From NCBI GenBank assembly GCA_001029635.1, contig CP011209.1, forward strand, positions 747,969 to 811,968: a DNA stretch of 64,000 bases. Reading direction: 5' to 3'. The stretch comes from Candidatus Wolfebacteria bacterium GW2011_GWB1_47_1 (GTDB taxonomy: Bacteria; Patescibacteriota; Minisyncoccia; UBA6257; UBA9933). The translations under genes were made by a program, and so were the position numbers. This document shows positions 1 to 64,000 of this stretch, piece after piece (positions within the stretch are counted from its first letter, which is position 1; each line of letters starts with the position of its first letter). The notes below the pieces were generated by a model. It saw only the letters and a program-made list of their open reading frames with translations, ran no database searches and was not told where the DNA came from.

Positions 1-574
1 CGAGTAAGGTAGATATTTTCTTTATAAGGCTTTCGACTACATTTGAAAATACGAGAATAGCCCAAAATGCTGCTACTGTTATAAAAACTATCGGTTTTTT
101 AGGATCAGCAAAATAGGAATATGTTGCTGAAATGTATACGACCGAAAACAGAAATCGGGCACTACCCGCATCTTTAACAAAAAGATAGAGTGCTTCATTT
201 ACTTTTCTTAGCCATTTTTTTTGAGTATCTTTTATTGTTATACATAAGATACTCACCAATAAAACTATTAGTGCGTAATAAAATATGGCTGTGTAGCCAA
301 GAAAAAGCTCTTTTTCTTTTAATCCGACCAACGCAATTATTACTGTCATTGCGTTAACAATCGCGTCTGACGGCTTCGTAAAATACGGTTCGACGATATA
401 TTTCCCCATTACAATCATTAGCGCAGCAGAAAAAAACCATATCGAGTAGTCTTTTATATTTATGCCAAAAACTGCATCAGCATTGCCTCCTATAAGATGA
501 TAGATCAGGGTTAATATACTTAAATATAGTATAGCGATAAATATTCTTTCTCTTTGTGTAAGATTAATCTTCAT
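1..574 (-). CDS. partial multi-pass membrane protein (C-terminus lies beyond window start)
   Basis: Manual translation of the minus strand from ATG at 574-572 runs without a stop to position 1. The product is hydrophobic. It is absent from the ORF track because it is truncated. Confidence 0.4.
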   Translation of the reverse strand, partial: MKINLTQRERIFIAILYLSILTLIYHLIGGNADAVFGINIKDYSIWFFSAALMIVMGKYIVEPYFTKPSDAIVNAMTVIIALVGLKEKELFLGYTAIFYYALIVLLVSILCITIKDTQKKWLRKVNEALYLFVKDAGSARFLFSVVYISATYSYFADPKKPIVFITVAAFWAILVFSNVVESLIKKISTLL

Positions 575-1205
575 AAACTTTTGAGGATTTATTAAGAATA
601 GCTTCGCGTCCTTCTCTCCTCATAATCGGTATCGCTATTAATAGATTTAAAGTAGCCACGATAACCGCTAAAATAATCAGCACTGCAAAGTTTATCCCCG
701 TAGTTAGCCACATAATCATAAGAGAAAGATAACTTATTATTGCCAAAAATATTCCCATTGCGGTTCCCGTACTATTAGCCGGCTCTTCCTTGGCCATATA
801 TGCAAGCGGTGCTAAGGCGACTGAATATCCCCAAAGCAACAATGGAATAGAACTACTACCACTTGCTTTATCTGTGAAATATACAAAAACTGCCATTACC
901 CAAACGATTATTATTGCATTTGAATATAGGAGATTAGCAAGAGCAAAGACAGAAGTCGCGATGCGATTATTTTTTTCTATGAAATATTTTATAGGCAGCA
1001 TAAATAACATCGTTGGAAGGGCGACGATCGAATATACAAAAGGCATCATTACTGAAATCAGTATTCCAAAAATAATATTTCCCCAATTCCCTATAATTGC
1101 CAACCAAATACCACTAATAATCCCGGAAAAATAGTTTAAAAATGTAATTACGACTAATAATACCCCCCAGACCGCCCCACCTGCTAATGCCAGCATTTTA
1201 TTCAT
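564..1205 (-). CDS. hypothetical polytopic membrane protein (213 aa)
   Basis: ORF track; several hydrophobic helices; part of an AT-rich co-directional gene string. Confidence 0.5.
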   Translation of the reverse strand: MNKMLALAGGAVWGVLLVVITFLNYFSGIISGIWLAIIGNWGNIIFGILISVMMPFVYSIVALPTMLFMLPIKYFIEKNNRIATSVFALANLLYSNAIIIVWVMAVFVYFTDKASGSSSIPLLLWGYSVALAPLAYMAKEEPANSTGTAMGIFLAIISYLSLMIMWLTTGINFAVLIILAVIVATLNLLIAIPIMRREGREAILNKSSKVYED

Positions 1206-1215
1206 ATGATCAAAA

Positions 1216-1530
1216 TTATTTATTTTTTAACTTTTTAGATCCTATGATATTTACCACAAAAACAATACCCGCGATAAGATCTAAATTTTGCCAAGTACCC
1301 CTTTCGAAAAAGAACGGAAATAATGGGTTAAATACCACCGCCATTATCCCGAATATCCACATCCACACATCCTGCTTCTTCTCCTTATAGATATATGCAT
1401 TATAGAGTGCCACACCGCAAACTACCCACCTTAAAATCTGGTAATAACTGTATGGGTGCGATCCAATTGCAAAAAATAGCATTAACGCGGCTATGATATT
1501 AATCCATTTATTTTTAAGTAAGTTTTGCAT
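1216..1530 (-). CDS. small membrane protein (104 aa)
   Basis: ORF track; 3 predicted TM helices; tightly packed with neighbours. Confidence 0.45.
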   Translation of the reverse strand: MQNLLKNKWINIIAALMLFFAIGSHPYSYYQILRWVVCGVALYNAYIYKEKKQDVWMWIFGIMAVVFNPLFPFFFERGTWQNLDLIAGIVFVVNIIGSKKLKNK

Positions 1531-1555
1531 ATTAAAAGCAACTTTTTCTTATTTT

Positions 1556-2260
1556 TTACTTATGATTACGTATGATTTCATCTACCTCATTAAATTCTTT
1601 CCATACTCCTTGGCATGAAGCAGAAAGATCGAATTCCGTTACTTTTGCGCTTGCTTTTTCTCGCAAGACCGCTTCCGAGCAATCAACTCTTTCGTAATCA
1701 TGATCATACAGACACGACGCTGGAGAATTAACATATGAGAGTGAGACACAAAAATTATAGTCGTGCTTTATTTTATTCTTTAATAGATTACAACTTCTCA
1801 TCTCTTCATTATACTTCTGTTCTATCACTGGGGATGCACATTCCCTTACTTTCTCCTTCAAGCTATCTATTTTCTGTAACGCCTGGATATAGGCGTTTTC
1901 CGTACTTATTCTTGCGTTATTATCTTTTATTGGCTCAATAATAACACCATAAACCAATGAGATGGCCATAAGAAATCCTATAGGCATCCCCAATAATGCA
2001 TAATGCTTTTTATTAAAACCAGCCATTAAAAATCTTTCACCTTTCAAAATATATAGGGTTGTCTTTGTCCCTAAAATTAAAAGTATATAGAAGAGGAGCA
2101 GGTATAGTGCAGCGTAAAAGAATACCTCACTCTGCGACCCGCCAAACCCATCTTCGCTTCCCATGCCAATAGCTATAGGTATGGCAATCAAAAATCCAAT
2201 AATAAGCACCACCTTTCCCAACCGATACAGCCAATCCAATTTTATTTCTCTCATATTCAT
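1556..2260 (-). CDS. membrane-anchored protein with Cys-rich C-terminal domain (234 aa)
   Basis: ORF track; two N-terminal TM helices, then a soluble domain with 6 Cys. Confidence 0.5.
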   Translation of the reverse strand: MNMREIKLDWLYRLGKVVLIIGFLIAIPIAIGMGSEDGFGGSQSEVFFYAALYLLLFYILLILGTKTTLYILKGERFLMAGFNKKHYALLGMPIGFLMAISLVYGVIIEPIKDNNARISTENAYIQALQKIDSLKEKVRECASPVIEQKYNEEMRSCNLLKNKIKHDYNFCVSLSYVNSPASCLYDHDYERVDCSEAVLREKASAKVTEFDLSASCQGVWKEFNEVDEIIRNHK

Positions 2261-2269
2261 AATTCTAAA

Positions 2270-2509
2270 TTACCACTTATAGGGATTTACATACCCTTTT
2301 TTCCCGGTATACGGATTATAATTTCCTTTTGTACTATAGTTATTGAATTTATACTTATCAGGACTGGTTTTGTAATAGGGCGCGACATAAGAGCTGCTCC
2401 GTGAGTTATAATAACCCTTGACTCGGACGGTCTTTGCTTCTGCTGAATTTATAAATATCAAAGAAAGTATGGTGATTAATGCGAAAATTGTAACGGAAAG
2501 TTTTTTCAT
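2270..2509 (-). CDS. small secreted Tyr/Asn/Lys-rich protein (79 aa)
   Basis: Signal-peptide-like N-terminus (MKKLSVTIFALITILSLIFINSAEA); repetitive YxxK/NPY composition. Confidence 0.45.
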   Translation of the reverse strand: MKKLSVTIFALITILSLIFINSAEAKTVRVKGYYNSRSSSYVAPYYKTSPDKYKFNNYSTKGNYNPYTGKKGYVNPYKW

Positions 2510-2519
2510 TAATTTATTT

Positions 2520-2807
2520 TTATTTACCTTGACGCAAGATATTTACATAATTCCTTAAACGATCGTACCTGTCTGCATAACCACCCCCGCATCCGCTGTT
2601 TTTAAATCCCCAATGATCCTCTTGCCAAATCACCCCCGTGTTAATGGCTCGGTTTCTATCATCTAAATAGACAACCTCAAAATCCCCTTCAATTTTTTTG
2701 AGCTCGGGAGCTGTGATAGCTCTACATACTACTGCTTGTTTTTTAATGATAGCATTTCCAACACTTATCCACTCCCCTGGCTGCAAATTTTTTAAATTTT
2801 CTGGCAT
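2520..2807 (-). CDS. hypothetical protein (~96 aa, start at MPENLKNL)
   Basis: ORF 2520..2870 trimmed to an internal ATG so that it does not overlap the downstream gene. Confidence 0.4.
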   Translation of the reverse strand: MPENLKNLQPGEWISVGNAIIKKQAVVCRAITAPELKKIEGDFEVVYLDDRNRAINTGVIWQEDHWGFKNSGCGGGYADRYDRLRNYVNILRQGK

Positions 2808-2829
2808 GGTTAATTTTATAAAAAGTGTC

Positions 2830-3291
2830 TTATTTAATATCCGGCAATAGCGTGTAAATATAATTTCCAATCAAGTTATTCCTCCCAAATTCTTTCTCCA
2901 ACCTACTAATCAGGTTTTCTCTAAACCAGTGGGGATTTTTATAATACGCTGTTTTTTCTTGCGCAATACGATCTTTAATCTTCTGCTCGGTATTTATGGT
3001 ATTTGTCGTATTTACTACTGGACTTGCCTTATACTCAGGCGCGGGCGTGGTATATCCAGTCCCATTTGCTCCATAAGTGCTCTTAATCGGCTCGATAGGC
3101 TGCGGAGCCGCCTTTGCATTATGACAATGATATTCTCCCGTACTTAAACCCCATGACGAGCAATTTGTTCGACAAGTATGACACCCGGAACTATCGGTCC
3201 TACCCGGATGCGCAAAAGAAACTACGGGGACCAATATCCCTATTAAACCCACCATAATTGCCGTTCGCTTCATTGCCATAAGTATGTTCAT
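2830..3291 (-). CDS. secreted Cys/His-rich protein
   Basis: Signal peptide MKRTAIMVGLIGILVPVVSFA followed by HPGRTDSSGCHTCRTNCSS...YHCH; probably metal-binding. Confidence 0.45.
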   Translation of the reverse strand: MNILMAMKRTAIMVGLIGILVPVVSFAHPGRTDSSGCHTCRTNCSSWGLSTGEYHCHNAKAAPQPIEPIKSTYGANGTGYTTPAPEYKASPVVNTTNTINTEQKIKDRIAQEKTAYYKNPHWFRENLISRLEKEFGRNNLIGNYIYTLLPDIK

Positions 3292-3413
3292 TAAATACCC
3301 TTTTGTAAACAATACCGGCCCACAAGCAGCAACCCGCTTGAAAACTCGGGCGAATAATTAACGACTTTAGATCTCTATCCCCAATGACCATATTACAACA
3401 CACCATTGATTTA

Positions 3414-3429
3414 TTGAAAAATTTTTCAA
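3414..3429. promoter_or_regulatory. perfect 16-bp palindrome ttgaaaaatttttcaa upstream of the secreted-protein operon
   Basis: Read directly from the sequence; candidate operator. Confidence 0.3.
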
Positions 3430-3517
3430 TCCCTGAAATAAAATATATTAGAACACACTTCTGATTAACTGAAAAATAAATCAGATTTTGAATATTTATT
3501 TATTACCAAACTTTGAC

Positions 3518-3775
3518 CTATCTAACCTCCAATAGGCCGCATCTCCTCATCTTATAGACATATTCCGGTATGCTTAACAATCTCTCATCTACAAACTTTT
3601 CCGTACAATTTTTATGGATTAGCGAGTCCTTATTCTTGTATTCTTCTCGAATACTCCTTACATACTCCCGCTCCCTATAAGATAGGGTTACATAAATAAT
3701 AGCCCCCACAAGGATCAAGAGCCCTATTAGTGAAATTCTATTGAAAACCTTTTCCTGTTGGTCTGGTTTTTCCAT
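3518..3775 (-). CDS. small membrane-anchored protein (85 aa)
   Basis: ORF track; one TM helix. Confidence 0.4.
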   Translation of the reverse strand: MEKPDQQEKVFNRISLIGLLILVGAIIYVTLSYREREYVRSIREEYKNKDSLIHKNCTEKFVDERLLSIPEYVYKMRRCGLLEVR

Positions 3776-3776
3776 T

Positions 3777-4202
3777 TTAGCGGAAAATTATATAGAGCCC
3801 AAAAATGAACGCATACCCCATTAACTCGTTAGCCTCCTCTTCATTCGGCCGGATCGTTTTATATATTCGGTTCACTTGATTGACCATATATAGCGCCACA
3901 ACTACTGGCAGTATCCTACCGGGTGCGTCAAACTTTACAATGATCAGTGTTAATAGAACTATATCACTAATGGCTCCACACGCCCCACTGGCGTAATCCC
4001 TGTAGCTCGCCTTCCCTTTACTTAACACGCCTCTGACTATGGAGTATAGCGCCATCTGCCCTACCATCCCTAATACAGACGACCAAAATAGCACAAAAAT
4101 TGCCCACCAAAATGGCAGTAGGAAAAATGGGGCGATGTATGCAATTAACCAAATGATCCGAAGTGAGTAGGTACGGATCACTAATTTATTAAATGCGTTC
4201 AT
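3777..4202 (-). CDS. membrane protein (141 aa)
   Basis: ORF track; 4 hydrophobic segments; stop abuts the next gene start. Confidence 0.45.
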   Translation of the reverse strand: MNAFNKLVIRTYSLRIIWLIAYIAPFFLLPFWWAIFVLFWSSVLGMVGQMALYSIVRGVLSKGKASYRDYASGACGAISDIVLLTLIIVKFDAPGRILPVVVALYMVNQVNRIYKTIRPNEEEANELMGYAFIFGLYIIFR

Positions 4203-4283
4203 TTTGGTTTTTAGGTTTTTAAACCTAAAATCTGGATTAATATATTAGGACACAAATCTAAAAAACTAAAAAATATATTCGTT

Positions 4284-4727
4284 TTATTTATTTTTTGTTA
4301 ACCTTATTTTTTCAACCTTATACGCTCTAAATGCCGTTCTTAGGAACAGGAACCATACAACCATTGCAACACCGGCGATCAATAAATTATCAGTAGATAT
4401 TGCCCCGCTCACCTTTGCCACCTTATCTAAATAAACAAATACATCCTTCACCGCCCATATAATCAAAACTATGGCCATTGTTAACGCCACTTTATTTCCC
4501 TTGTAGACAAAATACGCGGTAGATATATTTATAATCCCTGCGCTAAAAATATTAACCAGGGCCCTTTCAGATCCATCAATAAACAGGTATACGAATAAAT
4601 AAATTACGAATGGGGCAAGTAAAAATAACGCGGTTATTCCCCTATATGTTTTATATATAGGCAACGAACCGTACTTCTCTACCTGATCCCGCAAATAGTC
4701 CTTTGCAGGAATGGTTATGTCTTTCAT
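4284..4727 (-). CDS. membrane protein (start at MKDITIP)
   Basis: ORF 4284..4796 begins with TTG. The internal ATG at 4727 is the more plausible start. The product is hydrophobic. Confidence 0.45.
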   Translation of the reverse strand: MKDITIPAKDYLRDQVEKYGSLPIYKTYRGITALFLLAPFVIYLFVYLFIDGSERALVNIFSAGIINISTAYFVYKGNKVALTMAIVLIIWAVKDVFVYLDKVAKVSGAISTDNLLIAGVAMVVWFLFLRTAFRAYKVEKIRLTKNK

Positions 4728-4916
4728 ACTGTGGTGGGTTTTGCTGACCGGGAATGCATAAAGCTCCCCGCCAGCGATAGCCTTACGGCTACCCAAATCC
4801 CTTTCGAGATAAGACCCACCACAGGTGCTCTGACGAGGAGCTTAATGAACCTGTGGTGGGGGTTTTTGCCATATCTCGGGGATTTCCCAAGGGTTAGGCT
4901 ATGAAGTTATGCGTCT

Positions 4917-5693
4917 ATGGTATCACAGAAAACTGTATTTGTTAACAAAATGATATATAATTTTCGTATGTTAGCGTCGCCCGGAAATAACTCGTATTTA
5001 GACGAAGAGGAGGTTCTTTCGCTTTTGTCCACGAACCAATCATCCTCAAAACTTACCCCCTACATCGATCGTTTTATTAATAATACCCTCGCCTCTGATA
5101 CAGAAAATTATTACCTATTCGAGAGACAGAAAGAGAAAACATTATCAATTTTAAGGAAGGAGTCAAAAAAGTTTGGCGGCTCTTTTATTCTAAAATACCC
5201 ACGCGCCGATTTTGATAAGTCATATCTACCAATTCACTCCCTAATTGCTTTAAACTATCTCAAAGTAATCGACCTGCAAGAGATCTCAATTGATAAAGAT
5301 ATTTTTTCAGATCCCCTACACCTTTTCGATCAAACAATAGAAGCAAAAATAGTATTATCTGATGAAGTTATTTCTAATAAGCAGCCACTTAAACCAAAAT
5401 TCAGCTTCGCAGATGGGGTTTTACATTTTAAAAACAAAGATATTCTAATATCTAAAAGCTATACCAATCCTCGCAAACTCTTAGACATCATCCTAAATGA
5501 ACCTAATAAAACATGGGACTATAGTGAAATTTGGGAGGAGTGGGACGAATTAGAAAATTATAATCCTCTTAAACGGAATAGATTTTATAACGCCGCTTAT
5601 GATGTTAACCAAAAGGTGGGTATCGCGACCGATGTAAATGACTTTCTTGAATACACAACAAACGAAGTGAAGATTAACAAAAAATACCTTTGA
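4917..5693 (+). CDS. hypothetical protein (258 aa)
   Basis: ORF track; no recognisable motif. Confidence 0.45.
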   Translation: MVSQKTVFVNKMIYNFRMLASPGNNSYLDEEEVLSLLSTNQSSSKLTPYIDRFINNTLASDTENYYLFERQKEKTLSILRKESKKFGGSFILKYPRADFDKSYLPIHSLIALNYLKVIDLQEISIDKDIFSDPLHLFDQTIEAKIVLSDEVISNKQPLKPKFSFADGVLHFKNKDILISKSYTNPRKLLDIILNEPNKTWDYSEIWEEWDELENYNPLKRNRFYNAAYDVNQKVGIATDVNDFLEYTTNEVKINKKYL

Positions 5694-6180
5694 GTTAGTT
5701 TGCAAACTTTTGCAAACCACCTATTTGATACCGTTACTAAAAATAACGGTATTTTATGTTAACACCCGGACTCATTAACGAGTTTCAAAACATAATACAG
5801 AAAGAGTACGGCATCGCATTAAGCGATAGGGATGCCTCAGAAATCGCCAATAATTTGACCGGCTATTTTGACCTACTCGCTAAAATTCATCATCGAGATC
5901 AGACGAGCGCCGAGGCTCCTGATTTGATCCTCCCGAAGGGATCAAATCAGGGTCTTTGACCCCTTTTAAAATTATATCTAAGACTTGGCTGGTTTCGGGA
6001 ACTCCAAGGATAAAAAACACGGTTCCGGTAAAAACAAGTGTATTAGGGTTCTGATGCGAAAGCAGGGAAAACAAGTTGGCAACTCTTGCCCTGCCGTTGG
6101 ATCAGCGCCTTAATATAGCATTCGATTAGATATATACATACACCTAATCCAAACTTTTACTATCATCCAGGAGGTAAAAG

Positions 6181-6342
6181 TTGTTACCAACTATGAAAAA
6201 AATGAGTGGCGATAAGAAAGCACATATAGAAAAAGTTTTAATCCCCCAGAAAAGGATCAAACATAAGATGCTGATCAAGGGATTTAAGAAAAAAAGAGTT
6301 GACACAAAAGAAGCCATAAAACAGTTGCTTTCCATACAATAA
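6181..6342 (+). CDS. small Lys-rich basic protein (~53 aa), possible recombination directionality factor
   Basis: AGGAGG lies 6 nt before TTG 6181, with an in-frame ATG at 6193. Translation is MKKMSGDKKAHIEKVLIPQKRIKHKMLIKGFKKKRVDTKEAIKQLLSIQ. It sits immediately upstream of a serine recombinase. Confidence 0.25.
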   Translation: MLPTMKKMSGDKKAHIEKVLIPQKRIKHKMLIKGFKKKRVDTKEAIKQLLSIQ

Positions 6343-6394
6343 ATCATCCCCAATGTGCAGAAAAAATAAAAAAGGTTTACACTATCGTTAAAAT

Positions 6395-8044
6395 ATGAAA
6401 TCAATCATATACGCTCGCGTATCGTCAAAAGAACAGGAAGAAACTGGATACTCTCTCCCCTCGCAAGAGAAGCTTTTGCGGGATTACGCCGATCGAAAGG
6501 AGCTTGCCATCGCAAAGACTTTTTCTATTGCGGAGTCCGCAAGCGGGGTAAAACAGCGAAAAGTATTTGGCGAGATGATCAAGCTTGCAGAGAACAATAA
6601 GATAAACAATATACTATGTGAGAAGGTTGACCGACTCACTCGCAACCTAAAGGAGGCGGTTATGGTAAATGAATGGCTTGAGGAAGATGAGTTGCGGAAG
6701 ATCCATTTCGTGAAACAAAATCTAATCATCCATAAAAATGCTAAATCTGATGAGAAATTTCGATGGGATATCGAAATCATTCTTGCCAAAAAATATATTT
6801 CCAACCTTTCCGAGGAGGTAAAGAAGGGACAAAAGGAAAAGATAGCCCAAGGATGGCTCCCTACTGCCCCTGTAATGGGCTATAAGACGGTTGGCGATAA
6901 AGGACACAGGATCCATGTAATCGACCCTACTGCGGCGCCCGTAGCGCAGAAAATGTTCGAATTATATGCCACCGGCAATTTTTCCATATCAGTCATTACT
7001 TCGTTCGTTAAGGAGTCTGGAGTGAAAACGCGCGCCGGTCGACCAATAGTAAAAACCCGCATTCACCAACTCCTCTCCGATCCATTCTACTACGGGAAAA
7101 TTCAGTGGAACGATAAGCTATATCCGGGCAAGCATGACCCTCTTATCACTAAGGAATTATTTGATGAGGTTCAGCGAATGCTTAAGCGAGGGACCAAAGC
7201 CCCTGCCTATCAAAAGCACTTCCCTATCTTCAAGGGAAAGATCTTTTGCGGCGAATGTGGTGGCACCATCACTTGGGAGGTGCAAAAGGGTCATTGGTAC
7301 GGCCACTGCAACCACTATAAGCCGTGTGCTCAAAAGAAATACACAAAACAGGGATCTGTCGAGGACCAGCTCTTTGCTTATTTTTCCGAAGTAGCGCCTA
7401 AGAATGAGCAAGTACTTCAATGGCTTGAAAAGGCCCTTAAAGCAGACCACAGAAGCGAAATAGACTATCGCACATCTGCCAAAGATAATCTACTCCGTGA
7501 TCTTGAGCGCATTGAGAAGCGTTTCGAGGGCTTATATGATGACAAGCTCGACGGCAAGATACTCCCCGCTTTCTACGAACGCAAGGCAGCGGAATTTACA
7601 GAGCAAAAAGAAACGCTTGTACAACAACTCGCAAACTTGAATAAAAGCCAAGATGAATATTATGAAGCCGGGTATGCCATTCACGAGCTGGCGCTAAAAT
7701 CCCGGTCGATCTATTCAAGCCCACATGCAACTACCGAGGAGAAGAGATTGCTTTTGAGTTATATATTTTCGAACATCACGATAAAGGATGGTGAAATCAA
7801 GCCAGAATACACTTCGGCCTTCGAATTTATGTCCAAGTGGATGCCGATCGTAAATAACACTTTCGAACTCGAAAATGTCGGCATCAATACTAACGAAAAA
7901 GGCACTTTCGTGCCTTCTCGTACTATTTTGCTCCGCACTATGGACGAGTTTAGAACTCTTAACTGGTCCTCTATTGAAAACGAACTTAGGTTTAGCGGTA
8001 TCTTAAGCTTTTTCCCAAGTGCCATTATTCAGAACCAATTTTGA
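6395..8044 (+). CDS. large serine recombinase (resolvase/invertase N-domain, recombinase domain and zinc ribbon)
   Basis: N-terminus YARVSSKEQ with catalytic Ser; VDRLTRN; CGECGG...CNHYKPC zinc ribbon; 549 aa. Confidence 0.85.
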   Translation: MKSIIYARVSSKEQEETGYSLPSQEKLLRDYADRKELAIAKTFSIAESASGVKQRKVFGEMIKLAENNKINNILCEKVDRLTRNLKEAVMVNEWLEEDELRKIHFVKQNLIIHKNAKSDEKFRWDIEIILAKKYISNLSEEVKKGQKEKIAQGWLPTAPVMGYKTVGDKGHRIHVIDPTAAPVAQKMFELYATGNFSISVITSFVKESGVKTRAGRPIVKTRIHQLLSDPFYYGKIQWNDKLYPGKHDPLITKELFDEVQRMLKRGTKAPAYQKHFPIFKGKIFCGECGGTITWEVQKGHWYGHCNHYKPCAQKKYTKQGSVEDQLFAYFSEVAPKNEQVLQWLEKALKADHRSEIDYRTSAKDNLLRDLERIEKRFEGLYDDKLDGKILPAFYERKAAEFTEQKETLVQQLANLNKSQDEYYEAGYAIHELALKSRSIYSSPHATTEEKRLLLSYIFSNITIKDGEIKPEYTSAFEFMSKWMPIVNNTFELENVGINTNEKGTFVPSRTILLRTMDEFRTLNWSSIENELRFSGILSFFPSAIIQNQF

Positions 8045-8045
8045 A

Positions 8046-8849
8046 TTAAACACAATTCTTCATCAACTCATTTATATACTTAGTAAAGCATTTATAGAAG
8101 TTATCGGCAGAAATATAGTACTTCTCGAAATATAGCTTCGTACCTGATGCTGGGATATTATCAACAAAGTTCAGATTTCTATAATTTGTCCTTAAGCGCA
8201 TTAGATGAAAAAAGTCGAAGATGGATACTTTTATGTTTCTCTTGAAATTATCTATTCTAATCTTGTCTTTGGTCCGCCTACCTGATAAACCATTTACTAT
8301 TTTATAGTTATCGATTTTATCATTTGCAACCTTTTTCATTAAAAGCCTGTAAATGGTATCGTCAGCAACGCCCGTCTTCAGATGCTCCCCTGCTTGTGTG
8401 GTAAAACTTAAAATCTCTTCACCAAAAACCAAGTTTAAGAGCGGTTTATTGAACTGTATTTCAGAGCTTTCAAGCATCTTAGTAAATGCGTTTACGCACT
8501 CGTGATGTCCCGCAGTTAAAGACGACATTTTACCGCTAATAATGCAATCGGAGATGCAGAGCAAATGATAAATCAAATAATAAGTTTTAACAGGTAGCCA
8601 AAGGACCGATGCCGATGAATAGTCTTCATCAAAACATACAATTTCGTATTCTTGGTCAATCGACTTTTTTGTCAATCTAACCAACTGTATTTTATCTTTC
8701 AACTTTCCGCCCTCAGACTTAGGTAGCTTCGAATTAGGCGAGGAAATTATTTCAAGATTATTGGAAAGCTTCGCGATAAGAGCTGCATATTTTAAGTGAG
8801 TCTCAAAATCCAATCGGTCGCTTGTCGGACGAGGGGCGTAAATTGCCAT
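8046..8849 (-). CDS. hypothetical protein (267 aa)
   Basis: ORF track; no recognisable motif; lies between the recombinase and the R-M system. Confidence 0.5.
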   Translation of the reverse strand: MAIYAPRPTSDRLDFETHLKYAALIAKLSNNLEIISSPNSKLPKSEGGKLKDKIQLVRLTKKSIDQEYEIVCFDEDYSSASVLWLPVKTYYLIYHLLCISDCIISGKMSSLTAGHHECVNAFTKMLESSEIQFNKPLLNLVFGEEILSFTTQAGEHLKTGVADDTIYRLLMKKVANDKIDNYKIVNGLSGRRTKDKIRIDNFKRNIKVSIFDFFHLMRLRTNYRNLNFVDNIPASGTKLYFEKYYISADNFYKCFTKYINELMKNCV

Positions 8850-8889
8850 ATGTTTGAATTATATTCCGCTGTAAAGTAAAGTAAAGAGT

Positions 8890-10449
8890 ATGGACATCTA
8901 CCGAGTTGATGTAAATCATACTCAAAAGGGATATTTAGATGAGAAAGAGCTACTTATTTTATACTGGCTCCTTAGGAAAAAAAGCATCTCCACTCTCTGG
9001 AGCAATGTATTTAAGCCGAATACCGATTTTACGCTTCACGCCCCAAGTAATCCAAGTGAAATAGCAACGCTTGAAGATGATATAAATACCTCGATTGAAC
9101 GGCATACTCAAAATATACGCACTAAAGTACAATCGTCTTCAATTATTTCCTATCTACTTGAATTAGGTAAAACCTTTGATGCAAGGGGGTTTTCCATATC
9201 TTGCAATGCAGACTATAGCCTTGTCGAGGGCGGGTTTCTTTGCAATTACGTCGCAGACGCAATGTATGAATATCTTCAAGATACCGATAAAGGACGCGCT
9301 AATAAGAAAAAGTATGGCGATTTAAATAAAGAGCAGAAAAACTTTCTTCAAGATGTGGTCAAGAATGGTAATTTAGACACAATAAAACTTTCAAGACTTG
9401 CCAAAACTCCCATAAAAGAATATGAGGAAGCCATCTTAGATAGACACGCGGATGAAGATTTTATCGAATTAGTAAATAAGTTAATCACGGAATATGACGG
9501 CGGTAAATGGAATACGGAAGATGTCGAGAAGTTTTTAGCGATTTATTATCGGCACAACAAGGAGAACTTTAAAAAGCACGCCCTATCATCTGGGCTTCTT
9601 ACTAAAAATGATAGCCAGACTGCATTATCAAAGCTAATTTTCGAGCATATTGATGTTCGTTTAAGTATAAAAGATACTCAAAAACTTAAGGATTATTTAG
9701 ATAAATATATTGCTTTCTTTATTGACGATGAACTGAATGGCCCCAGCAAGAGCGGCTTAACTGCAACCTTTTTCTCTAATGGACTAACACTACCCCTATA
9801 TACTCAATTTTTTGGGTTTAAAAAACAAAAGAATATCTTAGTTAAGTATATTGAAGGAAAGTATGAAGAATACCAAAGAAACGACTTGGAAATCGGACAC
9901 CCGTATTTTGAACCTGAGTATATAGGGGATAATAAAAATGATACGGTAAAGATTACCATAGCAGAAAAGGACAAACTGAAATCCCTCTTTCTATTTGTTC
10001 ATACAATGTTAGCTCTTGAGTATACAAGGTGTCTGAATGTTGAAGAGTTTTCCTACGGTACTACTGGCTTATTCGACCTATATGACAGAGGTTTTCTTTT
10101 TAAGGTTAATATAGATAAGGGAACTTTTTCCGAAGAAACAAAGCAAAGAACGGGTATTGCTTTTGACCTTGATAAATCTCGCTTCTATGTTCAGGGAAAA
10201 GAAATAAAGCTGCTCAAGTTCAAGGACGAATATCATACCCTCAGAGTTATATTTGAAGACCCTAATGAACTATCCAAAGAGTGGTTTTTCTCTGAGATTG
10301 GAGAGAAAATTGATGAGAATAACTTAGACGATAAGAAATACTATAACGCAATATATCAACTGCGATTAAAGCTTGAAAAGCAGGGCATAAATGACTTTTT
10401 TATTACAACAAAACAATCAGTAAAAATAAGCCCCAAATACCTGTCTTAG
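8890..10449 (+). CDS. hypothetical protein (519 aa)
   Basis: ORF track; no Walker or nuclease motif seen; divergent from 8046..8849. Confidence 0.5.
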   Translation: MDIYRVDVNHTQKGYLDEKELLILYWLLRKKSISTLWSNVFKPNTDFTLHAPSNPSEIATLEDDINTSIERHTQNIRTKVQSSSIISYLLELGKTFDARGFSISCNADYSLVEGGFLCNYVADAMYEYLQDTDKGRANKKKYGDLNKEQKNFLQDVVKNGNLDTIKLSRLAKTPIKEYEEAILDRHADEDFIELVNKLITEYDGGKWNTEDVEKFLAIYYRHNKENFKKHALSSGLLTKNDSQTALSKLIFEHIDVRLSIKDTQKLKDYLDKYIAFFIDDELNGPSKSGLTATFFSNGLTLPLYTQFFGFKKQKNILVKYIEGKYEEYQRNDLEIGHPYFEPEYIGDNKNDTVKITIAEKDKLKSLFLFVHTMLALEYTRCLNVEEFSYGTTGLFDLYDRGFLFKVNIDKGTFSEETKQRTGIAFDLDKSRFYVQGKEIKLLKFKDEYHTLRVIFEDPNELSKEWFFSEIGEKIDENNLDDKKYYNAIYQLRLKLEKQGINDFFITTKQSVKISPKYLS

Positions 10450-10516
10450 ATTTGTCTTAAGTTAACTCAAGACAACATATCGATAACCTGTAGGCATAAC
10501 CTACGGGTTATTTCTT

Positions 10517-10714
10517 ATGCAGGAAGTTGCCGTCGAAAATGAAGTTAGAAAAGGCTTCAAAATAAATGATTTATCTCTTGAGGAAAGGCAAAGACTGGTC
10601 GGTGCTTTTGCGTGGCTCATAGAACAAGACAAGAAGCAAAATCCTGCACTTTATCAACCTAAAAAACAAGACGAAGATGATAGATACAATATGCCTTCTG
10701 ATACCCAAGAATAG
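10517..10714 (+). CDS. small acidic hypothetical protein (65 aa)
   Basis: ORF track; preceded by the hairpin aacctgtaggcataacctacgggtt. Confidence 0.3.
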   Translation: MQEVAVENEVRKGFKINDLSLEERQRLVGAFAWLIEQDKKQNPALYQPKKQDEDDRYNMPSDTQE

Positions 10715-11819
10715 GATGACTTATCTATTAGGGCCATCCAGTTGGGAACTATATTCCAAGACGGACCAATACGAAAAATATGTTCGCAACCCCAGCAAGA
10801 CAGAAAAAGAAACAGGACAATACTTCCCACGACTAACTGGATACAAGCGACGCTTTGCCCAAGATGCGAATGTTCGCATAGAGCTGTCCGTCCCCAAATT
10901 GCTGTATCGCAATAATCTCGACGAACTTGAAGAAAAAGACTTTCCGCGAGTAATCGAGATACTACTAAGGAGACTTGAGACTATGGGAGTGGTAGTTGAT
11001 AAGTCAGTTCTTGAAAATGCCTCAGTAAGCTCAGTTCATTTTTCAAAGAACATTCTACTCCAAGACGGGTATACCGCAAACCATTTAATCTCCGAAATGA
11101 ATAAGGTAAACCTTAAAAAGAACTTCGATTTTGCCAAAACAAGATTTATGAATGATGGGCAGAGCCTCTATGCCCATACAACCTCTCATCAGCTTGTAAT
11201 ATACGACAAGATAGCCGATATGGGGAAAGATGCGAAGAGAGCAATGGATAAAGACCAGACCTCGCGCCAAAAAAGTCTATTCGCAGAGTTAAGTAAAGCG
11301 AGCGAGCAACTGGAAATTATACGCTTTGAAATCCGCCTCAACCACAAGCAGAAAATGAACAAACTCCTTGAGAACTTAGGGTACGAGAAAAACCCAGTTT
11401 TCAGGCAGGTATTCAATACCAAAATGAGCAAAACCGTTGTTGCGCATTACTGGGAAAAACTTATCAAAGAGCGCAATTTGGGCATTTTCTCAATATCGCT
11501 AAGTATTAAGGATGTACTTCGAACTTTATTCTTAGCGGATAAAACACTAAAACCCAAACAGGCTATATATCTTCTCGGACTTTTTATGCTTGCAAAGGAC
11601 GAAGGTGGACTAAGGCAACTGCGGACTATTGTTTCAAAAAGGTCTCGCGATAGGACTTGGTATCGCATCGCACAAGATATGCAACAAGCCAGCAAGCTAA
11701 TTACAAAAAATAAGCTCCGAGATTGGGTTACGCAGATTGACAAAAGCCTTGATGAATATGTGCCATATAAGCATAAAAAATCAGCTATTATTAGTCCTCT
11801 GCCCCACTACTTAGCATAG
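10677..11819 (+). CDS. hypothetical protein (380 aa), possibly a replication or mobilisation protein of the element
   Basis: ORF track; an alternative start at 10716 (MTYLLGP) would avoid overlap; the functional guess rests on context only. Confidence 0.5.
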   Translation: MIDTICLLIPKNRMTYLLGPSSWELYSKTDQYEKYVRNPSKTEKETGQYFPRLTGYKRRFAQDANVRIELSVPKLLYRNNLDELEEKDFPRVIEILLRRLETMGVVVDKSVLENASVSSVHFSKNILLQDGYTANHLISEMNKVNLKKNFDFAKTRFMNDGQSLYAHTTSHQLVIYDKIADMGKDAKRAMDKDQTSRQKSLFAELSKASEQLEIIRFEIRLNHKQKMNKLLENLGYEKNPVFRQVFNTKMSKTVVAHYWEKLIKERNLGIFSISLSIKDVLRTLFLADKTLKPKQAIYLLGLFMLAKDEGGLRQLRTIVSKRSRDRTWYRIAQDMQQASKLITKNKLRDWVTQIDKSLDEYVPYKHKKSAIISPLPHYLA

Positions 11820-12228
11820 TGCTACTCCATAAATGGTCCCAAATATAAACATTACAAAATAAATTATTATGAAAAATAAAAAGTATAAAATCGATAAGGA
11901 CGAACGACTTGTTGGAATTATAAAAATGGCCTTTGAGCAGTATTATCGCAAGGTTATCTCGGATAATATAAAGAGGTCTTTGGCGCAAAAGCGAGCCAAG
12001 TTGTCCACTAACCCTAAAGTTGCTCTGTAAAGTAATGTAAAGTATAATGAATACCATTATGGAGCCTGAGGAACTCCCAAATGAGAAGGTTAATCGGCGT
12101 ATGGCTATTTTGTTTTGGACATTATCAGTCTGCGCCTTTATGATTATATTTCAGTTAGCAAATCTTATGGTCCCCGAATTATTTCCTCCGTCTTCTATCG
12201 CTCAATCAATATAAGCAGCTGCAACATT

Positions 12229-12411
12229 ATGAACACTAACAAAAAGAACTTCTACAAAGCAGAAGACCTCGCGAAGTTATTAGAGGTAAACATTATGACG
12301 ATTTACCGATATATTAAGGCTGGTCGCTTAAAGGCGTATAAAATTGGTCGTGAGTTTCGAATTGATAAAATTGAGTTTAGTGCTTTTTTAGAAAAAGCGC
12401 GGACTAAATAA
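12229..12411 (+). CDS. excisionase-family HTH DNA-binding protein
   Basis: IMTIYRYIKAGRLKAYKIGREFRIDKIEFSAFLE matches the excisionase/MerR-type HTH. The ORF track entry starts further upstream, at 12115. Confidence 0.65.
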   Translation: MNTNKKNFYKAEDLAKLLEVNIMTIYRYIKAGRLKAYKIGREFRIDKIEFSAFLEKARTK

Positions 12412-12413
12412 AT

Positions 12414-14207
12414 ATGACCGAAAAAGAATTATCACAACAAAAAGAAAGTCGCATCATCAAACTTGAGAAGGAAATTGAAAGATGGAAAAAGGCGGTCAAA
12501 ACCCAGCGCTACGGTTTAGTATGGCTCGATGTGCCTGAAGCATTTGAAGACGATGTCGAAAATAAATTACCCATTCTTGAGGAAGTGCCTAAAAAGGCGA
12601 TAAGGAGTAAGGATGCCAAGCCAACTCATCTACTTATTGAAGGCGATAATTATCACGCGCTTACTTGTTTAAACTACACGCACAAGGGAAAGATTGATGT
12701 AATCTATATAGACCCCCCGTACAATACTGGCTCCGATGGTTTTAGATATAAAGACAAGAGGATATTAAAAGAGTATCCAGACGGTACGGAAGTCCCGAAA
12801 GACCATCCATTTAGGCACAGCTATTGGCTATCTTTTATGAGTAAAAGGTTGGAACTTGCAAAAAGCCTACTAAAAGATACTGGTACTATATTTATTTCGA
12901 TAAATGAAGATGAGTTTGCGCAGCTCAAGTTACTTTGCGACCAAACATTTGGATTAGAAAATTATCTAACAATGTTCACTATTAAGGTAAGACACGAGGA
13001 GCGCATCCTTAAAGGCGATAAAGATTTCCACGAAGTCGTGGAATATCTTTTAATGTATAGATGCTCTTCTGCCTATAAAACCACGAAGAAAATCTATGAT
13101 AATACTTCATTGGATGAATATATTTATCAAGTCATTGAAAAAATAGAGCACCCTAAATCTGTTAAGCTTGGCAATAAGATGGTTGATTATTTTGAGCCAT
13201 CAGAATATGAGATTATAAAGGTGCCAGCGAGTGAGCACAACTTAAAGAAAATAAATATCCGTGGTTCTCTAAAAGAGGGCAATAGTAGTGGTAGATTTTA
13301 TATGGCTCATATTGCTTCAAGAGGTACCAAAGGTGTGCTTTATAAGGTACCAGATATGGGCAATGACAAGTTTGGACATAGATATTTTCTAATACCCGCA
13401 AAAGAAAGCAGGCTAAATGGGGATTATTTTCAGGGGGTACCACTGGACATACAGGACACGAAGAAAGTCCCCTACCCTAACTATTTTGACTTTGAAGCAC
13501 AGTTTAATAGCGTTGGGTATGAGGGGGGTGTCAGTTTCGGGGGCGGCAAAAAGCCAGTCGAGTTTCTTGCGCATTTTATAAATATCGGTTGTACGGATAA
13601 AAATGCAACTATATTAGATTTTTTTGCTGGCTCGGGAAGCACTGGGCACGCAGTTATGCAAATGAATGAAGCCGATAAGGGCAAGAGACAATTTATTTTG
13701 ATTACAAATGATAACGAAATCGTCAAAGATAAAGTTTATCATCCAATGTCTGAGGCGTGCCTGCCACGAATGCAGAACTTGATTAAAGGCTATGACAAGA
13801 ACCCGAGCTTGGGAAACTCAATTAAATACTACAAAACAGCTTTTGTAGGCAAACATAACATTCTTGATGCTGACGACAAAGATAAAATACAGCTCGCCCA
13901 TAATGCAGGGGGTATGCTTGCGATAGCTGAGAATACCTTAGAGCAAATTAAGGGAAACGATTATTGGCAGATTTTTGAAAGTGAGACCAGAATGACTGCT
14001 GTATATTTTAGAGAAGAGCAAGACCAGCTCGATGATTTTATAGACGAAGTCCTATTACTTGGAAAGCCAGTAACCGTATATATGTTTAGCTGGGAAGAAA
14101 AAGTGGATATTGTTGATTTTGAAGAAAATCGAAATATCAGCCTCAAAACAATACCGCAACCCATTCTTGAGATATATAAGCAGATATATAACATTGCTCA
14201 GTTATGA
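12414..14207 (+). CDS. mod: Type III R-M DNA methyltransferase (Mod, beta-class N6-adenine/N4-cytosine MTase)
   Basis: Motif IV IYIDPPYNTG precedes motif I FFAGSGSTGH (beta order), with a TRD between them. The stop overlaps the res start (ATGA). Confidence 0.8.
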   Translation: MTEKELSQQKESRIIKLEKEIERWKKAVKTQRYGLVWLDVPEAFEDDVENKLPILEEVPKKAIRSKDAKPTHLLIEGDNYHALTCLNYTHKGKIDVIYIDPPYNTGSDGFRYKDKRILKEYPDGTEVPKDHPFRHSYWLSFMSKRLELAKSLLKDTGTIFISINEDEFAQLKLLCDQTFGLENYLTMFTIKVRHEERILKGDKDFHEVVEYLLMYRCSSAYKTTKKIYDNTSLDEYIYQVIEKIEHPKSVKLGNKMVDYFEPSEYEIIKVPASEHNLKKINIRGSLKEGNSSGRFYMAHIASRGTKGVLYKVPDMGNDKFGHRYFLIPAKESRLNGDYFQGVPLDIQDTKKVPYPNYFDFEAQFNSVGYEGGVSFGGGKKPVEFLAHFINIGCTDKNATILDFFAGSGSTGHAVMQMNEADKGKRQFILITNDNEIVKDKVYHPMSEACLPRMQNLIKGYDKNPSLGNSIKYYKTAFVGKHNILDADDKDKIQLAHNAGGMLAIAENTLEQIKGNDYWQIFESETRMTAVYFREEQDQLDDFIDEVLLLGKPVTVYMFSWEEKVDIVDFEENRNISLKTIPQPILEIYKQIYNIAQL

Positions 14208-16579
14208 ACATATTCAACCCATCAAAATTTCAAAAAGATGCCGTCATAAATCTAACAGAGATTTTTACTACGGTATGGAAGCAACAAGGTAGACAATTAC
14301 CTATTGTTTTTAAATCCCCGACTGGAAGTGGTAAGACTTTTATGACCTCCCTTTTCATCCGCGGCCTTAACCACCTACCACAGTGGAAAGAAGATAAAGC
14401 ATTTATATGGATTACTTTTAGCGATGATTTGGCTATGCAAAGCAAAAATAAGTTTCTTGAGTATTTTGAAAATATGCTTGAAAATAGAGCTTTGACCGTT
14501 GCAGATATAAATCAAGGCAAACTCTACCAAAATGATATTTTATTTTTAAACTGGCAAAAGGTTACTGCCAAAAATGCTAATACGCGATTAATTCGCCGCC
14601 CCGAAGATAAGGAATGGCAAAAGGAACAGGGAGAATACTTTGAAGATGTGGTCGAACAAACTCAAGCCGATAGTAGACAAATTATCTTAATAATTGATGA
14701 GGCTCACAAGAATAAAGACACAAAACTCGCAAAGGATATTATTGATAAAATTGACCCTAAGGTAATTCTTCACATTACTGCGACACCAAACGAGAAAGAC
14801 GAACTTGAAGCTCGTCGTATTGGCAGTTTTTATGAGGTCCCCCGAGAGGAAGTTGTTGAGCAGGGCTTAATCAAAGAAGCAATCATTACTCAAACGGAAG
14901 AAGATTTCGAGGGTATGTCGGGAAAAGACCTTGATAAAATCCTCCTCGAAAATGGGATGAAAAAACGAGAGGAATTAAAAGCAGAACTTAAATCACTGGG
15001 TAAGAATATAAACCCTTTGATGCTTATACAGTTACCAAATGATGATGATAAACTTATAGAAAAGGGCGAACAGAAGAAGGAGGATATCGTTACTGATTAT
15101 CTTCTTAAAAATAAGGTTCCCGAGCATAGGATAGCAAAATGGTTTAATAAGAACCCTCGGCCAAATAATTTAGAAGAGCTCAGCGATGAGCACGACTTTT
15201 TACTCTTTAAACAGGCGGCTGGAACAGGCTGGGATTGCCCTCGTGCATCAGTACTTGTAATGTTTAGGGAAATACAATCGAATACCTTTTATACTCAAAC
15301 CGTTGGGCGTATTTTAAGAATGCCTGAGCCTCACGCAAAAGAAGATTATAAAAATAACCCCAATCTTCGCTTGGGATATTTATATACGAACTACAAGCGC
15401 AAGGAGGTAATAATACCAGACCAAAATCCCGCCAATCAACCTTTGACTGAGTTTGCCCATAGGAAGAAGGACATAAGCAATATCGAATTACCATCTGACT
15501 ATATTTCTCGCTTAGATTATGGCGATATTCGCGTATCTTCTAAATTTCAAGAAGTATTTAAAACAGAACTAAATAAGCACTTCGGGATTACTAATAATGA
15601 TATTCTTGGAAAAGCAGAAACGAAGCTTAAAAAGGCAGGGTTGGACATTAGCGATACTTTAGTAAATGAAGTTATTGCAAATGCTCGTTTCGAGGATTAT
15701 GACAATCTCGCCTTTGATTTCAGTAAAAAAGGCAGCGATATTTCACTTGAAATGTCAGTAAGTGATATTGAAAAGACTTTTAATTATCTTTGTTATCAAA
15801 TCCTAAGGGAGCAGGAAGACGAGGGAGCTAAGTACTCAAATGTGGCTCGCTCTTGGTCAGTCTTAAAACAAGCGCTTCGCGTCTGGTTTAAAATCGTTTT
15901 GCGAGATGACCATATTTACTGGTATAAGATATTTATCAAAGATGTTCGCAAGGGCGCTGAGAGCAAATTTCGCCCAGCAATAACAAGGGCCTTACGAGCT
16001 TATAAGCCAATTTCTGACAGTCTACTAACCGACAAGAAAATAAAGGTAGAGGAAAAGGAAGCATATATTTTTACCATACAAGGCGAATATGGGTATCCCG
16101 AGCAATACAAAGTTGTCCCTCAGAAGTTATGCGCCTTGGATAAGTTTTACTTGCCCGAAGATTACAATGGGCGTAAAAATGAAATTGCCTTTGTTGAATA
16201 TCTGGAAAAAAAGAAAGGAAAAATTGATTGGTGGTTTAAAAATGGCAATCAGGGAAAGAAGTACTTGGGCGTTAAATACACAAACTCAATAACGAACGAG
16301 GATGGCTTATTTTACCCCGACTGGATTATTCGTTTTCCTGATGGCCGTATAGGTATTTTCGATACCAAAAAAGGAGATACTGCTACAAGCACTGAAACAG
16401 CAGATAAGACAAAGGCATTGCAACAAAAACTTAAGAGTTTTGGAAAAAAGTTTCTTGGCGGTATCGCATATCAAGAAGCGGGCATTTGGTACTACAATGA
16501 TAGCCCCAAATACTCTTTTAAAGAGGGGCAATCGGTAAACGATAGCAAAGAATGGAAGCCTTTTGAGGATTTATTCTAA
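14204..16579 (+). CDS. res: Type III restriction enzyme Res subunit (SF2 helicase plus PD-DxK nuclease)
   Basis: Walker A SPTGSGKT; DEAH box LIIDEAHKN; motif VI TQTVGRILR; C-terminal PDW...IGIFDTKKG nuclease motif. Confidence 0.75.
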   Translation: MNIFNPSKFQKDAVINLTEIFTTVWKQQGRQLPIVFKSPTGSGKTFMTSLFIRGLNHLPQWKEDKAFIWITFSDDLAMQSKNKFLEYFENMLENRALTVADINQGKLYQNDILFLNWQKVTAKNANTRLIRRPEDKEWQKEQGEYFEDVVEQTQADSRQIILIIDEAHKNKDTKLAKDIIDKIDPKVILHITATPNEKDELEARRIGSFYEVPREEVVEQGLIKEAIITQTEEDFEGMSGKDLDKILLENGMKKREELKAELKSLGKNINPLMLIQLPNDDDKLIEKGEQKKEDIVTDYLLKNKVPEHRIAKWFNKNPRPNNLEELSDEHDFLLFKQAAGTGWDCPRASVLVMFREIQSNTFYTQTVGRILRMPEPHAKEDYKNNPNLRLGYLYTNYKRKEVIIPDQNPANQPLTEFAHRKKDISNIELPSDYISRLDYGDIRVSSKFQEVFKTELNKHFGITNNDILGKAETKLKKAGLDISDTLVNEVIANARFEDYDNLAFDFSKKGSDISLEMSVSDIEKTFNYLCYQILREQEDEGAKYSNVARSWSVLKQALRVWFKIVLRDDHIYWYKIFIKDVRKGAESKFRPAITRALRAYKPISDSLLTDKKIKVEEKEAYIFTIQGEYGYPEQYKVVPQKLCALDKFYLPEDYNGRKNEIAFVEYLEKKKGKIDWWFKNGNQGKKYLGVKYTNSITNEDGLFYPDWIIRFPDGRIGIFDTKKGDTATSTETADKTKALQQKLKSFGKKFLGGIAYQEAGIWYYNDSPKYSFKEGQSVNDSKEWKPFEDLF

Positions 16580-16584
16580 ACATT

Positions 16585-18120
16585 ATGAAAGCAATAATCG
16601 TCGCACGAGTATCAACTGAAGAACAAAGAGAAGCTGGTAATTCCCTACCCGCTCAGCTTACTCGTATGCAAGATTATTGCGAGCGGAATGGCTATTCTAT
16701 AATCGAGACTTTTAGTTTTGATGAGAGTGCTTACAAAACCAAGCGCGACGAGTTCGATAAAATCATTGCCTGCGTAAACGGCACAAAAGAAAAGGTTGCC
16801 GTTTGCTTTGATAAAGTAGACCGCCTATCACGCAATATCTTTGATAAGCGGGTTGCCTTACTTTACGAGCGAGCTGTTGATGATAAAATCGAGCTTCATT
16901 TTGTCTCCGATAACCAAGTCATCAACAATAAAATGTCGGCTGGCGACAAGTTTGCGTTCGGAATGAAACTCGGGTTGTCTAAATACTATTCGGATGCAAT
17001 CAGCGATAATGTAAAACGCGCGTTTGAGCAAAAGCGCAGAAATGGCGAATGGACCAGTGCCGTTCGATTGGGATATCTTAATGTTTCCTTAGATGCAGAA
17101 CAGCGGTTACGCAAGGATATTATCATAGACCCCGAGCGAGGGCATCTTATTCAAAAACTATTTGAGCTATATGCAACTGGGAACTACTCACTTGAGACGC
17201 TACGAATAAAAATGATTGAAATGGGCTTAGTGAGCCAAAAGGGTTTCAAGCCGTCAAAAAGCTGTATCGATAATATACTAAATGACACTTTTTACTGCGG
17301 TGTCGCTATGTCAAAGAAATATGGCTCTTTCCCCCATAGATACCCTCGTCTAATAACAAGGGAACTTTTTGATAGGTGCCAAGAGATACGCTTAAATCGC
17401 GTCAAAATGCCCAATAAGGCGCTTTCCAAGGACTTTATATTCAAAGGGTTACTCCGATGTCAGAACTGCGGTTGTTCAATAAGCGCCGAGAGAAAGATAA
17501 AGAAAAGTGGCCGTGAGTTTGTCTACTATTCCTGCACTAATGGCAAAGGTATATGCAAACGGGTGTATATACCCGAAAAAGACCTTCTAAGGCCCGTGTA
17601 CGAGGTTTTAGAGCGGTTTGAGAGCATAACAGAAGAGACACAAAATGAGCTTGTCGCCGAGCTTCGTAAGAATACGGAGGCCGAGGTAGTATTTCACAAG
17701 GCTCAGATAAACCGCATACGAGGCGAATACGAACAGATTAAGACGAAAGATGACCGACTACTTGAGGCATATTTGGACCAGTGTATTACTAAGGACATCT
17801 ATGACAAAAAACATCAAGAGTATGCGGATAAGCTACAGGTTTTGAATATTGAACTTTCCGAGTATACAAAAGCGGACCACGATTACCAAACGACTATTGC
17901 TACCGTGCTTTCTGTCGCTCGCAGAGCAAAGACTATATTTGAGAAAAGTTCTGAAGTTGCAGGAAAACGGGCGTTTCTGAATTACATACTTCAGAACCCG
18001 ACTGTAAACGAAAAAACGCTTGGTTTTACCTTGCGTTCTCCGTTCAACTTAGTCCTAAAACTTGCTGATTGTCCTAACTTGCTCCCCGGGAGGGATTCGA
18101 ACCCCCGACCATCTCGTTAA
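16585..18120 (+). CDS. large serine recombinase (paralog of 6395..8044)
   Basis: VARVSTEEQ catalytic Ser; VDRLSRN; CQNCGC...CTNGKGIC zinc ribbon. The last 13 codons are encoded by the tRNA-Asn 3' half. Confidence 0.85.
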   Translation: MKAIIVARVSTEEQREAGNSLPAQLTRMQDYCERNGYSIIETFSFDESAYKTKRDEFDKIIACVNGTKEKVAVCFDKVDRLSRNIFDKRVALLYERAVDDKIELHFVSDNQVINNKMSAGDKFAFGMKLGLSKYYSDAISDNVKRAFEQKRRNGEWTSAVRLGYLNVSLDAEQRLRKDIIIDPERGHLIQKLFELYATGNYSLETLRIKMIEMGLVSQKGFKPSKSCIDNILNDTFYCGVAMSKKYGSFPHRYPRLITRELFDRCQEIRLNRVKMPNKALSKDFIFKGLLRCQNCGCSISAERKIKKSGREFVYYSCTNGKGICKRVYIPEKDLLRPVYEVLERFESITEETQNELVAELRKNTEAEVVFHKAQINRIRGEYEQIKTKDDRLLEAYLDQCITKDIYDKKHQEYADKLQVLNIELSEYTKADHDYQTTIATVLSVARRAKTIFEKSSEVAGKRAFLNYILQNPTVNEKTLGFTLRSPFNLVLKLADCPNLLPGRDSNPRPSR

Positions 18121-18154
18121 CAGCGAGCCGCTCTACCACTGAGCTACCAGGGAA
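18082..18154 (-). tRNA. tRNA-Asn (GTT)
   Basis: Reverse complement TCCCTGGTAGCTCAGTGGTAGAGCGGCTCGCTGTTAACGAGATGGTCGGGGGTTCGAATCCCTCCCGGGGAG folds as a cloverleaf with a GTT anticodon and a GTTCGAATC T-loop. Confidence 0.85.
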
Positions 18155-18262
18155 TGTTTTATTTTAAAAAGTGGAGCTGATTTCCAGAACCACGTGGCAT
18201 TATTTTACCAAAGCGGGGAAATAATGCAAGGGCCTAAAACCGCTCGTTCTAGGCCCACTTTA

Positions 18263-19618
18263 TCACATTATTGCGCTTTTAATATGCGCTGGAATATCTG
18301 CTTTAGTAAGCAAAACCTGCTCCCCGGTCTCCATGTTCTTTACGGCGAATTCGCCCGAGGCGATCTCGTCCTCTCCTACCAATATCACAAACGGGATTCC
18401 CAATTTGTTTGCGTAGGCAAGCTTGTTCTTCATCTTCACGTCTTCGAAATATACTTCTGCCGCTATCCCCGCTTCGCGCAGGGTCGTTGCAATCTCCAAT
18501 GGTATCGCCATATCGGCGACCAACGGAACCACCAACGCCTTTGTCGGCGTTGCCGCGCCCAATTCGATAAGCCCTATGTCTTTTAACTGAGAGAATAGTC
18601 GCGTCAATCCGATCGAAATACCAACGCCTGGCAATTTTCGCTTGGTGTATTTTTCTGCAAGGTTGTCGTATCGCCCTCCGGAACAGATCGATCCCAATTC
18701 TGAATGTTCGCGCAGTATCGTTTCGTACACCGTGCCGGTGTAGTAATCCAGTCCGCGTGCGATGGTCAGGTCTATTGCATAGCAATCGGGCGGTACGCCA
18801 AGTACCTTCAAATAGTGCGTTACTTCCTCCAGCTCTTTTATGCCGGTTTGGAATAGCTCATTTTCTATGCAAAGATTTCGTAGCGCGTTCAATACATCCT
18901 CAGGAGTACCCTTGATATCTGTGAAGGTAAAGATCTCTCTGATGGTGTTATCTGGTACTCCTAGCTCGACTAGTATGCCATGCACTTCGTTTTGGCCTAT
19001 CTTCTCGAGCTTGTCTATCGTTTGTATTACGCCTACGGACATATTGCCCGTTTCCAATGATTCCAACAATCCTCCTATAAGCTTTCTATTGCTGATCCGG
19101 ATCACAAACGCGCCGATATTGAGCTTGCTAAATACGTCATAGATTACGCTCGGAATCTCGGCATCATTCATAAGGCTCAACGATCCATCGCCAATAATAT
19201 CGATATCTGCCTGATAGAATTCTCGGTAGCGCCCTTTTTGCGATCGCTCGCCCCGATACACCTTTGCAATATGACTTCTGCGAAACGGAAACACGAGATC
19301 GTTCACGTGTTCGCTCACATATCGCGCCAACGGCACCGTCAGATCAAAACGCAATGCGAGTTCGTTGTCTCCTTTTGTGAATTGATAGATCTGCTTTTCG
19401 GTCTCTCCTCCCGCCTTTGCTAGCAGCACCTCCGCACGCTCTATGACCGGCGTATCAAGCGGAGCGAACCCATAGCGTTGATATACTTCTGCGATCGTGT
19501 TTTTTATGCGATCAAACACGATCTGCTCGGCTGGGAGCAGTTCCATAAAACCAGGTAGTACTCGGGTTGGGATCTTCTCATCCATTTTTTTTACTTCACT
19601 CATATCTTGCTGGGTCAT
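18263..19618 (-). CDS. hisS: histidyl-tRNA synthetase
   Basis: Class II aaRS motifs and HisRS signature DLTVPLARY; 451 aa. Confidence 0.9.
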   Translation of the reverse strand: MTQQDMSEVKKMDEKIPTRVLPGFMELLPAEQIVFDRIKNTIAEVYQRYGFAPLDTPVIERAEVLLAKAGGETEKQIYQFTKGDNELALRFDLTVPLARYVSEHVNDLVFPFRRSHIAKVYRGERSQKGRYREFYQADIDIIGDGSLSLMNDAEIPSVIYDVFSKLNIGAFVIRISNRKLIGGLLESLETGNMSVGVIQTIDKLEKIGQNEVHGILVELGVPDNTIREIFTFTDIKGTPEDVLNALRNLCIENELFQTGIKELEEVTHYLKVLGVPPDCYAIDLTIARGLDYYTGTVYETILREHSELGSICSGGRYDNLAEKYTKRKLPGVGISIGLTRLFSQLKDIGLIELGAATPTKALVVPLVADMAIPLEIATTLREAGIAAEVYFEDVKMKNKLAYANKLGIPFVILVGEDEIASGEFAVKNMETGEQVLLTKADIPAHIKSAIM

Positions 19619-19655
19619 ATATTTCCCAAAACACGGGCAGAACCCGTGCTTTGCA

Positions 19656-20126
19656 TTATTTTATACCGTCCTTTCCTCCGTGCGTATGCGGAGTGTGTAC
19701 GACCGAGTTACTCTGCTCGGATTGCATCGTCCCGAACTTTTTCTCCAGTCGCTCTAATCGGCGGTCGAGCGTCTTAAGCATTCCCTCTAGCTTCCATTGC
19801 ATCTGAACACGGCTTATCGATTGGAATCTAATCTCTTCCTCAGTTTCCTCATCTATACGCTTTTCTTCGTTAATACCACTAATAATAATCTCTTCTCCAA
19901 CAAAGAACGAAACAAAGAGGCCAGTTGCCAAGAGGATCACCGTCCCTATGGCGATCGATGCACCGCTACTCATGTGATATTCGTCCGCGAGCATCCAGAT
20001 GCCGCGCCAGAGCAAAATAATGCCAATGCTTCCAATCATGGCGTAGAGTACCGGATGGCGTGCCAATATTGAGCGCACCTCGTCTTCCTTTTTATCAAAA
20101 AATCGTGTGATGTTTTTGAACTTCAT
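19656..20126 (-). CDS. membrane protein with coiled-coil C-terminus (start at MKFKNITRFF)
   Basis: ORF 19656..20318 trimmed to an internal ATG. The longer form would overlap alaS. Confidence 0.5.
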   Translation of the reverse strand: MKFKNITRFFDKKEDEVRSILARHPVLYAMIGSIGIILLWRGIWMLADEYHMSSGASIAIGTVILLATGLFVSFFVGEEIIISGINEEKRIDEETEEEIRFQSISRVQMQWKLEGMLKTLDRRLERLEKKFGTMQSEQSNSVVHTPHTHGGKDGIK

Positions 20127-20138
20127 AATACTATTATA

Positions 20139-20190
20139 TCGCCTTCGGCGAGCAATTGTAATGGATTCCCGCCTACGCGGGGATGACAAT
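20139..20190. repeat. dual-hairpin intergenic motif, copy 1 (gccttcggc hairpin plus tggattcccgcctacgcgggg-atgacaat)
   Basis: Shares sequence and compensatory stem changes with copies at 22026 and 33565. Confidence 0.45.
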
Positions 20191-20209
20191 ACAACGAGAT
20201 ACACGGATT

Positions 20210-22009
20210 TTAACCAATCGTGGCGCGGATACGTCGAACGCCCGCAGAAACCGCCTCCTCTTTCGTTATCTTGAACGAGCCGATCTCTCCCGTGTACTCC
20301 ACGTGTGGGCCTCCGCAAAATTCGCGACTTACAACTCCACCGCTCGCTTCAGAGCCGATCGAGTAAACCTTCACAACCGAAGGATATTTATGCTTAAAGA
20401 ACGCAACCGCTCCTAGCTGTTCTGCCTCTTCCTTAGGCATCTCCTGGAAGTAGACCGGAAGATTTTCGTTGATCTTATCATTGACCAGATTTTCGATGGT
20501 CTGCAGCTCTTCCGAGGTTAGCTTACGGTCGAATGAGAAGTCAAAACGCAATCGCTCGGGATTAATATCCGACCCCATCTGATGCACTTCTTCGCCAAAC
20601 TCGTGGCGCAATGCCCAGTTGAGCAAATGCGTTGTCGTGTGATATCGGACAACCTGCTTTGCTTCTTCTTCATTGCCCGCCTTCAATTCTCCCGTATCAA
20701 GCACGAGCCCATGCCCTCCGAACTTATTACCCGCACCCGCGCGAGATATTTCCTGATGCTGCTCGATCTTCTTCTGAAATCCTGCTTCGTCCAGGGTGAA
20801 ACCCTTTGCTTCGACGAATTCCTTCAAAAGCTCCATTGGAAATCCATACGAGGAGAATAAATTGAATGCCTGCTCTCCTGTCACATGCTTCTCTTCCCGA
20901 TTCTGCTCGAAGATCTTTTCCATCTCCTTCAATCCGCGCGCAACCGCCTCCTGAAACTTTGATTTTTCCGTTTCAAATATACCAATGATTCGATCCGTCT
21001 CATTGATTTCCGAATAGATGTCTCCGAACAATTCCTTGATGACCGGCATCATTTCTTCGAACAAGTTTGCATGCACGTCGTACTTTACCTGGTATGCCAT
21101 AACACGACGCAACAAGCGGCGCAACACATACCCCGCTTCCTTGTTTGCCGGCACTACGCCATCGGCGATCAGGAATGTTGACGCGCGCAAGTGATCAGCA
21201 AATATACGTTTTACAGAGCCCTCCACATGCGGCGCCAATTCTTCGATCTTCGCCATGATCGGCCTAAAGATCTCCGACTCGAACACATTATCAACACCTT
21301 CCAGCATTACCGAAAGACGCTCAAATCCCATACCCGTGTCGATTCCCGGACGTTCTGCCTTGTTATACACACCGCTACGATCCTTGTAAAATTCATTAAA
21401 CACAATGTTCCACACCTCTACGTCATCAACATAGATCTCAGTACATGGACCACAGGGACCCTCTTCGCCCGTCGGCCCCCAGAAATTGTCTTCGCGCGGA
21501 CCCTTGCGGATCTTATCCTCTGGCAAATGCAACTCATCCTTCCAAATATTGTACGCCTCTTGATCAAACGGCGTTTCTGCGTCGCCTCCGAACACCGTCA
21601 CATAGATGCGGTCCGGATTAATACCTAGCACCTCGGTCATAAACTGGTATCCAAAGTGAATTGCGGCGCGCTTGAAATAACCTTCTTTTCCGTCGTCCTC
21701 CGGCTCATCAGAACCTACCGGACCAAACGAAAAGTTCCCCATCATCTCAAACATGGTCAAGTGGGTCTTGTCACCTACCTCTTCAATATCGCTCGTACGA
21801 AAACACTTCTGGATCGTCGCTGTGCGCTGGGATCCAAAATCCGCCAGGGCATCGAGTTCTCCCGTGTAATACTTCTTAAACTGCTGCATGCCTGCGGTCG
21901 TCAATAACACCGACGGATCGTCGGGGATCAACGATGACGATGGAACGCGCACGTGTCCTTTGCTATGAAAATAGTTAAAAAAATGTTTTCGTAGGTCTTT
22001 TGATTGCAT
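20210..22009 (-). CDS. alaS: alanyl-tRNA synthetase, short form lacking the C-terminal domain
   Basis: N-terminal catalytic core and editing HxxxH region (HTTTHLLNWALRHEFGEEVHQ); 599 aa versus the typical ~870. Confidence 0.85.
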   Translation of the reverse strand: MQSKDLRKHFFNYFHSKGHVRVPSSSLIPDDPSVLLTTAGMQQFKKYYTGELDALADFGSQRTATIQKCFRTSDIEEVGDKTHLTMFEMMGNFSFGPVGSDEPEDDGKEGYFKRAAIHFGYQFMTEVLGINPDRIYVTVFGGDAETPFDQEAYNIWKDELHLPEDKIRKGPREDNFWGPTGEEGPCGPCTEIYVDDVEVWNIVFNEFYKDRSGVYNKAERPGIDTGMGFERLSVMLEGVDNVFESEIFRPIMAKIEELAPHVEGSVKRIFADHLRASTFLIADGVVPANKEAGYVLRRLLRRVMAYQVKYDVHANLFEEMMPVIKELFGDIYSEINETDRIIGIFETEKSKFQEAVARGLKEMEKIFEQNREEKHVTGEQAFNLFSSYGFPMELLKEFVEAKGFTLDEAGFQKKIEQHQEISRAGAGNKFGGHGLVLDTGELKAGNEEEAKQVVRYHTTTHLLNWALRHEFGEEVHQMGSDINPERLRFDFSFDRKLTSEELQTIENLVNDKINENLPVYFQEMPKEEAEQLGAVAFFKHKYPSVVKVYSIGSEASGGVVSREFCGGPHVEYTGEIGSFKITKEEAVSAGVRRIRATIG

Positions 22010-22025
22010 GATTTCTTAAATTATA

Positions 22026-22081
22026 AGCCGCCTTCGGCGGAAGGTTGAACTGGATCCCGGCTCGGAGGCCGGGATGACAAT
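22026..22081. repeat. dual-hairpin intergenic motif, copy 2
   Basis: agccgccttcggcgg ... tggatcccggctcggaggccgggatgacaat. Confidence 0.45.
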
Positions 22082-22120
22082 CCTCCTCGTTTTTCGTGTT
22101 TCCTTTTCCGTTTTCGCTCT

Positions 22121-23491
22121 TTAGTACCCGCGAAGTTCTTCTGCTTTCGAGTGCCCTTTGATCTTTTCTATCGCCTTTGCTTCGATTTGACGAATGCGCT
22201 CGCGCGTAACGCCGAACTTTTTTCCAACCTCTTCGAGTGTGTGAGTCACACCATCCTCGAGTCCAAATCGGAGCTTTAAAATCTCCTGCTCGCGCGGGGC
22301 GAGATCGATCAATATTTCACGAATCTTTTCCTTCAAGAGCGCGAGTTCCGCAGATTGCGTCGGGGACAGATTCTTATCGTCCTTAATAAGGTCTGACAAA
22401 GTTGCTTCGTCGCTATCCTCCATCAACGGTGCTTCGAGCGAAATAACCTCCTGGGAGATCTTCTGAATGTTATAGATCTTGTCGACGGTCGTTCCCATCT
22501 CAATAGCAATTTCCTCGGCAAGCGCTTCGCGGCCCAATTCTTGCATAAGCCTTCGCTTTACCTGTGTATACTTTGAGATGTTCTCGATCATATGAACCGG
22601 GATGCGAACTGTGCGCGACTGGTCGGCCAATGCGCGCGTGATCGCCTGGCGAATCCACCATGTCGCGTAGGTAGAGAACTTAAATCCCTTACGATAGTCA
22701 AACTTGTCGACCGCCTTTGAAAGACCGATGTTTCCTTCCTGAATAAGGTCCAGAATACCCATCTGCGTTGTGCGATGCGCATAGCGCTTTGCAATGGACA
22801 CCACGAGACGCAAGTTTGCCTGAATAAGGCGCTGCCGTGCGTTTTCGTCTCCATCTTCCGATCGCTTTGCGAGATCCTTTTCTTCTGCCGAATTCAACAA
22901 TGCATATCGTCCTATTTCCTTTAGATACATCTGCACGGAATCTGGCATTTCTTCCATTCTCCCTTTGCCAACTGACTCCAATTCCTTCTGAGTCGGCTCA
23001 TCTTCCTTTGGCAATTCGATCAGTGCGGCCGTTTCGACCACTTTGATGTTATTTTTTTCTAAGTAGTCGTACAGCTCTTCGAGTACCGATATGTCATCTT
23101 CCACATGCGGGAAGTAATACAAAATTTCCGTGTCGGTTACAAATCCCTTCGCGCGTCCACGATGGACGAGTTCCTCCATCTGTTCCTTGTCAAAGGCAAC
23201 CTTCTTTTCCGCCTCTTCGGCGGTTAGCTTCTTTTTCGGAATCTTTTTGGGCACCGGCTTTGCGCCTCGTGCCGGCAACTTAGGCTTTTTCACTTCTGCC
23301 TTTTTAATAGCCACCTTCTTTACCGCTCCTTTCTTCGGCGCGGCCTTTTTTACTACGGTTTTCTTTACTATCGGCTTTTTTACTGCCGTCTTTTGTGCTG
23401 CTTTTTTCGGTGCAGCTTTCCCCTTTGCCGCTTGTTGAGCGGGTTTTTTTGCAACCTTATTCAATTTTGACTTTTCGACTTTTTTAACCAT
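22121..23491 (-). CDS. rpoD: RNA polymerase sigma-70 factor RpoD with Lys/Ala/Pro-rich N-terminal extension
   Basis: Regions 2-4 present ([34 protein letters not shown]). The first ~95 aa are a histone-H1-like AKK repeat. Confidence 0.9.
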
Positions 23492-23502
23492 AGTTGACAG
23501 TA

Positions 23503-25263
23503 TTACTTTTCATTCTGCAATAGTTTTGACACCTCGTCAAATAGCTTCAAATAGTGTTCCTCCTTCTCTTTATCCCTTTTGTGCTCCGCCTGACGGATAG
23601 CGCGCGTGATAATCTCTAACTTTTCCTTCAGTGCTTTGTTTCGCAATTGAAACATCAATTCCTTAAACTCCTTTATTGTCTTTTCTGGATCAACCTCTCC
23701 TACCTCCATGCCGGCGCGCAATGTAAATGTATGCAATTCGTCCAATAGTCTTAGATCGCTTACTACCGACTTATCCATAGCGGTATCATAAATCCTCCTG
23801 TATTGCCTTGGTAGATATTTCGCGTACTCCTCAAGCTCTTTGAGTAGATCCTCCCGCACGAGTGCCATCTTGAGCACACGATCAGCGATGAGATCGATGC
23901 GCATCTTTTCTTCTTCCACTTCCTGCAGCGTCACTTCTTCCTGCTTGGGCCGCACTGCTAACGGGACCGCCACTTCAGCGTGCTCCATGTCTTCCTTCAA
24001 AATATGCTCACTCACATTTACCTTTTGCGCGAGCTGATTGAGCCAATGTTCCCGTTCCACCGCGCTTAGGAGTGCCTTTATCTTTTCCAATACGATATGT
24101 AAATTCTTTCTAAATTTCGCCGGATCGTTCTTGAATGATTCCCCGTGCGATAGATACCGCTCGAAATAGAACTCCATTGCTTCCTTTGCCTTCTTCGCAT
24201 ATTCGACCATGATCCCCGGTTTTGCCTTGATCGCATCTGCCGGATCCTTATATTCCCCCAATGACAAGATCTTCACGTTGAAGTCGAGGCTCTTAGCAAG
24301 GTCGATACTTCGTTCCGCTGCCTTTTGCCCCGCTTCATCATTATCAAACGAAAACATCACATTCTCTGTTTGCTTGCGAAGCGTCTTGAGGTGATCGGCC
24401 GTCAATGCCGTTCCCGAGGTTGCGACGGCATTTTTGAGTCCATCCTGCACGCACATCAGTACATCCATTTGCCCTTCTACGAGTAATGCGAATTGCATTT
24501 CTCTGATATGGTTCTTTGCTTTATTGTACCCATACAGTACTCGTGATTTGTTAAAGATAGGGGTTTCAGGACTGTTGATATATTTCCCCGAATCTCCTTT
24601 ATCAAACTCGGGCAAGATTCGCGCTGTAAACCCCACCACCTTCCCCGTATTGTTTGCGATCGGAAACATGATACGCCCACGGAACCGGTCGACATACGTC
24701 CCGCGCTCTGTGCGGAAGTTGATCCCGGCGCGCTCGATGTCGGGCGCCTTAAATCCCTTATTTGTTAAATAGATCGTCGCAGCATCCCATGATTGCGGAG
24801 CAAACCCGAGTTCGAACTCCTTAACCGTATCCTCGGTCAACCCGCGCGTTTTTATGTATTCAGCTACCTTTGGATTACGGTTTAGTTCCAGTTTATAAAA
24901 CTCCTTTACTGCGTCATTGATGTCGTACAAGATGCCGAATTGCTTTTGATCTTCCGGACTTAGCTTCTTCAACTCCACCCCTGCCTTTTCGGCAAGTATC
25001 TTGAGCGCTTCATAAAATTCGATATTCTCGTACTTCATCAGGAATGAAAATACATCTCCTCCCTCATTACATGAACCAAAGCAATGCCATGTCTGCCGAT
25101 CCGCAGAAATCATAAAAGAAGGCGTCTTTTCGCCGTGGAATGGACATCGCGCCTTGAAGTTGCGCCCCGCAGGTTTCACCTCTATATACGAGCCGATGAC
25201 CTGCACAATGTCGATCTTCTCTTTTATCTCTTCGATGGGATTATCTACGGACATAGCGATCAT
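23503..25263 (-). CDS. dnaG: DNA primase
   Basis: [11 protein letters not shown]...CFGC zinc finger; TOPRIM region; 586 aa. Confidence 0.85.
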
Positions 25264-25323
25264 TCATTAATGGCAGAAATTCCAACGACGCATGTGTTGG
25301 AATTTCTGTTTGTTTCATTTCGT

Positions 25324-26811
25324 TTACTCTTTTTCCTTCATCGGCGGGAATACCACCGTTTCGCGGATCGACTTGTTCATCAAGAACGAGAACAAGCGTT
25401 CACTTAGGCCGAAGCCAACCGCCGGAGGCATGCCGTATTCCATCGCCTCGACGTAATCTTCGTCGATCATCTGTGCTTCTTCATCGCCTGCTTCGCGGAG
25501 CTTCATCTGCTCCTCAAACCGCTGTCGCTGGTCGAGCGGATCGTTCAATTCCGAAAAACCATTACCCAACTCCGATCGGCATGCGATCGGCTGGAAGCGC
25601 AATACGCGCTTCGGGTCACTCGGGTCCTTCTTCGCCAACGGCGACACTTCTAGCGGATGCCCCGTAAGGAAGCATGGCTGAATGAGCCGCTGTCGGACCG
25701 TCTTTTTGTAGATCGTATCTATCATGCGGCCTTTGCCATCTGCCGCTTCATACGGTATGCCAAGCTCGTTCGCTTTTTGTTTCAATATTTCCACAGAAAC
25801 CTCTCCCGACAGATCAATACCCGTTTCCTTTTTGAATTCTTCGAAATAATCGATTCGTGGCCAGTTACCGGACCAATCGATTAATTCGCCATCGTATTCG
25901 GTCTTCATCTCCTCGCCGATGACGTTCTTTACGATCTCCTTATACATGCGTTCTACCGCATCCATACCCTTTGTCATGTCTCCATACGCCCAATAAAACT
26001 CCATAGCGATATAGTCTTGCAAGTGCTCCGCATCGATACCTTCGTTGCGAAATACCTTTCCAATCTCGTAAATCTTTTCGAATCCACCAACGAGCATCTT
26101 CTTCAATGGTAATTCGAGCGATATGCGCAAATAAAAATCACGATCAAGCGCGTTGTGGTGTGTGATGAACGGTCGCGCATCAGCTCCTCCTGGGATCGCT
26201 TCAAGCACCGCGGTATCTACCTCAAAAAATCCTTCGTTATTCAAAAAGGTTCGGATCGTGTTCCAGAACAGTGTCTTTTTCTTGAACAGCTCCCGCGTCT
26301 CCGGGTTCATCATCAGGTCCAAATACCGCTTGCGCAACAGCGCCTCGGTATCCTTGAGCCCGTAGAATTCGCTCGGAATCGGCAAAATCGCCTTGGATAA
26401 CAGCTTCCATGCATCTGCCTGGAGCGTCTTTTCTCCTGTCTTGGTGATGAATAACGTTCCCGTCGCCTGGATAAAGTCACCCATGTCTATGTTATTTGCG
26501 AACAGGTCGAACCGCTCATCGCCGACGATATCGCGCTTTACCAATATCTGAATCTTTCCGGATTCATCCTCAATATGCACAAATGCCAACGCACCCATGA
26601 CACGCATAGACTTAATGCGTCCGGCGAGCGTCATCGGCTTTTCTGTAAGTTCATCAAAATGTTCCACTACATAGTGGTTTGCAAAATCCTTCGTGCTTTC
26701 CTGCGGATACGCCTCCTCTCCGGCGGCGACCAGGCGTTGCATTTTTTCCAGTTTTGCTTCGCGAATGTTCTCTAACATGATAGTTCTATTATAGCACAGA
26801 GCAGAGGACAT
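25324..26811 (-). CDS. lysS: lysyl-tRNA synthetase (class II)
   Basis: OB anticodon-binding domain plus class II motifs FRNEG, GGFEKIYEIGK; start may be at the internal MLENIREAK. Confidence 0.9.
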   Translation of the reverse strand: MSSALCYNRTIMLENIREAKLEKMQRLVAAGEEAYPQESTKDFANHYVVEHFDELTEKPMTLAGRIKSMRVMGALAFVHIEDESGKIQILVKRDIVGDERFDLFANNIDMGDFIQATGTLFITKTGEKTLQADAWKLLSKAILPIPSEFYGLKDTEALLRKRYLDLMMNPETRELFKKKTLFWNTIRTFLNNEGFFEVDTAVLEAIPGGADARPFITHHNALDRDFYLRISLELPLKKMLVGGFEKIYEIGKVFRNEGIDAEHLQDYIAMEFYWAYGDMTKGMDAVERMYKEIVKNVIGEEMKTEYDGELIDWSGNWPRIDYFEEFKKETGIDLSGEVSVEILKQKANELGIPYEAADGKGRMIDTIYKKTVRQRLIQPCFLTGHPLEVSPLAKKDPSDPKRVLRFQPIACRSELGNGFSELNDPLDQRQRFEEQMKLREAGDEEAQMIDEDYVEAMEYGMPPAVGFGLSERLFSFLMNKSIRETVVFPPMKEKE

Positions 26812-26829
26812 ATTGCCTCTGCTTTATAC

Positions 26830-27285
26830 TTATTCTATTCCCAAAATTTTATACTTTGCAATACCCTTTGGCGTTTCTACCTCAACTATATCCCCTTCCT
26901 TCTTACCCATGAATGCGGCGCCAAGTGGTGATTCGTTGGAGATCAAGCGCTTTTCCGGGTTTGCTTCGTTGGAGCCGACGATCGTATATTCGAATCCCTT
27001 CTTGTCCTTTTCAACCTTCACGGTCGAACCAAGGTCTATTGTCTTTTTTCCATGCGATTTCTTAATAATAACCGCATTGCGGATGATATTCTCCAATTCG
27101 ATGATGTGCGCTTCGAGCTTTGCCTGTGCTTCTTTTGCTTCGGAATACTCAGCGTTTTCTGACAGATCGCCAAATTCCTTCGCTCGCTTCAATCGCTCCG
27201 CAATATCATTGCGACCTTCCTTTTTTTCCTGCTCCAGTTCGGTTTTTAATTCTTCAAACCGTTCCTTAGTTATATGAAATTCCAT
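26830..27285 (-). CDS. greA: transcription elongation factor GreA
   Basis: MEFHITKERFEELKTELE...DLSENAEY; 151 aa. Confidence 0.85.
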   Translation of the reverse strand: MEFHITKERFEELKTELEQEKKEGRNDIAERLKRAKEFGDLSENAEYSEAKEAQAKLEAHIIELENIIRNAVIIKKSHGKKTIDLGSTVKVEKDKKGFEYTIVGSNEANPEKRLISNESPLGAAFMGKKEGDIVEVETPKGIAKYKILGIE

Positions 27286-27435
27286 ATTTTATGCAAAACG
27301 TATGAATTTGGCGTCCTACTGCGCTACCTCCTCGTTTACTCCCGCAAAGGAGTTTAACTCCATCTTAGTCACAAGCCTCGTCGATACCTTGTATTCCATC
27401 TAAATTCGTACGTTTTGTTCTTTTTATTTTATTTT

Positions 27436-28188
27436 TTACTTATTCTTACTTTTTAGTTTTTTCGACTTGATCTTATATGTATTCGTCCACAGCCACCATC
27501 GAACCTTGCAAACCTCCCACAGCACTTCGATGTACGATGATAATTTTATTCTCGAATTAGGATCGTTGATGAATATCGCTGGCGTCTCCTTGATTTTATA
27601 TCCAAGCCGCTTCGCTAATGACAATATCTCCACGTCAAACCCCCAATGTTTCACTTTGATAATCGGGAATATCTCATTCGCAGCACGCTCACTAAAGATC
27701 TTGAACGGGCACTGCGTATCCTTCAATCCGGGCAATACCATCAGCTGGATAAACCAATTCCCCATCTTCCCCGGTAATTTACGAAACAGTGGCTGATCCC
27801 GTTTTGCCCCTTCGATATCTCTCGATCCGATCACAATATCATAGCCTTTGTCCGTCAGTTTTAACGCTTCAATAACCTGGTCGATCGAGATCGAGTTATC
27901 TGCATCCACAAATGCGCGGAATTCCCCTTTTGCCTCCTCCATACCCTTCTGTACCGCCGCACCTTTTCCCTTGATTGCGCATTCAATCAGACGAAGCTCG
28001 TTCCATAGATGCTCAAATCGGAGCACAATATCGACTGTGTTATCCTTTGACCCATTATCGACTACAATCACTTCGTACGAAAAATCAACCGTCTCCAGAT
28101 GTCGCTTCATGTCGACCAAGGTCAACGGAAGTCGCTTGGCTTCATTATATGCCGGAATGATTATCGAAAGTCGCGGTTTTTTATCCAT
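27436..28188 (-). CDS. family 2 glycosyltransferase (polyprenyl-phosphate sugar transferase-like)
   Basis: LSIIIPAYNE...VVDNGSKD...DAD GT-A signature. Confidence 0.75.
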   Translation of the reverse strand: MDKKPRLSIIIPAYNEAKRLPLTLVDMKRHLETVDFSYEVIVVDNGSKDNTVDIVLRFEHLWNELRLIECAIKGKGAAVQKGMEEAKGEFRAFVDADNSISIDQVIEALKLTDKGYDIVIGSRDIEGAKRDQPLFRKLPGKMGNWFIQLMVLPGLKDTQCPFKIFSERAANEIFPIIKVKHWGFDVEILSLAKRLGYKIKETPAIFINDPNSRIKLSSYIEVLWEVCKVRWWLWTNTYKIKSKKLKSKNK

Positions 28189-28321
28189 GTGTGTAAATTA
28201 CGAAATTCCGTGCCCGCAACCGAATTCATCAGAAGCGTATGGCACGGAATGGGGCTGCTTTTATTTCGATTGCACCAATTATACGCCCTTTTACCCTCTC
28301 TCGTCAACAAACCTGTAGTAA

Positions 28322-28355
28322 AATTCACTATAGAAAAAAGGGGCGGGCTTGCTGC
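28322..28355 (-). terminator. intrinsic terminator
   Basis: Minus strand reads gggggagggcagcaagcccgcccc followed by tttttt. Confidence 0.4.
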
Positions 28356-28366
28356 CCTCCCCCTTG

Positions 28367-28759
28367 TTATGCGTCCTTGAATATCTGCGTGATTTTAAAC
28401 ACTCGGCACCCGGGATGTCGACATGCGACACGCGATACGCTCGCGTAATACCCCCGCGACCACCAATAATCCTTGATCGGACCGTATCGACGGACCCCAA
28501 TCGCCCGATCCTCCCAATCTGGAAGATGTAGCTCGGGGGTTCGATGCGCATACCCTAGTGCACACATTAATTGAAGCCCGAGATACCGAACCGCCATCTT
28601 TCCCCAGTGCCAGGCAAATATACCCACCAACCAGAGCAATACGCTACATACGACCGTCATAACCACATAGTAGCAGGGGTTTCGCGTACCTCCCATTGAC
28701 CACCAGGTCATAGCAACGACTAGTACGGCTGCGAATCCATACGACATCTTTCGTATCAT
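28367..28759 (-). CDS. hypothetical membrane protein (130 aa)
   Basis: ORF with AGGAGG 8 nt upstream of the ATG; Trp/hydrophobic-rich; GC-rich region where several shadow ORFs overlap. Confidence 0.4.
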   Translation of the reverse strand: MIRKMSYGFAAVLVVAMTWWSMGGTRNPCYYVVMTVVCSVLLWLVGIFAWHWGKMAVRYLGLQLMCALGYAHRTPELHLPDWEDRAIGVRRYGPIKDYWWSRGYYASVSRVACRHPGCRVFKITQIFKDA

Positions 28760-28928
28760 CAGATCGCCTCCTTGGTCTCCTGAACGGTAATTATTTCATC
28801 CGCCCTTTCAATCGTCCAATTAGCCAAACTGCTCCGTCGCGGAGCGATAATAGTAGCGCTGCACTCACGATAAGGACCAAACAAAACAACAACATCCCCA
28901 TAGCTTCCCTCCCCATGCAGTCACCCTC

Positions 28929-29123
28929 CTATCCATCTTTTTGTGATGGCTCTTTGCGCAATAAGATCACTGCGATGATCCCCATTGCGATTATTACTCC
29001 CAGGCCGATACCCAGAAACCCCGTAATGATTGAATTATCCGGCGGATAGTTTTGGTTAGCCTTACTTATTGCTTGTAACATCCCCAGTAATCCTTCTTCG
29101 TCCATATCCCACCCCTTATGCAA
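28929..29123 (-). CDS. small membrane peptide (64 aa)
   Basis: Single TM helix; ends ...KDG like the next small peptide. Confidence 0.3.
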   Translation of the reverse strand: MHKGWDMDEEGLLGMLQAISKANQNYPPDNSIITGFLGIGLGVIIAMGIIAVILLRKEPSQKDG

Positions 29124-29232
29124 TTTGTAATTATTACTCTATTTAGTTAACCCCGAAACGCATAGGATGTCCACCCCCTCTAATAAGTTAGGCCCGCATC
29201 CGCTTCGCTCGCCATTCTGCCAGTACAACACC

Positions 29233-29263
29233 TAGTTAAAAAAGAGGCGCATTACTGCGCCTC
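29233..29263 (-). terminator. intrinsic terminator (cctagttaaaaaa + gaggcgcattactgcgcctc)
   Basis: On the minus strand a hairpin is followed by a T-run; same cctagttaaaaaa flank as the 31904 terminator. Confidence 0.4.
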
Positions 29264-29516
29264 ATCCATCCTTCTTCCCTCCTCCTTTCGAAGACTTCGG
29301 AAGCAATGCCATGATGATCCCCACTCCCACGAGGATCATCCCCACAACCTGCGCCCACGGCCACAGCGCGTTGAACGCACGGAGCATGAGCCAGTTGAAG
29401 GCTTCGGGGGAGATGATCGCGAGCAGCACCAGCAAACCTGCCAGCGTGCCCAAGAGTCGCCGCGGCGTCCCCATTATAATGCACAGATACGGATTCATTC
29501 TGCCTCCTTTGCCCAC
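29262..29516 (-). CDS. small membrane peptide (84 aa)
   Basis: Two hydrophobic helices; ends GGGKKDG. Confidence 0.3.
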   Translation of the reverse strand: MGKGGRMNPYLCIIMGTPRRLLGTLAGLLVLLAIISPEAFNWLMLRAFNALWPWAQVVGMILVGVGIIMALLPKSSKGGGKKDG

Positions 29517-29827
29517 TCGAAGTGGACAGGTCGGTTACGGTTAACCTACTTGAATCGTCCTAGCAGGAACATGATTCCCGCCGCCATCAGCGCGAGTGTA
29601 AGCCCTTGCTCGATGATCGGAAAGAGTCCTCGCACAATGCGTGTCCCTAGTATTGCGGTCTGCTCGGGAGCGAGGACCGCAAGAATCACCACTCCGATCA
29701 GAACATTTACTAGATTCATCTCTCACCTCTCAATTGATAAGGTTCATATAACCGGCAGATCAGCAGTACGCCGATCAACATTGTTATGGTTATATTATAT
29801 ACCTTATCTCTATTTTTGTCAATATCT

Positions 29828-30844
29828 TCAGTTGAGCTCAATATCGATATGCACCACCTCCGGGTATTCTTCCTGGATGCGCTTCTCTATCTTGTCTATA
29901 TGATTTCCTACGAGTCGTGGCACGCGGTCTATGTAATCGACGCAGAATTTTATAAATTCCTGATAGTCATTCCTCACCTCTTCAAATTCCTCCCTTAATG
30001 CGCCCCGCGCAAACATTTCCTTTGCCAAGGCGTTTCCATTAAACTCAACCTCGCATTTGATACGATACTTCCCCACGTCCATGATTGCTGAACGAAAATC
30101 AGTCACGCTTTCGATCGCGGGATCTTCCTCGAGAATCTCAATAATCCGATCCTTTACCTCTTCTGGTATCGCCTTCCCTAAAAGTAATGCCCGGTTTTTA
30201 TTGATCAAAATAATAGCCATCACTCCCAACATCAATCCGATCACAATCGATCCAATTGCATCCCAATAATAGGCACCCGTGAGTTCGGTTAATAGGATGC
30301 TTACAAATGCGACGACGACACCCAACACAGCAATCCCATCTTCATAGAGCACCGCTATGGTTGCCGGATCGCCGTTCTTGAGAATCTTCTTAAACTTTGC
30401 CTTACCTCCCGTTTTTCTTAATTCTCGGTATGCCACGATCAATGTGCCTGATTCTATGACAAATGAGATTGCAAGGATTGTGAACACTATATACGTCACA
30501 TCCGCATGCTGTGGCCTGATCAAAGCATTAATGCCTTGATAGATTGTCGCACCCGCACCGACAAAGAAGATACCGCATGCCGAGATCAACGCCCAGAGAA
30601 ATCGCTCTTTCCCATAACCGTATGAAAATTCATTTGTCGCCTTCTTTTTTGACCGCCTAATACCCACCATCAACAATGCCTGATTCGCCGTGTCGGCAAA
30701 ACTGTGAATCGCCTCGGATAGCATCGCTCCCGAACCGGAAATAAAAAAGCCCACAAATTTGAGGACTGCAATAAAACCATTACCCAAAAGTGCCGCGATT
30801 ACCGGCAATGTTCCCTGTATACTCTGTGATCTGCTACTGCTCAT
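29828..30844 (-). CDS. cation diffusion facilitator (CDF) family metal efflux transporter
   Basis: 6 TM helices with the HSFADT motif and a C-terminal cytoplasmic domain; start taken at MSSSRSQ. Confidence 0.75.
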   Translation of the reverse strand: MSSSRSQSIQGTLPVIAALLGNGFIAVLKFVGFFISGSGAMLSEAIHSFADTANQALLMVGIRRSKKKATNEFSYGYGKERFLWALISACGIFFVGAGATIYQGINALIRPQHADVTYIVFTILAISFVIESGTLIVAYRELRKTGGKAKFKKILKNGDPATIAVLYEDGIAVLGVVVAFVSILLTELTGAYYWDAIGSIVIGLMLGVMAIILINKNRALLLGKAIPEEVKDRIIEILEEDPAIESVTDFRSAIMDVGKYRIKCEVEFNGNALAKEMFARGALREEFEEVRNDYQEFIKFCVDYIDRVPRLVGNHIDKIEKRIQEEYPEVVHIDIELN

Positions 30845-30929
30845 GTATATCGTATATCGTATCGTACCTTTTCTTGTTTGTAAAATGCCACAAAAAAGAC
30901 TCCGATCGCTCGGAGCCTTATTCTTCTCA

Positions 30930-31703
30930 TTACCATCGCCGTCTGCCGAGATTGGTCGGTAACCGCTTACCGACTTCGATCCCGCGTAATGGCCCCTTGG
31001 CACAATACAAGCACTCGACAAACATATTCGTCAGCGTAATACACTTGATGATTCGTGAACCGATATCAAATACTACTGCGTATTCACTTACCGCGCACAT
31101 CGTTGCATTCACCCAATGCGGATAGGGTGCCTTGCTCCATCCCTCGATCCGTATCAGCGGGTATCTTGCGCCGCCAGGACGCACATGCGTTTCTATCCAG
31201 ATATGGGTCTGATCCAGCTTCCCAGAATCCCTTATCTCAGGCAATGCCGCTATGTACCTGTTCACATCTTCCCGTTTAAGAACCCACCCGTACGGCCCGC
31301 GGGCTCCGTAGTCAGGAATCAACACCTCGTCGCCATAGACAACCGCGTCGGCGACCCCCGTTACGATATGTATCTGCGGTACGGCAAAATAGGTCAATGC
31401 TGCTCGTGCATTCGTTATCTCCTGTGGCTTCGCGAACCAAAGATTATCATGTACTCCTTCATAGGAACGATCCTCCCGCATAAACAGCACAAGGTTCGCC
31501 CCCGAGTACGGAGTCCATATATCCTCTACGACGGCAATGCATTGTTTTTTTATAACCATGCGATACTCGCCGCTTTTAATGCGATCCACCTGTGCATATC
31601 GCTCGGCATCGTCTGGTATTACGTGCCCTGCGTAAAACACATCCCCTCGTGAAAGTGCGATGACTGTTGGATGCCATTGATCATTACTTATGACTCGAAC
31701 CAT
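30930..31703 (-). CDS. hypothetical protein (~258 aa) with C-terminal CxxC...CxxC
   Basis: ORF track (30930..31712, GTG start); the ATG at 31703 has AAGGAGG 8 nt upstream. Confidence 0.5.
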   Translation of the reverse strand: MVRVISNDQWHPTVIALSRGDVFYAGHVIPDDAERYAQVDRIKSGEYRMVIKKQCIAVVEDIWTPYSGANLVLFMREDRSYEGVHDNLWFAKPQEITNARAALTYFAVPQIHIVTGVADAVVYGDEVLIPDYGARGPYGWVLKREDVNRYIAALPEIRDSGKLDQTHIWIETHVRPGGARYPLIRIEGWSKAPYPHWVNATMCAVSEYAVVFDIGSRIIKCITLTNMFVECLYCAKGPLRGIEVGKRLPTNLGRRRW

Positions 31704-31903
31704 CAATACCACCTCCTTTTGTATATTCGCTTTATGAGCTTGTGTATGATTCTTTTTTTAGTATGCATATAATATTCTATTCCGTCAATCTACCCTACTA
31801 TACTTCGTCGGTGCCGTAGAAAGCATAGTGTCACCGACACTCAGGCGCGTTGCACGCTCTCCGTCGACTGACGGATCGCCAGCAACGACACAAAGTCACA
31901 ACG

Positions 31904-31938
31904 CCTAGTTAAAAAAAGGGGGATGCTTTCGCATCCCC
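31904..31938 (-). terminator. intrinsic terminator
   Basis: Minus strand reads ggggatgcgaaagcatcccc followed by ttttttt. Confidence 0.55.
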
Positions 31939-32103
31939 GATAACAGGCCCTTGGTATTCTATTCAATTGTCTGTGGGGGTCGGCCCCACTTTATCGATAC
32001 CGCTTTTTCATCGGCATCTCCTTTTGTCAGGTTGTACTCTTTTTGCAAGCCTCAAAGGTCCTTGCTATAACCCATTTTCCTTAGGCCGTTGCACTACTTA
32101 CCC

Positions 32104-32250
32104 AGAACCGCTTGCAGCGGTTGCAGGATGGCGTTAATCCTCACTCCGATCGTTGGGATGAAGATCAAAACCAGCGTACAAATCACTGCTGTAAGAAGTA
32201 ATCCTTCTACCCTGCGCGCCTTAGCGCGGAGGGACTGAATGCTTTCCATA
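32104..32250 (-). CDS. possible small membrane peptide (~48 aa)
   Basis: Manual translation MESIQSLRAKARRVEGLLLTAVICTLVLIFIPTIGVRINAILQPLQAVLGK with GGAGG just upstream; below the ORF-track size cut-off. Confidence 0.25.
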
Positions 32251-32309
32251 AAACCTCCGTTCACTGTGAAGTTTTAAATTTGCGATTTATGAATATATTA
32301 TATCATAAA

Positions 32310-33071
32310 TCACAGACTTGTCAATATCTTTACACCTGTCTCTGTTATCGCGATTGTATGCTCAAACTGTGCAGACAATCCCTTATCCACCATTGCCCAG
32401 CTTTCATCTTTTAGCTGTTTTACCTGTCCTCTTCCTGTACACAACATCGGCTCAATCGCAAAGACCATGCCGGGTTTTAATAATAATCCCTCCCCTTTGT
32501 TGCCATAATTATAGACATATGGATCTTCATGAAGGCCATACCCAACACCATGGCCGGTCAATCCTTGCACCACACTCACGCCAGAGCGTTTTGCTACATA
32601 CTCCACAGCATAGCCTATATCGCCAATATGGGCACCTGGTCTTATTGCCTTAATAGCCTCTTCCAGGGCCTTGTGGGTCGCTTTTACAAGATTCTGAGCC
32701 TTCTGTGTGCCTTTCCCCGCTATAACCGTAAATGCAGAATCGGAGTACATTCCATCCAGCAAGACACCACAATCCACCTTCAGCACATCACCCACCTTTA
32801 TCGTTCGATCAGTCGGGAATCCATGCACGACAATCTCATTGATCGAGGTACAAATAGATGCCATATACGGGTGCTCCGCACCTCCTGGCTGGTAATTCAA
32901 AAATGCCGGCTCACCTCCCTCATTACGAATATATTCCCGTGCGACATCATCTAAATGTTTCAAGGTTACTCCGATGGCAACTTCCTTTTTTAATACTGCC
33001 ATCGTACGCGCCAAAACAGCCCCACTGCGAGCTATCTTGTCGATCTCTTCCTTTGTGTAAATGCGAACCAT
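32310..33071 (-). CDS. map: methionine aminopeptidase type I
   Basis: Metal ligands D..D..H..E..E in the VDCGVLLDGMYSD, HGVGYGLHE and AIEPM contexts. Confidence 0.9.
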   Translation of the reverse strand: MVRIYTKEEIDKIARSGAVLARTMAVLKKEVAIGVTLKHLDDVAREYIRNEGGEPAFLNYQPGGAEHPYMASICTSINEIVVHGFPTDRTIKVGDVLKVDCGVLLDGMYSDSAFTVIAGKGTQKAQNLVKATHKALEEAIKAIRPGAHIGDIGYAVEYVAKRSGVSVVQGLTGHGVGYGLHEDPYVYNYGNKGEGLLLKPGMVFAIEPMLCTGRGQVKQLKDESWAMVDKGLSAQFEHTIAITETGVKILTSL

Positions 33072-33139
33072 TTTAATTTAGTGTACCCTATATTTTTACG
33101 TAAAAAAAGGAGGCGGAACGAATCCGCCTCCGAGGGGAG

Positions 33140-33481
33140 CTACTTTTCGTAGCGGAGAAAGGTGTACCACTCGCCTAAGGTGCCTTTCTGATACATAACG
33201 ACACGTGATCCGTTCCCCAGCTGCGGTGGGCACCCATTCGCATGGAGCGCGCCCCAGGTTTTCGTCTCTTCGATGTACACTGCGTATCCGATGAGCGGAC
33301 TACCCGATACGATCTGCGCCCCGCCGACCACTTGGCCGACGACTTCCTTAACCTTGACGTCACTAGCGGCTGCCTGCGCTGTGTCTTCTTTGTTTTTTTC
33401 CCCCGCTCCATACCAGGTAAACACAGCGATGAGCGCGGCAAGGCATATCAGCACAAACATGCCTGATTTCTGATTTCCCAT
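33140..33481 (-). CDS. small secreted or membrane-anchored hypothetical protein (113 aa)
   Basis: N-terminal hydrophobic segment; ORF track. Confidence 0.5.
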   Translation of the reverse strand: MGNQKSGMFVLICLAALIAVFTWYGAGEKNKEDTAQAAASDVKVKEVVGQVVGGAQIVSGSPLIGYAVYIEETKTWGALHANGCPPQLGNGSRVVMYQKGTLGEWYTFLRYEK

Positions 33482-33564
33482 ACTTCAAGCCCTCCCTTTT
33501 CTAGTTGTTGAATTTCTGAATATACTATGCTTCAGCTTTTCTTTTTTGTCAAATTCTTTGTGGG

Positions 33565-33597
33565 TCCTGGATTCCGGCTCGGAGGCCGGAATAACAC
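33565..33597. repeat. dual-hairpin intergenic motif, copy 3 (partial)
   Basis: tggattccggctcggaggccggaataacac matches the copies at 20161 and 22051. Confidence 0.4.
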
Positions 33598-33923
33598 GCT
33601 ATGAATGTCTGTATTTTGTCTGCGAACATATTAGAACGGCATTTTTGCATCTGATGCAAGCCGTAAAAATAGAGATCAGCGAAGCGAAGAAAACTTCAAC
33701 AGAAATAGCCCTTCGGGGTCCCGCGGAGCTGAGTGGGCGAAGGGTTATTTCGTAAGAAGTTTTTGAACTAAGCCTCTATTTTTATTTCGCTTGCAGATTT
33801 TTTGGTACTTTTTCCAGAAAAAGTACAGGAAATAGTTACATTAAGCCAAAACCCTCGCAAATGCGAAGGTTTAAAATTCAGAATACAACCTGGATCCCGT
33901 GTCATAGTACGGAATGACACAAC

Positions 33924-34619
33924 TCACCGAAAGTATTCCCCTATCACTTCGTGTATCTTGTACGGCGCTGGCGTACCGTCCAATTTGACCACGTTATAGC
34001 CCCGCTTGATCGATTCTGCGATCACCGGTTCGGTGCGATTATGATATTCCTTTAAGCGTTGCTTGATAACTGTTGTCGTATCATCAACGCGATGTTCTAC
34101 CTTGCCTCCGCAAAAGGGACAGGTGGACGACTTATGTTTCACGTCCAGGAGCGGCGTGCGACACACCGAACAAATCGTTCTATGCGTATTGCGCTTTACC
34201 GTCGTTTCGTCCGGAATCTGCAAGAAGAAGATGTGTACGTTCTTTTTGCCATACTTCTTTGCCAGGAAATCGAGCAATCCGATGTGCTCTTCATCACCGA
34301 ATGCTTCGTATACGTTGCGTGGCGAACCACTAAACACGACTGACTGTCCAAGCTTTGCAAGCTCCGTCACTTGCTTGATAATCACACCCAAAACCCATGA
34401 TGGCGTGTTTAGCTTGCCCGATTCGTTCAGCTTGCGCTCCCGCTGGATCGCTTTATCGTTCTTGAATTTAGGGTTATTGAGCAACTTTCTCAAATATGCG
34501 CCCGTGTCGAAATGAAATAAATGTAATGTGTCTGCCAACAGCTGCGCTTGCGTACCCTTGCCCGATCCTGGCGGGCCATAGAACACGACTGCGATATTTT
34601 CAATGTTTGTTTTAGCCAT
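33924..34619 (-). CDS. adk: adenylate kinase (zinc-lid type)
   Basis: P-loop GPPGSGKGTQ; lid CSVCRTPL...CPFCGG; start taken at MAKTNIEN. Confidence 0.85.
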   Translation of the reverse strand: MAKTNIENIAVVFYGPPGSGKGTQAQLLADTLHLFHFDTGAYLRKLLNNPKFKNDKAIQRERKLNESGKLNTPSWVLGVIIKQVTELAKLGQSVVFSGSPRNVYEAFGDEEHIGLLDFLAKKYGKKNVHIFFLQIPDETTVKRNTHRTICSVCRTPLLDVKHKSSTCPFCGGKVEHRVDDTTTVIKQRLKEYHNRTEPVIAESIKRGYNVVKLDGTPAPYKIHEVIGEYFR

Positions 34620-34700
34620 GTATTTAGTATACCAAGTATTTTGGCAGTATGACAAAAAAAGGAGGCACGTCCACGTGCCTCCAAAGCTTTCTTTGAGGAT

Positions 34701-35156
34701 CTAGGGGGTTCCCAATTTCTTCCTCCTCGCCACTATGCGATTGCTTCTTTCCCAGTCTTCGGCCGACGGGATCTCTTCGCCGTACCCCATCCGATTGGCT
34801 GTAAGCGGAAAGTCCCGCATCATCGCAGCTACAAAGCTCTCCGGAGAAAGCTCCTCGAGCGCGAACTGCCGCTCAACCCGCTTACGGGCAGCTTCCAGGC
34901 CTTCGTCCGGCCACAGCCGCCCGTGCATGGACGAGATCAATACGCACGGCACCGCACCCTCTGCCAGCTTGAGGCGGTAGATCGAGGCCGGCCGCCCCTT
35001 CGTATCCTTTATCACGGGACTGTTCCCGGTTACCTCCACCACACCCCGGATCGACTTGCCGGAGAACGAATACAGCTCCCCATCCTTGCAGATCCACAGC
35101 GTGGAATTTCTTCCTGCGGTCTGCGCTGCACTGTTATATACAAACGCTTCTCTCAT
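34701..35156 (-). CDS. GC-rich hypothetical protein (151 aa)
   Basis: GGAGG SD 5 nt upstream; ~58% GC versus ~45% in the flanks; no homology recognised. Confidence 0.5.
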   Translation of the reverse strand: MREAFVYNSAAQTAGRNSTLWICKDGELYSFSGKSIRGVVEVTGNSPVIKDTKGRPASIYRLKLAEGAVPCVLISSMHGRLWPDEGLEAARKRVERQFALEELSPESFVAAMMRDFPLTANRMGYGEEIPSAEDWERSNRIVARRKKLGTP

Positions 35157-35368
35157 TGCTCCTCCCTTGAAACTCTGGTTTGAAAATCAACTGCTGGATA
35201 AATTATGTACCTAATCCATATTTTTGTCAATATGTTCTATTGACAATTTTGAATAATAAGTGCATGGTTTTATCGTACTTTAGCACTCCGCTCCGGCGGC
35301 CATATGGGTGGCGACCAACGCTAGCACGCCCGAATGCTAAATTTGGGACGAAAGAGGAGGGATAGCAA

Positions 35369-35911
35369 ATGGGAATCATGGCAAAGAATGGGTATGTATT
35401 GGTGCGCCTTGATGAGGCAAATGATGTATGGGAATCCATTCGACAAGCAACTAGAGAAACGACACGAATATCTCGGGAAAAAGTGTTTCGGATCGCCTCG
35501 CGTTTCGAAAACCTTATATTTGAACTCACCCCCGAGGAAGAAGCCGACCTCCTTGCATGGGGGTCTCAGACCATCAAACAAAGAGTCGAGGATAGATTCG
35601 TTACGAGCGGCTTCACGTGGGCCGAGATGGAACGCTGGGTCGCAAACTGCTATCTCATGCGCATCAACCCCCTCCCCACTCTTCGTCGGCTATGTGAACC
35701 CTTTGCACTTCCCGTCTACTACCGCAAGGATACGGAACTGTTTTTCGACCCGCTTTGCGGGCTCCTCTGCGTCGAAACCAAAGATTACACAAACCAGAAT
35801 TCGGTACGATTAACCGTCTTTGGAACCTTCGAGGATCTAAGGAAGGAGCTCGCCGAAATCGCGCGCGTCGATGAAGTCTTTATGAGTATTCGGGAGCATA
35901 ACGACAACTAG
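35369..35911 (+). CDS. hypothetical protein (180 aa)
   Basis: AGGAGG 8 nt upstream; followed by an intrinsic terminator. Confidence 0.55.
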   Translation: MGIMAKNGYVLVRLDEANDVWESIRQATRETTRISREKVFRIASRFENLIFELTPEEEADLLAWGSQTIKQRVEDRFVTSGFTWAEMERWVANCYLMRINPLPTLRRLCEPFALPVYYRKDTELFFDPLCGLLCVETKDYTNQNSVRLTVFGTFEDLRKELAEIARVDEVFMSIREHNDN

Positions 35912-35923
35912 TAGAGCCTCCCT

Positions 35924-35948
35924 GGCCCCGCATTGCGGGGCCTTTTTT
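35924..35948 (+). terminator. intrinsic terminator ggccccgcattgcggggcc + tttttt
   Basis: Hairpin followed by a T-run directly after the stop of 35369..35911. Confidence 0.55.
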
Positions 35949-36062
35949 AACTGCAGATTCCTCGACTTCATAGAGTACCGCGGAGTTTACCCTGAGCTTG
36001 TCGAATGGGCTCGGAATGACCCCGTAAAGTCCGCCCCGGGCGGACCACGAGGCAAGCACTGC

Positions 36063-36092
36063 AAAAAAGCCTCGCGTGAGCGAGGCTTTTTC
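36063..36092. terminator. bidirectional terminator aaaaaagcctcgcgtgagcgaggctttttt downstream of secY
   Basis: Perfect hairpin flanked by an A-run and a T-run. Confidence 0.5.
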
Positions 36093-36124
36093 TAATTCCA
36101 TTTTTCGTTTTTCTTTTCCGATCT

Positions 36125-37387
36125 TCACTCATATTCTCGAATGATCAATTGGGAGTTGATCTGTCGGATCGTTTCAAGTGCAACGGATACCACAATCAAG
36201 ATCGCGGTTCCTCCGATGGTCAACACGGCAATGCCGGTGAACATGCGGACGATATTCGGCAGAATCGCGATCAATCCAAGGAAGATTGCCCCCCACAAGG
36301 TGATGCGACTGATGACCTTGGTTAGGAAGGTCGTTGTCGACTCTCCTGGGCGGATGCCTGCGATGAATCCTCCCGCACGCTGGAGATTCTTTGAAATCTC
36401 ACTCGGATCGAATGTCACTGCCGTATAGAAATACGTGAAGATAACGACGAGCAGGAAGTATGCCGCGCTATACAAATACTGATTGTTCATAAACTGACTC
36501 ACAAAATCGGTCAGCTTCAATGAAAGGCTCTTTGAAAAGATCGCACTGATCTGCGCAACAAATTGCGGGAACAGGAGCAATGATATCGCAAAGATGATCG
36601 GTATAACGCCTGCTTGGTTTACCTTGATTGGTAAATAGCTTGAAACGCCACCATACATCTTGGTACCACGCACCTGCTTCGCGTACGAAACCGGAATCTT
36701 GCGCTCGCCTTCGTTGATATATACAACGCCCGCGATAACCGCAATCGCCACGATTACAAATCCAATATAGGTCGGGAGATCACTCGGATTGTATGTCTGC
36801 AAAATGTTTATGATCGTCTGCGGAAGACCGCTCACAATACCCGCAAAGATGATCAACGAAATACCATTACCAATCTTCTGCTCTGAAATCAATTCACCAA
36901 TCCACATAACCAGCATCGATCCGGCCATAATCACGAGTACATTCTTGATCAAATCCATCAGACCAAGACTTCCGACAACTCCCTGCGACGCAAGCAAGTT
37001 AAGAAATCCGTATGCCTGCAACCCTGCCAACGGCACGGTGAGATAGCGAGAGTAACGATTGAACTTTGCCCGTCCTGCAGCTCCTTCCTCGTAATACATC
37101 TCCTTCATCTTCGGGAAGATCATGGTCATCAACTGCATGATGATTGTCGCCGTAATGTACGGCCCGACACCCAACATAATAATGGATAAATTGCTTAGCG
37201 TTCCTCCGGCCATAATACCGACAAAACTAAACAACTGATTCGAACCGAAGAATTCTTCGAGCCTCATCTTATCAACTCCCGGAATTGGGATTGCCGAAAG
37301 GATCCGGAAACACACCAACAGGAATCCAACGGTCAAGACCTTCATCCGCAAATCCCTCAACTTGAAAATTTTCAGATATTTTTCCAT
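36125..37387 (-). CDS. secY: preprotein translocase subunit SecY
   Basis: 10 TM helices in the SecY pattern; 420 aa. Confidence 0.9.
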   Translation of the reverse strand: MEKYLKIFKLRDLRMKVLTVGFLLVCFRILSAIPIPGVDKMRLEEFFGSNQLFSFVGIMAGGTLSNLSIIMLGVGPYITATIIMQLMTMIFPKMKEMYYEEGAAGRAKFNRYSRYLTVPLAGLQAYGFLNLLASQGVVGSLGLMDLIKNVLVIMAGSMLVMWIGELISEQKIGNGISLIIFAGIVSGLPQTIINILQTYNPSDLPTYIGFVIVAIAVIAGVVYINEGERKIPVSYAKQVRGTKMYGGVSSYLPIKVNQAGVIPIIFAISLLLFPQFVAQISAIFSKSLSLKLTDFVSQFMNNQYLYSAAYFLLVVIFTYFYTAVTFDPSEISKNLQRAGGFIAGIRPGESTTTFLTKVISRITLWGAIFLGLIAILPNIVRMFTGIAVLTIGGTAILIVVSVALETIRQINSQLIIREYE

Positions 37388-37433
37388 GAATTAGTACTGC
37401 CCTTCTATAGGAAAGGGCTCTATTAGTGGAATT

Positions 37434-37462
37434 AGTATAGGGCAAAAATCGAGTCTATGCAA
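37434..37462 (-). promoter_or_regulatory. candidate sigma70 promoter for secY (TTGCAT-17-TATACT)
   Basis: Read on the minus strand; secY is separated from rplO by a terminator and a foreign gene. Confidence 0.4.
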
Positions 37463-37522
37463 GAGATTTTTACGAAAAACCTACTATTCTCCAGACCAAG
37501 AGAGGCTCCCTTTTAAAATGCC

Positions 37523-37551
37523 TTGACATTATTATATATATGTGCTAATAT
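37523..37551 (+). promoter_or_regulatory. near-consensus sigma70 promoter TTGACA-17-TAATAT
   Basis: Direct read; ~70 nt upstream of the 37624 ATG. Confidence 0.5.
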
Positions 37552-37623
37552 ATTTATGTTCACCATAGCTCTTTAACCGAGTGATAGAAATATCGCTCAC
37601 AACCACACCCCAGGAGGTGTAGC

Positions 37624-38247
37624 ATGGCAGCTCCCAAAGGGAGAAAGTTCTCGGTAATAGCGTTGCAGTTCAGATTCCCCACCCTCGACAGCGTCCCTCC
37701 TTTCACGAGGCAGATAGCGCGTCGCCCGACCAAGACATCCAATCCGGCGACGCTTACCGGAGAACAGATCGTCGGCGCAACGGAAGGCACGTCCATCCTT
37801 GCACTCCTCGACGATCTCAAGGCGAAGGGGTACGACCTGGTTAATGCATGCTGCGAGGAGCGGCGCAACGTCAAAGGCCCCGGCTCGCATTACATCGCCC
37901 GGTACACCTTTGCAACCGCCGAGAGCGGGTTGTCGATCACCGAACGCTTCGAGTATCGCAAGGCAACGTTCCTCCGGGAGCTCGCCTTCATCGGCGAGTC
38001 GGCCCTGTGGAAGAACCGGACGTTCTCCAACCCCTTCATTAGGGACGGGAAACCGGTCACCGGTTTCCGTGCGGCGAGTCTGGTCTTCGACACCCGCCAA
38101 CCCTTCTACCAGGGTGACGGCCAGCCGGTCACGGTCTGGCTCAAGGACGAGGCAGGCGAGCGCATCGGCGATGCGCCCATTCCCCTGGCCCCCTCCCACC
38201 ACCTCCGCTACCTGAAGACCAAGGGCTTCAGGGTCGTGAGCGCCTAG
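37624..38247 (+). CDS. GC-rich orphan protein (207 aa) inserted between secY and rplO
   Basis: AGGAGG 6 nt before the ATG; ~62% GC; own promoter and terminator; opposite strand to the surrounding operon. Confidence 0.6.
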   Translation: MAAPKGRKFSVIALQFRFPTLDSVPPFTRQIARRPTKTSNPATLTGEQIVGATEGTSILALLDDLKAKGYDLVNACCEERRNVKGPGSHYIARYTFATAESGLSITERFEYRKATFLRELAFIGESALWKNRTFSNPFIRDGKPVTGFRAASLVFDTRQPFYQGDGQPVTVWLKDEAGERIGDAPIPLAPSHHLRYLKTKGFRVVSA

Positions 38248-38270
38248 TCAAATAAGGCGTAATCTCAACC

Positions 38271-38298
38271 AGCCGGCACTTCGTGTGCCGGCTTTTTC
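38271..38298 (+). terminator. intrinsic terminator agccggcacttcgtgtgccggct + ttttt
   Basis: Directly after the stop of 37624..38247. Confidence 0.6.
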
Positions 38299-38312
38299 GT
38301 ATCTTCGTGATA

Positions 38313-38336
38313 ACAAAAAAGGAGCATATGCTCCTT
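38313..38336 (-). terminator. bidirectional terminator aaaaaaggagcatatgctcctttttt after rplO
   Basis: Perfect palindromic hairpin flanked by an A-run and a T-run. Confidence 0.55.
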
Positions 38337-38341
38337 TTTTG

Positions 38342-38815
38342 TTATTTTTGCTTTTTTGCCACTACCGGTTTTTTCACCACCGGCGGCTTTACGGTCGGCG
38401 CTTCCACCGATCCGCCTTTTACCTCGATCTTTTCTTTTGCTGACTTAGATACTTCCAATCCCTTGACGGTAAACTTCTTGGTTACGTCTCCGTTGCCAAG
38501 AATCTTAATGTCCGTGTCGGACTTGCGTATCACACCTGCCGCGACCAATGTTTCCAAGGTCACTAGCGTGTCAGTCATTTTTGCGTCGATGACGTTGAGG
38601 TTAATACCCATCGCCTTCCCGAAGAGCGGCTTGTTCTTGAAACCGCGCAATTTCGGAATACGGATAAGCATTTCATGCAAGGCCGGGTTCATCTTATGGC
38701 CTGCGCGCGATTTCTGACCCTTGTGTCCGGTGCCGGAATTATCTCCTCGCTTACCGCCACGGCCTACTCGCTTTTTGGTTTTTCCCGGATGAAGGGGTTT
38801 GATTTCGTGCAACAT
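38342..38815 (-). CDS. rplO: 50S ribosomal protein L15
   Basis: GRGxxSGxGKTxGRGxKGQK motif. Confidence 0.9.
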   Translation of the reverse strand: MLHEIKPLHPGKTKKRVGRGGKRGDNSGTGHKGQKSRAGHKMNPALHEMLIRIPKLRGFKNKPLFGKAMGINLNVIDAKMTDTLVTLETLVAAGVIRKSDTDIKILGNGDVTKKFTVKGLEVSKSAKEKIEVKGGSVEAPTVKPPVVKKPVVAKKQK

Positions 38816-38834
38816 ATCTTTATATCAAAAGTCT

Positions 38835-39437
38835 TTATGCTTCTTCCTGAACTTCCGGCTTTTCTGCAACAGCTTCGGCCTTTTTGACTCCTCCCTTTAC
38901 GACTACCTTGAGCTTCTTCAAAGCCTCAATTGCGGCCATTCCGTTCGTGAGCTTGTTTTTTGTCGTCCCCAAGGTTTTTGAGGTGGCATCTTTTACTCCT
39001 GCCATCAACAAAACGTCTCGAACAGAACCTCCCGCCTTTAAACCATGACCAAGCTTCGCCGGTTTGATGACGACCTGTGCGGCGCTGTACTTTGCCAACA
39101 CTTCGTGCGGAATGCTTCGGCCCTTGAGCGGAATCGTTATAAGATTCTTCTTTGCCTTGAGCTTGCCCTTGTCCACTGCCTGCGCGACATCGAGACCCTT
39201 TCCGACTCCGATTCCTACCTGTCCCTTCTCGTTTCCGATAACGACAGTCGCGCGGAAGCTCATACGCTTACCTCCCGCGACAACGCGCGTAACGCGGCGC
39301 AGATCGAGGATCTTGTCCTTATATTCCGACTTTACGACCGGGCGTCCGTCATTGCGATCTCGGCGCGGCGCGCCATGACCGCCAAAGCTCTTGCGTTCTG
39401 TCGGCTGGGTTGTTGTTTTCTGTTGCGTAGTATTCAT
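38835..39437 (-). CDS. rpsE: 30S ribosomal protein S5 (N-terminally extended)
   Basis: RVTRVVAGGKRMSFRATVVIGN...IGVGKGLDVAQA. Confidence 0.9.
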   Translation of the reverse strand: MNTTQQKTTTQPTERKSFGGHGAPRRDRNDGRPVVKSEYKDKILDLRRVTRVVAGGKRMSFRATVVIGNEKGQVGIGVGKGLDVAQAVDKGKLKAKKNLITIPLKGRSIPHEVLAKYSAAQVVIKPAKLGHGLKAGGSVRDVLLMAGVKDATSKTLGTTKNKLTNGMAAIEALKKLKVVVKGGVKKAEAVAEKPEVQEEA

Positions 39438-39442
39438 ACTTC

Positions 39443-39826
39443 TTAGATTTGGAGGCCGCCCTTACGAGCACCTTCTGCTACTGCCTTTACTCGACCATGG
39501 TAGTTATATCCTCCGCGGTCGAATACCGCAGCGTTGATCTTGATCTCCTTTGCCTTCTTGGCGATCATCTCTCCCAATGCCTCAGCCTTAGTGATCTTTC
39601 CTTCTTTATTCTTTCCGCCCGAGGCGGATCCGCCTTTGGCGGACATATCCCGGGTCGATGCACTTGCCAATGTCTTGCCAGTCATATCATCGATCAGCTG
39701 GACTGATGTGAACTGATTAGTTCGCAATACGGAAAGTCGGGGTCGCTCCATTGTCCCAAACAGCTTTGCGCGGGTTCGAATTCGTCGGCGTTCCTTTATT
39801 TGATTGAGTTGTTGTGTTTTGTTCAT
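39443..39826 (-). CDS. rplR: 50S ribosomal protein L18
   Basis: C-terminal FDRGGYNYHGRVKAVAEGAR. Confidence 0.9.
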   Translation of the reverse strand: MNKTQQLNQIKERRRIRTRAKLFGTMERPRLSVLRTNQFTSVQLIDDMTGKTLASASTRDMSAKGGSASGGKNKEGKITKAEALGEMIAKKAKEIKINAAVFDRGGYNYHGRVKAVAEGARKGGLQI

Positions 39827-39847
39827 ATGCGTTTTTTCAACAATTCA

Positions 39848-40414
39848 TTATTTGCCAACCTTCTTACCCTGCTTCCTGCGAACAACCTCTCCGCGATATC
39901 GGATACCCTTACCTTTGTACGGCTCCGGCTTCCTTATCTTACGGATCTCAGCGGCAGTCTGTCCGACCATTGCCTTATCTATTCCGGTTATCGTTACGGC
40001 GTTCTTTTCAACGGAAATTTTAATACCCGGTCGCGGCGCATATTTTACCGGATGGGAAAAACCGATATTAAGCACGAGGTTCTCGCCGTCCATCGCTGCG
40101 CGATATCCGACTCCCTCGATCTCTAATACCTTAGTAAATCCTCCTGATACGCCCTCGATCGCGTTTGCAGTCAATGCACGCATAGTTCCCCAGTTCGACT
40201 TTGCCTGCTTGGTGGTGCTGTCGATCGTGAAGGTGATTCCATTCTTCATGGTCCCCTCCGTATCAATGGCGACATCTCCAATTTCAGTCTTTACGAACGG
40301 AAGCACGGCCATTTTCACGGTATGCTCTCCTTTCTTCAATTCCAATTCAGCGCCATCAAACGTAACGGTGACTCCTTCAGGAATGATTATCGGTTTTTTT
40401 CCAACTTTTGACAT
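39848..40414 (-). CDS. rplF: 50S ribosomal protein L6
   Basis: MSKVGKKPIIIPEGV...GYRAAMDGENLVLNIGFSHP. Confidence 0.9.
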   Translation of the reverse strand: MSKVGKKPIIIPEGVTVTFDGAELELKKGEHTVKMAVLPFVKTEIGDVAIDTEGTMKNGITFTIDSTTKQAKSNWGTMRALTANAIEGVSGGFTKVLEIEGVGYRAAMDGENLVLNIGFSHPVKYAPRPGIKISVEKNAVTITGIDKAMVGQTAAEIRKIRKPEPYKGKGIRYRGEVVRRKQGKKVGK

Positions 40415-40470
40415 AGTGTTTTAACTTATGACCAGCGTATTGCCAGTCGCCAGCTATCGTTTATTAATAA

Positions 40471-40851
40471 TTACCAGATCTCAAAGAAGATCTCTCCTCC
40501 TACCTTTTCCTTGCGGGCATTTTCTCCGGTCATGATTCCCTTCGGTGTCGATACAACCGCGAGTCCTCGTCCGTTTTTTACAGGTCGAATCTCGTCACAT
40601 CCCTTGTAGATATGAATACTTGGTCGGCTTACGAAACGAACTCCTTCGATCGCTCCCACACCGTCCTCATATTTGAGGTCGATGCTCAATACACGCTTCG
40701 GGGCTCGGCCCTTCTTGTCGTATGCGGTGATGTACTTGCGGCTTGCAAGGATCTCCAGGATGCGCTCGTCGTTCTTGGTGTATGGCACCTTGATCGATTC
40801 CTTCTTTACCGCCTGGGCGTTTTTAATTTGTGTCAATAGATCGATATACAT
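40471..40851 (-). CDS. rpsH: 30S ribosomal protein S8
   Basis: DLLTQIKNAQ...VVSTPKGIMTGENARK. Confidence 0.9.
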   Translation of the reverse strand: MYIDLLTQIKNAQAVKKESIKVPYTKNDERILEILASRKYITAYDKKGRAPKRVLSIDLKYEDGVGAIEGVRFVSRPSIHIYKGCDEIRPVKNGRGLAVVSTPKGIMTGENARKEKVGGEIFFEIW

Positions 40852-40865
40852 ATATTTAACAATTA

Positions 40866-40955
40866 ACCTACGACCTACAACCTACAACGGAATGCACTCT
40901 CTGATATATTCTGACTGTATGCCGTTGTCGGTTGTCGGTTATTGGTTGTTGGTTA
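40866..40955. repeat. heptamer-repeat inverted element A, (CCTACRA)n / (GTTGTYGG)n, between rpsZ and rpsH
   Basis: cctacgacctacaacctacaacgg + 31-nt loop + ccgttgtcggttgtcggttattggttgttggttat; ends ~15 nt 5' of the rpsH ATG. Confidence 0.55.
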
Positions 40956-40957
40956 TT

Positions 40958-41143
40958 TCACCAGGACGCTTTCTTTACTCCCGGGATTTCGCCCTTTGAT
41001 GCCATTTCCCTGAAGCAGATCCTGCAAAGACCGAAATCGCGCATATATGCCCGGCCTCGTCCGCACTTAAAACACCTGTTCGTTGCACGGGACGGATACT
41101 TCGGTTCTTTTTGTGATCTTACGACAACTGATTTTTTAGCCAT
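40958..41143 (-). CDS. rpsN: 30S ribosomal protein S14, zinc-binding type Z
   Basis: 61 aa with CFKCGR...CRIC. Confidence 0.85.
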
Positions 41144-41166
41144 GATAGTTTAGTAAATAATACGCC

Positions 41167-41727
41167 TTAGTCCTTTTTCAACGGTACGCCAAGCAACCGG
41201 AACATTTCGACCGCCTCTTCTCGGGTATTTACCTGAGAAACAACCGTTACCTGTATGCCAAAATCCGCTTTTGCATTCTCCGGGGTGATTTCCGGGAACA
41301 CGGTATGTTCTTTAAATCCGAGGGAAAGGTTCCCAGCGGAATCAACTCCCTTCGTTTCCAGACCTTTGAAGTCTCGGACGCGAGGGAAGACAATTTTATT
41401 CATCTTATCCAAAAAATCGTACATACGAGCGCCACGCAACGTGACGGACACTCCGACAACAGTTCCCTGTCGCATTTTGAATCCTGCAATGGATTTCTTC
41501 GACGGATTTGTTCGGGGTTTCTGCCCAGTAATTGCCATCAATTCGTTGACTACAGCTGGCAGCAACTTATCGGTGAAATTTGCCTGCTGACTCATGCGGC
41601 CCGTTCCGACGTTCACGACGATCTTAGTGATCTTCGGCACCGCCATCTCGTTCTTATAGCCGAACTTTGCCTTCAATGCAGGAACGACTTCCTTTATGTA
41701 TTTTTCCTTTAAGTTTAAATCTTTCAT
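41167..41727 (-). CDS. rplE: 50S ribosomal protein L5
   Basis: Start at MKDLNLKEKY (the ORF track runs longer and would overlap rplX). Confidence 0.85.
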   Translation of the reverse strand: MKDLNLKEKYIKEVVPALKAKFGYKNEMAVPKITKIVVNVGTGRMSQQANFTDKLLPAVVNELMAITGQKPRTNPSKKSIAGFKMRQGTVVGVSVTLRGARMYDFLDKMNKIVFPRVRDFKGLETKGVDSAGNLSLGFKEHTVFPEITPENAKADFGIQVTVVSQVNTREEAVEMFRLLGVPLKKD

Positions 41728-41756
41728 ATTCGCTCGTACGTTGATTACCACTGCGC

Positions 41757-42065
41757 TTAGCTGATTCGTGCGCCGCACTTCTTGCAGGCGCGAACCTTCT
41801 TGTCATTCTCGACCATTGCGCCAATACGCGTCGTTTTTCCGCATGCCGGGCAAACCAGCATGGTGTTGGATACGTTCATAGAACGCGGGATCGATACGAT
41901 CTGTCCCTTTTCTCCCTGCTTCTTCGGCTTTACGTTCTTCTTGTACAAATTAACCCCTTCCACAAGAATTCGCTCGTCCTTCGGCATGGTTCGCAACACT
42001 TTTCCGGTCTTCCCCTTCTCTTTGCCCTGTATTATTTTAACTGTATCACCTTTTTTAATACGCAT
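41757..42065 (-). CDS. rplX: 50S ribosomal protein L24 with Cys4 zinc-ribbon C-terminus
   Basis: KOW region GDTVKIIQGKEKGKTGKV; CPACGK...CKKCG replaces the usual DPETGK...SKKSG. Confidence 0.85.
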   Translation of the reverse strand: MRIKKGDTVKIIQGKEKGKTGKVLRTMPKDERILVEGVNLYKKNVKPKKQGEKGQIVSIPRSMNVSNTMLVCPACGKTTRIGAMVENDKKVRACKKCGARIS

Positions 42066-42077
42066 AGTAGTGTTGAT

Positions 42078-42446
42078 TTATACGATATCCTCTGCCATCG
42101 TAACGATTTTCTCGAATCCCTTTTCCTTCAATTCGCGCGGGATTGGCCCGAATATGCGCGTTGCATTCGGTTCCATCTTTGCGTTCAAAATAACTGCCGC
42201 GTTTTCATCGAATCGGATGTATGATCCGTCCGGTCGCTTCGTCGCCTTGCGCTGTCGCACAACAACTGCCTTTACAACATCCTTCTTTTTTACCGACTTG
42301 CGAGGCTCTGCAGTCTGCACCGAAGCGACAAATACGTCACCAATACGTGCATACCTACGTCGAGTTCCTCCCAAGATACGGAAACAGCGGATGGTCTTTG
42401 CTCCGGAGTTATCAGCAACTTTTAAAATTGATCGTTCTTGTATCAT
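42078..42446 (-). CDS. rplN: 50S ribosomal protein L14
   Basis: [17 protein letters not shown]. Confidence 0.9.
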
Positions 42447-42466
42447 AGTATCCGTTCAAATAAAAC

Positions 42467-42700
42467 TTAGATCTTTCCGACGATGCGGAACCGCTTATCG
42501 CGACTCAGCGGTCGTGTCTCTTCCATAACCACGACATCGCCTTTCTTATATTCATTCTGCTCATCGTGCGCCTTGAAGCGCGCCGTTACCTTGTACATCT
42601 TCTGATATACCGGGTGCTTTGCGAGACGGCTCACCGCTACTACTCGCGTCTTGTCCATTTTGTCGGAAACAACCGTTCCCTGTAATTTTCGTGCTGCCAT
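42467..42700 (-). CDS. rpsQ: 30S ribosomal protein S17
   Basis: [16 protein letters not shown]...[13 protein letters not shown]. Confidence 0.9.
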
Positions 42701-42715
42701 AATATAGTAGTGGTT

Positions 42716-42916
42716 TTATGCCTCTTTTTTCCCAGTGATCAGTGTAGATAACTGCGCAACGACCTTTTTGAGCTTTTTAATCTCAGAAACGTTCTTTACT
42801 TTACCAGCTGCAAGGTCAAACTTCAAGTCCCGCAACTTAACCTGGGTCTCGTGCAGTTCCTTCTGCATTTCGGCGTGCGATTTGCTTTTCAATTGTTGGA
42901 AATCCTGCTTTTTCAT
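42716..42916 (-). CDS. rpmC: 50S ribosomal protein L29
   Basis: 66-aa helical protein, KELHETQVKLRDLKFDLAAGK. Confidence 0.85.
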   Translation of the reverse strand: MKKQDFQQLKSKSHAEMQKELHETQVKLRDLKFDLAAGKVKNVSEIKKLKKVVAQLSTLITGKKEA

Positions 42917-43323
42917 TTTATTACAACTCTTGTTTTAACTGGTAATTTATGGCCTGCTCGGCGGAATGCCTCGCGTGCGACCTCTTCCTTAACTCCGTCA
43001 ATCTCGAATAACATTCTTCCTGGCTTCACCGGGAACACATAGTGATCCACATTACCCTTACCTCCTCCGAGGGTAACCTCAGGCGGCATCTTGGTAACTG
43101 GCTTGTCCGGGAATACTCGAATCCAGATCTTACCTCCACGCTTCGTGAAGTGAGTGATGGATTTTCGGGCAGCTTCGATCTGGCGTGAGTTCAACCAAAC
43201 GCTCTCGAGTGCCTGAATTCCGAACGATCCAAACGCAAGGTCCAATCCTCGGGTTTCAACCGTACGGGTCCGGCTCCTGCCTTTGTGCCACTTCCTGTGT
43301 TTTACTTTTTTCGGGATAAGCAT
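42913..43323 (-). CDS. rplP: 50S ribosomal protein L16
   Basis: MLIPKKVKHRKWHKGR...GGKIWIRVFPDKP. Confidence 0.9.
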   Translation of the reverse strand: MLIPKKVKHRKWHKGRSRTRTVETRGLDLAFGSFGIQALESVWLNSRQIEAARKSITHFTKRGGKIWIRVFPDKPVTKMPPEVTLGGGKGNVDHYVFPVKPGRMLFEIDGVKEEVAREAFRRAGHKLPVKTRVVIK

Positions 43324-43336
43324 AGGTTTACGTTAC

Positions 43337-44083
43337 TTAGTTTCTTGTTTCTTTCCTCTCAATTCTTGGGCGACGTTCATCGTGGCGCGGTTGCCGTTTT
43401 ACTGGTTCCTGCTCCTTGTCCTTGAACACTTCTCCCTTGTTGATCCATACCTTCACACCAATGGTTCCATAGGTCGTATAGGCAGTCGCTTCAGCGTAAT
43501 CGATGTCTGCTCGGATAGTTTGCAACGGGATAGTTCCCTTTGCGAGCTGCTCGGTTCGCGCGATCTCGGCTCCGTTCAAACGGCCCGAAACGCGGATCTT
43601 TGCACCTTTTACTTCGCGAGTCTGCATCAAGTTCTCAAGCGTCTTCTTTAGGATACGGCGGAACGGCATGCGTCGCTCCAAATCGCGGGCGATATTATAG
43701 CCCGTTACCGCTGCGGATACGTCGAATCGTTTCAACTCCTCGATATTCATGCTGATTCCAGTAAGTTTTTTGCTTCCGTTTTTTACGCGAATAGCAGCCA
43801 CCTTCTTATCGAGCAATTTCGAGAGGTCTTCAATCCCCTTTCCTCCGCGGCCAATGATCAATCCCGGCTTTGCGGCCTTGATATGGATGCGGATCGAATC
43901 GCCGAAACGCTCAATCGCAACATAATCAATACCTGCGGCTCCGATCTTGTCGGCAATGATCTTGCGAATCATTACGTCTTCCTCCAAGTATTCCTTGAAG
44001 CTGACACCCTTCGGGAACCAGCGAGCCGTCCAATCCTTGATCACGCCTACCCTAAATGCAGTTGGTTTTATTTTATGACCCAT
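43337..44083 (-). CDS. rpsC: 30S ribosomal protein S3 (basic C-terminal extension)
   Basis: KH domain and S3-C domain; MGHKIKPTAFRVG. Confidence 0.9.
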   Translation of the reverse strand: MGHKIKPTAFRVGVIKDWTARWFPKGVSFKEYLEEDVMIRKIIADKIGAAGIDYVAIERFGDSIRIHIKAAKPGLIIGRGGKGIEDLSKLLDKKVAAIRVKNGSKKLTGISMNIEELKRFDVSAAVTGYNIARDLERRMPFRRILKKTLENLMQTREVKGAKIRVSGRLNGAEIARTEQLAKGTIPLQTIRADIDYAEATAYTTYGTIGVKVWINKGEVFKDKEQEPVKRQPRHDERRPRIERKETRN

Positions 44084-44104
44084 AGTGGTTACTAATACAG
44101 TGTG

Positions 44105-44659
44105 TTAGATAGATTTCCTCTGGAACATCTTTCGCTTGGTTCCTTCCTTTGCGACCTTGGTCGTTTTCTCTGCCTTTTCAGTCTTTGTCTTTGTCTTTGC
44201 TTCCTTGTCTTCCGCCTTCTCCGCCTTCTCAGTCTTCGCGGCTACCTTCTTAATGGTCTCTGCCTTTGATTTGGTGATCTTTTCAACCTTCTTTGCCATC
44301 GTGAAGCGAGGCGCCTTCACCTTGTCGGACTCTTCGAGCACGATCGTGATGTGACTACTCTTCTTCTGGATCGGCGTTGCCCGTCCTTGGGCTCGCGGCA
44401 ACCAGCGCTTCAGCATCGGTCCGCCATCCACCCGGATCTCCTTGACAATGAGCTTTGATGCATCCATTTTTGCATTATTGACCGCGTTTGCGATCGCCGA
44501 CTGCAACAACTTCAACACCGGCTCGCTTGCGCGCTTTGGATTGGTTGCCAACTGTGCCTGCGCATCGTTGACCGACAACCCCTTGATGACCGTTGCCATC
44601 AAACGCACTTTTCTCGGAGCCATGCGGAGATGATTCAATTTTGCTGTTTGCTGTTTCAT
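44105..44659 (-). CDS. rplV: 50S ribosomal protein L22 with Lys/Glu-rich C-terminal tail
   Basis: Start at MKQQTAKLNHLRMAPRK; core L22 followed by KAEKAEDKEAKTKTK repeats. Confidence 0.85.
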   Translation of the reverse strand: MKQQTAKLNHLRMAPRKVRLMATVIKGLSVNDAQAQLATNPKRASEPVLKLLQSAIANAVNNAKMDASKLIVKEIRVDGGPMLKRWLPRAQGRATPIQKKSSHITIVLEESDKVKAPRFTMAKKVEKITKSKAETIKKVAAKTEKAEKAEDKEAKTKTKTEKAEKTTKVAKEGTKRKMFQRKSI

Positions 44660-44670
44660 AAATGACTTGT

Positions 44671-44769
44671 GACCTACAACCCATAACTTATAACGGGGTG
44701 CGCTTTCTGATGCGCTCATTCTGAATTTTGTTATCGGTTATTTGTTATCGGTTATTGGTTATTGGTTAT
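44671..44769. repeat. heptamer-repeat inverted element B between rpsS and rplV
   Basis: gacctacaacccataacttataacgg ... gttatcggttatttgttatcggttattggttattggttat; the left arm ends 12 nt 5' of the rplV ATG. Confidence 0.55.
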
Positions 44770-45062
44770 TTCTTCTGCGCTGCCTTGCGATCCGCTTCCT
44801 TAGCCAACTTACCTCCGTGTCGGATGAACTTCTTGGTTGGTGAAAACTCTCCCAAGCGATGTCCGACCATTTCTTCCGTGACTCGGACCTGGATAAAATC
44901 CTTTCCGTTATGCACGCCGAACGTTCGTCCGATCATATCAGGCGCGATCTCGGAACTACGCGCCCACGTCTTGATGACCGTTTTGTCGTCGTGCGTCAAA
45001 GCAGCCACCTTTTTCATGAGTTTTACGTCTACGTATGGACCTTTTTTGGATGATCGTGCCAT
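44766..45062 (-). CDS. rpsS: 30S ribosomal protein S19
   Basis: [12 protein letters not shown]...[13 protein letters not shown]. Confidence 0.9.
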
Positions 45063-45101
45063 GTTAGTTGATTGGTTGAATTTCGTTAGTTGATTTTCAG
45101 A

Positions 45102-45938
45102 TTATTTATTCCGCTTTGATACGCGGCGCTTGATGATCAAGTCTGTCGAACGCTTCTTTGTGTTGCGCGTCTTGCGACCTCCTGTCACCTTACCCCATAG
45201 GGTCTTCGGACGCTTAGTTCCGCGTGGCTGTACACCTTCACCTCCACCGTATGGATGGTCTACCGGGTTCATGGCAGTACCACGAACGGTCGGTCGGATA
45301 CCCATCTGTCGGGAACGTCCTGCCTTTCCTATATTTACCAGGTTATGCTCGTTGTTTGATACCTGACCCATCGTTGCGTAGCACTCGGTCAAAACCTTGC
45401 GGACTTCACCTGATGGCAACTTAAGACTCGTGTACTTTCCTTCATGTGCCAATACCTGAGCGTAGGATCCGGCAGATTTCACCATCTGTCCGCCCTTTCC
45501 CGGCTGAAACTCTATATTGTAGACCATGTAACTAGTCGGAATGTTCTTAAGTTTCGAACGATTTCCTTCCTTTACCGGGGCACTTTCCGCAGTGATGATC
45601 ACATCATCCACCTTCATGCCTTTTCCAGCCAAAATATACCGTCTTTCGCCGTCATTGTAAAGCGCTCGGGCGATAAACGCTGAGCGATACGGATCGTATT
45701 CGATTGCTTCGATGCGTGCCGGAATATCAATCTTGTTCTGCTTGAAATCCACCATGCGATAGAGCTGCTTGACGCCTCCGCCCTGATGACGAGTCGTGAT
45801 GCGGCCTTGGTTGTTGCGACCTGCGCGATGTGCGATTCGGATGAGCGCGCTTTTCATCGGCTCGATCTTGGTCAAAACGCTATAGTCGACAACAGTCATG
45901 TGACGTCGCGATGGAGTTGTTGGTGAATATTTTTTCAT
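45102..45938 (-). CDS. rplB: 50S ribosomal protein L2
   Basis: 278 aa; GRNNQGRITTRHQGGG; GGEGVQPRGTKRPKT. Confidence 0.9.
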   Translation of the reverse strand: MKKYSPTTPSRRHMTVVDYSVLTKIEPMKSALIRIAHRAGRNNQGRITTRHQGGGVKQLYRMVDFKQNKIDIPARIEAIEYDPYRSAFIARALYNDGERRYILAGKGMKVDDVIITAESAPVKEGNRSKLKNIPTSYMVYNIEFQPGKGGQMVKSAGSYAQVLAHEGKYTSLKLPSGEVRKVLTECYATMGQVSNNEHNLVNIGKAGRSRQMGIRPTVRGTAMNPVDHPYGGGEGVQPRGTKRPKTLWGKVTGGRKTRNTKKRSTDLIIKRRVSKRNK

Positions 45939-45946
45939 ACAAATTA

Positions 45947-46040
45947 ACTTACAACCTACGACCTACAACCTACAACGGCTGATCGGTTCATTGGTTTGTA
46001 TTGTTGTTTCTAGTTGTTGGTTATCGGTTGTCGGTTTTTT
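45947..46040. repeat. heptamer-repeat inverted element C between rplW and rplB
   Basis: acttacaacctacgacctacaacctacaacgg ... gttggttatcggttgtcggtttttt; the left arm ends 8 nt 5' of the rplB ATG. Confidence 0.55.
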
Positions 46041-46413
46041 AGGAAGGCATGATGTCGAGCTTCTGCCCTGGCTTCAAAGTGACAATCGCCTTCTTGGTGG
46101 TCGTCTTCTTGCCGGCAACGCCGCGGAACTTCTGTCGCTCTCCCCGGATAGTGACCGTGTTCACGGAAATCGGGTCGACGTTGTAGATGCTCTTGATCGC
46201 CTTTGCAATCTCGGACTTGTTCGTGTGCTTATCCACCACAAATACGTATTGTCCTGCAATGCTCATGTGATACGCTTTTTCGGTGATCAACGGGCGCTTT
46301 ATTATAAACTCATTCGCCGGGCTTCGCAAAGCTCCTTTTGATGAGCCCTTCGGCGTGCTCAAGGCGCCACTCTTCGCTCCCTCTTCAGTTTTTGATTTCT
46401 TTGCAATGGCCAT
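46039..46413 (-). CDS. rplW: 50S ribosomal protein L23 (N-terminal extension)
   Basis: IIKRPLITEKAYHM...YVFVVDKHTNKSEIAKAI. Confidence 0.85.
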   Translation of the reverse strand: MAIAKKSKTEEGAKSGALSTPKGSSKGALRSPANEFIIKRPLITEKAYHMSIAGQYVFVVDKHTNKSEIAKAIKSIYNVDPISVNTVTIRGERQKFRGVAGKKTTTKKAIVTLKPGQKLDIMPS

Positions 46414-46416
46414 AGT

Positions 46417-47046
46417 TTATATTTTGTAATGCTGTTCGATTTCCGCGATCGCACTCTGTTCGATGATGACGTTTTTGTACTTCATCAAGTCATAGACGTT
46501 GATCGATGCCGGGTTCAATGTGTCAACATTCTTGATGTTCCCCAATGCCTGCGCCAATTGTCGATTCTCAGTCGAGAAGATGACAACGGTCTTAGATCGA
46601 AGGTCGACGAAATTTCGCAATGCGTCAGCCCACTCCTTTGTCTTGGTTCCTACCTTTGAGAATGAATCCACGATGGTAACGCTGTTATCGGTAAATTTCT
46701 TCGAGAAGACAGAGAAGATAGCGAGTCGCTTCATCTTCTTATTGATCTTCTTTGAGAAATCACGGTCCTTACTCGGACCATGCGTTACGCCTCCACCGAT
46801 CCACAGCGGAGATCGAATCGAGCCATGTCGTGCTCGGCCAGTTCCCTTCTGCTTCCACGGCTTCTTGCCTCCTCCGCGTACTTCAGAGCGTCCTTTGGCA
46901 TGAGCCCAAGGATCGCGCTTGTTCGCAAGATGCGTCACGAGCGCCTGATGCACGAGGTCCGGATTCCACTTGGTGGTGACCATCACTTCCGGCATCTCCA
47001 TCGTTCCCGCCTTTTCGTTTTTATAGTTTAAGATATCAACTTTCAT
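46417..47046 (-). CDS. rplD: 50S ribosomal protein L4
   Basis: Start at MKVDILNY; GGGKKPWKQKGTGRARHGSIRSPLWIGGG. Confidence 0.85.
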   Translation of the reverse strand: MKVDILNYKNEKAGTMEMPEVMVTTKWNPDLVHQALVTHLANKRDPWAHAKGRSEVRGGGKKPWKQKGTGRARHGSIRSPLWIGGGVTHGPSKDRDFSKKINKKMKRLAIFSVFSKKFTDNSVTIVDSFSKVGTKTKEWADALRNFVDLRSKTVVIFSTENRQLAQALGNIKNVDTLNPASINVYDLMKYKNVIIEQSAIAEIEQHYKI

Positions 47047-47098
47047 AAATGTGTGTATCGATATGTATACAGAGCTTACTTGCTTCGATGCCTCGGCT

Positions 47099-47698
47099 TT
47101 AGCCGCGCACCTCAATCAGCGTTCCCCGCATTCCCGGAACCGGTCCGTGGACCATCAAAAGATTATTTTCCTTGTCGATCGCAGCAACCTTAAGGTTCTT
47201 GATCGAGAATCGTTCCTGGCCCATGTGTCCAGCCATCTTTCGTCCCGGCACAACGCGTTGCGTTGCAGTCGATCCAATCGATCCCGGTGCACGATGTCGA
47301 TTCTTCTGGCCGTGCGTCTTTGGTCCGCCTCCGAATCCATGTCGCTTTACAACGCCCTGGAATCCACGTCCCTTCGACAAACCGCTAATCTTTATTACAT
47401 CGCCTTCTGCGAACTGTGCAACATCGATGACATCACCTACTTTAAGATCGCTCCCTTCAACCCGGAATTCCTTCAAGGTCTTGAAGTTTCCCAGATCCTT
47501 CAAATGGCCAGCGAGCGGCTTGTTTGCCTTTTTGTCGGATTTATCAAATCCAACCTGCACCGCTTCGTATCCATCCTTTTCGGTTCCGCGAATCTGCGTT
47601 ACCGTTACCGGACCAGCTTGCAGTACCGTTACCGGGATCTGCCTGTCGCCGCTCCAAATCTGAGTCATTTTTACTTTTTTACCGAGTATGAATTTCAT
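47099..47698 (-). CDS. rplC: 50S ribosomal protein L3
   Basis: MKFILGKKVKMTQIW...GKGFQGVVKRHGFGGG. Confidence 0.9.
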   Translation of the reverse strand: MKFILGKKVKMTQIWSGDRQIPVTVLQAGPVTVTQIRGTEKDGYEAVQVGFDKSDKKANKPLAGHLKDLGNFKTLKEFRVEGSDLKVGDVIDVAQFAEGDVIKISGLSKGRGFQGVVKRHGFGGGPKTHGQKNRHRAPGSIGSTATQRVVPGRKMAGHMGQERFSIKNLKVAAIDKENNLLMVHGPVPGMRGTLIEVRG

Positions 47699-47717
47699 AG
47701 TGTTTTTATCGCAAAGA

Positions 47718-47756
47718 AAAAACGGGCGGATTTAGTAATCCACCCGTCCCTTTGGT
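47718..47756 (-). promoter_or_regulatory. terminator-like hairpin with U-run in the 5' leader of the r-protein operon, 20 nt upstream of the rplC ATG (putative attenuator)
   Basis: Minus-strand RNA reads acgggtggatt-acta-aatccgcccgt followed by ttttttc. Confidence 0.4.
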
Positions 47757-47847
47757 GTTTCAACTAAATCTTCGTAAAGATTATTTCGCTCACTTTTCTT
47801 TTGTTGCAATCGATACCAACATCACTGCTGATATAATTTGACTCTGT

Positions 47848-47878
47848 GAGAATAACAGATAGTTGACTGGGTGTCAAC
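47848..47878 (-). promoter_or_regulatory. candidate promoter TTGACA-17-TATTCT for the r-protein operon
   Basis: Read on the minus strand; no other -35/-10 pair with good spacing was seen in the leader. Confidence 0.3.
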
Positions 47879-48142
47879 ACTTTCGCTGCGCTCCGCTGTC
47901 ATTCTCGCGGAGGCGGGAATCCACTTCAAATTTTTAAATAAATGTTTTTCCTACTTTTTTAGTAAAAGTAGGCCAAAAAGCGCGAGCAAAGTAAAAAAAG
48001 CGGAATGACCTTAAAAATTCCTTACGAATCCGAGGGTGCGCCCGTTTTTCAACGGGTCCCCGCACCTCGGATTCTGTTGGCATTTTCCGCGTTCATTCTT
48101 ATCGCTTTTTTACAGCTCGCAATCGAGATGCTAAAACAAAAA

Positions 48143-48160
48143 GCCCCGCGTGTGCGGGGC
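48143..48160 (-). terminator. intrinsic terminator gccccgcgtgtgcggggc (GCCCCGC-N4-GCGGGGC family)
   Basis: Hairpin followed by tttttgtttt on the minus strand, immediately after the stop of 48167..48667. Confidence 0.5.
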
Positions 48161-48166
48161 TTTGCT

Positions 48167-48667
48167 TTAGAACGTCGCGGATGCGACAATCTCGCGGCAT
48201 TTTGCGATAATCGCCGCCTTATCGGCGTCCGTCAGTCCGGTACGCATTACAGGGTAATGCAAAAACAATCTGCCGAATTCCGGTCCTCGAGTACGTATTG
48301 CTCCAATAAGGTGCCCTTCCTTTAGGATGCCGGCGTAGCCGGTGCCTTCCCCATTGAATACCAATGGGGATTCAACTGGCGGATCCTGAACCATAGGAAA
48401 CTGTTTCAGGGTCATAGTCGCTTCACATGCCACCACCAGTACCTCGACATCGCTCTTCCGCTTAACTTCATCGATTTTATCGGCTATTTTGCGCAACTCC
48501 GCGGCAGTATACCTGCGTCCGACCAACGGGCCATACTGACATAGGCCATATTGAGATTGAAATGATACTTCTCCGCTATAATCGCCGATAGTCCCCAAAA
48601 ACTCAGTAGATCCTCTTCTTACATCGGTTACCGCATTCCGATCATCGAATCCTATTTCTGAATCCAT
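48167..48667 (-). CDS. hypothetical protein (166 aa), paralog of 48761..49171; possibly GlcG/DUF336-like
   Basis: AAGGAGG SD; own TTGACA promoter; shares YTAAELRKIADKIDE / YSSAELREIADKVDE and C-terminal A(I/V)(A/K)KC(R/A)E with its neighbour. Confidence 0.5.
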   Translation of the reverse strand: MDSEIGFDDRNAVTDVRRGSTEFLGTIGDYSGEVSFQSQYGLCQYGPLVGRRYTAAELRKIADKIDEVKRKSDVEVLVVACEATMTLKQFPMVQDPPVESPLVFNGEGTGYAGILKEGHLIGAIRTRGPEFGRLFLHYPVMRTGLTDADKAAIIAKCREIVASATF

Positions 48668-48760
48668 ACCGCCTCCTTGATCTTCTTATAAATTTACACT
48701 CAATCTGCTGTTCGTATAATGCGTTTTAACCGGTTAGCTGTCAATTATCATAATGTGCTG

Positions 48761-49171
48761 CTATTTCCTTGCGAGCTCGGCGCATTTGACTGCGATCTCC
48801 ATCATTTCTTCTGGAGAAACCGAGCGTCTATTGGAATTTTGCCACGACTTCCATCTCCCGGGCCATCTCCCGTCTATATTTATCGTTCCGAGAGCCCCTT
48901 TTCTGTTGTGGACAATTAGTGCGGCCCCGACTGGACCATCTACTTGAATAAACACTAACGCCGTTTTTTTGCTCTCCCCCTCCTGTAATTCATCCACTTT
49001 GTCGGCGATCTCCCTCAACTCCGCAGAAGAATAGCAGTGCCCATTCTGAGCTCCGTGCAAACACAGAAACGCTCTTTTCCCACCCAACGTACTGACCGCC
49101 CCTAAGCGCCAGCTGCCCCTCATTACGTTTTGGCAAACGCCATGCTCCGTAAAGCTAAGCTTTTTGGACAT
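48761..49171 (-). CDS. hypothetical protein (136 aa), paralog of 48167..48667
   Basis: GGGAGG SD; TTGACA-17-TATAAA upstream. Confidence 0.5.
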   Translation of the reverse strand: MSKKLSFTEHGVCQNVMRGSWRLGAVSTLGGKRAFLCLHGAQNGHCYSSAELREIADKVDELQEGESKKTALVFIQVDGPVGAALIVHNRKGALGTINIDGRWPGRWKSWQNSNRRSVSPEEMMEIAVKCAELARK

Positions 49172-49277
49172 ATCTCAACCTCCCTGGATTGTGATCAAAC
49201 TGCTGCTCAATTTATACAATTCAAATATAAATATGTCAATTTTGCTTGAGGTAAAACAAAGGCCCCGATTGAGGCCC

Positions 49278-49559
49278 TTACTCGTCTTTCTCGAAGAATT
49301 CTTTCCAGGGGTCGGGTTCTTCTATCTGCCCCTCCAGGGCTATACACTTTTCTTCGTAGAGCCGCTCGAGTTCTTCGCTCTTTTGCGCCAGCATGTATAA
49401 TTCGCTTGAAGAAAACGTCCGAGCTCTTGTTCCCTCGAAATATCGTTGAAATACCCTGAATTGCCCCTCCTCATTGAATATGCCACATAGGATACCTCCC
49501 TTTGACTCGCATACGTCCACAAGCACTTTTCCATCCTTTTGCTCTATGAACTTTATCAT
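49278..49559 (-). CDS. hypothetical protein (93 aa)
   Basis: AGGAGG SD; TTGACA-17-TATTAC promoter upstream. Confidence 0.45.
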   Translation of the reverse strand: MIKFIEQKDGKVLVDVCESKGGILCGIFNEEGQFRVFQRYFEGTRARTFSSSELYMLAQKSEELERLYEEKCIALEGQIEEPDPWKEFFEKDE

Positions 49560-49632
49560 TATAGAAGACCTCCTTAAGAATCCTTCTCATGGACTACTTC
49601 AGTAATACCCACCTTCCATTCTGTTGTCAATC

Positions 49633-49655
49633 CGTCAAAAAAGGCCCTGCATGTG
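49633..49655 (-). terminator. intrinsic terminator ggccccgcacatgcagggcc + tttttt (minus-strand read)
   Basis: Immediately after the stop of 49672..50349. Confidence 0.5.
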
Positions 49656-49671
49656 CGGGGCCTGTACTGGC

Positions 49672-50349
49672 TTACATTTCGCCACGGTCGGCAAAGATCG
49701 CGCAATCACCAACCGCTTGCGGTTGCGGTTCCTTTGCGTGACTGTTGCTCGGCTGTTCCGCTTCGCCGAAGTCGGCCAGCTTGAGGAGCTGCAGAAGCAT
49801 CTCGTCCTCCAGGTTATTTACACCCCTTACTCTCTGCTCGGTTACGGGGCGGTATCCAACCTTTACTTCCTCGCCCTTATAGTGAGCACTGTTGTATGTA
49901 TAGATACCTGGAGAATATGTTTCCCATTGCCCTTTGCCGCCGGCGATCGCCAAATGATCGTGTCCATTCCTAACGATTTCAGCATGACCGAACGGCGTAT
50001 CTTCGGAAAACGTCTGTCGCGCCAAAGCCTCCAGTCTTCCGAATGCAGGACCAAATCTTACCTCCCGTTCGGCACATTTTTTTACGAATTCCTCTGCTTT
50101 TGCGCTGATCTCCTTCCACTGTTCGAGCGTGAACGTATTAGAATAGGACATGATTCTCGAGGAATCATCTTCGATCTTCGTTCCGGAAATGGTAATCCTG
50201 CCACTCGCTCGTATGTGACCGATATGCTCCTCGCCAAGAAGCATATCAACCGCGAGCTCCGTGAAATAGCTCACGCCCTTGCGGATACTCATAAATTGCC
50301 GCATCCCTTCTTCAAATCTCAGTGTCGGGCTCTTCTTTTCCTCGGTCAT
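49672..50349 (-). CDS. hypothetical protein (225 aa)
   Basis: AAGGAG SD 7 nt upstream; ORF track. Confidence 0.5.
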   Translation of the reverse strand: MTEEKKSPTLRFEEGMRQFMSIRKGVSYFTELAVDMLLGEEHIGHIRASGRITISGTKIEDDSSRIMSYSNTFTLEQWKEISAKAEEFVKKCAEREVRFGPAFGRLEALARQTFSEDTPFGHAEIVRNGHDHLAIAGGKGQWETYSPGIYTYNSAHYKGEEVKVGYRPVTEQRVRGVNNLEDEMLLQLLKLADFGEAEQPSNSHAKEPQPQAVGDCAIFADRGEM

Positions 50350-50427
50350 TACGGGTCTCCTTATTGCCTGCCTTTTAGTTGTTTAGATCTGCCCAAACGG
50401 TAGCTGTTCCCCCTATATATGTCAAAT

Positions 50428-50452
50428 ATGTACGTCATCTGATGACGTACAT
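50428..50452. promoter_or_regulatory. perfect palindrome ATGTACGTCAT-ctg-ATGACGTACAT in the promoter region of 49672..50349
   Basis: Direct read; adjacent to TTGACA; candidate dimeric regulator site. Confidence 0.35.
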
Positions 50453-50525
50453 AGCACGTTACCTGCAAAATGGCGTCCTCCCCGCACTCCCTCCAGTCAT
50501 ACGGGTTTCCTGGTAGGGTAGTAAA

Positions 50526-50575
50526 AAGTTCGGCAGATGCCTGCCGAACTTTGTAGTTCGGCAACATTGCCGAAC
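50526..50575 (-). terminator. tandem hairpins aagttcggcag-atgc-ctgccgaactt and gttcggcaa-cat-ttgccgaac after the kinase gene
   Basis: Two perfect stems sharing the ttcggca core directly downstream of the stop of 50597..51154. Confidence 0.4.
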
Positions 50576-50596
50576 CCATCGCCTTCCCTAGGTAGA

Positions 50597-51154
50597 TCAT
50601 AAATTCCTCACGAGCGCATCCACCTTCCGCAGTAGATCCTCCCGCTCGCCTTCGTTTATGATCAGGAAGTCCGCCATTGCGATCGGCCCCGCCTGATGCA
50701 GGTTTTCGATCTGCGATCGGTCACGACTCCAGGCCTCGGCCGCCGTCAACGGGCGCTTAGGGCGTATCGCAAGACGCGCATAACGGATCGCCGGCGATGC
50801 ATGTACCGCGACAACTAGAAACGCGCTCCCGAATACGTCCCTAAAGCGCATAAATTCTTCCCAGGAATAGAGGCTCTCAACCAGAACATGCGGTGTGTCG
50901 ATTATAGGTTCGATCTTCTGAATCACCCGCTCGGCATAAACCAACGGACCAAACTCGCTACGCAGACCTTCGCGGACAGCCCGTTCATTCTCCTCACTGA
51001 TTGCCAGTCCGCGACGCGCCATCTCATCGAACGTGACTTCCCCAAAATATACTTTTGGCCATCCATACCTTTCGATAATATACTCGACGACCTCAGTCTT
51101 CCCCGCGCCTGACAATCCGATTATGGCGATGATCTTTCTCTGACCTTCCATACA
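50597..51154 (-). CDS. P-loop nucleotide/nucleoside kinase (dNMP- or dephospho-CoA-kinase-like)
   Basis: Walker A IIGLSGAGKT close to the N-terminus; AGGAGG SD before MEGQRK; ~185 aa, the size of small kinases. Confidence 0.55.
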   Translation of the reverse strand, partial: CMEGQRKIIAIIGLSGAGKTEVVEYIIERYGWPKVYFGEVTFDEMARRGLAISEENERAVREGLRSEFGPLVYAERVIQKIEPIIDTPHVLVESLYSWEEFMRFRDVFGSAFLVVAVHASPAIRYARLAIRPKRPLTAAEAWSRDRSQIENLHQAGPIAMADFLIINEGEREDLLRKVDALVRNL

Positions 51155-51306
51155 AGTACCTCCTTCTGTGTTTAATGGTCTGGCGTCAGTATGACTCCTT
51201 TTTTTGCAGATTTCCACTCTTTGACAATACTTATTGTATATGGTTATATTTCGACAGAATCATTATCAATCAGTAATCCATATCACACCAGAAAACGGAG
51301 GTTCAC

Positions 51307-52134
51307 ATGCAACAGTATCTTGATCTCATCCAGGATGTTCTCAACAATGGAAAGCGTAAAGGCGACCCCCACGGCATCGGCAATCTCGCTGTATGCGGGC
51401 GGACCATGCGCTTCGACCTCACTGAGGGGTTTCCTCTCATCACCACCAAAAGCATGAAGAGTCTGTGGAAGTCTGTCATCGGCGAACTGCTTTGGTTCCT
51501 TTCGGGGAGTACGAGCATCGCCGATCTCAAGGCGTACGGTGTCAACTTCTGGGACCAGTGGGCGGACCAAAAGACCTGCGATATCATGGGTCTTCCGCTC
51601 GGCGAACTCGGACCGATCTACGGCAAACAGTGGCGCGCCTTCGAAGGAGGTGGCCCCAAGCCCGTGGACCAGATCCAACAGCTCGTCAACGATCTCAAGA
51701 CCAGTCCCGATTCACGAAGACTGATCGTCTCGTCCTGGAACCCGGTCGACGCAGATCGCGTGTTCGTAGCTCCCTGCCACTGCTTTTACAAGCTGTATCA
51801 CGCAGAGGGAGAGCTCTCCCTGCATCTGTTCCAGCGGAGTGGGGACATGCCCATCGGTATCCCTTTCAACATCGCGGAGTACTCACTCCTTCTGATGATG
51901 TTGGCGCAGATCACCGGGCTCAAGGCAAAAGAGTTCATCCATACCATTTCTGACACCCACATCTATCTGAACCAGATCGAGTTCATGCGCGAGCAACTTA
52001 CCCGCGATCCGCGGCCGTTGCCTAGCGTGACCCTCAATTCCAACATCACCGACATCTTCGGCTTCACCCCCGACGACTTCATTCTTACGGGGTACGATCC
52101 GCATCCTTACATCAAGATCCCCGTCGCGTGGTAA
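51307..52134 (+). CDS. thyA: thymidylate synthase
   Basis: APCHCFYKLY active-site Cys region; GDTHIYLNQ; C-terminal GYDPHPYIKIPVAW. Confidence 0.9.
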   Translation: MQQYLDLIQDVLNNGKRKGDPHGIGNLAVCGRTMRFDLTEGFPLITTKSMKSLWKSVIGELLWFLSGSTSIADLKAYGVNFWDQWADQKTCDIMGLPLGELGPIYGKQWRAFEGGGPKPVDQIQQLVNDLKTSPDSRRLIVSSWNPVDADRVFVAPCHCFYKLYHAEGELSLHLFQRSGDMPIGIPFNIAEYSLLLMMLAQITGLKAKEFIHTISDTHIYLNQIEFMREQLTRDPRPLPSVTLNSNITDIFGFTPDDFILTGYDPHPYIKIPVAW

Positions 52135-52158
52135 CCCGCGATACACAAGGAGCTCTCT

Positions 52159-53142
52159 ATGATCATTTCGGTCATCTTCGCCATGAACGGCGATCGCATC
52201 ATTGGCAACAAAGGCGGTCTGCCCTGGCATCTGCCGAGCGATCTGCACCGATTCAGAGCACTCACCGCCGGCAAGCCGGTCATCATGGGGCGTCGGACCT
52301 TCGAGTCCATACTCGCCCGCAACCGAAAGCCGCTTCCCGACCGCTGTAACGTGGTCGTCACCCGCAATATCGCACCGTGGAAGCATCGCCAGAGCACGCA
52401 CCCCGAAATGTTTCGCAACTGCGTCTTTGTCGAATCGCTTCAGCAGGGCATCCATCTGATGAACCCCTCTCCCGAGGTATTCATCATTGGAGGGTCTCAG
52501 ATCTACGCACAGGCACTCTCGTTCGCTGACCGGATGTACTTCACACAAGTGCAGGGTAAATTTGAGGGAGATACAACATTCCCCCAGTTCAACCCGCACC
52601 AGTGGAGGACCGTCCATGACGAGCTCATACGCACAGACAACCATCCGTATGCGTTCTCGATCCTGGAGCGTCTCGACACCGGCGCGTCACTCGGATCAAC
52701 TTCGGGTACCGACCTGGTCAACCCGACCTTTGCCAAAAGCGAAGGGTATGGCAAGACCATTACTGAAATCATCGAGGCGGGCATCTGCCCGTTCTGCCCC
52801 GAACACTTCCTTTGGCATCCCTGGCCGATCCTACATCGCTCCGGCGACTGGATCCTCACTCGTAGCGGATGGCCGTACGAGAACGCAGAGCATCACTTCC
52901 TCATCATCGGAAACAAACACCTCATCGCCGACATCGACATGAGCGATGCCGACGACCATCATGTAAAAGGACTCACCCGATGGGCCATCGAACAATTCGG
53001 CCTCAAAGGATGGGGGAAGATCGCTCGTTCTGGCGAAACAAGCCACACCGGCGCGACCGTACAGCATTTGCACTACCATCTCATCCAGCCCAAACCGGGC
53101 CTGGATGGAAAGGCACTGCCAGTCAACTTCCCGATCGGATGA
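52159..53142 (+). CDS. folA: dihydrofolate reductase fused to a C-terminal HIT (Hint-like) domain
   Basis: Residues 1-165 are DHFR (GGLPWHLPSDL, VIMGRRTFESI, FIIGGSQIY). Residues ~200-327 carry CPFCP plus the histidine triad HLHYHLI. Confidence 0.8.
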   Translation: MIISVIFAMNGDRIIGNKGGLPWHLPSDLHRFRALTAGKPVIMGRRTFESILARNRKPLPDRCNVVVTRNIAPWKHRQSTHPEMFRNCVFVESLQQGIHLMNPSPEVFIIGGSQIYAQALSFADRMYFTQVQGKFEGDTTFPQFNPHQWRTVHDELIRTDNHPYAFSILERLDTGASLGSTSGTDLVNPTFAKSEGYGKTITEIIEAGICPFCPEHFLWHPWPILHRSGDWILTRSGWPYENAEHHFLIIGNKHLIADIDMSDADDHHVKGLTRWAIEQFGLKGWGKIARSGETSHTGATVQHLHYHLIQPKPGLDGKALPVNFPIG

Positions 53143-53159
53143 TATGGATCCACAAAAAA

Positions 53160-53186
53160 GCCCCGCGCATGCGGGGCTTGTTTTTA
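53160..53186. terminator. bidirectional terminator aaaaaagccccgcgcatgcggggcttgttttt
   Basis: Hairpin with flanking A- and T-runs between convergent folA and the deaminase gene. Confidence 0.55.
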
Positions 53187-53201
53187 TTCTCAGTAGGGCT
53201 A

Positions 53202-54056
53202 TCATGCCACATGGACGATCTCGACCCCCCGACTCCTGAGAATGCTTTCTCCCTCCAGATAAGCGCACCCGGAAGAAAAGTACAGTCGGGAAATTCCAGA
53301 TTCAGCTACGAGGCCAGCGCAAGGAGTGCACGGGAACACCGTGACATACAAATGCATGCCTTTGAGCGGGATGCCTTCGCGCGCAGCCCTGGCCACGATC
53401 CCTGCCTCGGCATGAATCGTGGACGCCAGCTCCGGGCTCGTGCCCGCCCGCACAAAGTCGCGCGGATCCCCTACAGCATACGGCGTATGCTCGCTCGGAA
53501 GATGTTTGTTGTGCGCCATCAACAAGACTTGCCTGCTTTCCGGATGGATCACCGCCGCACCTACTTGGCGCCACCAGCATGAGGTCTTTTGCCCCTCATC
53601 CTCCGCGGCCCGTATCGCCTCCTTATCGGCGAGGTCCACGGTCCTCCAGTCGAAGTTGACCTTTACTTCCAATTTTACTCGGTTAGGATCCCATCGGAGA
53701 AACACCGACTCTTTTACGACCGACTCTTCCGGGAAGTAGTGCTCAACGAAGCTTCTGCTTGCCTCATCGTTCGCGACAATGATCTGCCGTCCGTGTAGTC
53801 GCTGCAAGAACGCCAGCGACTGCCTGTTGAGCACCTCCACATGCGGGAATATCCGCAACCCCCGAATCGCCTTTACGACATCCTTCGGATCCATTGCCCT
53901 GATCTCGCGCACGCCGGGTTGAAGCTCTCGCATCATCTCGTTCCCAAACACGTAGCATGCCTCGATGCGATGCCGGTACCGCTCAAACAGATCGATATAC
54001 CCCTGATGGAGCACCGGCACATACAGCACGAGGAAACTTCTTATGAACGCATTCAT
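53202..54056 (-). CDS. dCMP/CMP-type deaminase domain protein with ~130-aa N-terminal extension
   Basis: C-terminal HAEAGIV...PCTPCAGL zinc-binding signature of the cytidine/deoxycytidylate deaminase fold. Confidence 0.65.
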   Translation of the reverse strand: MNAFIRSFLVLYVPVLHQGYIDLFERYRHRIEACYVFGNEMMRELQPGVREIRAMDPKDVVKAIRGLRIFPHVEVLNRQSLAFLQRLHGRQIIVANDEASRSFVEHYFPEESVVKESVFLRWDPNRVKLEVKVNFDWRTVDLADKEAIRAAEDEGQKTSCWWRQVGAAVIHPESRQVLLMAHNKHLPSEHTPYAVGDPRDFVRAGTSPELASTIHAEAGIVARAAREGIPLKGMHLYVTVFPCTPCAGLVAESGISRLYFSSGCAYLEGESILRSRGVEIVHVA

Positions 54057-54601
54057 ACCAGCCCCCTTTCCTTAAGCATCGTGATGATCGGCGCCAGACA
54101 GTCCCGCAGAATCCTGAAGACCAGATTCGATGTACTCGTTTCTGCCTGCCGAGGAAGCATCTTTACCTCTCCGCAATATTGCTTGATCTCCTCGATCTGC
54201 TCCGGCGGGTATGAGTCGTCGGTAATGATGAACGTATCTACCTGAATCTCTTTGATCAGACCGTACTGCCACCTTCCTTCTTCGTCAACGTCGTCGAGTA
54301 ATAGGATAAGGTCCACACACTCGAGATAGGACAGCATCTCCATTCGCTCATCCTGGACAACCATAGGGCGCATGGAATTTTTCTTGTACAGCTTGATCGC
54401 ACGGTCACTATCCGTACCGACGATCAACACATCACCCTCTTCCTTCGCCTTCATCAGGTATCGGACATGCCCCACATGCAACATGTCCCACGATCCGATT
54501 GTCACGATAATCCTGCAGCCTTGTGCCCGCAGTCCTTCGACGATCGCCAGCAGTGCCCTTGGGTCCTTTACCACCTTCTTCTTGTGATCAAGTAGATGCA
54601 T
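54053..54601 (-). CDS. cytidylyltransferase-like nucleotidyltransferase (HxGH motif; RfaE domain II / glycerol-3-P cytidylyltransferase-like)
   Basis: TIGSWDMLHVGHVRYL; 182 aa; 4-nt overlap with the deaminase gene. Confidence 0.6.
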   Translation of the reverse strand: MHLLDHKKKVVKDPRALLAIVEGLRAQGCRIIVTIGSWDMLHVGHVRYLMKAKEEGDVLIVGTDSDRAIKLYKKNSMRPMVVQDERMEMLSYLECVDLILLLDDVDEEGRWQYGLIKEIQVDTFIITDDSYPPEQIEEIKQYCGEVKMLPRQAETSTSNLVFRILRDCLAPIITMLKERGLV

Positions 54602-54896
54602 ACTACCCCCTTGCCTTTTGTATTGGAATTTCCATTCCTATAGAGTTGTCGAATTTCTGCCTTAGGAATACCATAAAAGTTGACCTGAGTCAAAGACTTT
54701 TTTCGACAGATGTCGAGCCTATCTTCTTCCCACTTTTTTATAAAAAGTGGGGTAAAAGAAAGAAGCGCAAGGCGCTTCTTTCTTTTTTTTGCTGGCTATT
54801 TTTTAGTAGCCTCCTCCCATCCCTTCGGCAAGCTCAGGGCGAGTGAGATCTTTTGTTTTTATTACTTTCAGATTTTTACTCTTCGGTGCGTCGAAA

Positions 54897-56625
<1,729 letters not shown>

Positions 56626-56628
56626 TAT

Positions 56629-56916
56629 TTATCCAAGTATCGCAAAAATGTTATCTTCGTCACCGACCATATATTTCCTTCCCTCGATTTCGACTTCGGA
56701 CAATCCGTATTTTTTATACAACACGGTATCTCCGACCTTGACCGACATCGGGATGCGCTCACCCTTCTCATTCATCTTGCCTTCGCCTACCGCGATCACC
56801 GTGCCGGTGGTCGGCTTTGACTCAGCCGACTCTGGGATATAGATCCCGCTTTTCGTCATCGATTCGGCTTCGATCGGGTCAATGAAGATATGGTTTGCTA
56901 ATGGTTTAATTTGCAT
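56629..56916 (-). CDS. groES: co-chaperonin GroES
   Basis: Start at MQIKPLANHIFIDP; 95 aa. Confidence 0.9.
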   Translation of the reverse strand: MQIKPLANHIFIDPIEAESMTKSGIYIPESAESKPTTGTVIAVGEGKMNEKGERIPMSVKVGDTVLYKKYGLSEVEIEGRKYMVGDEDNIFAILG

Positions 56917-56952
56917 TGCATGCATGAGGTACGAGGTAAGCATTACGAGGTA
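56917..56952. repeat. GAGGTAMG repeat block immediately upstream of the groES ATG
   Basis: catgaggtacgaggtaagcattacgaggtaagcgg. Confidence 0.45.
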
Positions 56953-57057
56953 AGCGGGTTCACAATTACCCTCCCTTATTCATACTTCTTAGTTCGTACT
57001 CCTATTATTTTCTAGAGTTTTCTTTAAAAATGACCTTTTGCAAAGCCATGTATCACT

Positions 57058-57085
57058 ATTATAGTGCCAGCTCGACGTATGTCAA
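57058..57085 (-). promoter_or_regulatory. sigma70 promoter for groES (TTGACA-16-TATAAT) with 13-bp palindrome CACTATAATAGTG across the -10
   Basis: Minus-strand read; no CIRCE element found. Confidence 0.5.
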
Positions 57086-57098
57086 TTTATACAAAAAG

Positions 57099-57116
57099 AG
57101 CCGCTTTTGCGGCTCT
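57099..57116 (-). terminator. terminator gagccgcaaaagcggctc + ttttt
   Basis: Follows the stop of 57122..57406 on the minus strand. Confidence 0.45.
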
Positions 57117-57121
57117 TTACG

Positions 57122-57406
57122 CTATCTTCCCTCCTTTATTTTTGCCCTTAAGCATTTCCGGCAATAGTTAGGAGCATTTCCGCTGATCGGCACATCTACT
57201 ATCGTTCTTCTCTTTTCACCACCCGAGCTGTACACCGTAGTATGCTGCATGTAGACACCCCGCTTGGGATACATCGAGGTCATATGCCCGCATTTGGTCG
57301 CACTCATATATCGGGTGCGCAGCATTCTGTAACAGAGATATATCATACTACATGCTACCAACACGTAGCACGCCCATGCGACCCCTAATAATTGCCGTTC
57401 CACCAT
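57122..57406 (-). CDS. small membrane protein with C-terminal CGH...CRKC (94 aa)
   Basis: ORF track; one TM helix. Confidence 0.4.
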   Translation of the reverse strand: MVERQLLGVAWACYVLVACSMIYLCYRMLRTRYMSATKCGHMTSMYPKRGVYMQHTTVYSSGGEKRRTIVDVPISGNAPNYCRKCLRAKIKEGR

Positions 57407-57469
57407 GTCGAACCCCCTTTATTCGTTTGTAAATGATGCATTATCTTTTTCTGGTATACAGGAATTTTT

Positions 57470-57510
57470 GTTGTGTGTCAAAAGCCCCTTGTTTGGGGGC
57501 TTTTGACACA
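57470..57510. terminator. 17-bp perfect inverted repeat gtgtgtcaaaagccccc / gggggcttttgacacac with loop ttgttt
   Basis: Direct read; lies 8 nt from direct repeat 1. Confidence 0.35.
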
Positions 57511-57518
57511 CTAATATA

Positions 57519-57540
57519 TTATTCTCCGCTTTGTGGTTTA
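57519..57540. repeat. 22-bp direct repeat 1 (ttattctccgctttgtggttta)
   Basis: Identical to 58196..58217 (positions within 1 nt), which encodes the last 6 codons and the stop of rmuC. Confidence 0.7.
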
Positions 57541-57616
57541 CTCTTCTTGCGTTTTGTTGCATTTACATTAATACTATAGGCAGATTTTTTATTTCACTAT
57601 ATGGGAGGAGAATTCC

Positions 57617-58153
57617 ATGAACGGATGCAGATGCCTTAGACACAGGAAATACGGACCTCGAACTGAAACCGCAGAGGACAGGCAACTACGGGCCGATATG
57701 CACGAGATCGCGCGCTGGCAAACAGAGGAGGCCGCGCACAAAGAACTCGTCGCAACTTTCAATGATCCGAGAGTGAGCCCAAGCGATAAGGAGCGCTTAT
57801 TTCACCTCAGGGATTGCGTTCCGAGCATGCTGCGCTTCAGTCGCAAGATGTTCCCCTTTCTCGAACAAGACTCGGACATTGAGTATGCTAAAAGCCTGCG
57901 AAGCTGTCTTGACCTGCCAGGCAAAAGGAGACACCTCAATCGACAATTCCGCTTCGAGAAAGACGACCTGGCGATCGAAACACACCGAGGAGAGGGTCTC
58001 TTTGGGGAAATTGGGCGCTTCCCCCTTACCTCGCTCCAGCTTGAGCTTGAGATCCGGGACAATCCCTGCAAAGATGGTTGCGTGAAAAAGGGTCTTATCG
58101 TTCACGTGCACTACAGGCCTGCCGTGGATTCTCTCGACAGTTCCACCCTCTGA
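57617..58153 (+). CDS. hypothetical Cys-containing protein (178 aa) on a DR-bounded cassette
   Basis: GGGAGG SD 7 nt upstream; followed by a GCCCCGC-type terminator; flanked by 22-bp direct repeats. Confidence 0.55.
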   Translation: MNGCRCLRHRKYGPRTETAEDRQLRADMHEIARWQTEEAAHKELVATFNDPRVSPSDKERLFHLRDCVPSMLRFSRKMFPFLEQDSDIEYAKSLRSCLDLPGKRRHLNRQFRFEKDDLAIETHRGEGLFGEIGRFPLTSLQLELEIRDNPCKDGCVKKGLIVHVHYRPAVDSLDSSTL

Positions 58154-58159
58154 TATCAA

Positions 58160-58188
58160 AATGCCCCGCATCACGCGGGGCATTTTTT
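58160..58188 (+). terminator. intrinsic terminator atgccccgcatcacgcggggcat + tttttt
   Basis: Hairpin followed by a T-run directly after the stop. Confidence 0.55.
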
Positions 58189-58195
58189 GTTTCTC

Positions 58196-58217
58196 GTTAT
58201 TCTCCGCTTTGTGGTTT
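58196..58217. repeat. 22-bp direct repeat 2 (equals the rmuC 3' end)
   Basis: Its reverse complement reads AAA CCA CAA AGC GGA GAA TAA, i.e. KPQSGE*. Confidence 0.7.
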
Positions 58218-59294
58218 ATCAAGCGACATGGGTTCAATCCCCGCTGCCTCGCCCGATATCTTCAGGATATCCTTATCAATCTTGCTGAGTTCTTTATATG
58301 CGGCATTATAGTGGTTCACACTTGTCCCTAGTGTCGTACCCAACTTCTGCATATACATATCGTAACTTGCAATATGCTTACCAAGGTCTTCGACTCGTTT
58401 GCGGATCTCTTTTGCTCCTTCTTCGATCTTGAATGCACGAAATCCGTAAAGCACCGACTGCAGATATGCTGCGAACGTCGTAGGTGAAACGATAATGACG
58501 TTTTTTTCCTTGTATGCGTAATCGATCAGGCTTCGCGTATTTACCTTAACCGCACCTACTTCGTTAATCAACAGGTCGTAGTAGATACCTTCGGCAGGAA
58601 TATACATGAATGCGAACGGCAATGTGCCTTCATTCGGGCGAATATACTTTGCCGTTTCATCGATGCGCTTCTTAAGATCATTTTTAAATTCTTTTTCGAG
58701 TTCTTCCTTTTTTGCCTCATCCGTTTCCGCGATGATGCGGCTATAGTTATCAAGCGAAAACTTTGCATCAACCGGAATGATCCCTTCCTTGGTAATGATC
58801 GCTGCGTCCACCTTTTCCTTGTTCGCAAACTCATACTGCGTCTTATATGCGGTCGGCGGCAAAATATTACTCATGACCAATTCCAGACTTGCCTCTCCCA
58901 AGTTGCCACGCTGCTTTTGGTTCTTCAATACCTTTTCAAGATTCTGTAGCTGGTCTGCGATAGTAAATACCTGTTTATTAGACTCCTGCACTTGCGCGAT
59001 TTGCTCGGTGATGTCTTTGATCAACTTTTGAGATTCTGTGAATTGGGTACGAACTGCGTTCTGCATTTCGTCGCGCGATCGGCTAAATGTTGACTGCATC
59101 TCCTCTCGAGAGTGCGTCAATTTAGTATCAAGCATCTTTGCAATATCGTTGATCTGTGACTGTAGCATCATCATCGACTGATCATCCTTTCGTTCCTCCG
59201 GTTGAGGGGTGAGCCTTTTTAACAAGAAATAGATCGCTACAATTACGATCACTGCGAAAACGACCAATAAGCCAATAAGAGTAAGTATATTCAT
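58197..59294 (-). CDS. rmuC: DNA recombination protein RmuC
   Basis: N-terminal TM helix and coiled coil; conserved C-terminal RmuC nuclease-like domain (GNLGEASLE...FMYIPAEGIY); start at MNILTLIG. Confidence 0.7.
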   Translation of the reverse strand: MNILTLIGLLVVFAVIVIVAIYFLLKRLTPQPEERKDDQSMMMLQSQINDIAKMLDTKLTHSREEMQSTFSRSRDEMQNAVRTQFTESQKLIKDITEQIAQVQESNKQVFTIADQLQNLEKVLKNQKQRGNLGEASLELVMSNILPPTAYKTQYEFANKEKVDAAIITKEGIIPVDAKFSLDNYSRIIAETDEAKKEELEKEFKNDLKKRIDETAKYIRPNEGTLPFAFMYIPAEGIYYDLLINEVGAVKVNTRSLIDYAYKEKNVIIVSPTTFAAYLQSVLYGFRAFKIEEGAKEIRKRVEDLGKHIASYDMYMQKLGTTLGTSVNHYNAAYKELSKIDKDILKISGEAAGIEPMSLDKPQSGE

Positions 59295-59365
59295 AGTAAT
59301 GCGCGCCGGGACATGCAACTTTGTCTCATGTCACATATTTCCATTTATGCTATACTACCACATAT

Positions 59366-60085
59366 ATGGAGGTACTAAAAGTTGAGAATCTAATCGTAGG
59401 AAAGGAATCTTCCCCTGTCATCGAAAAGTTAAGCTTTTCGGTCGCCAAGGGCGAAACGCTTGCCATTATCGGTCCAAATGGCGCCGGCAAAACCACACTA
59501 TTTAAGGCATTGCTCGGATTGACGCCGTATTCCGGCACCATCACCTGGGCTCCGAACACCAAGATAGGGTATGTTCCCCAGCGCATGGAAATTGAAACCG
59601 ATGTCCCCCTCACCGTTGAGGAGTTTTTTAGACTGCGCGGAAAAGTCGCGACTCCGGAAAAAATCCGGGAGATATTGAACTACGTCCAACTTGATACGCC
59701 GATCCTTAAGGCAGGCTTCGGTGAGATTTCCGTCGGACAACGCCAGCGCATTCTTGTGGGCTGGTCCATATTAGACAACCCTACCGTATTACTCTTTGAT
59801 GAACCAACCGCCGATGTCGATATCTACGGGCAGGAATCCATCTACAAGATGATCTCCCATCTGCACGAAACGCTTGGGCTCACCGTTCTTCTCATTTCCC
59901 ATGACCTTTCCATTGTGTACCAGTACGCGAACAATGTCATGTGTCTCAACCATCAGCAAGTCTGCTACGGTATTCCTGACGAAATTCTCAAGGCAGAGCA
60001 CCTGCAAACTCTCTACGGGGGCGAGCGCGGTTTTTACGCACATAACCATATGGGACACACCAATCATAATCATTCGACATCATGA
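59366..60085 (+). CDS. ABC transporter ATP-binding protein (ZnuC/metal-type) with His-rich C-terminus
   Basis: Walker A GPNGAGKTT; signature ISVGQRQR; Walker B LLFDEPTADVD; the tail is HNHMGHTNHNHS. Confidence 0.8.
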   Translation: MEVLKVENLIVGKESSPVIEKLSFSVAKGETLAIIGPNGAGKTTLFKALLGLTPYSGTITWAPNTKIGYVPQRMEIETDVPLTVEEFFRLRGKVATPEKIREILNYVQLDTPILKAGFGEISVGQRQRILVGWSILDNPTVLLFDEPTADVDIYGQESIYKMISHLHETLGLTVLLISHDLSIVYQYANNVMCLNHQQVCYGIPDEILKAEHLQTLYGGERGFYAHNHMGHTNHNHSTS

Positions 60086-60861
60086 CCCTCGATCTCACTT
60101 TTTTTCAAATCCTTATCACGGCTGTATTTGTGGCAGCAAGCGCGAGCCTACTCGGCAGCTTTGTGATCCTCAAGCGCATGGCGCTTGTTGGCGACGCCCT
60201 GTCGCATGTTGCCCTTCCCGGCATTGCGCTCGGATTAGCGTTCCATGTCAATCCGTTTATCGGCGCTTTCACGACCCTCTTCCTTGCCGTGGTCGGCATT
60301 TGGGTCTTAAAGTATCAAACCGAACTCCCCGTCGATACACTCGTCGGAATCTTTTTTACCGCAAGCCTTGCCCTTGGTATCTTGTTTATTCCTGAGCACG
60401 AGCTCCTCGAGGCTCTTTTTGGGGATATCGGCACACTCGGACTTATGGAATCTATCATGTCCGTTCTCTTATCGGTTGGCATTATTGGCTCGCTGATCGC
60501 GATCCATAAAAAACTCGCCTTAAGCATGTTGTCTGATGAACTCGCCCATTCAGTCGGTATCAACAATCGCAAATTAGACCTTGTCTATCTTCTGATATTT
60601 GCGCTATCCATCGCACTCGGCATCCGGTTCGTCGGAGCATTGCTCATGGGGTCGCTTGTTATCATCCCCGCGGCGGCGGCAAAAAACATCAGTCGCAGTC
60701 TTCATGGATTCATGACGACTAGCGTTCTGTTCGGTGTTCTCTCTGCCGGCGGAGGCGTTATCCTTTCACAGATTCTCGACGTTGCACCAGGACCCCTATT
60801 CATCCTAACCAGTACGGTCCTATTTATCCTTTCTCTCATACTTAGAAAACTGAACCAGTAA
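60082..60861 (+). CDS. ABC transporter permease (ZnuB/metal-type, ABC-3 family)
   Basis: 8 TM helices; 4-nt overlap with the ATPase gene; no substrate-binding protein gene nearby. Confidence 0.8.
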   Translation: MTLDLTFFQILITAVFVAASASLLGSFVILKRMALVGDALSHVALPGIALGLAFHVNPFIGAFTTLFLAVVGIWVLKYQTELPVDTLVGIFFTASLALGILFIPEHELLEALFGDIGTLGLMESIMSVLLSVGIIGSLIAIHKKLALSMLSDELAHSVGINNRKLDLVYLLIFALSIALGIRFVGALLMGSLVIIPAAAAKNISRSLHGFMTTSVLFGVLSAGGGVILSQILDVAPGPLFILTSTVLFILSLILRKLNQ

Positions 60862-60983
60862 AACGAAACTAAAAAACGGCGCAAGCCGTTTTTTAGTTCA
60901 CTGATTGTTCGACGTCTTACTATTCGTTGATTAAGATACCAGTGAAAGTATCCAACACTATACAACGGGCTTAACATAAAGAA

Positions 60984-61014
60984 AGGCTTTGCACTTGAGT
61001 GCAAAGCCTTTTTA
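60984..61014. terminator. bidirectional terminator aggctttgcacttgagtgcaaagcct + ttttt
   Basis: 11-bp perfect stem between convergent genes. Confidence 0.45.
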
Positions 61015-61034
61015 TTTCTGCCGCGGATAAGAGT

Positions 61035-61244
61035 TTACCGGTGGCCGCCACCGCCACCGCCTCCGCCTCCGCCGCCTCCACCGCCACCGCCACCGCCTCC
61101 GCAAGTACCCGAAACATCCCCCCAATCATATCCCGATGAAGGGCGGCGTGATTTCTCAGAAATTTCTCGAATCATTGGCTTATTCGAGTCCCACTCTTCT
61201 TTCGACGGTTCTTCTCTATCAGTATCGCTCGAATCTTTTTCCAT
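61035..61244 (-). CDS. small acidic protein with C-terminal 19-residue poly-glycine tail
   Basis: AGGAGG 5 nt upstream of the ATG; translation MEKDSSDTDREEPSKEEWDSNK...TCGGGGGGGGGGGGGGGGGGGHR. Confidence 0.45.
   Translation of the reverse strand: MEKDSSDTDREEPSKEEWDSNKPMIREISEKSRRPSSGYDWGDVSGTCGGGGGGGGGGGGGGGGGGGHR
61038..61100. repeat. imperfect (GGN)n / ccgccaccgcc trinucleotide repeat
   Basis: Direct read; encodes the poly-Gly tail. Confidence 0.6.
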
Positions 61245-61389
61245 AATCGCCTCCTCTTCCCTTTTATATGAGAGAGCTTGTTATGCAGCGCACTAAAAAA
61301 TTACTAATTCAATAGTACATTAGCAAATCGTTTATCGTCAACGTCAGGATCTTCTTATATACAAAAGTACCGACGAAACGTCGGTGCTT

Positions 61390-61617
61390 TTAATGCCACC
61401 CGATCTCCACGATCTTTTTTTTGCCAAAATATCCTCCCGTAATATTTACTTCTGCCTTCGTCACCTTAAAGTGTTCTGCCAGTGCATTTACTACGCCGAT
61501 ATTTGCCTTGCCTTGAATCGGAGCCGCCTTCACGCTTACCTTATATTCCCTCTCCCCTATCTGCTCTACCTTATCCTCCCTAGCGTTCGGCTTGACCGTG
61601 ATATAAATCTTGATCAT
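61390..61617 (-). CDS. DUF167/YggU-family protein
   Basis: ITVKPNAREDKVEQ...VSVKAAPIQGKAN matches the YggU pattern; terminator hairpin at 61362-61384. Confidence 0.6.
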   Translation of the reverse strand: MIKIYITVKPNAREDKVEQIGEREYKVSVKAAPIQGKANIGVVNALAEHFKVTKAEVNITGGYFGKKKIVEIGWH

Positions 61618-61931
61618 TTCTTCTCTTCCGCTTTTGCGTTATTCTCCTTTTCATCTTCTTTCTTGAAATATTTTTCAAACTTGACCATAATCACAACGAC
61701 AAGAATCGTAATGATCGCCGCATACCATACCTTCGCCCAAACGGAATCGCGCTGAATAGGGAAATAATGATCAATCAACCCTTTGATCGCCTCGTTCCAT
61801 GCAAGACCGGCCACTAATCCGAGCGCAGCCGCGATATATCCCCATACCTTTTCTCGGGCGGTCTTACGCATTGCTTCTACGTCACTACCCATCATTTTTT
61901 GCACGTTTCGTATCTGATCCATTGGTTCCAT
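61614..61931 (-). CDS. small membrane protein (105 aa)
   Basis: Two TM helices; Lys/Glu-rich tail. Confidence 0.45.
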   Translation of the reverse strand: MEPMDQIRNVQKMMGSDVEAMRKTAREKVWGYIAAALGLVAGLAWNEAIKGLIDHYFPIQRDSVWAKVWYAAIITILVVVIMVKFEKYFKKEDEKENNAKAEEKK

Positions 61932-62017
61932 ATATCTTAGTATACCAAGCCTCCCCCACGTTGCACAAACTGCATACTATAAAAACGCCCCGCACATAGC
62001 GCGGGGGCGTGTCTTAC

Positions 62018-63211
62018 TTACAAAAGGAGTGAGAATTCAAATACCGTCTCCTCGTCAGTACTCCTCAGGAGACATACGTCTCCACCGTGTGCGGCCATGA
62101 TTGACTTGACGTTTGCCAAGCCGAGCCCGGTGCCCAACGACTTCGTGGTCACAAACGGCGAAAAGATATCATCGACCAGGCCGATCTCTATCTTTTCTCC
62201 ATCGTTTGCGATCTCGATGATGACCGAGCCGCGCTTTGCCGCGAATCGTGTGCGCACCCAAAGCCTTCCGGTTCCGGTCGCCTGTGATGCATTGATTACC
62301 ACGTCCTTGATCGCGTGTGCCATGAGGTCCACATCGATACTGATCGTGAACACATCCAGCATCTCGTCGAACGCGAACTCGACAGGCATATCACCCGCCG
62401 CCTGCGTTATCGTTTCCTTGATGAACGCGTTGATCATCACGGGTTCAGGATGCAACACCCCCGGATTCGAAAACCGAAGGATTCCATTCACAACACGCTC
62501 GAGCCGAGCGATCTCTTGGATCGACGTGTCGAGCGCATCTGCCACATCCCGATCGAAACAGTTTTTTCTCTCTTCTATCTTGCGACTCGCGCGTCGCGCG
62601 AAGCCGCCAATCATCTGCAAACTGTTCTTAAAGATGTGGGAGATACGCGAAGATTCCTCGCCGATAGCATTCATTCGTTCCATGCGTCGTACCTTTTCCT
62701 TTGCGCGACGCCGCTCATACTCACTTCCGATGGCCGCAGCAGCGAGGTTTGCCAGTAGGCGAACATGTGCAAGCTCCAATGCCGATTCGTCCTTCCCTTG
62801 GCATAAGTCGAGAGTCAAAACCCCCAGACTTTCACCATGGTATACGATCGGCACGAATACAACTTTTGCGAGTCCGTAGTTGTGCGCCAGATCGCGCATA
62901 TAGCTCGTCCGCGGGTCCTGCTCCGGATCGTCGATGATGAGTATCTCTCCGTCCGCAATAATAGCGCGGAGAAACTCCTCTCCGATCTCCGGAGTCACGA
63001 CCATGTTCACGCCGTGTTCTCCGATCGGATAGCCTGCCTTGATGACAAACTTTCCACTCATGTTTTCGAGCATGATACACGCCCGATCGGCCCCCGTAAG
63101 GCGGGCTAGGCTGTCCACGATAATCCCGAGAGTCTTTTTGTATTCCCTCGACCCGATCAGCTGCTCCGAGATTCCCACGATATCTCTTAAGATACCAGAG
63201 CTGTCTTCCAT
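62018..63211 (-). CDS. cytoplasmic sensor histidine kinase with N-terminal GAF domain
   Basis: H-box SRISHIFKNSLQ; G-box GTGLGLANVKSIMAAHGGDV; no TM helix; no response regulator in the window. Confidence 0.75.
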   Translation of the reverse strand: MEDSSGILRDIVGISEQLIGSREYKKTLGIIVDSLARLTGADRACIMLENMSGKFVIKAGYPIGEHGVNMVVTPEIGEEFLRAIIADGEILIIDDPEQDPRTSYMRDLAHNYGLAKVVFVPIVYHGESLGVLTLDLCQGKDESALELAHVRLLANLAAAAIGSEYERRRAKEKVRRMERMNAIGEESSRISHIFKNSLQMIGGFARRASRKIEERKNCFDRDVADALDTSIQEIARLERVVNGILRFSNPGVLHPEPVMINAFIKETITQAAGDMPVEFAFDEMLDVFTISIDVDLMAHAIKDVVINASQATGTGRLWVRTRFAAKRGSVIIEIANDGEKIEIGLVDDIFSPFVTTKSLGTGLGLANVKSIMAAHGGDVCLLRSTDEETVFEFSLLL

Positions 63212-63326
63212 TACTCCTCCTCTTCCTATGTATTCTGTTTGAAATGTCCTAACTTGGTTAGGAATATACTATACAACATTTGCATAAAATATGCAACCCC
63301 TATCAAAAAGCCCTGTTCTAGGGCTT

Positions 63327-63893
63327 TTATTTAATCGTTTCTTCCTTTATTACTTCCACCTCAGTATGTAGTGCGACCTCTCTAAAAAGCATATACCGCA
63401 CCCCATACGTAGCCCCAAGCGCTATCACAATTCCACCGATAATATCCAACGGCCAATGCACTGCTCCATAGATACGCGCAACGGCCATACCTGAGATACT
63501 CGCTGCATATAGAATCCCCCACTTTCTATCGAGATACCACATCGGGATAATGAGCGTTGCATAGAACGCCATGTGTGCCGATGGGAATGAGGGGGTTGCC
63601 GCATGATTGAATACCGGCTCAATATTCAACGCGACAAACGGACGCAATCTTTGATAAAAGAAGTAGATCACTTCCGCCACAATACCGCGCGATATGATCG
63701 CTGCCAGTACCCACCAGGCGAAGGCGTATGCCCGTTTCTTACGATCCTTCTCCTTAATCACCATGACCACGAAAAATGCAGTCATGAGATATCCCAGATA
63801 TACGGCGAAAAAGATCGCAAGCCAATCAAGCAGGAACCACCGGTCGGCGATGCCGTGTAGGAAATTAAAGATGGATAGGTCAAAAGAATTCAT
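63327..63893 (-). CDS. PAP2-family phosphatase (undecaprenyl-diphosphatase-like)
   Basis: Membrane protein with PSFPSAHM and AVARIYGAVHWPLD PAP2 motifs. Confidence 0.7.
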   Translation of the reverse strand: MNSFDLSIFNFLHGIADRWFLLDWLAIFFAVYLGYLMTAFFVVMVIKEKDRKKRAYAFAWWVLAAIISRGIVAEVIYFFYQRLRPFVALNIEPVFNHAATPSFPSAHMAFYATLIIPMWYLDRKWGILYAASISGMAVARIYGAVHWPLDIIGGIVIALGATYGVRYMLFREVALHTEVEVIKEETIK

Positions 63894-63896
63894 ATA

Positions 63897-64000
63897 TTAG
63901 GAATGTAATTTTTTTAATATATTCTTCAACTCTTTTTTATCAACGCTCGCTCCCCCTACCAGCGCACCATCGATCGCATCCTGTCCCACAAATTCCATTA
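63897..64000 (-). CDS. tpiA: triosephosphate isomerase, C-terminal fragment (N-terminus beyond window end)
   Basis: Manual translation MEFVGQDAIDGALVGGASVDKKELKNILKKLHS matches the TIM C-terminus (IDGALVGGAS). Confidence 0.55.
   Translation of the reverse strand, partial: MEFVGQDAIDGALVGGASVDKKELKNILKKLHS

Follow-up and report, generated by a model that had tools for sequence, protein, structure and literature searches.

Two probable head-to-tail integrative elements at tRNA-Asn of a Candidatus Wolfebacteria genome, with attachment sites predicted to lie within their serine integrase genes

The left 18 kb of the window (the whole 64,000-nucleotide stretch of DNA analyzed, from Candidatus Wolfebacteria bacterium GW2011_GWB1_47_1, a member of the CPR) very probably represents most of a 21,131 bp insertion in which two plasmid-like integrative elements lie head to tail, this being the distance that separates the 3′ end of tRNA-Asn(GTT) from the tRNA's own terminator. 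The left element, A, extends from -3046 to 7933 (10,980 bp), with its in-window part at 1–7927 ahead of the core of the A/B junction, and the right element, B, occupies 7934–18084 (10,151 bp). The composition break at tRNA-Asn reported in an earlier note on this DNA is readily seen, with GC contents of 0.384 for 1–7933 and 0.382 for 7934–18080 as against 0.488 for 18154–64000 (i.e. 0.38 to the left of the tRNA versus 0.49 to the right). Each element would have been inserted by its own large serine integrase, and in both integrase families the attP site would sit within the integrase open reading frame, 34–36 codons before the stop.

The integration target is an intact, intron-free tRNA-Asn(GTT) gene on the minus strand, located by ARAGORN at 18081–18153 and by Rfam at 18082–18153 (66 bits); the earlier note had recognized the tRNA correctly but set it one base off, at 18082–18154. 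The attR core, TTGCTCC at 18079–18085 (+), takes in the discriminator and the final bases of the acceptor stem together with the three bases that follow, and the DNA to its right is identical to the empty attB of a sister genome. Of the tRNA end, no more than the CCA-equivalent bases come from the element. Sister Wolfebacteria genomes, in which HisRS is 76% identical and the GreA-AspRS-DnaG-RpoD-AlaRS-HisRS synteny is kept, have an intron-split tRNA-Asn whose exons are 100% identical to those of the window, and in the sister-species loci L090–L092 a terminator hairpin and flanking DNA begin immediately after the identical 3′ exon. These loci thus contain the empty site, which bears out the suggestion that a mobile region is integrated at this tRNA. 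Their hairpin and flank are homologous to the sequence that borders the tail of element A on the left, at -3050 (77% over 77 nt), although the homology ends after about 77 nt and different genes lie further out. Neither an empty or half-occupied site nor an excised circle was found for the strain itself, the array being present in 24 of 24 contigs with an identical HisRS; exact and gapped searches, of JGI metagenomes with the reconstructed attB and of viral contigs with the attP of element B, likewise gave no match.

The outer boundary of element A lies beyond the window. In a contig that extends the locus leftward (L074), an A-type detached tail, EYQDAFRTFDWVGAFPDPGITLRQINGLLALV followed by a stop codon, is preceded by a GCTC core at -3050 to -3047, and to the left of this core is a host terminator hairpin that is homologous to the DNA directly 3′ of tRNA-Asn in L090. 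The two options that had been offered for the left boundary, an edge outside of the window or a tandem pair of elements, therefore both hold, with the outer edge at about -3050. The junction between the elements had been placed at 5700–6390, and is instead found at 7928–7934, within the 3′ end of the first recombinase gene.

LSR2, the integrase of element B, is present in its integrated form as a 511-residue protein encoded at 16585–18120 (+), and LSR1, of element A, is encoded by an open reading frame of 549 codons at 6395–8044 (+), in which the body of the integrase, core included, corresponds to 6395–7933. Both contain the Resolvase domain (PF00239, E values of 3.7e-20 in LSR2 and 1.9e-19 in LSR1), the Recombinase domain (PF07508) and the zinc ribbon (PF13408, Zn_ribbon_recom), for the last of which LSR2 exceeds the cut-off of 25.3 bits with a score of 31.8 and LSR1 falls short of it with 22.6. 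R8, V9 and S10 are invariant in the integrase alignment, with this RVS motif carrying the nucleophilic serine, as are three cysteine columns (C291, C294 and C316), and an AF2 model of the integrase has a helical hairpin at residues 349–396 and 402–427 that represents a coiled coil inserted in the zinc ribbon. There are about 2,000 homologues of LSR2, and its catalytic domain matches that of the TP901-1 integrase. By domain order LSR1 and LSR2 are large serine recombinases, with predicted recombination activity, and the order (Resolvase with the RVS serine, Recombinase, zinc ribbon and coiled coil) is that of phiC31, Bxb1, TP901-1, A118, TnpX and CcrAB.

The LSR2 reading frame runs into the tRNA gene, as had been noticed, and stops 40 nt within it: residues 1–499 are element-encoded, and the final 12 sense codons and the stop (LPGRDSNPRPSR, 18082–18120) lie antisense to the acceptor and T arm of the tRNA. 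A search with LSR2 yielded 69 related loci, in which roughly 20 full-length integrases for which downstream sequence is available extend into a tRNA gene on the opposite strand (tRNA-Asn, tRNA-His or tRNA-Gln). The overlap is therefore not due to chance, since full-length integrase frames end in the 3′ end of an opposite-strand tRNA in some 20 independent genomes. The integrases of L067 and L025, with 45–50% identity to LSR1, extend into tRNA-Asn at the corresponding point. The two recombinases had been described as about 35% identical paralogues within one element; the measured identity is 29%, and they belong to two different element families, each with its own type of tail.

The arrangement at the A/B junction accounts for the unusual structure of LSR1. 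The junction is a hybrid att site with the core TTGCTCC (7928–7934, +), combining the P arm of A and the P′ arm of B, such that the integrase of A is on its left and a B-family tail on its right; the same 7-mer recurs at 18079–18085. The tail, RTMDEFRTLNWSSIENELRFSGILSFFPSAIIQNQF followed by a stop codon (7934–8044, +), is the detached C-terminus of the integrase of element B fused in frame to LSR1, and is the single copy of the B-type tail in the window. It is 60–67% identical to the tails of LSR2-family members (the LSR1 and LSR2 bodies being only 29% identical), whereas LSR1-family members with long tails, and the left end of element A itself, have a different tail that ends in LLALV. In over a dozen verified loci, LSR2-type elements likewise have a B-type tail at their left end. 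As judged from these sequences, the tail of LSR1 is foreign and belongs to element B. The equivalent tandem junction in L023 is out of frame.

The sites attB, attL of A, the A/B hybrid and attR of B can be aligned around GCTC, with their arms exchanged as expected; GCTC is common to all sites of the locus, and TTGCTCC to the two within the window. The dyad symmetry of attP is weak. A search for a copy of the tRNA 3′ segment or a serine-integrase att core had been proposed; no such copy is present at the element ends, a core of 4–7 bp being shared instead; a search with the tRNA 24-mer, allowing up to three mismatches, gave no further copies in the window. The lack of a displaced tRNA 3′ duplicate is as expected for a serine integrase. 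The proposal that the att core overlaps the 3′ end of the integrase gene is upheld in a stronger form, with attP inside the coding sequence in both integrase families.

These features suggest the following course of integration. Strand exchange would occur within GCTC, which represents the tRNA discriminator and the last acceptor-stem bases, a position suggested by comparison of the sites, and the integrase would recognize the T-arm sequence TTCGAAC. On integration, the body of the integrase gene would come to abut the tRNA and read a few antisense codons into it, and the last ~35 codons would move to the opposite end of the element; in the tandem array, the detached tail of B would thereby become fused in frame to LSR1. 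Formation of the tandem would require one of the integrases to act on a half-site other than a natural attB arm. The excised circle would replicate or transfer by a rolling-circle mechanism, and the swap of tails would alter integrase activity between the free and integrated states.

The same organization recurs throughout the family. For 13 of the loci in which the integrase overlaps a tRNA, it was confirmed that the other end of the element, 6.2–10.5 kb away from the tRNA junction, bears on the same strand a detached segment coding for the tail, and the stretch common to attL and attR is only 4–10 bp. The 37 tail copies share one common frame, most of them ending in LQN and a stop codon, and conservation at codon positions 1, 2 and 3 is 0.71, 0.76 and 0.58, a pattern by which the detached tail is seen to be maintained as coding sequence. 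Members of the closest clade are roughly 70–80% identical, derive mostly from Patescibacteria, and target tRNA-Asn, tRNA-His and tRNA-Gln; more distant relatives have the same tRNA-antisense integrase endings. Miniature derivatives also occur, in which just the last ~110 integrase codons and the tail are found around unrelated cargo. The integrase and Rep proteins are 74–81% identical between hosts in which DnaG is 40% and RpoD 56–58% identical, and the element family, as judged by this disparity, has spread horizontally among its hosts.

A free circular form is available for the same family. A single 7,628 bp molecule is represented by six independent, circularly permuted contigs, four of which have terminal overlaps (127, 72, 30 and 30 bp), and it encodes Rep, the HTH_17 protein, a methyltransferase and a 546-residue integrase with a full tail; the core, TGGCTCC, is inside the integrase reading frame, 34–36 codons before the stop. 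Two of the checks proposed in the earlier note are answered in part, with an empty site seen in the sister species but not among the 24 contigs of this strain, and an excised circle found for the family but not for A or B.

The backbone of the element family consists of a Rep_trans-like initiator, a small HTH_17 protein and the integrase, and all three are present in element B. Adjoining the tail is a gene for a 267-residue protein (8046–8849, -) that has no match in Pfam or PHROG searches, but has homologues with 58–68% identity that also adjoin the tail in L007 and L023. It is followed by a gene for a 519-residue protein (8890–10449, +) that has homologues in L020 and L014 and whose C-terminal part is matched immediately ahead of Rep in L023 and L025, and by a 65-codon open reading frame (10517–10714, +), also called as a gene in L001–L003, that overlaps the start of Rep and has a 55-codon counterpart at the same position in the free circle. 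The backbone gene at 10677–11819 (+) encodes a 380-residue protein that is likely a Rep_trans-like rolling-circle initiator or relaxase, on the basis of a medium-confidence structural model (pLDDT 65) and a PF02486 score of 18.0 bits that is below the cut-off of 29.6 (E value 0.0022). The HTH_17 gene, most likely at 12229–12411 (+), codes for a small DNA-binding protein of the excisionase/MerR type (PF12728, E value 3e-12) that matches PHROG excisionase families and is found in 31 related loci as well as in the free circle; it is a candidate regulator or directionality factor (RDF). The cargo is a Type III restriction-modification system, with the Mod subunit (N6_N4 methyltransferase; PF01555, E value 1.8e-29) at 12414–14207 (+) and the Res subunit (ResIII helicase-type; PF04851, E value 5e-20) at 14204–16579 (+), the two genes being adjacent with a 4-nt overlap, as is diagnostic of such a system. 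The element L018, which is inserted at tRNA-Gln, has a copy of Mod with 88% identity, and there are 83–85% identical copies of Res in L011 and L018. The earlier description of the region between the recombinases thus stands for the HTH_17 gene and the Type III pair, but one of its 'unknown' genes is the likely Rep_trans-like initiator.

Element A has a different complement of genes. The 3′ part of a gene for a 767-residue membrane-anchored HerA/FtsK-like ATPase (DUF87; PF01935, E value 4.5e-9) lies at 1–574 (-), the gene beginning outside the window, and this protein has PHROG matches to terminase-like ATPases. Between 564 and 4796 there are eight small open reading frames on the minus strand (564–1205, 1216–1530, 1556–2260, 2520–2870, 2830–3312, 3518–3775, 3777–4202 and 4284–4796), mostly coding for predicted membrane proteins; the sole Pfam match among them is DUF6804 for 1216–1530, and none has a PHROG match or a homologue in the 69 related loci. 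A full-length LOOT RNA motif (Rfam RF03000; 74.4 bits against a gathering score of 46.4) is present at 4776–4900 (-). The gene at 4917–5693 (+) encodes a 258-residue protein with 26–30% identity by tblastn to L007, L014 and L035, and its C-terminal region resembles, by eye, that of the 519-residue protein of B and those of open reading frames located upstream of Rep in other elements.

Other interpretations of the region must be weighed. It could be a single composite island with its left boundary outside the window and two paralogous recombinases, the second of these being an internal duplicate or an accessory resolvase; the common orientation of the recombinases, the uniform GC content of 0.38 over the whole stretch, and the fact that the contigs of this strain contain no empty or half-occupied site are all in keeping with this. 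We nonetheless consider it very unlikely, given the internal att core and B-family tail at 7928–8044, the tail of another type with which element A starts at -3046, and the behavior of the two integrase types elsewhere: LSR2-type elements stop exactly at the B-type tail and are 6–10.5 kb long, the free circle has one integrase only, and an LSR1-type integrase is found alone at tRNA-Asn in L067. The identification of two small temperate prophages (or one) with serine integrases of the phiC31 or Bxb1 type, for which the integrases, the small HTH_17 excisionase-like protein and weak PHROG matches of A's ATPase to large terminase subunits might be cited, can be given hardly any credence. A PHROGs search of both elements detected no capsid, portal, tail or lysis families, its sole matches being to excisionase-type HTH families and to a P-loop ATPase; the elements are just 6–11 kb in size, and their conserved backbone gene is a Rep_trans-like initiator. 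Moreover, the terminase-like match is to a membrane-anchored protein of the HerA/FtsK type and is confined to its P-loop ATPase region.

Extremely improbable too is that these are domesticated and fixed chromosomal recombinases of CPR bacteria, devoid of mobility, with the tRNA overlap a by-product of genome compaction. The array is indeed present in every contig of this species that was examined (24 of 24), junction reads were not found in the searches run, and the arrangement recurs across many Patescibacteria. Set against this are the unoccupied site in the sister species, the circular 7.6-kb form, the variation of both the target (tRNA-Asn, tRNA-His or tRNA-Gln) and the cargo, and the far greater similarity between hosts of the element proteins than of DnaG or RpoD. 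The coding-type conservation of the detached tail also makes sense only if the tail is periodically rejoined to the integrase gene.

These elements have parallels in several known systems. In canonical serine integrase sites, as known from work on the A118 (LI) integrase and its DNA, the recognition motif is 5 bp further from the center in attP arms than in attB arms. The present elements conform to this, in that the distance between the TTCGAAC motif and the core is 5 bp shorter for the tRNA arm than for the P′ arms, and as with the large serine integrases of phages and ICEs only a few bases are common to the att sites, with no long flanking direct repeat. They differ from these systems in targeting the extreme 3′ end of tRNA genes, and in the location of attP inside the integrase reading frame, with the consequence that the C-terminus of the protein differs between the free and integrated states. 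P4-like islands and AICEs of the pSAM2 type also insert at tRNA 3′ ends, leave the tRNA functional, form tandem arrays and carry restriction-modification cargo, but use tyrosine integrases and leave a duplication of the tRNA 3′ segment that is tens of bases long, as against a shared core of 4–7 bp here. Location of attP within the 3′ end of an element gene is likewise seen in the Cluster G, N and P mycobacteriophages; Broussard et al. in 2013 reportedly described, for BPs, Brujita and Charlie, that integration alters the C-terminus and properties of the encoded protein. In those phages it is the repressor that is affected and the integrase is a tyrosine recombinase, whereas here it is the serine integrase itself. 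In small integrative mobilizable elements of Firmicutes, a serine recombinase is likewise found together with an initiator or relaxase of the Rep_trans family. Such elements, with Rep_trans-type relaxases and serine recombinases, are the subject of two reports (PMC5704250, PMC5357655). The elements reported here differ in their CPR hosts, their tRNA 3′-end target and the location of attP in the integrase gene, and show no close sequence kinship to them.

The closest likeness is to the 'suicidal' tyrosine integrases of the SSV type (SSV1, pTN3 and pT26-2), in which the att site is within the integrase gene, which is partitioned upon integration into a tRNA gene; att site and integrase form one compact module, and such enzymes are exclusive to archaea according to a recent review (PMC8371274). 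The present elements share the location of att and the partitioning of the gene. However, the SSV-type enzymes are tyrosine recombinases (Phage_integr_3) and their genes are divided into the halves Int(N) and Int(C), neither of which is functional, whereas the present integrases are serine recombinases that lose just their last 34–36 codons; all of the recognized domains are kept in the integrated form, which has a few residues encoded by the tRNA in place of the tail. Use of a t(m)RNA gene by serine integrases was previously unreported at the time of the survey by Mageeney et al. (2020), who listed 14 candidate cases among 297 and asked for proof (PMC7192596).

We tentatively raise the possibility, although we hold it to be rather less than probable, that these elements are the bacterial serine-recombinase counterpart of the archaeal 'suicidal' integrases, with two forms of integrase that record the state of integration and play a role in directionality or stability. 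The full-length integrase with its helical tail of 34–36 residues would then come only from the free circle, and the tail-less, tRNA-tagged form only from the integrated copy; the enzyme would be integration-competent when free, and quiescent or biased toward excision when integrated. Target choice would depend on recognition of TTCGAAC, a near-universal sequence of the T arm, at the spacing found in attB, which would explain the hops among tRNA-Asn, tRNA-His and tRNA-Gln across Patescibacteria, and the miniature derivatives would be non-autonomous cassettes mobilized in trans. An att site inside the recombinase's own gene was found described only for archaeal tyrosine integrases, and this would be a bacterial serine case; the two integrase forms also offer a concrete hypothesis for how integration state might feed back on integrase activity. 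For annotation, the C-termini of integrases in this family are partly host-encoded, and tandem arrays yield chimeric reading frames such as LSR1. More broadly, there is here a whole clade of serine integrases that systematically target tRNA genes, with both an empty site and a free circle. These small and apparently self-replicating and self-integrating elements are native to CPR/Patescibacteria, hosts that are very hard to manipulate genetically, and an integrase that would read a conserved tRNA feature is a candidate for the construction of integration vectors in them.

The tRNA-Asn(GTT) gene occupies the minus strand at 18081/18082–18153 (ARAGORN and Rfam), and it is entered from the left by the gene for the large serine integrase LSR2 (ORF 16585–18120, plus strand; 511 aa, with Resolvase, Recombinase and Zn_ribbon_recom domains), the final 12 sense codons and stop of which (LPGRDSNPRPSR*) lie antisense to the acceptor stem and T arm of the tRNA. 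A second integrase of the same architecture, LSR1 (ORF 6395–8044, plus strand; 549 aa), is 29% identical to LSR2, and the two are separated by ORFs of 267, 519 and 65 aa without Pfam or PHROG matches, a 380-aa ORF encoding a Rep_trans-like initiator (Rep), an HTH_17 gene and a Type III Mod/Res pair. The GC content is 0.38 to the left of the tRNA and 0.49 to its right, and the HisRS gene is at 18263–19618. An earlier note had described this arrangement accurately overall, although it placed the tRNA one base off and gave a wrong figure for the identity of the two integrases. Contigs with an identical HisRS match the window at 100% identity and originate from Candidatus Wolfebacteria GW2011_GWA1_47_6 and groundwater assemblies related to it; the array is present in each of the 24 that were read.

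LSR2 has about 2,000 homologues, the nearest 120 clusters being 69–79% identical, and their conservation runs to ...SPFNLVLELADSPNWL, beyond which there are three types of ending. The first is a read-through of tRNA-antisense sequence (e.g. ..DSNLRPI..); the second is a stop no more than four codons on, inside the tRNA in the loci checked; and the third, present in about 14 of the 120, is a conserved 34–36-aa tail, PLVDKFRTxNWxxIKSELQFSGILxLFPxLxLQN, which is also the type carried by LSR1 as found in the window. LSR1-family proteins have the same variable tRNA-antisense endings, and in loci L067 and L025 an LSR1-like integrase enters tRNA-Asn at the corresponding position. Scanning species-representative genomes gave 69 related loci, nearly all labelled Patescibacteria and two labelled Gammaproteobacteria MAGs. 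In roughly 20 of these, where the integrase is full-length and has DNA downstream, it overlaps an opposite-strand tRNA at the tRNA 3′ end; this tRNA is mostly Asn(GTT), also His(GTG) and Gln(CTG/TTG). The overlap of integrase and tRNA is a conserved architecture, not a coincidence. For loci in which the integrase 3′ end seemingly lacked a tRNA, a tmRNA or class II tRNA was considered; in at least two, a group I intron is located precisely at that end (L026, 11543–11823; L034, 11536–11852), with the integrase reading across the 3′ exon into the intron, in agreement with a report of intron-split tRNA genes in Patescibacteria (PMC13011429).

Tail-like coding segments were found in most of the 69 loci. 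Where a full-length or nearly full-length integrase abuts the tRNA, a same-strand tail was verified in 13 loci at the far end of the element, 6.2–10.5 kb from the tRNA junction and joined to no integrase body. The reading frame and LQN* stop are conserved among 37 tail copies, and third codon positions are less conserved (0.58) than first (0.71) and second (0.76) positions, so the segment is maintained as coding sequence. Through a homologue of the 380-aa protein, a 7,628-bp sequence was found that six contigs, differing in sample and assembler, represent in circularly permuted form; the ends of four contigs overlap (by 127, 72, 30 and 30 bp). On this circle the 546-aa integrase ORF continues across the core TGGCTCC into the full tail, and the other genes are for a 380-aa-type protein, an HTH_17 protein, a methyltransferase and a few unknown proteins. 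It follows that attP is placed within the coding sequence of the integrase and that integration detaches the tail. An AF2 model of the full-length integrase (pLDDT 80) has a coiled-coil hairpin of the usual kind, its tip being near residue 400, and the tail forms three short helices at moderate confidence. We hypothesize that the tail alters activity or stability according to integration state; its role is one that we infer, as are the crossover position, the function of Rep, the role of the HTH_17 protein and the formation of the tandem.

Within the window the sole tail copy is at 7934–8044, and the 7-mer TTGCTCC occurs at 7928–7934 and again at 18079–18085. The source contig, which extends the window leftwards (negative coordinates), contains a second detached tail of another type (EYQDAFRTFDWVGAFPDPGITLRQINGLLALV*) at about −3046, preceded by GCTC and a terminator-like hairpin. 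Long LSR1-family proteins have this tail type, such as P0241, which ends in ..LLALV and is the best of the family with a natural tail; its context is uninformative, as the contig is only 3.6 kb. The tail at −3046, the tail type of the LSR1 family and the reading of the L067 and L025 integrases into tRNA-Asn together show two head-to-tail elements, with element A (LSR1) extending from −3046 to 7933 (10,980 bp), element B (LSR2) from 7934 to 18084 (10,151 bp), and the tail now on LSR1 belonging to B. The corresponding tandem junction of L023 does not keep the reading frame, which argues that integrase–tail fusions are by-products of tandem insertion. The earlier note had proposed, for a tandem, a junction near 5700–6390, but this interval is merely intergenic, upstream of LSR1; a second copy of the tRNA 3′ segment, which it suggested seeking at 5700–6400 and beyond the window start, is absent from the window at up to three mismatches, and general repeat finding in the window gave chance-level matches only. 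The reconstructed junctions are ...GATTGTCCTAACTTGCTCCGCACTATGGACGAG... for attP_B, ...CTCGTACTATTTTGCTCGAATATCAGGACGCG... for attP_A and ...GTATTTTTGCTTTCTGCTCCCCGGGAGGGATTCG... for the fully empty attB; the attP junction of B has no match in IMG/VR.

An empty tRNA-Asn site, which the same note had proposed looking for in related genomes, is present in one sister genome (L090–L092). Two sister Wolfebacteria were found through HisRS homologues (76% identity) and have the same upstream synteny; their tRNA-Asn exons are 100% identical to those of the window, but a group I intron splits the gene (12435–12656 in L090 and 12225–12489 in L087), unlike the intron-free copy in the window. In L090–L092 a terminator hairpin and flank directly follow the tRNA 3′ end and align with the DNA just left of the tail of A (77% over 77 nt). 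In an alignment centred on GCTC, attB matches attL_A, the left outer junction, by its left arm, and its right arm is the same as attR_B over 33 nt, up to the intron insertion point, so that the inserted DNA is 21,131 bp. An exact 28-mer and a gapped pattern of the reconstructed attB did not recover a same-species empty site from JGI metagenome contigs, and this strain yielded neither an excision product nor an empty site. One sister genome has 17–19-nt copies of the tRNA-Asn 3′ end downstream of the tRNA (L087 12704–12722, 12920–12936 and 13812–13828; L088 12793–12809), adjoining an island that has NYN, RhuM and MTase/RE_MjaI genes but no integrase; these copies may be scars of other integrations at the same tRNA.

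The host–tail and integrase–tRNA junctions have only a short common core at the discriminator/acceptor end, which is GCTC(C) for Asn, TGGGGT for His and GCTG for Gln. Several attL copies have TTG, CTG or GTG where attR has TGG, indicating that exchange takes place within GCTC and that the encoded CCA comes from the element. In L007, L012, L020, L023 and L027 the attR TGG is element-supplied and the displaced host end in attL is TTG, CTG or GTG, such that integration gives an encoded CCA to a tRNA gene that had none; the window has TTG in both copies, unlike these loci. The dyad symmetry of attP is weak, the best centre having only 0.40 complementarity, and motif positions were therefore used for site analysis. 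Counted from GCTC, the tRNA arm has a TTCGAAC-type motif, its T-arm sequence, at +12..18, and the P′ arms of A and B each have one at +17..23. In large serine integrase sites the hallmark is a zinc-ribbon-domain motif lying 5 bp further out in attP than in attB, and the same shift here suggests that the T arm is what the integrase recognises, which would explain the use of several tRNA targets.

The 3′ end of the integrase gene has further features. In 27 full-length integrase genes, third-codon-position conservation is 0.75–0.77 in the last 60 codons as against about 0.6 elsewhere, and this stretch (17935–18117, codons 451–510) exceeds the length of an attP arm, suggesting an extra cis-acting element, possibly a Rep origin. 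About 20 loci (among L041–L066) have no more of an LSR2-type integrase than its last ~110 codons, with unrelated DNA upstream (e.g. L045 8633–8953; L046 5851–6222; L054 1759–2070 and 5898–6209). The similarity begins sharply at residue 401 (ITKDIYDKKHQEY), the predicted coiled-coil tip, and several such remnants have a partner tail 1–3.6 kb upstream, with unrelated cargo between, and so resemble miniature non-autonomous elements.

The LSR2-type backbone consists of the 380-aa protein (26 loci, 74–82% identity), the HTH_17 protein (31 loci) and the integrase, the remainder being variable cargo. No phage structural families were detected in A or B with PHROGs, and their unknown ORFs have almost no PHROGs or Pfam matches. 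Element A lacks a homologous backbone among the 69 loci. Its genes include a 767-aa membrane-anchored HerA/FtsK-like ATPase (574–1, minus strand, continuing leftwards to −1729) followed by eight small ORFs (564–4796, minus strand), mostly predicted membrane proteins, which together may be a DNA-translocation or transfer module; homologues of these too were not found in the 69 loci. A full-length LOOT RNA motif (Rfam RF03000, 74 bits) is situated within A at 4776–4900 (minus strand), between the divergent ORFs 4284–4796 (minus) and 4917–5693 (plus). The latter encodes a 258-aa protein with a C-terminus (~60 residues; ..YNAxY....DF...T...VKI..KYL) like that of the 519-aa protein of B (8890–10449), and similar ORFs are directly upstream of Rep in other elements; this common C-terminus may be a DNA-binding module.

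Mageeney et al. (2020) noted that use of t(m)RNA genes by serine integrases had not previously been reported and saw 14 candidate cases among 297 (PMC7192596), and a review of archaeal tyrosine recombinases regards recombinases that break up the gene encoding them as exclusive to archaea (PMC8371274). In the searchable literature, where absence is not proof, we found no description of serine integrases at tRNA genes, in CPR or in general, nor of the present CPR family or of a serine integrase whose ORF contains attP. We regard the elements as integrative elements of the serine-integrase kind in which both the target class and the location of attP are unusual. The Type III genes of the window recur at 83–88% identity in two other elements, L018, which is at tRNA-Gln (Mod and Res, 5833–9994, 85–88%), and L011 (Res only, 7621–9993, 83%), the integrases of which are only 68–73% identical to LSR2. 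This greater similarity of cargo than of integrases indicates that elements using different tRNA targets have exchanged cargo. Between hosts, the integrase and Rep sequences are far closer than those of DnaG (40%) or RpoD (56–58%), a pattern consistent with horizontal spread of these elements.

Follow-up and report, generated by a model that had tools for sequence, protein, structure and literature searches.

The four open reading frames (ORFs) that lie beside a Type III R-M system in the window analysed here, a 64,000-nucleotide stretch of a Candidatus Wolfebacteria genome, probably serve for the most part to replicate and control a mobile element, as its backbone, and do not form a new defence system. 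We consider it likely that the block forms the left half of an integrative element inserted at a tRNA-Asn gene, with a backbone that includes p380 as a rolling-circle initiator and with the R-M system as cargo. In other words, the unknown genes beside the R-M system are in this case the vehicle and not a new weapon. The assignment of p380 as a predicted rolling-circle replication initiator draws on its modelled fold and active-site motifs. The features of the element are listed in Table 1.

Table 1. Features of the four-gene block and the surrounding element (positions in the window)
Feature	Position	Strand	Description
Upstream serine recombinase gene (sr549)	6395-8044		adjoins the four-ORF block
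attL core GCTCC	7930-7934		left end of the element; same core at 18081-18085
P' arm	7935-8044	+	detached recombinase C-terminal coding segment, ending in RTMDEFRTLNWSSIENELRFSGILSFFPSAIIQNQF (stop); in this window read as the C-terminal end of sr549, the recombinase upstream
p267, 267 aa	8046-8849	-	accessory gene at the element terminus
Candidate promoter/operator of the backbone operon	8854-8886	+	-35-like TTGAAT 8854-8859; (GTAAA)x3 repeat TGTAAAGTAAAGTAAAG 8870-8886
p519, 519 aa	8890-10449	+	modular; variable slot; N-terminal part of ~365 aa and C-terminal part of ~150 aa, the latter shared with p258
RNA hairpin	10483-10516	+	AUAACCUGUAGG-CAUAA-CCUACGGGUUAU and U-run; ends at the p65 start codon; candidate terminator/attenuator
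p65, 65 aa	10517-10714	+	small conserved protein containing LVGAFAWLIEQDKKQNPALY; 38-nt gene overlap with the p380 start
p380, 380 aa	10677-11819	+	probable rolling-circle initiator, divergent within the Rep_trans / Phage_CRI (G2P) superfamily; Tyr176 as candidate catalytic residue
Candidate promoter/operator of the HTH_17-R-M-recombinase operon	12000-12048	+	GTTGTCCAC 12000-12008; -35 TTGCTC 12020-12025
Same block, continued	12026-12048	+	direct repeat TGTAAAG-N3-TGTAAAG 12026-12042; -10 TATAAT 12043-12048
HTH_17 (excisionase-type), 60 aa	12229-12411	+	Pfam HTH_17 3.2e-12; opens the cargo/recombinase operon
Type III R-M cargo	12414-16579	+	mod 12414-14207, res 14204-16579; Pfam and PADLOC matches
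Large serine recombinase sr511	16585-18120	+	Resolvase PF00239, Recombinase PF07508, Zn_ribbon_recom PF13408
tRNA-Asn(gtt)	18081-18153	-	ARAGORN; attR core at its 3' end (GCTCC, 18081-18085)

The lengths that an earlier note on this DNA had given for the four ORFs, and the span of their block, proved exact, and its placement of the block between a serine recombinase gene and the Type III R-M genes is confirmed. They are real genes and not chance ORFs, with 927 homologues for p380 (E<=1e-3), 121 for p519 and 58 for p267 (39-78% identity), and with p65 in synteny at 49 of 63 loci. The description of the four proteins as uncharacterised also stands, since no Pfam, PHROGs, NCBIfam or PADLOC family matches any of them at its curated threshold. 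The note had not mentioned the HTH_17 gene and two small ORFs that separate the block from the R-M genes.

All four ORFs are enclosed by a low-GC island of 10,151 bp (window 7930-18085), with a GC content of 38% in the element against 49% in the host. GCTCC cores flank the element, and its insertion site, targeted by a large serine recombinase, is the 3' end of the tRNA-Asn gene. The same gene order recurs in 67 species-level genomes, namely a variable protein, p65, p380, HTH_17, one to three cargo genes, a large serine recombinase and a tRNA, and this conservation identifies the Type III R-M system as cargo rather than as a neighbour. The HTH_17 gene lies 3' of p380 in 60 of 62 loci, and the recombinase keeps the same element-end position in 37 of 39. 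The family is found across Patescibacteria (ultra-small CPR bacteria), with backbone proteins 67-82% identical across MAGs assigned to different CPR lineages. A published description of the element family was not found in the literature, and plasmid and phage collections held no sequence-level relatives of it.

The cargo slot holds an R-M system almost always, and other loci carry other R-M systems; the 90 cargo proteins gave 41 matches to four DNA-methyltransferase families, together with many restriction endonucleases. At one locus (L060) Res is 85% identical and Rep 46% identical, and by such sequence comparison cargo is exchanged between divergent backbones. The earlier note had taken the block for a candidate novel defence module, which is not supported for three of its four genes: p65 and p380 remain constant while the real defence genes beside them, the adjacent R-M system, change. 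The pair formed by p267 and p519 shows no co-occurrence, p267 being present in 4 of the 48 p380 loci having room to show it and p519-like proteins in 18 of 55. In PADLOC-DB 2.0 at E<=0.1, p267, p519, p65 and p380 were unmatched and mod and res matched Type III models, and p380 resembles replication initiators by fold and motifs, a homology that the note itself had named as speaking against its reading. Against this background, a new module for anti-phage defence or toxin-like maintenance set in a defence island appears improbable, even with the location of the four genes on a mobile element beside an R-M system in its favour.

What else speaks for defence mostly concerns p267, which is a portable, occasional accessory gene of element termini. 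Nothing in Pfam, PDB or PADLOC matched this protein, and three integrative elements of unrelated kinds also carry it at their ends. One of these three has AbiJ and GmrSD-like genes as well, and the left-end position at another locus (L001) holds a SocA_Panacea antitoxin-domain gene. In p267 R12 is invariant and H18 nearly so, with an RxxxxxH spacing as in HEPN-type nucleases, which is a resemblance only.

The start of p380 at 10677 is the conserved one, MIDTICLLIPK being common to homologues, and public annotation places it 13 codons downstream. The p380 family profile matches 1072 clusters formed at 50% identity. Against Rep_trans (PF02486) p380 of the window reaches 18.0 bits, below the Pfam cut-off of 29.6, and has no match to Phage_CRI (PF05144; cut-off 21.7 bits); a homologue (L072) exceeds the latter cut-off with 24.8 bits. 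Among 131 p380 relatives, Phage_CRI is matched by 30 (E<=0.01, best 1.2e-8) and Rep_trans by 8 (E<=0.01, best 1.2e-7). The AF2 model of p380 (pLDDT 93.2, pTM 0.91) adopts the fold of a structurally solved Rep_trans / Phage_CRI protein. A Foldseek search of the PDB with this model returned RepSTK1 (4cij) as the top match with prob 0.90, a modest similarity (TM 0.32-0.43, E 0.024), and the matches in BFVD include Inoviridae G2P proteins (E 5e-8 to 1e-6, prob 1.00).

Rep_trans proteins carry motifs N', I (RxD), II (T/SxY/ExG), III (YxKxxE) and IV (W/LxRxE), as given in PMC5714925, which also places the catalytic Tyr of motif III in a beta-strand, citing Carr et al. 2016. In the p380 relatives (n=131) motif III reads YxKxxD/E, with Y176 and K178 invariant and position 181 occupied by D (116) or E (15), and the model puts Y176 on a beta-strand (residues 171-177), as in Rep_trans. 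Motif IV, hxRxE, corresponds to I/V/L214-x-R216-x-E218 in the strand 214-221 of the model, E218 being present in 131/131 and R216 in 125/131 (K in the other 6), and D3, found in 128/131, is the candidate for motif N'. With this conservation p380 fits motifs III and IV and, tentatively, N'. The motif I site is K/R67-x-E69, with E replacing the D of RxD; of motif II no more than an invariant G161 can be recognised. No replication origin or nick site was located in silico. The fold and motifs support the alternative raised in the earlier note, that the 380-aa protein provides the replication or mobilisation function of the element; as Rep_trans also holds conjugative relaxases, these two functions are inseparable by sequence alone.

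It is conceivable, albeit unlikely, that p380 is a MOBT-type relaxase, in which case the element would be an integrative mobilizable element (IME) that is nicked at an oriT and whose single-stranded DNA passes through the transfer apparatus of a helper, with p65 and p519 as relaxosome accessories. Rep_trans includes the relaxases of ICEBs1 and Tn916, which are classed as MOBT (PMC5714925), and small elements that have both a relaxase or Rep and an integrase of the serine or tyrosine type are typically IMEs (PMC5704250). However, neither a coupling protein nor a type IV secretion component is encoded by the element, phage G2P matches (30) outnumber those to Rep_trans (8), and the structural search among viruses led to replication proteins of Inoviridae. 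Conjugation machinery is not known to be general in Patescibacteria, which also counts against such a relaxase, whereas the 67-82% identity of p380 between MAGs of different Patescibacteria lineages indicates frequent horizontal transfer and counts for it. The relaxase and replicase roles are compatible, since ICE relaxases also drive rolling-circle replication.

The structural matches to Inoviridae G2P and the Pfam matches to Phage_CRI could also be taken to mean that the element is an integrated inovirus-like genome or a satellite (compare RS1 of CTXphi), with p380 as gpII or RstA. Small ORFs with hydrophobic stretches (e.g. 12047-12214) would suit such an origin, and the element size of 7-10 kb resembles that of inoviruses. 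Nevertheless this origin is scarcely credible, as Zot/pI-type ATPase, coat and adsorption genes were not recognised in the window or in the 67 loci, IMG/VR and the phage collection contain no relative of the element, and the R-M and serine recombinase genes take up most of its coding capacity.

Returning to p380 as a rolling-circle initiator, the protein would nick a double-strand origin via Tyr176 and thereby start rolling-circle replication, and the genes around it can be placed as its candidate partners and controls. The roles proposed for p65, p519 and p267 draw on position and weak similarity. Homologues of p65, of about 50 aa, lie immediately 5' of the p380 homologue at the syntenic loci, and the p65 gene abuts or overlaps the p380 gene across the family; the protein has no family match in Pfam, PHROGs, NCBIfam or PADLOC. 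It would be either a Rep cofactor or an upstream ORF translationally coupled to p380. The hairpin before p65 is found in most loci, and RNAalifold gave compensatory double changes at 5 of its 8 pairs and a U.G wobble, on the + strand only, in 23 of 33 sequences. Its location 5' of the rep operon start recalls pT181 attenuation, and together with the U-run it would throttle Rep expression in a pT181-like manner.

The slot occupied by p519 is variable: at least four alternative protein classes take it, and unrelated proteins are found there in other elements. Many of the p519 homologues match across just 20-55% of its length, and p258 matches residues 367-518 (E 9e-13). This C-terminal domain of about 150 aa has no Pfam match and may be an OmpR-like winged helix. 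The p519-family profile matched the DNA-binding domains of ArlR and AdeR in the PDB weakly (E 0.05), a domain-only profile gave a weak alignment that is colinear over most of the domain (E 0.36), and hhalign against the PhoB DNA-binding domain was likewise weak (E 0.34). In the proposed scheme p519 and its slot alternatives would act as DNA-binding regulators or specificity factors.

The (GTAAA)x3 repeat in front of p519 ends 3 nt 5' of its ATG, and in most loci the motif TGTAAA(G/C)TnAAGTAAAG is equally placed before all the classes of upstream protein gene. The block ahead of the HTH_17 gene recurs in conserved form in 38 distinct locus sequences and in every one of them lies immediately 5' of that gene. 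We infer that both regions act as promoters; as both contain the TGTAAAG-repeat operator motif, we propose that the two operons are switched together.

At the right end of the element, the final 13 codons of sr511 are antisense tRNA-Asn, and of the 57 recombinase genes listed, 35 run at their 3' end into an antisense tRNA (Asn 30, Gln 4, His 1). Pairs of attL and attR at 16 other loci have a common (T)GCTC(C) core; at most of these the core has a terminator-like hairpin of the host, with a T-run, on one side and the P' arm on the other, and the right end consists of P, core and tRNA. The peptide FRTxNWxxIxxxLxFSGIL recurs at the element left end at other loci, in 33 distinct sequences beyond this one, and the entropy of the P' arm at codon positions 1/2/3 (0.84/0.60/1.21) indicates that it evolves as coding sequence. 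As attP thus lies inside the recombinase gene, integration exchanges the C-terminus of the enzyme. Read from the sequences, the excised form would end in some 35 conserved residues (FRTxNW..FSGIL..LQN) and the integrated form in tRNA-encoded ones. Such re-tailing could serve as a built-in switch of directionality or of expression, for which serine integrases offer no described precedent. An excised circular element was not found, the small contigs being without terminal overlaps. Junctions of the attP type (P-core-P') are present on 18 metagenome contigs, none of them demonstrably circular, and tandem arrays yield the same junction.

In the proposed cycle the recombinase would cut the element out as a circle, probably assisted by the HTH_17 protein, and rolling-circle copying of the circle would maintain or amplify the element for as long as it has neither re-integrated nor passed to a different cell. 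The R-M cargo would benefit the host and probably also stabilise the element. A wider reading, in which these are undescribed Patescibacteria-wide integrative rolling-circle shuttles of R-M systems, with a recombinase re-tailed by integration and p267 as a new terminal defence or exclusion gene common to unrelated elements, is put forward as a possibility of which we are rather doubtful.

Patescibacteria are a large and mostly uncultured share of bacterial diversity. As a rule they are not known to have CRISPR and are considered to depend on R-M systems. A family of elements so common, whose copies nearly all differ in their R-M system, would rank among the chief routes by which defence specificity is exchanged. 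Natural serine integrases with a defined attP, a tRNA-Asn attB and a replication module are also parts for genetic tools, of which these organisms currently have almost none. The split recombinase gene further provides a testable idea on the control of serine integrase directionality.

Among known systems, Rep_trans (PF02486; pT181 RepC/RepD, pSTK1 Rep) includes the closest PDB structure to p380, 4cij. Both p380 and this family have an invariant Tyr inside YxKxx(D/E) on a beta-strand, with the hxRxE strand after it and, as the candidate for motif N', a conserved N-terminal Asp before it, and the element shares with pT181 a terminator-like hairpin immediately 5' of the rep operon start, here a candidate. 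However, p380 falls below the Pfam threshold, is 11-12% identical to 4cij, has K/RxE rather than RxD as motif I and an unrecognisable motif II, adds a C-terminal helical half of about 130 aa in the model and, unlike plasmid-borne Rep_trans proteins, is encoded on an integrated element. Phage_CRI (PF05144; G2P, M13 gpII, Cri) is the Pfam family that matches the largest number of p380 relatives (30/131), but the remainder of an inovirus genome is missing and the window p380 is itself unmatched by PF05144. The IMEs of Firmicutes in which a Rep_trans/MOBT protein goes together with a serine or tyrosine integrase (reviewed in PMC5704250) are similar in their small size, own integrase, excisionase-type HTH, Rep_trans-superfamily nickase and adaptive cargo, and differ from the present element in its Patescibacteria host, its slot dedicated to R-M and its attP within the recombinase gene. 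Mycobacteriophage BPs, where immunity is integration-dependent and attP lies within the repressor gene, likewise has an ORF that is cut at attP by integration, with different C-termini in the integrated and excised forms (PMC4557955); in the present element, however, the split gene is that of the large serine recombinase itself and not a repressor.

The ORFs of 267, 519, 65 and 380 aa (products p267, p519, p65 and p380) lie between the gene of a serine recombinase, sr549, and a Type III R-M system, exactly as the earlier note had described them. Judging from their homologues, all four are real genes: searches returned 927 homologues for p380, 121 for p519 and 58 for p267, and a homologue of p65 adjoins that of p380 in 49 of 63 genome loci. 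Of the named homologues of p380, p519 and p267, nearly all belong to CPR lineages; one belongs to Margulisiibacteriota. Proteins identical to those of the window bear source names that assign it to a genome of Candidatus Wolfebacteria, within the Patescibacteria/CPR. The block was rightly described as uncharacterised, since none of the four proteins passes a curated threshold of Pfam, PHROGs, NCBIfam or PADLOC in single-sequence searches.

For p380, the conserved N-terminus MIDTICLLIPK shows that the start at 10677 is correct and that the publicly annotated version lacks 13 codons. The protein matches the Pfam family Rep_trans below threshold (E 0.0022, 18 bits), and sequence and profile searches of the PDB gave nothing significant. 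A profile run against 1.8 billion cluster representatives yielded 1072 clusters; amongst 131 diverse relatives, 30 matched Phage_CRI, the G2P N-terminal family (best 1.2e-8), and 8 matched Rep_trans (best 1.2e-7), while one homologue, 30 % identical to p380, exceeds the Phage_CRI cut-off. By score, p380 itself qualifies for neither family. AlphaFold gave a pLDDT of 39.6 with 14 close homologues and a good model once 125 diverse representatives were added (pLDDT 93.2, pTM 0.91). When this model was compared with the PDB using Foldseek, the best match was the rolling-circle initiator RepSTK1 (4cij; probability 0.90), no other match being above 0.10; in a viral structure library the top matches, Inoviridae G2P among them, had a probability of 1.00 and E-values of 5e-8 to 1e-6.

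Rep_trans proteins carry a motif N' (Asp), motif I RxD, motif II T/SxY/ExG, motif III YxKxxE, with the catalytic Tyr located in a beta-strand, and motif IV W/LxRxE, and Phage_CRI carries similar motifs (PMC5714925). In the 131 relatives, D3 of p380 is kept in 128, Y176, K178 and E218 are invariant, residue 181 is D or E throughout and position 216 has R in 125 relatives and K in the other 6; in the model, Y176 falls in strand 171-177 and R216 and E218 in strand 214-221. Motif I reads K/RxE instead of RxD, and motif II is not recognisable in the alignment of these relatives. From sequence and model together, we take p380 to act in the manner of the Rep_trans/G2P initiators, as a divergent member of the superfamily. 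The Rep_trans proteins also include the relaxases of ICEBs1 and Tn916 (PMC5714925), so that p380 could be a relaxase of the MOBT type; we consider this unlikely, as the element is without transfer genes.

The genomic context of this putative initiator was studied by scanning one genome per species for p380 relatives, which gave 67 loci across Patescibacteria, and by searching their ORFs with the window proteins; denominators are the loci with room to see a feature. The gene order is fixed: a variable protein, p65, p380, the excisionase-type protein HTH_17, cargo and a large serine recombinase. The 3' end of the recombinase gene overlaps an antisense tRNA in 35 of the 57 genes listed (30 Asn, 4 Gln, 1 His), and in sr511, the corresponding recombinase of the window, the last 13 codons, LLPGRDSNPRPSR, are tRNA sequence. 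Comparison of the two ends within single loci revealed a common att core, (T)GCTC(C), identical to the 3' acceptor end of the tRNA; it connects the P arm of the recombinase with the tRNA at the right end, and at the left end usually a host terminator-like hairpin and T-run with a conserved P' arm. No long direct repeat of a tRNA fragment was found as att site, and the core is only ~5 nt, as is expected for a serine recombinase. The two cores of the window delimit an element of 10,151 bp (element B) that includes all four genes; over positions 1 to roughly 18,100 GC is 38 %, and further on it is 49 %. What these observations show is an element integrated by a serine recombinase at the 3' end of a tRNA gene, with a conserved gene of Rep_trans/G2P type and a cargo slot devoted to R-M.

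Features of the window and of related loci (L numbers; positions within the locus), with the number of loci in which a feature is found
Feature	Position	Strand	Loci	Remark
Gene run	1-4800	-		small, strongly hydrophobic proteins; 35-40 % GC
Upstream unit	4917-8044			p258, 67-aa ORF, sr549
p258 ORF	4917-5693			258 aa
sr549	6395-8044			549 aa, large serine recombinase flanking the four ORFs
att cores	7930-7934, 18081-18085
Proposed attP parts	7935-8044, 18040-18120			within recombinase gene
p267	8046-8849	-	4/48	267 aa
Block upstream of variable-protein gene	8854-8886			TTGAAT, then TGTAAAGTAAAGTAAAG (8870-8886); ends 3 nt before p519 ATG
p519	8890-10449	+	18/55 (p519-like)	519 aa
Imperfect inverted repeat	10453-10476			TTGTCTTAAG/CTCAAGACAA; just past p519 stop
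Hairpin and U-run	10483-10516	+	most	directly 5' of p65 ATG
p65	10517-10714	+	49/63	65 aa
p380	10677-11819	+		380 aa
Small ORF	11869-12030			53 aa
Block upstream of HTH_17	12000-12048			GTTGTCCAC box and near-consensus promoter TTGCTC-17-TATAAT
Direct repeat	12026-12042			TGTAAAG-N3-TGTAAAG, within the TTGCTC-TATAAT spacer
Small ORF	12047-12214			55 aa, hydrophobic
HTH_17	12229-12411		60/62	60 aa, downstream of p380
mod	12414-14207			Type III R-M, other flank of the four ORFs
res	14204-16579			Type III R-M
sr511	16585-18120		37/39 (recombinase)	3' end inside antisense tRNA-Asn
tRNA-Asn	18081-18153			antisense to sr511
Short recombinase-like ORF	L008 11067-11591
Short recombinase-like ORF	L020 11066-11566
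Short recombinase-like ORF	L027 6974-7447
Short recombinase-like ORF	L041 11052-11609
Short recombinase-like ORF	L045 6282-7058

Some further observations concern individual loci. Those from MAGs labelled Pacearchaeota, Promethearchaeota or Gammaproteobacteria (L043, L044, L055, L070 and L072) are probably mis-binned CPR contigs; for L070, where the p380 relative has 33 % identity and the locus has a tRNA-Gln and a recombinase, a true host outside CPR is conceivable. In some elements, Rep and HTH_17 are separated by a short ORF of 157-258 aa that aligns with part of the serine recombinase; it may encode a small resolvase-like protein, such as one serving multimer resolution. In the window, two small ORFs take up ~360 bp of additional sequence between p380 and HTH_17, which is absent from most related elements.

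In 48 of the 49 loci examined, 1-3 tightly packed same-strand genes stand between HTH_17 and the recombinase. Amongst 90 cargo proteins, matches were to C5 cytosine methylase (15), N6_N4_Mtase (14), the D12 class (8), N6_Mtase (4) and ResIII (9); the remaining cargo includes type II endonucleases (HpaII, BpuJI, HindIII, ThaI, TdeIII, MvaI/BcnI and Eco57I-type), and examples of SacI and HindIII endonucleases are also present among the cargo loci. Cargo passes from one backbone to another: between L060 and the window, Res is 85 % identical and Rep only 46 %. Since a variable R-M load is carried on a constant backbone, the genes noticed beside the R-M system are the vehicle and the R-M system is the cargo. 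The proposal of the earlier note that the four genes form a novel defence module is contradicted for three of them, p380 being of Rep type and the block a constant vehicle, and p267 is left as a candidate; as an account of all four genes we hold it to be very improbable. Co-occurrence of the 267-aa and 519-aa proteins elsewhere, proposed as a check, was not borne out by their separate frequencies in the loci. What is supported is the alternative reading, a replication or maintenance function, to which the Rep_trans/G2P fold and the active-site motifs of p380 point, a finding more ordinary than a new defence system.

When the window cargo was compared with L022, L060 and L064, Res aligned end to end at 83-85 % identity, whereas the best local alignment of Mod (12414-14207) to L022 and L060 spanned just ~190-220 residues; this contrast fits an exchange of the target-recognition domain, which would change the specificity, in cargo of one type.

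The p65 family has ~50 aa with a conserved core, ..LVGAFxWLIEEDKKQNPxLY.., and at its stop the p65 gene adjoins or overlaps the start of p380, an arrangement suggestive of translational coupling. The protein p519 has a modular build: with many homologues it has just 20-55 % of its length in common, and its slot is elsewhere taken by at least four protein classes with differing C-termini. Member-by-member Pfam scans gave no match in the p519 family or for ten alternative proteins of this slot, and a p519 profile search of the PDB found nothing significant. Its last ~150 residues are common to p258 (29 % identity, E 9e-13), and for the last ~100 a colinear alignment with winged-helix domains of the OmpR/PhoB type extends over most of the stretch, at weak E-values of 0.05 to 0.4. 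Pfam has no match for this C-terminal domain, and after comparisons with a domain profile, Pfam and hhalign the candidate winged helix is best taken as a lead.

Present in 4 of 48 loci, p267 is outside the element core. Its invariant residues include R12, D14, T17, W84-L-P86, H95 and H115; a member-by-member Pfam scan assigned no family and a PDB profile search returned nothing significant. Homologues also stand at the very terminus of integrative elements of three further kinds: in one they adjoin a tyrosine integrase; in another they are at the far end of an element with a serine recombinase, HTH_17, an AAA_25 protein and AbiJ/GmrSD-like genes; and in the third they are at the far end of one with HARE-HTH, HTH_17, a serine recombinase and a type IIG R-M system. 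This distribution marks p267 as a portable terminal accessory gene, with a possible role in defence, exclusion or recombination directionality.

Conserved non-coding DNA accompanies the core genes. In the hairpin of the p65 leader, compensatory double changes affect 5 of 8 pairs, and a U.G wobble is compatible with a + strand transcript only; together these mark it as an RNA structure. We infer that it is a terminator or attenuator limiting Rep expression, presumably resembling the control of pT181. An imperfect inverted repeat lies close by, just past the p519 stop. The block upstream of HTH_17 is conserved in 38 distinct locus sequences, the 8870-8886 motif is present across loci regardless of the protein class encoded downstream, and both blocks share one repeat motif, so that the two operons are probably under the control of a single conserved protein encoded by the element, acting at a putative common operator.

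The left end has a further peculiarity. At least 20 loci have, 1-3 kb upstream of p380, a short ORF that matches just the last ~35 residues of sr549, and in a motif search 34 distinct sequences contained FRTxNWxxIxxxLxFSGIL..LQN, followed by a stop, in every case at the left end. In this tail, variation by codon position is 0.84/0.60/1.21, the excess at the third indicating that it evolves as coding sequence, and recombinase genes without a tRNA end continue into this same tail. These findings are most simply explained by a position of attP within the recombinase gene. The recombinase encoded by the excised form would be longer and have the conserved tail, and integration would swap that tail for tRNA-derived codons, which could amount to a state-dependent switch of the enzyme C-terminus. 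In the window, sr549, 29 % identical to sr511, continues past the 7930 junction into the P' arm that belongs to element B. We read this arrangement as a tandem array, in which a smaller upstream element A (p258, a 67-aa ORF and sr549) is followed by element B; element A appears to have been inserted in tandem at the tRNA site of element B. A second P' remnant marking its left end is absent from the window, where low GC runs to position 1. In L008, L040 and L041, a recombinase like sr549 precedes the p380 element; adjoining ORFs for the sr549 tail occur in L041 and L039. The minus-strand genes at 1-4800 could belong to element A as cargo, or to a separate island.

On the proposed mechanism, the element would be excised as a circle and replicated by rolling circle, started by p380 at a putative origin, with p65 as Rep cofactor or coupling ORF; the leader hairpin would limit Rep expression, the TGTAAAG operator would co-regulate the two operons, and the R-M cargo would serve the host as well as the element's own retention. 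P-core-P' junctions are present in 18 metagenome contigs, which tandem arrays could also give; no terminal overlaps indicating a circular form were found among the contigs searched, and a search for pT181/f1-like nick-site motifs (TAATAG) and inverted repeats gave nothing convincing. That the element is an inovirus or an inovirus satellite seems hardly credible, for it has no morphogenesis genes, and p380 has no relatives in IMG/VR or among INPHARED phages; none were present among PLSDB plasmids either.

The block exposes an apparently undescribed, widespread family of CPR elements with unusual features. No description of such an element in CPR was found in the literature, the coverage of which was incomplete, so that novelty of the family is probable and not certain. 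Amongst known proteins, the closest to p380 are the Rep_trans initiators RepC of pT181 and Rep of pSTK1, and G2P of filamentous phages; amongst known elements, the closest are small integrative mobilizable elements of Firmicutes, which combine a Rep_trans/MOBT protein with an integrase (PMC5704250). Unlike these, the p380 elements reside in Patescibacteria, have a dedicated R-M slot and carry attP inside the putative split recombinase gene, and they are divergent in sequence, with no relatives in PLSDB, INPHARED or IMG/VR. The nearest parallel for the position of attP is the integration-dependent immunity of mycobacteriophage BPs (PMC4557955), in which attP lies within the repressor gene, whereas in the p380 elements it would lie within the recombinase gene.

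Follow-up and report, generated by a model that had tools for sequence, protein, structure and literature searches.

Two classes of translation start alternate gene by gene in a Candidatus Wolfebacteria genome

Introduction

How do genes preceded by strong Shine-Dalgarno (SD) sequences come to stand among core genes that lack them? The question is raised by the window, the whole 64,000-nucleotide stretch of a groundwater Candidatus Wolfebacteria genome (Parcubacteria, CPR) analysed here. This taxonomic placement is supported by L3, 96% identical to that of Wolfebacteria RIFOXYD12_FULL_48_21. A sequence-only reading had offered two answers: a host initiating mostly without SD with an added layer of acquired genes that retain donor-type SDs, or a chimeric contig. 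Native dual-mode initiation by ribosomes with a usable canonical anti-SD, in a correctly assembled stretch, is in our opinion the probable explanation.

Two classes of starts

For every start, the energy of the duplex between the 20 preceding nucleotides and 5'-ACCUCCUUA-3' was computed, over about 90 kb of genome in all, and the genes were compared with those of three other Wolfebacteria species (L004, L104 and L106). Of the 61 genes in the window's core part (18.2-64 kb), 22 are preceded by strong canonical SDs, a count slightly biased towards the SD class, as in four genes an SD-preceded start was preferred to a longer ORF. Their AAGGAGGT-like consensus has duplex energies of -7.7 to -13.0 kcal/mol, with the paired stretch 2-8 nt from the start codon. 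The remaining 39 genes give -5.8 or weaker. The distribution is bimodal, and the gap between -7.7 and -5.8 is empty. Most SD-led genes have GGAGG and a handful GGGGG; both pair with CCUCC, the latter through G-U. Below, genes without SD are called class 1, and genes with SD class 2.

All 15 genes named as SD-led in the sequence-only reading indeed carry an SD, with energies in the above range, and seven more were added (the 36-aa ORF 28791-28901, 28929-29105, 29262-29498, 33140-33481, 53202-54056, 54053-54601 and 57122-57406), several of which use GGGGG. The genes that it named as SD-less (hisS, alaS, rpoD, dnaG, lysS, greA, adk, map, groES, groEL and 19 r-protein genes, rpsN at 40958-41143 among them) all proved to be so; the best match upstream of lysS is AGAGGC (-5.8), and the weak GAAGGG reported for secY is GAAGGGC at spacer 11 (-4.5). 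The absence of SDs from the island, noted for some of its genes, holds for all 20 (1-18120). The two-class pattern extends beyond position 58153 to at least 63223, and also through 17 kb of flanking sequence. The claimed coincidence of SDs with higher GC is real, although the distributions overlap (median gene GC 0.537 vs 0.485, Mann-Whitney p = 1e-5); the difference shows at each of the three codon positions, least so at GC3 (0.60 vs 0.555, p = 0.03).

Could the purine-rich motifs be something other than ribosome-binding sites, either chance matches in spurious ORFs or sites for another factor? Many class 2 ORFs belong to no database family, and one ORF call is ambiguous. However, an energy of -8.5 is reached by 20 of 58 real starts vs 2.5% of the region's 1513 other ATGs (binomial p = 7e-18). 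According to where the energy cut-off is placed, background is exceeded about 10- to 50-fold, and the spacing is fixed. Moreover, the motif precedes well-defined enzymes (thyA, DHFR, the deaminase-domain protein, the histidine kinase), and both ORF lengths and motifs are conserved between species. Thus this possibility is very remote.

Table 1. Features of the window (energies in kcal/mol; SD positions in brackets)
Feature	Position	Strand	SD or upstream motif	Energy	Basis and remarks
Low-GC (35-40%) integrative island adjoining tRNA-Asn	1-18080		SD-less	-5.6 or weaker (20/20 genes)	composition; Pfam labels resolvase/recombinase, N6_N4 methyltransferase, SNF2
tRNA-Asn	18081-18153
Housekeeping block: hisS, hyp156, alaS, rpoD, dnaG, lysS, greA, GT2 glycosyltransferase	18263-28188	-	SD-less	+1.2 to -5.8	Pfam
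Cluster of four small membrane-peptide genes	28367-29510	-	SD-led	-8.5 to -12.0	predicted TM segments; 130-, 58- and 78-aa genes also called in other assemblies
Cluster gene 1	28367-28759	-	(28766-28774)
Cluster gene 2	28791-28901	-	(28907-28916)
Cluster gene 3	28929-29105	-	(29110-29119)
Cluster gene 4	29262-29498	-	(29502-29510)
Cation-efflux gene	29828-30844	-	SD-less	+0.3	Pfam
ACGAT(AT) tandem repeat, cation-efflux leader	30845-30865
Hypothetical, 257 aa, ATG 31703	30930-31719	-	AAAGGAGGTG (31710-31719), spacer 6	-12.9	no Pfam, PHROG or NCBIfam match (30930-31703)
map (methionine aminopeptidase)	32310-33071	-	SD-less; TACACT 8 nt before ATG	-3.9 at spacer 12	Pfam
hyp113, hypothetical, 113 aa	33140-33498	-	AAGGGAGGG (33490-33498)	-11.8	L106 orthologue 58% identical, own SD
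adk, ATG 34619	33924-34619	-	SD-less	-2.8	Pfam
hyp151, hypothetical, 151 aa	34701-35168	-	AAGGGAGGA (35160-35168)	-11.3	two L106 homologues, 37-45% identity, SD on both
hyp180, hypothetical, 180 aa	35353-35911	+	AGAGGAGGG (35353-35361)	-12.5	L106 orthologue 38% identical, SD AGAGGAGGA
secY	36125-37387	-	SD-less; only GAAGGGC 11 nt upstream	-4.5	Pfam
hyp207, hypothetical, 207 aa	37611-38247	+	CAGGAGGTG (37611-37619)	-11.6	GC 0.62, GC3 0.80
19-gene r-protein operon, rplC to rplO, no uL30	38342-47698	-	SD-less, G-poor leaders	-3.5 or weaker
rplC leader	47699-47877	-			promoter-like TTGACA-17-TATTCT 47849-47877; terminator-like hairpin 47717-47750
Four tandem hypothetical genes	48167-50364	-	SD-led	-9.3 to -12.8
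Tandem gene 1	48167-48667	-	(48671-48679)
Tandem gene 2	48761-49171	-	(49177-49186)
Tandem gene 3	49278-49559	-	TTAAGGAGGTC (49567-49577)
Tandem gene 4	49672-50349	-	(50356-50364)
AAA184, P-loop kinase-like, 184 aa, ATG 51151	50597-51166	-	GAAGGAGGTA (51157-51166)	-13.0	Pfam AAA_17/18; L104 orthologue 65% identical, SD present
thyA	51307-52134	+	(51296-51303)	-10.2	Pfam
folA fused to extra C-terminal domain	52159-53142	+	(52146-52153)	-7.7	Pfam
dCMP-deaminase-domain gene	53202-54056	-	AAAGGGGGC (54061-54069)	-10.7	Pfam
Nucleotidyltransferase	54053-54601	-	CAAGGGGGTA (54604-54613)	-11.8	Pfam
groES/groEL	54897-56975	-	SD-less	+0.9 and +0.4
ACCTCAT-type repeats, groEL leader	56547-56571
6-codon upstream ORF, TAATG end overlapping groES ATG	56941-56975		SD-led		sequence
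Hypothetical, 94 aa	57122-57420	-	AAAGGGGGTT (57411-57420)	-11.4	called in two assemblies; SD-led 101-aa gene at same L104 position
Hypothetical ORF, 178 aa (57617-58153), gene call uncertain	57602-58153	+	TGGGAGGA (57602-57609)	-10.2	called in one assembly; opposite-strand ORF called in two
rmuC (-) and ABC transporter pair (+)	58197-60861		SD-less		Pfam; energies
69-aa gene, C-terminal run of ~19 glycines	61035-61257	-	AGAGGAGGC (61249-61257)	-12.0	called in several assemblies
DUF5654 and DUF167 pair	61390-61931	-	SD-less	-3.8 and -3.5	Pfam
GAF histidine kinase (62018-63211)	62018-63223	-	AGAGGAGGA (63215-63223)	-12.0	Pfam and NCBIfam
PAP2 phosphatase gene	63327-63893	-	SD-less	+2.0	Pfam label

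Contig integrity

The composition shifts and the two classes of ribosome-binding sites are themselves the only signs that would suggest a misassembly joining two organisms that differ in ribosome-binding-site usage and GC. Against this, the gene order, including the island junction, is shared with the 633-kb contig of JGI 3300025309, GCA_003453235.1, GCA_001000945.1 and several ENA assemblies. It is intact over every GC transition in the JGI 633-kb, NCBI 526-kb and 78-kb, and ENA 107-, 171- and 63-kb contigs. Further, the classes alternate gene by gene: hyp113 is flanked by adk and map, and hyp207, encoded on the opposite strand, by rplO and secY. Other species show this interleaving as well. 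A chimeric contig is thus rejected, the order being identical in at least five assemblies, and we assign this explanation a negligible probability.

Start regions of genes without SD

Class 1 starts have properties of their own. Start regions of class 1 in the window are more weakly folded than those of class 2 (median MFE -4.5 vs -7.4, p = 0.002), codons 2-11 are poorer in GC (0.33 vs 0.43, p = 4e-4), and A occupies position -6 in 21 of 37 class 1 vs 2 of 21 class 2 genes. Among 997 r-protein starts, A is found at -3 in 59% and at -6 in 64%, and G makes up 3-13% from -12 to -1. SDs are missing from the r-protein genes of the window and from those of all 72 related Parcubacteria loci examined, which bears out the suggestion of a host initiating mostly without SD. 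For much of Parcubacteria, class 1 is the ancestral type.

Strong -10 boxes 6-10 nt from the ATG were observed in class 1 genes only, whereas the best -10 candidates of class 2 genes lie 24-58 nt upstream. TATAAT is so placed in hyp156 and alaS. The extended -10 element TGGTATACT ends 6 nt from the ATG of adk and 7 nt before that of DUF5654. In the ABC ATPase gene (ATG 59366), TGcTATACT ends 9 nt upstream, within a promoter-like site with a TG extension (59328-59356). Similar boxes precede a NUDIX and a PG-binding gene in the flank. Since TATAAT or TATACT stands just 6-10 nt before the ATG, several first-in-operon class 1 genes may be leaderless, as far as promoter-like hexamers can tell. A generic promoter scan yielded no enrichment compared to shuffled sequences (13 found vs 10.6 expected).

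A 12/12 sigma-70-like promoter at 57085-57058 upstream of groES implies a leader of about 105 nt. The terminator-like hairpin of the rplC leader ends 18 nt upstream of the ATG, and the region 47717-47859 is 86% identical to that of L004; an Rfam search of this leader gave no family above threshold. The secY leader sequence 'gggcagtactaattc' is common to L004 and L106.

Conservation and origin of the SD-led genes

In L104 and L106, and to some extent in L004, orthologues of the SD-led genes are found at the same positions, with their SDs intact. In these species a strong SD-like motif, with energies of about -7.6 to -13.1, precedes every orthologue or positional counterpart examined; this applies to thyA, folA, the deaminase and nucleotidyltransferase genes (SDs kept in L104 and L004), AAA184, the hyp225 family, hyp207, hyp180, hyp151 and hyp113. 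The 45-nt flanks of the conserved SDs are just about 50-75% alignable between species. The proteins of the SD class are 35-78% identical between species vs 84-98% for the core. On the other hand, rplC, groEL, secY, map and the r-protein genes remain without SD across species. As the split between the classes is kept in related species, it reflects real biology; neither misassembly nor a recent import of DNA accounts for it.

The four tandem hypothetical genes (48167-50349) can be read as two pairs of paralogues or as a single divergent family. Of these, hyp136 is paralogous to hyp166, and relatives of hyp225, 35-40% identical and also SD-led, lie upstream of rplC in L004 and L104. The hyp207 orthologue of L106 has the same position and SD, 48% identity and GC3 of 0.82; for hyp207 itself, only three homologues, all distant, were found in 5.8 billion proteins. 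Most proteins of the SD class are orphans, many without any database family, and for several class 2 ORFs homologues outside the genus were not found.

Horizontal acquisition from SD-using donors, with the donor sites and higher GC retained in a host not itself reliant on SD, is unlikely in our estimation, although parts of it fit. The SD-led genes are richer in GC (0.56-0.57 in thyA/folA), evolve fast and are mostly orphans. Counterparts of hyp207, hyp166/136/93 and AAA184 were not found in the L004 locus. Further, thyA is closer to other Parcubacteria (66-78% identity) than to the sister species L004 (55%), which suggests exchange. The higher GC and the genes missing from L004 are compatible with a partial horizontal origin. 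However, an unused motif would be expected to decay, yet the SDs are intact at identical positions despite the divergence of proteins and flanks, which disfavours mere retention. All named relatives of thyA are from Parcubacteria, except one MAG labelled Anaplasmataceae. The thyA/folA/deaminase module lacks SDs in five further lineages of Parcubacteria, and thus a typical donor would supply no SD. Mobility genes and a tRNA junction are combined in one element only (1-18080), which is itself SD-less and low in GC. Finally, the GC excess is greatest at codon positions 1 and 2, which indicates protein composition as much as foreign base composition. Hence the acquired layer proposed in the sequence-only reading is not supported as worded, given syntenic orthologues with conserved SDs; higher GC, much faster evolution and the lack of a few of these genes in L004 do speak for a variable or accessory character of the SD class.

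Proposed mode of initiation

In the dual-mode scheme that we favour, about two thirds of genes (class 1: r-proteins, tRNA synthetases, rpoD, secY, groESL and similar) would start without SD, from weakly folded RNA that is poor in G and favours A at -3 and -6, by unstructured or leaderless initiation. The other third (class 2: small lineage-specific proteins, the dTMP-synthesis module, the GAF kinase) would use a strong canonical SD a few nucleotides before the ATG, in a longer and more structured leader. These genes appear to be genus-resident, several-fold faster evolving than the core and somewhat GC-richer, with SDs probably maintained by selection. Such selection would imply a ribosome with a usable canonical CCUCC anti-SD tail, and the conserved SDs argue for a working anti-SD in the Wolfebacteria genus. 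The 23S-5S pair lies directly past the window, and the 16S gene is unlinked. Tsurumaki et al. (2022, PMC9297842) detected the CCTCCT motif in just 48% of the 16S genes of Parcubacteria, and therefore a Wolfebacteria ribosome without anti-SD stays conceivable.

The SD class might also be a translational regulon, in which the anti-SD is alternately exposed and hidden, much as bS21 governs its sequestration in Bacteroidia; SD-led genes would then be translated in certain states only and the SD-less core constitutively. The class 1 signature matches Bacteroidia, bS21 is frequently missing in Parcubacteria (PMC9297842), and Flavobacterium ribosomes without bS21 become able to use SDs (PMC9976891). 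Among the products of SD-led genes are a sensor kinase and many small membrane or orphan proteins. However, in F. johnsoniae, where the anti-SD is sequestered, a single SD gene (rpsU) is described (PMC13000453), far fewer than the one third of genes seen here. We regard a regulon as improbable.

Comparison with known systems

Mixed sets of SD-dependent and SD-independent genes have reportedly been described in cyanobacteria and plastids by Scharff and colleagues in 2011 and 2017; there, as here, an SD-dependent minority shares one genome with genes relying on unstructured start regions. The difference is that in this window the start class tracks evolutionary rate, GC content and lineage restriction, a link that, to our knowledge, has not been described in cyanobacteria or plastids. 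Leaderless mRNAs are common in Actinobacteria, Deinococcus and archaea, and the -10 boxes 6-10 nt upstream of the ATG in some class 1 genes would be in keeping with them. However, they concern a subset of class 1, and internal operon genes cannot be leaderless.

Genomic islands undergoing amelioration resemble the SD class in its atypical GC and in the absence of a few members from one sister species. Unlike them, the SD class lacks both mobility genes and tRNA junctions, is syntenic between species and has its homologues within the same superphylum, whereas the true island is SD-less.

The survey of Parcubacteria anti-SDs (PMC9297842) covers the same superphylum, and the SD pairing that appears dispensable in many of its members agrees with the 72 SD-less r-protein loci; it deals with rRNA, not mRNA start regions, and holds no result specific to Wolfebacteria. 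A parallel in the start regions themselves is SD-independent initiation in Bacteroidia (PMC6847099; Jha et al. 2021, PMC7797042; McNutt et al. 2023, PMC9976891), where core and r-protein genes likewise lack SDs. The starts there are also A-rich, G-poor and weakly structured, with A favoured at -3 and -6, determinants measured in F. johnsoniae by Baez et al. (2019, PMC6847099). The two systems belong to different phyla, Wolfebacteria being CPR, and differ in that about one third of genes here have strong conserved SDs vs essentially one gene, rpsU, in F. johnsoniae.

Two classes of gene starts

Genes were called with a self-trained codon model, and the starts were corrected by homology and by the calls in other assemblies. 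The score of each start was the energy of the duplex that its 20 preceding bases can form with 5'-ACCUCCUUA-3'. The resulting Shine-Dalgarno (SD) energies are bimodal. In the core part of the window, 22 of the 61 genes have energies from -7.7 to -13.0 kcal/mol, and the remaining 39 have -5.8 or weaker. All 22 SD-led genes carry purine-rich motifs, AAGGAGGT-like or GGGGG, and in each of them a spacer of 2-8 nt separates the paired bases from the start codon. An energy of -8.5 is reached by 20 of the 58 annotated starts but by only 2.5% of 1513 other ATGs of the region (p = 7e-18). GGAGG within coding sequences, considered as a proxy for anti-SD activity, is as frequent as after synonymous shuffling (ratio 1.03) and therefore uninformative; its strand asymmetry, 129 vs 28, is due to codon usage on the coding strand.

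The sequence-only reading had divided a list of genes into SD-bearing and SD-less ones and had proposed a host initiating mostly without SD. Duplex energies place every listed gene in the class given there, and the SD-less majority, which includes the ribosomal protein genes, agrees with such a host. Seven SD-led genes, rpsN and one gene of 156 aa were added to the list. The association of SDs with higher GC content also holds, the medians being 0.537 for SD-led and 0.485 for SD-less genes (p = 1e-5). The excess is seen at all codon positions and is smallest at the third, GC3 being marginally different.

Most SD-led genes have GGAGG, and a handful have GGGGG. Both motifs pair with CCUCC, whereas GGAGG does not pair with a CCCCC tail, and thus a canonical CCUCC tail is indicated.

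Start regions of SD-less genes

In 72 related Parcubacteria loci with homology-anchored starts, zero or one of 18 ribosomal protein genes per locus has an SD energy of -8 or stronger. Among 997 pooled ribosomal protein starts, G is rare from -12 to -1 (3-13%), A occupies position -6 in 64% and position -3 in 59%, and a pyrimidine is found at -1 in 86%. Within the window, A at -6 is present in 21 of 37 SD-less genes (57%) versus 2 of 21 SD-led genes (10%), and A at -3 in 19 of 37 versus 6 of 21. Start regions of the SD-less genes are less structured (median MFE -4.5 vs -7.4 kcal/mol) and have higher unpaired probability, and these genes open with AT-richer codons. Non-ribosomal genes from 75 related loci show a small excess of SDs at -9 (6.7% vs 4.9% for the internal-ATG null) and no link to GC content. 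The rich SD class seems to be genus-specific, or else the 75 loci are dominated by core genes.

Upstream of hyp156 (hypothetical genes are denoted by their length in aa), alaS, adk, the ABC ATPase gene and the DUF5654 gene, 6-10 nt separate the end of a -10 box (TATAAT or TGnTATACT) from the ATG. Such a box precedes the NUDIX and PG-binding genes of the flank at the same distance. The best -10 box of SD-led genes is farther away, 24-58 nt upstream. The close boxes fit leaderless or near-leaderless transcripts of these SD-less genes. For groES, which has no SD of its own, coupling to an SD-led upstream ORF of six codons is possible.

The leaders of several SD-less genes are made up of tandem repeats that are G-poor or of short period (see the table). 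The L004 locus of a sister species has a different 30-nt element, repeated before rplC, rplD and rplB.

Conservation of SDs in sister species

Three sister Wolfebacteria species were compared. L004 is about 80% identical to the window at the nucleotide level; in L104, groEL and L3 are 93% identical to those of the window; in L106, the ribosomal proteins are 86-98% and secY is 96% identical. Most of the SD-led genes have positional counterparts in L104 and L106, and in part in L004. The interval from groEL to rplC holds thyA, the DHFR fusion, the deaminase-domain gene, the nucleotidyltransferase and the AAA kinase, and the hyp225 family is found upstream of rplC. Between rplO and secY, hyp207 occupies the opposite strand, and hyp180, hyp151 and hyp113 are located among secY, adk and map. 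The encoded proteins are 35-78% identical, and every counterpart examined in the three loci has a strong SD, while the 45 nt around the SDs have largely diverged between species. On the other hand, rplC, groEL, secY, map and the ribosomal protein genes are SD-less in all three. An unused motif of 6-9 nt would have been lost in some cases at such divergence. Thus we infer selection on the SDs and hence a usable anti-SD; the genus would keep a working canonical CCUCC anti-SD.

Another suggestion of the sequence-only reading, a chimeric contig produced by misassembly, is refuted, and its probability is negligible. Exact-protein look-ups found the same gene order over every GC transition and over the island junction in five or more assemblies, including a 633-kb JGI contig, 526-kb and 78-kb NCBI contigs and several ENA contigs. 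Moreover, the two classes alternate gene by gene, and such interleaving is also found in other species.

The same reading had alternatively considered the SD-led genes as a horizontally acquired layer retaining the SDs of their donors. Their atypical base composition is in line with acquisition, as is the absence of hyp207 and four others from L004. However, most SD-led genes have the syntenic counterparts described above, no mobility gene or tRNA integration site adjoins them, and the genuine recombinase-bearing island at tRNA-Asn is itself SD-less (20 of 20 genes).

The thyA module bears on the same question. The named top homologues of thyA (57-78% identity) come from Sung-, Colwell-, Jorgensen-, Azam-, Ryan- and Nealsonbacteria and Minisyncoccia, that is, from Parcubacteria; the one exception is a MAG labelled Anaplasmataceae. 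The module thyA-folA-(147-aa ORF)-deaminase-nucleotidyltransferase is conserved in these Parcubacteria lineages, and in five of them all its genes are SD-less. Its SDs therefore were derived in the Wolfebacteria genus and not brought by a typical donor. The thyA product is 55% identical to that of L004, below some other Parcubacteria, which makes exchange within the CPR gene pool likely; such exchange would leave the SDs on the module unexplained. With positions and SDs kept in sister species and the module SD-less in relatives, acquisition with donor-type SDs is mostly unsupported, and we consider it unlikely. The best explanation, and probably the correct one, is that Wolfebacteria natively use two modes of translation initiation.

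Lineage-specific genes

In other Parcubacteria the C-terminal domain of the folA product exists as a stand-alone protein of about 147 aa (43-48% identity; weak HIT/DcpS-like Pfam matches), whose ORF lies next to folA/thyA or downstream of them. The fusion is common to the three Wolfebacteria species that carry it.

No matches to the hypothetical SD-led genes were found in PHROG, NCBIfam and Pfam searches. For hyp207, 5.8 billion proteins contain only three relatives, all distant, one of which is encoded on a syntenic Wolfebacteria contig. Its absence from L004 had prompted us to consider it a recent insertion, and this was dropped after a syntenic orthologue was found in L106. For the tandem hypothetical genes upstream of rplC, L004 and L104 have relatives with 35-40% identity at the corresponding position, and these genes look like a rapidly diversifying lineage-specific family. 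The run of glycine codons in the 69-aa ORF is the source of a local GGAGG cluster.

Genome context

The first 18 kb of the window are a low-GC island (35-40%); the other 46 kb have about 48% GC and encode hisS, alaS, rpoD, dnaG, lysS, greA, secY, adk, map, groES/EL, thyA, the DHFR fusion, a 19-gene ribosomal protein operon and many small ORFs that have no family assignment. The island also carries a DUF87 ATPase, and one ENA assembly has a contig break exactly at its junction with tRNA-Asn. Ribosomal protein L3 is 96% identical to that of Candidatus Wolfebacteria bacterium RIFOXYD12_FULL_48_21, the top match among those listed; the next 79 relatives listed are Parcubacteria/Paceibacteria MAGs. 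Two orphan proteins bear the NCBI name Wolfebacteria GW2011_GWE1_48_7. A contig walk over the left flank found protein genes only. In the 17 kb past the window end hyp203, DUF218, hyp186 and hyp74 are SD-led, and the genes of PBP, GalT, a VTT-domain (DedA-like) protein, leuS, NUDIX and TIM are not.

The hairpin region of the rplC leader is conserved in L004 over 47717-47859 and is present in L104 too. No Rfam family scored above threshold in the leader, which may be an attenuator controlled by a ribosomal protein. The operon lacks uL30, and map is not followed by infA-rpmJ-rpsM-rpsK-rpsD-rpoA-rplQ. Proteins uL22 (204 aa) and uS5 (200 aa) have N-terminal extensions. Inside rpsE there is a conserved CGGGAGGTA followed by ATG at 39263 (minus strand; L106 7365-7793), which misled the gene caller in one assembly into a start of rpsE 58 codons late; start calling that relies on SDs thus failed here in an SD-poor genome.

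The DNA upstream of the adjacent 23S and 5S genes is non-coding for about 840 nt and contains no 16S gene. The 16S gene is thus not linked to 23S-5S, and the rRNA operon is split in this genome. Regular-expression scans of all 107 loci examined found no universal 16S blocks, and a metagenome scan found no relative of the orphan protein adjacent to 5S.

Features of the window and its flanks
Feature	Position	Strand	Description
Integrative island	1-18153		extends ~6 kb before window start (flank locus L096, 10632-16500); abuts tRNA-Asn 18081-18153
LOOT RNA motif	4776-4900	-	in tRNA-Asn island
Two large serine recombinases	6395-8044 and 16585-18120		in tRNA-Asn island
N6/N4 DNA methyltransferase	12414-14207		in tRNA-Asn island
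SNF2 helicase	14204-16579		in tRNA-Asn island
ACGAT(AT) repeats	30845-30865	-	before cation-efflux gene
Ribosomal protein operon	38342-47698	-	uL30 missing between rpsE and rplO; first gene rplC, no rpsJ
Identical 21-mer GTAGGTTGTAGGTCGTAGGTT	40865-40885 and 45953-45973	-	before rpsH and rplB
ATAACC(A/G) repeats	44730-44769	-	before rplV
rplC leader	47699-47877	-	TTGACA-17-TATTCT promoter-like site; strong terminator-like hairpin ending 18 nt before ATG
Tandem hypothetical genes	48167-50349	-	upstream of rplC; paralogous groups hyp136/hyp166 and hyp225 family
folA	52159-53142	+	327 aa, DHFR fused to C-terminal domain
ACCTCAT repeats	56547-56571	-	before groEL
GGGAGGG and 6-codon GTG ORF	56941-56975	-	TAA stop overlaps groES ATG (TAATG)
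69-aa SD-led ORF	61035-61244	-	ends in ~19 glycine codons, 61044-61100
Adjacent 23S and 5S rRNA genes	6607-9867 of flank locus L093		~7-10 kb beyond window position 64000

Comparison with known systems

Our literature search found no paper that treats leaderless initiation or the use of SDs in Wolfebacteria, and we know of no description, for a CPR bacterium, of a tight link of start class with evolutionary rate, GC content and lineage restriction that is conserved for individual genes between species. The nearest parallels to a genome that mixes SD-led and SD-less genes are those of cyanobacteria and plastids. Strong SDs are a mark of abundant, conserved genes in model bacteria. Here the opposite holds: the whole conserved core is SD-less across a large CPR clade, and strong SDs are found on the fastest-evolving, lineage-specific genes.

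One scenario is that Parcubacteria were ancestrally SD-less and that SD initiation was re-deployed in Wolfebacteria on fast-evolving genes, including the dTMP-synthesis module, so that a switchable anti-SD would set up a separate regulon, for example for host interaction; this is a speculative proposal of low probability. That the SD class as such is a regulon controlled by switchable availability of the anti-SD is possible, and should be regarded as a very tentative suggestion. Among Parcubacteria 16S genes, Tsurumaki et al. (PMC9297842) found the anti-SD motif CCTCCT in only 48%. The two start classes make it testable whether the Parcubacteria reported to have no anti-SD truly lack it, what purpose a retained anti-SD serves, and how start codons are selected in unculturable CPR bacteria. 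Gene callers with a single model of the ribosome-binding site will mis-start one class in such genomes; the starts of rpsE, the AAA kinase gene, adk and rplD are called differently between assemblies.

Flavobacterium johnsoniae also lacks SDs, and there A at -3 and -6 are experimentally supported positive determinants of initiation (PMC6847099); essentially a single gene of this species, rpsU, has a strong SD (PMC13000453). The SD-less genes of the window resemble those of Bacteroidia in having A at -3 and -6 and weak structure in the start region. In the Bacteroidia system the anti-SD is sequestered by bS21, bS18 and bS6, and the sequence analysed contains no genes for these three proteins. 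However, that system goes with a near absence of SDs throughout the genome, whereas in this region strong SDs precede about one third of the genes.
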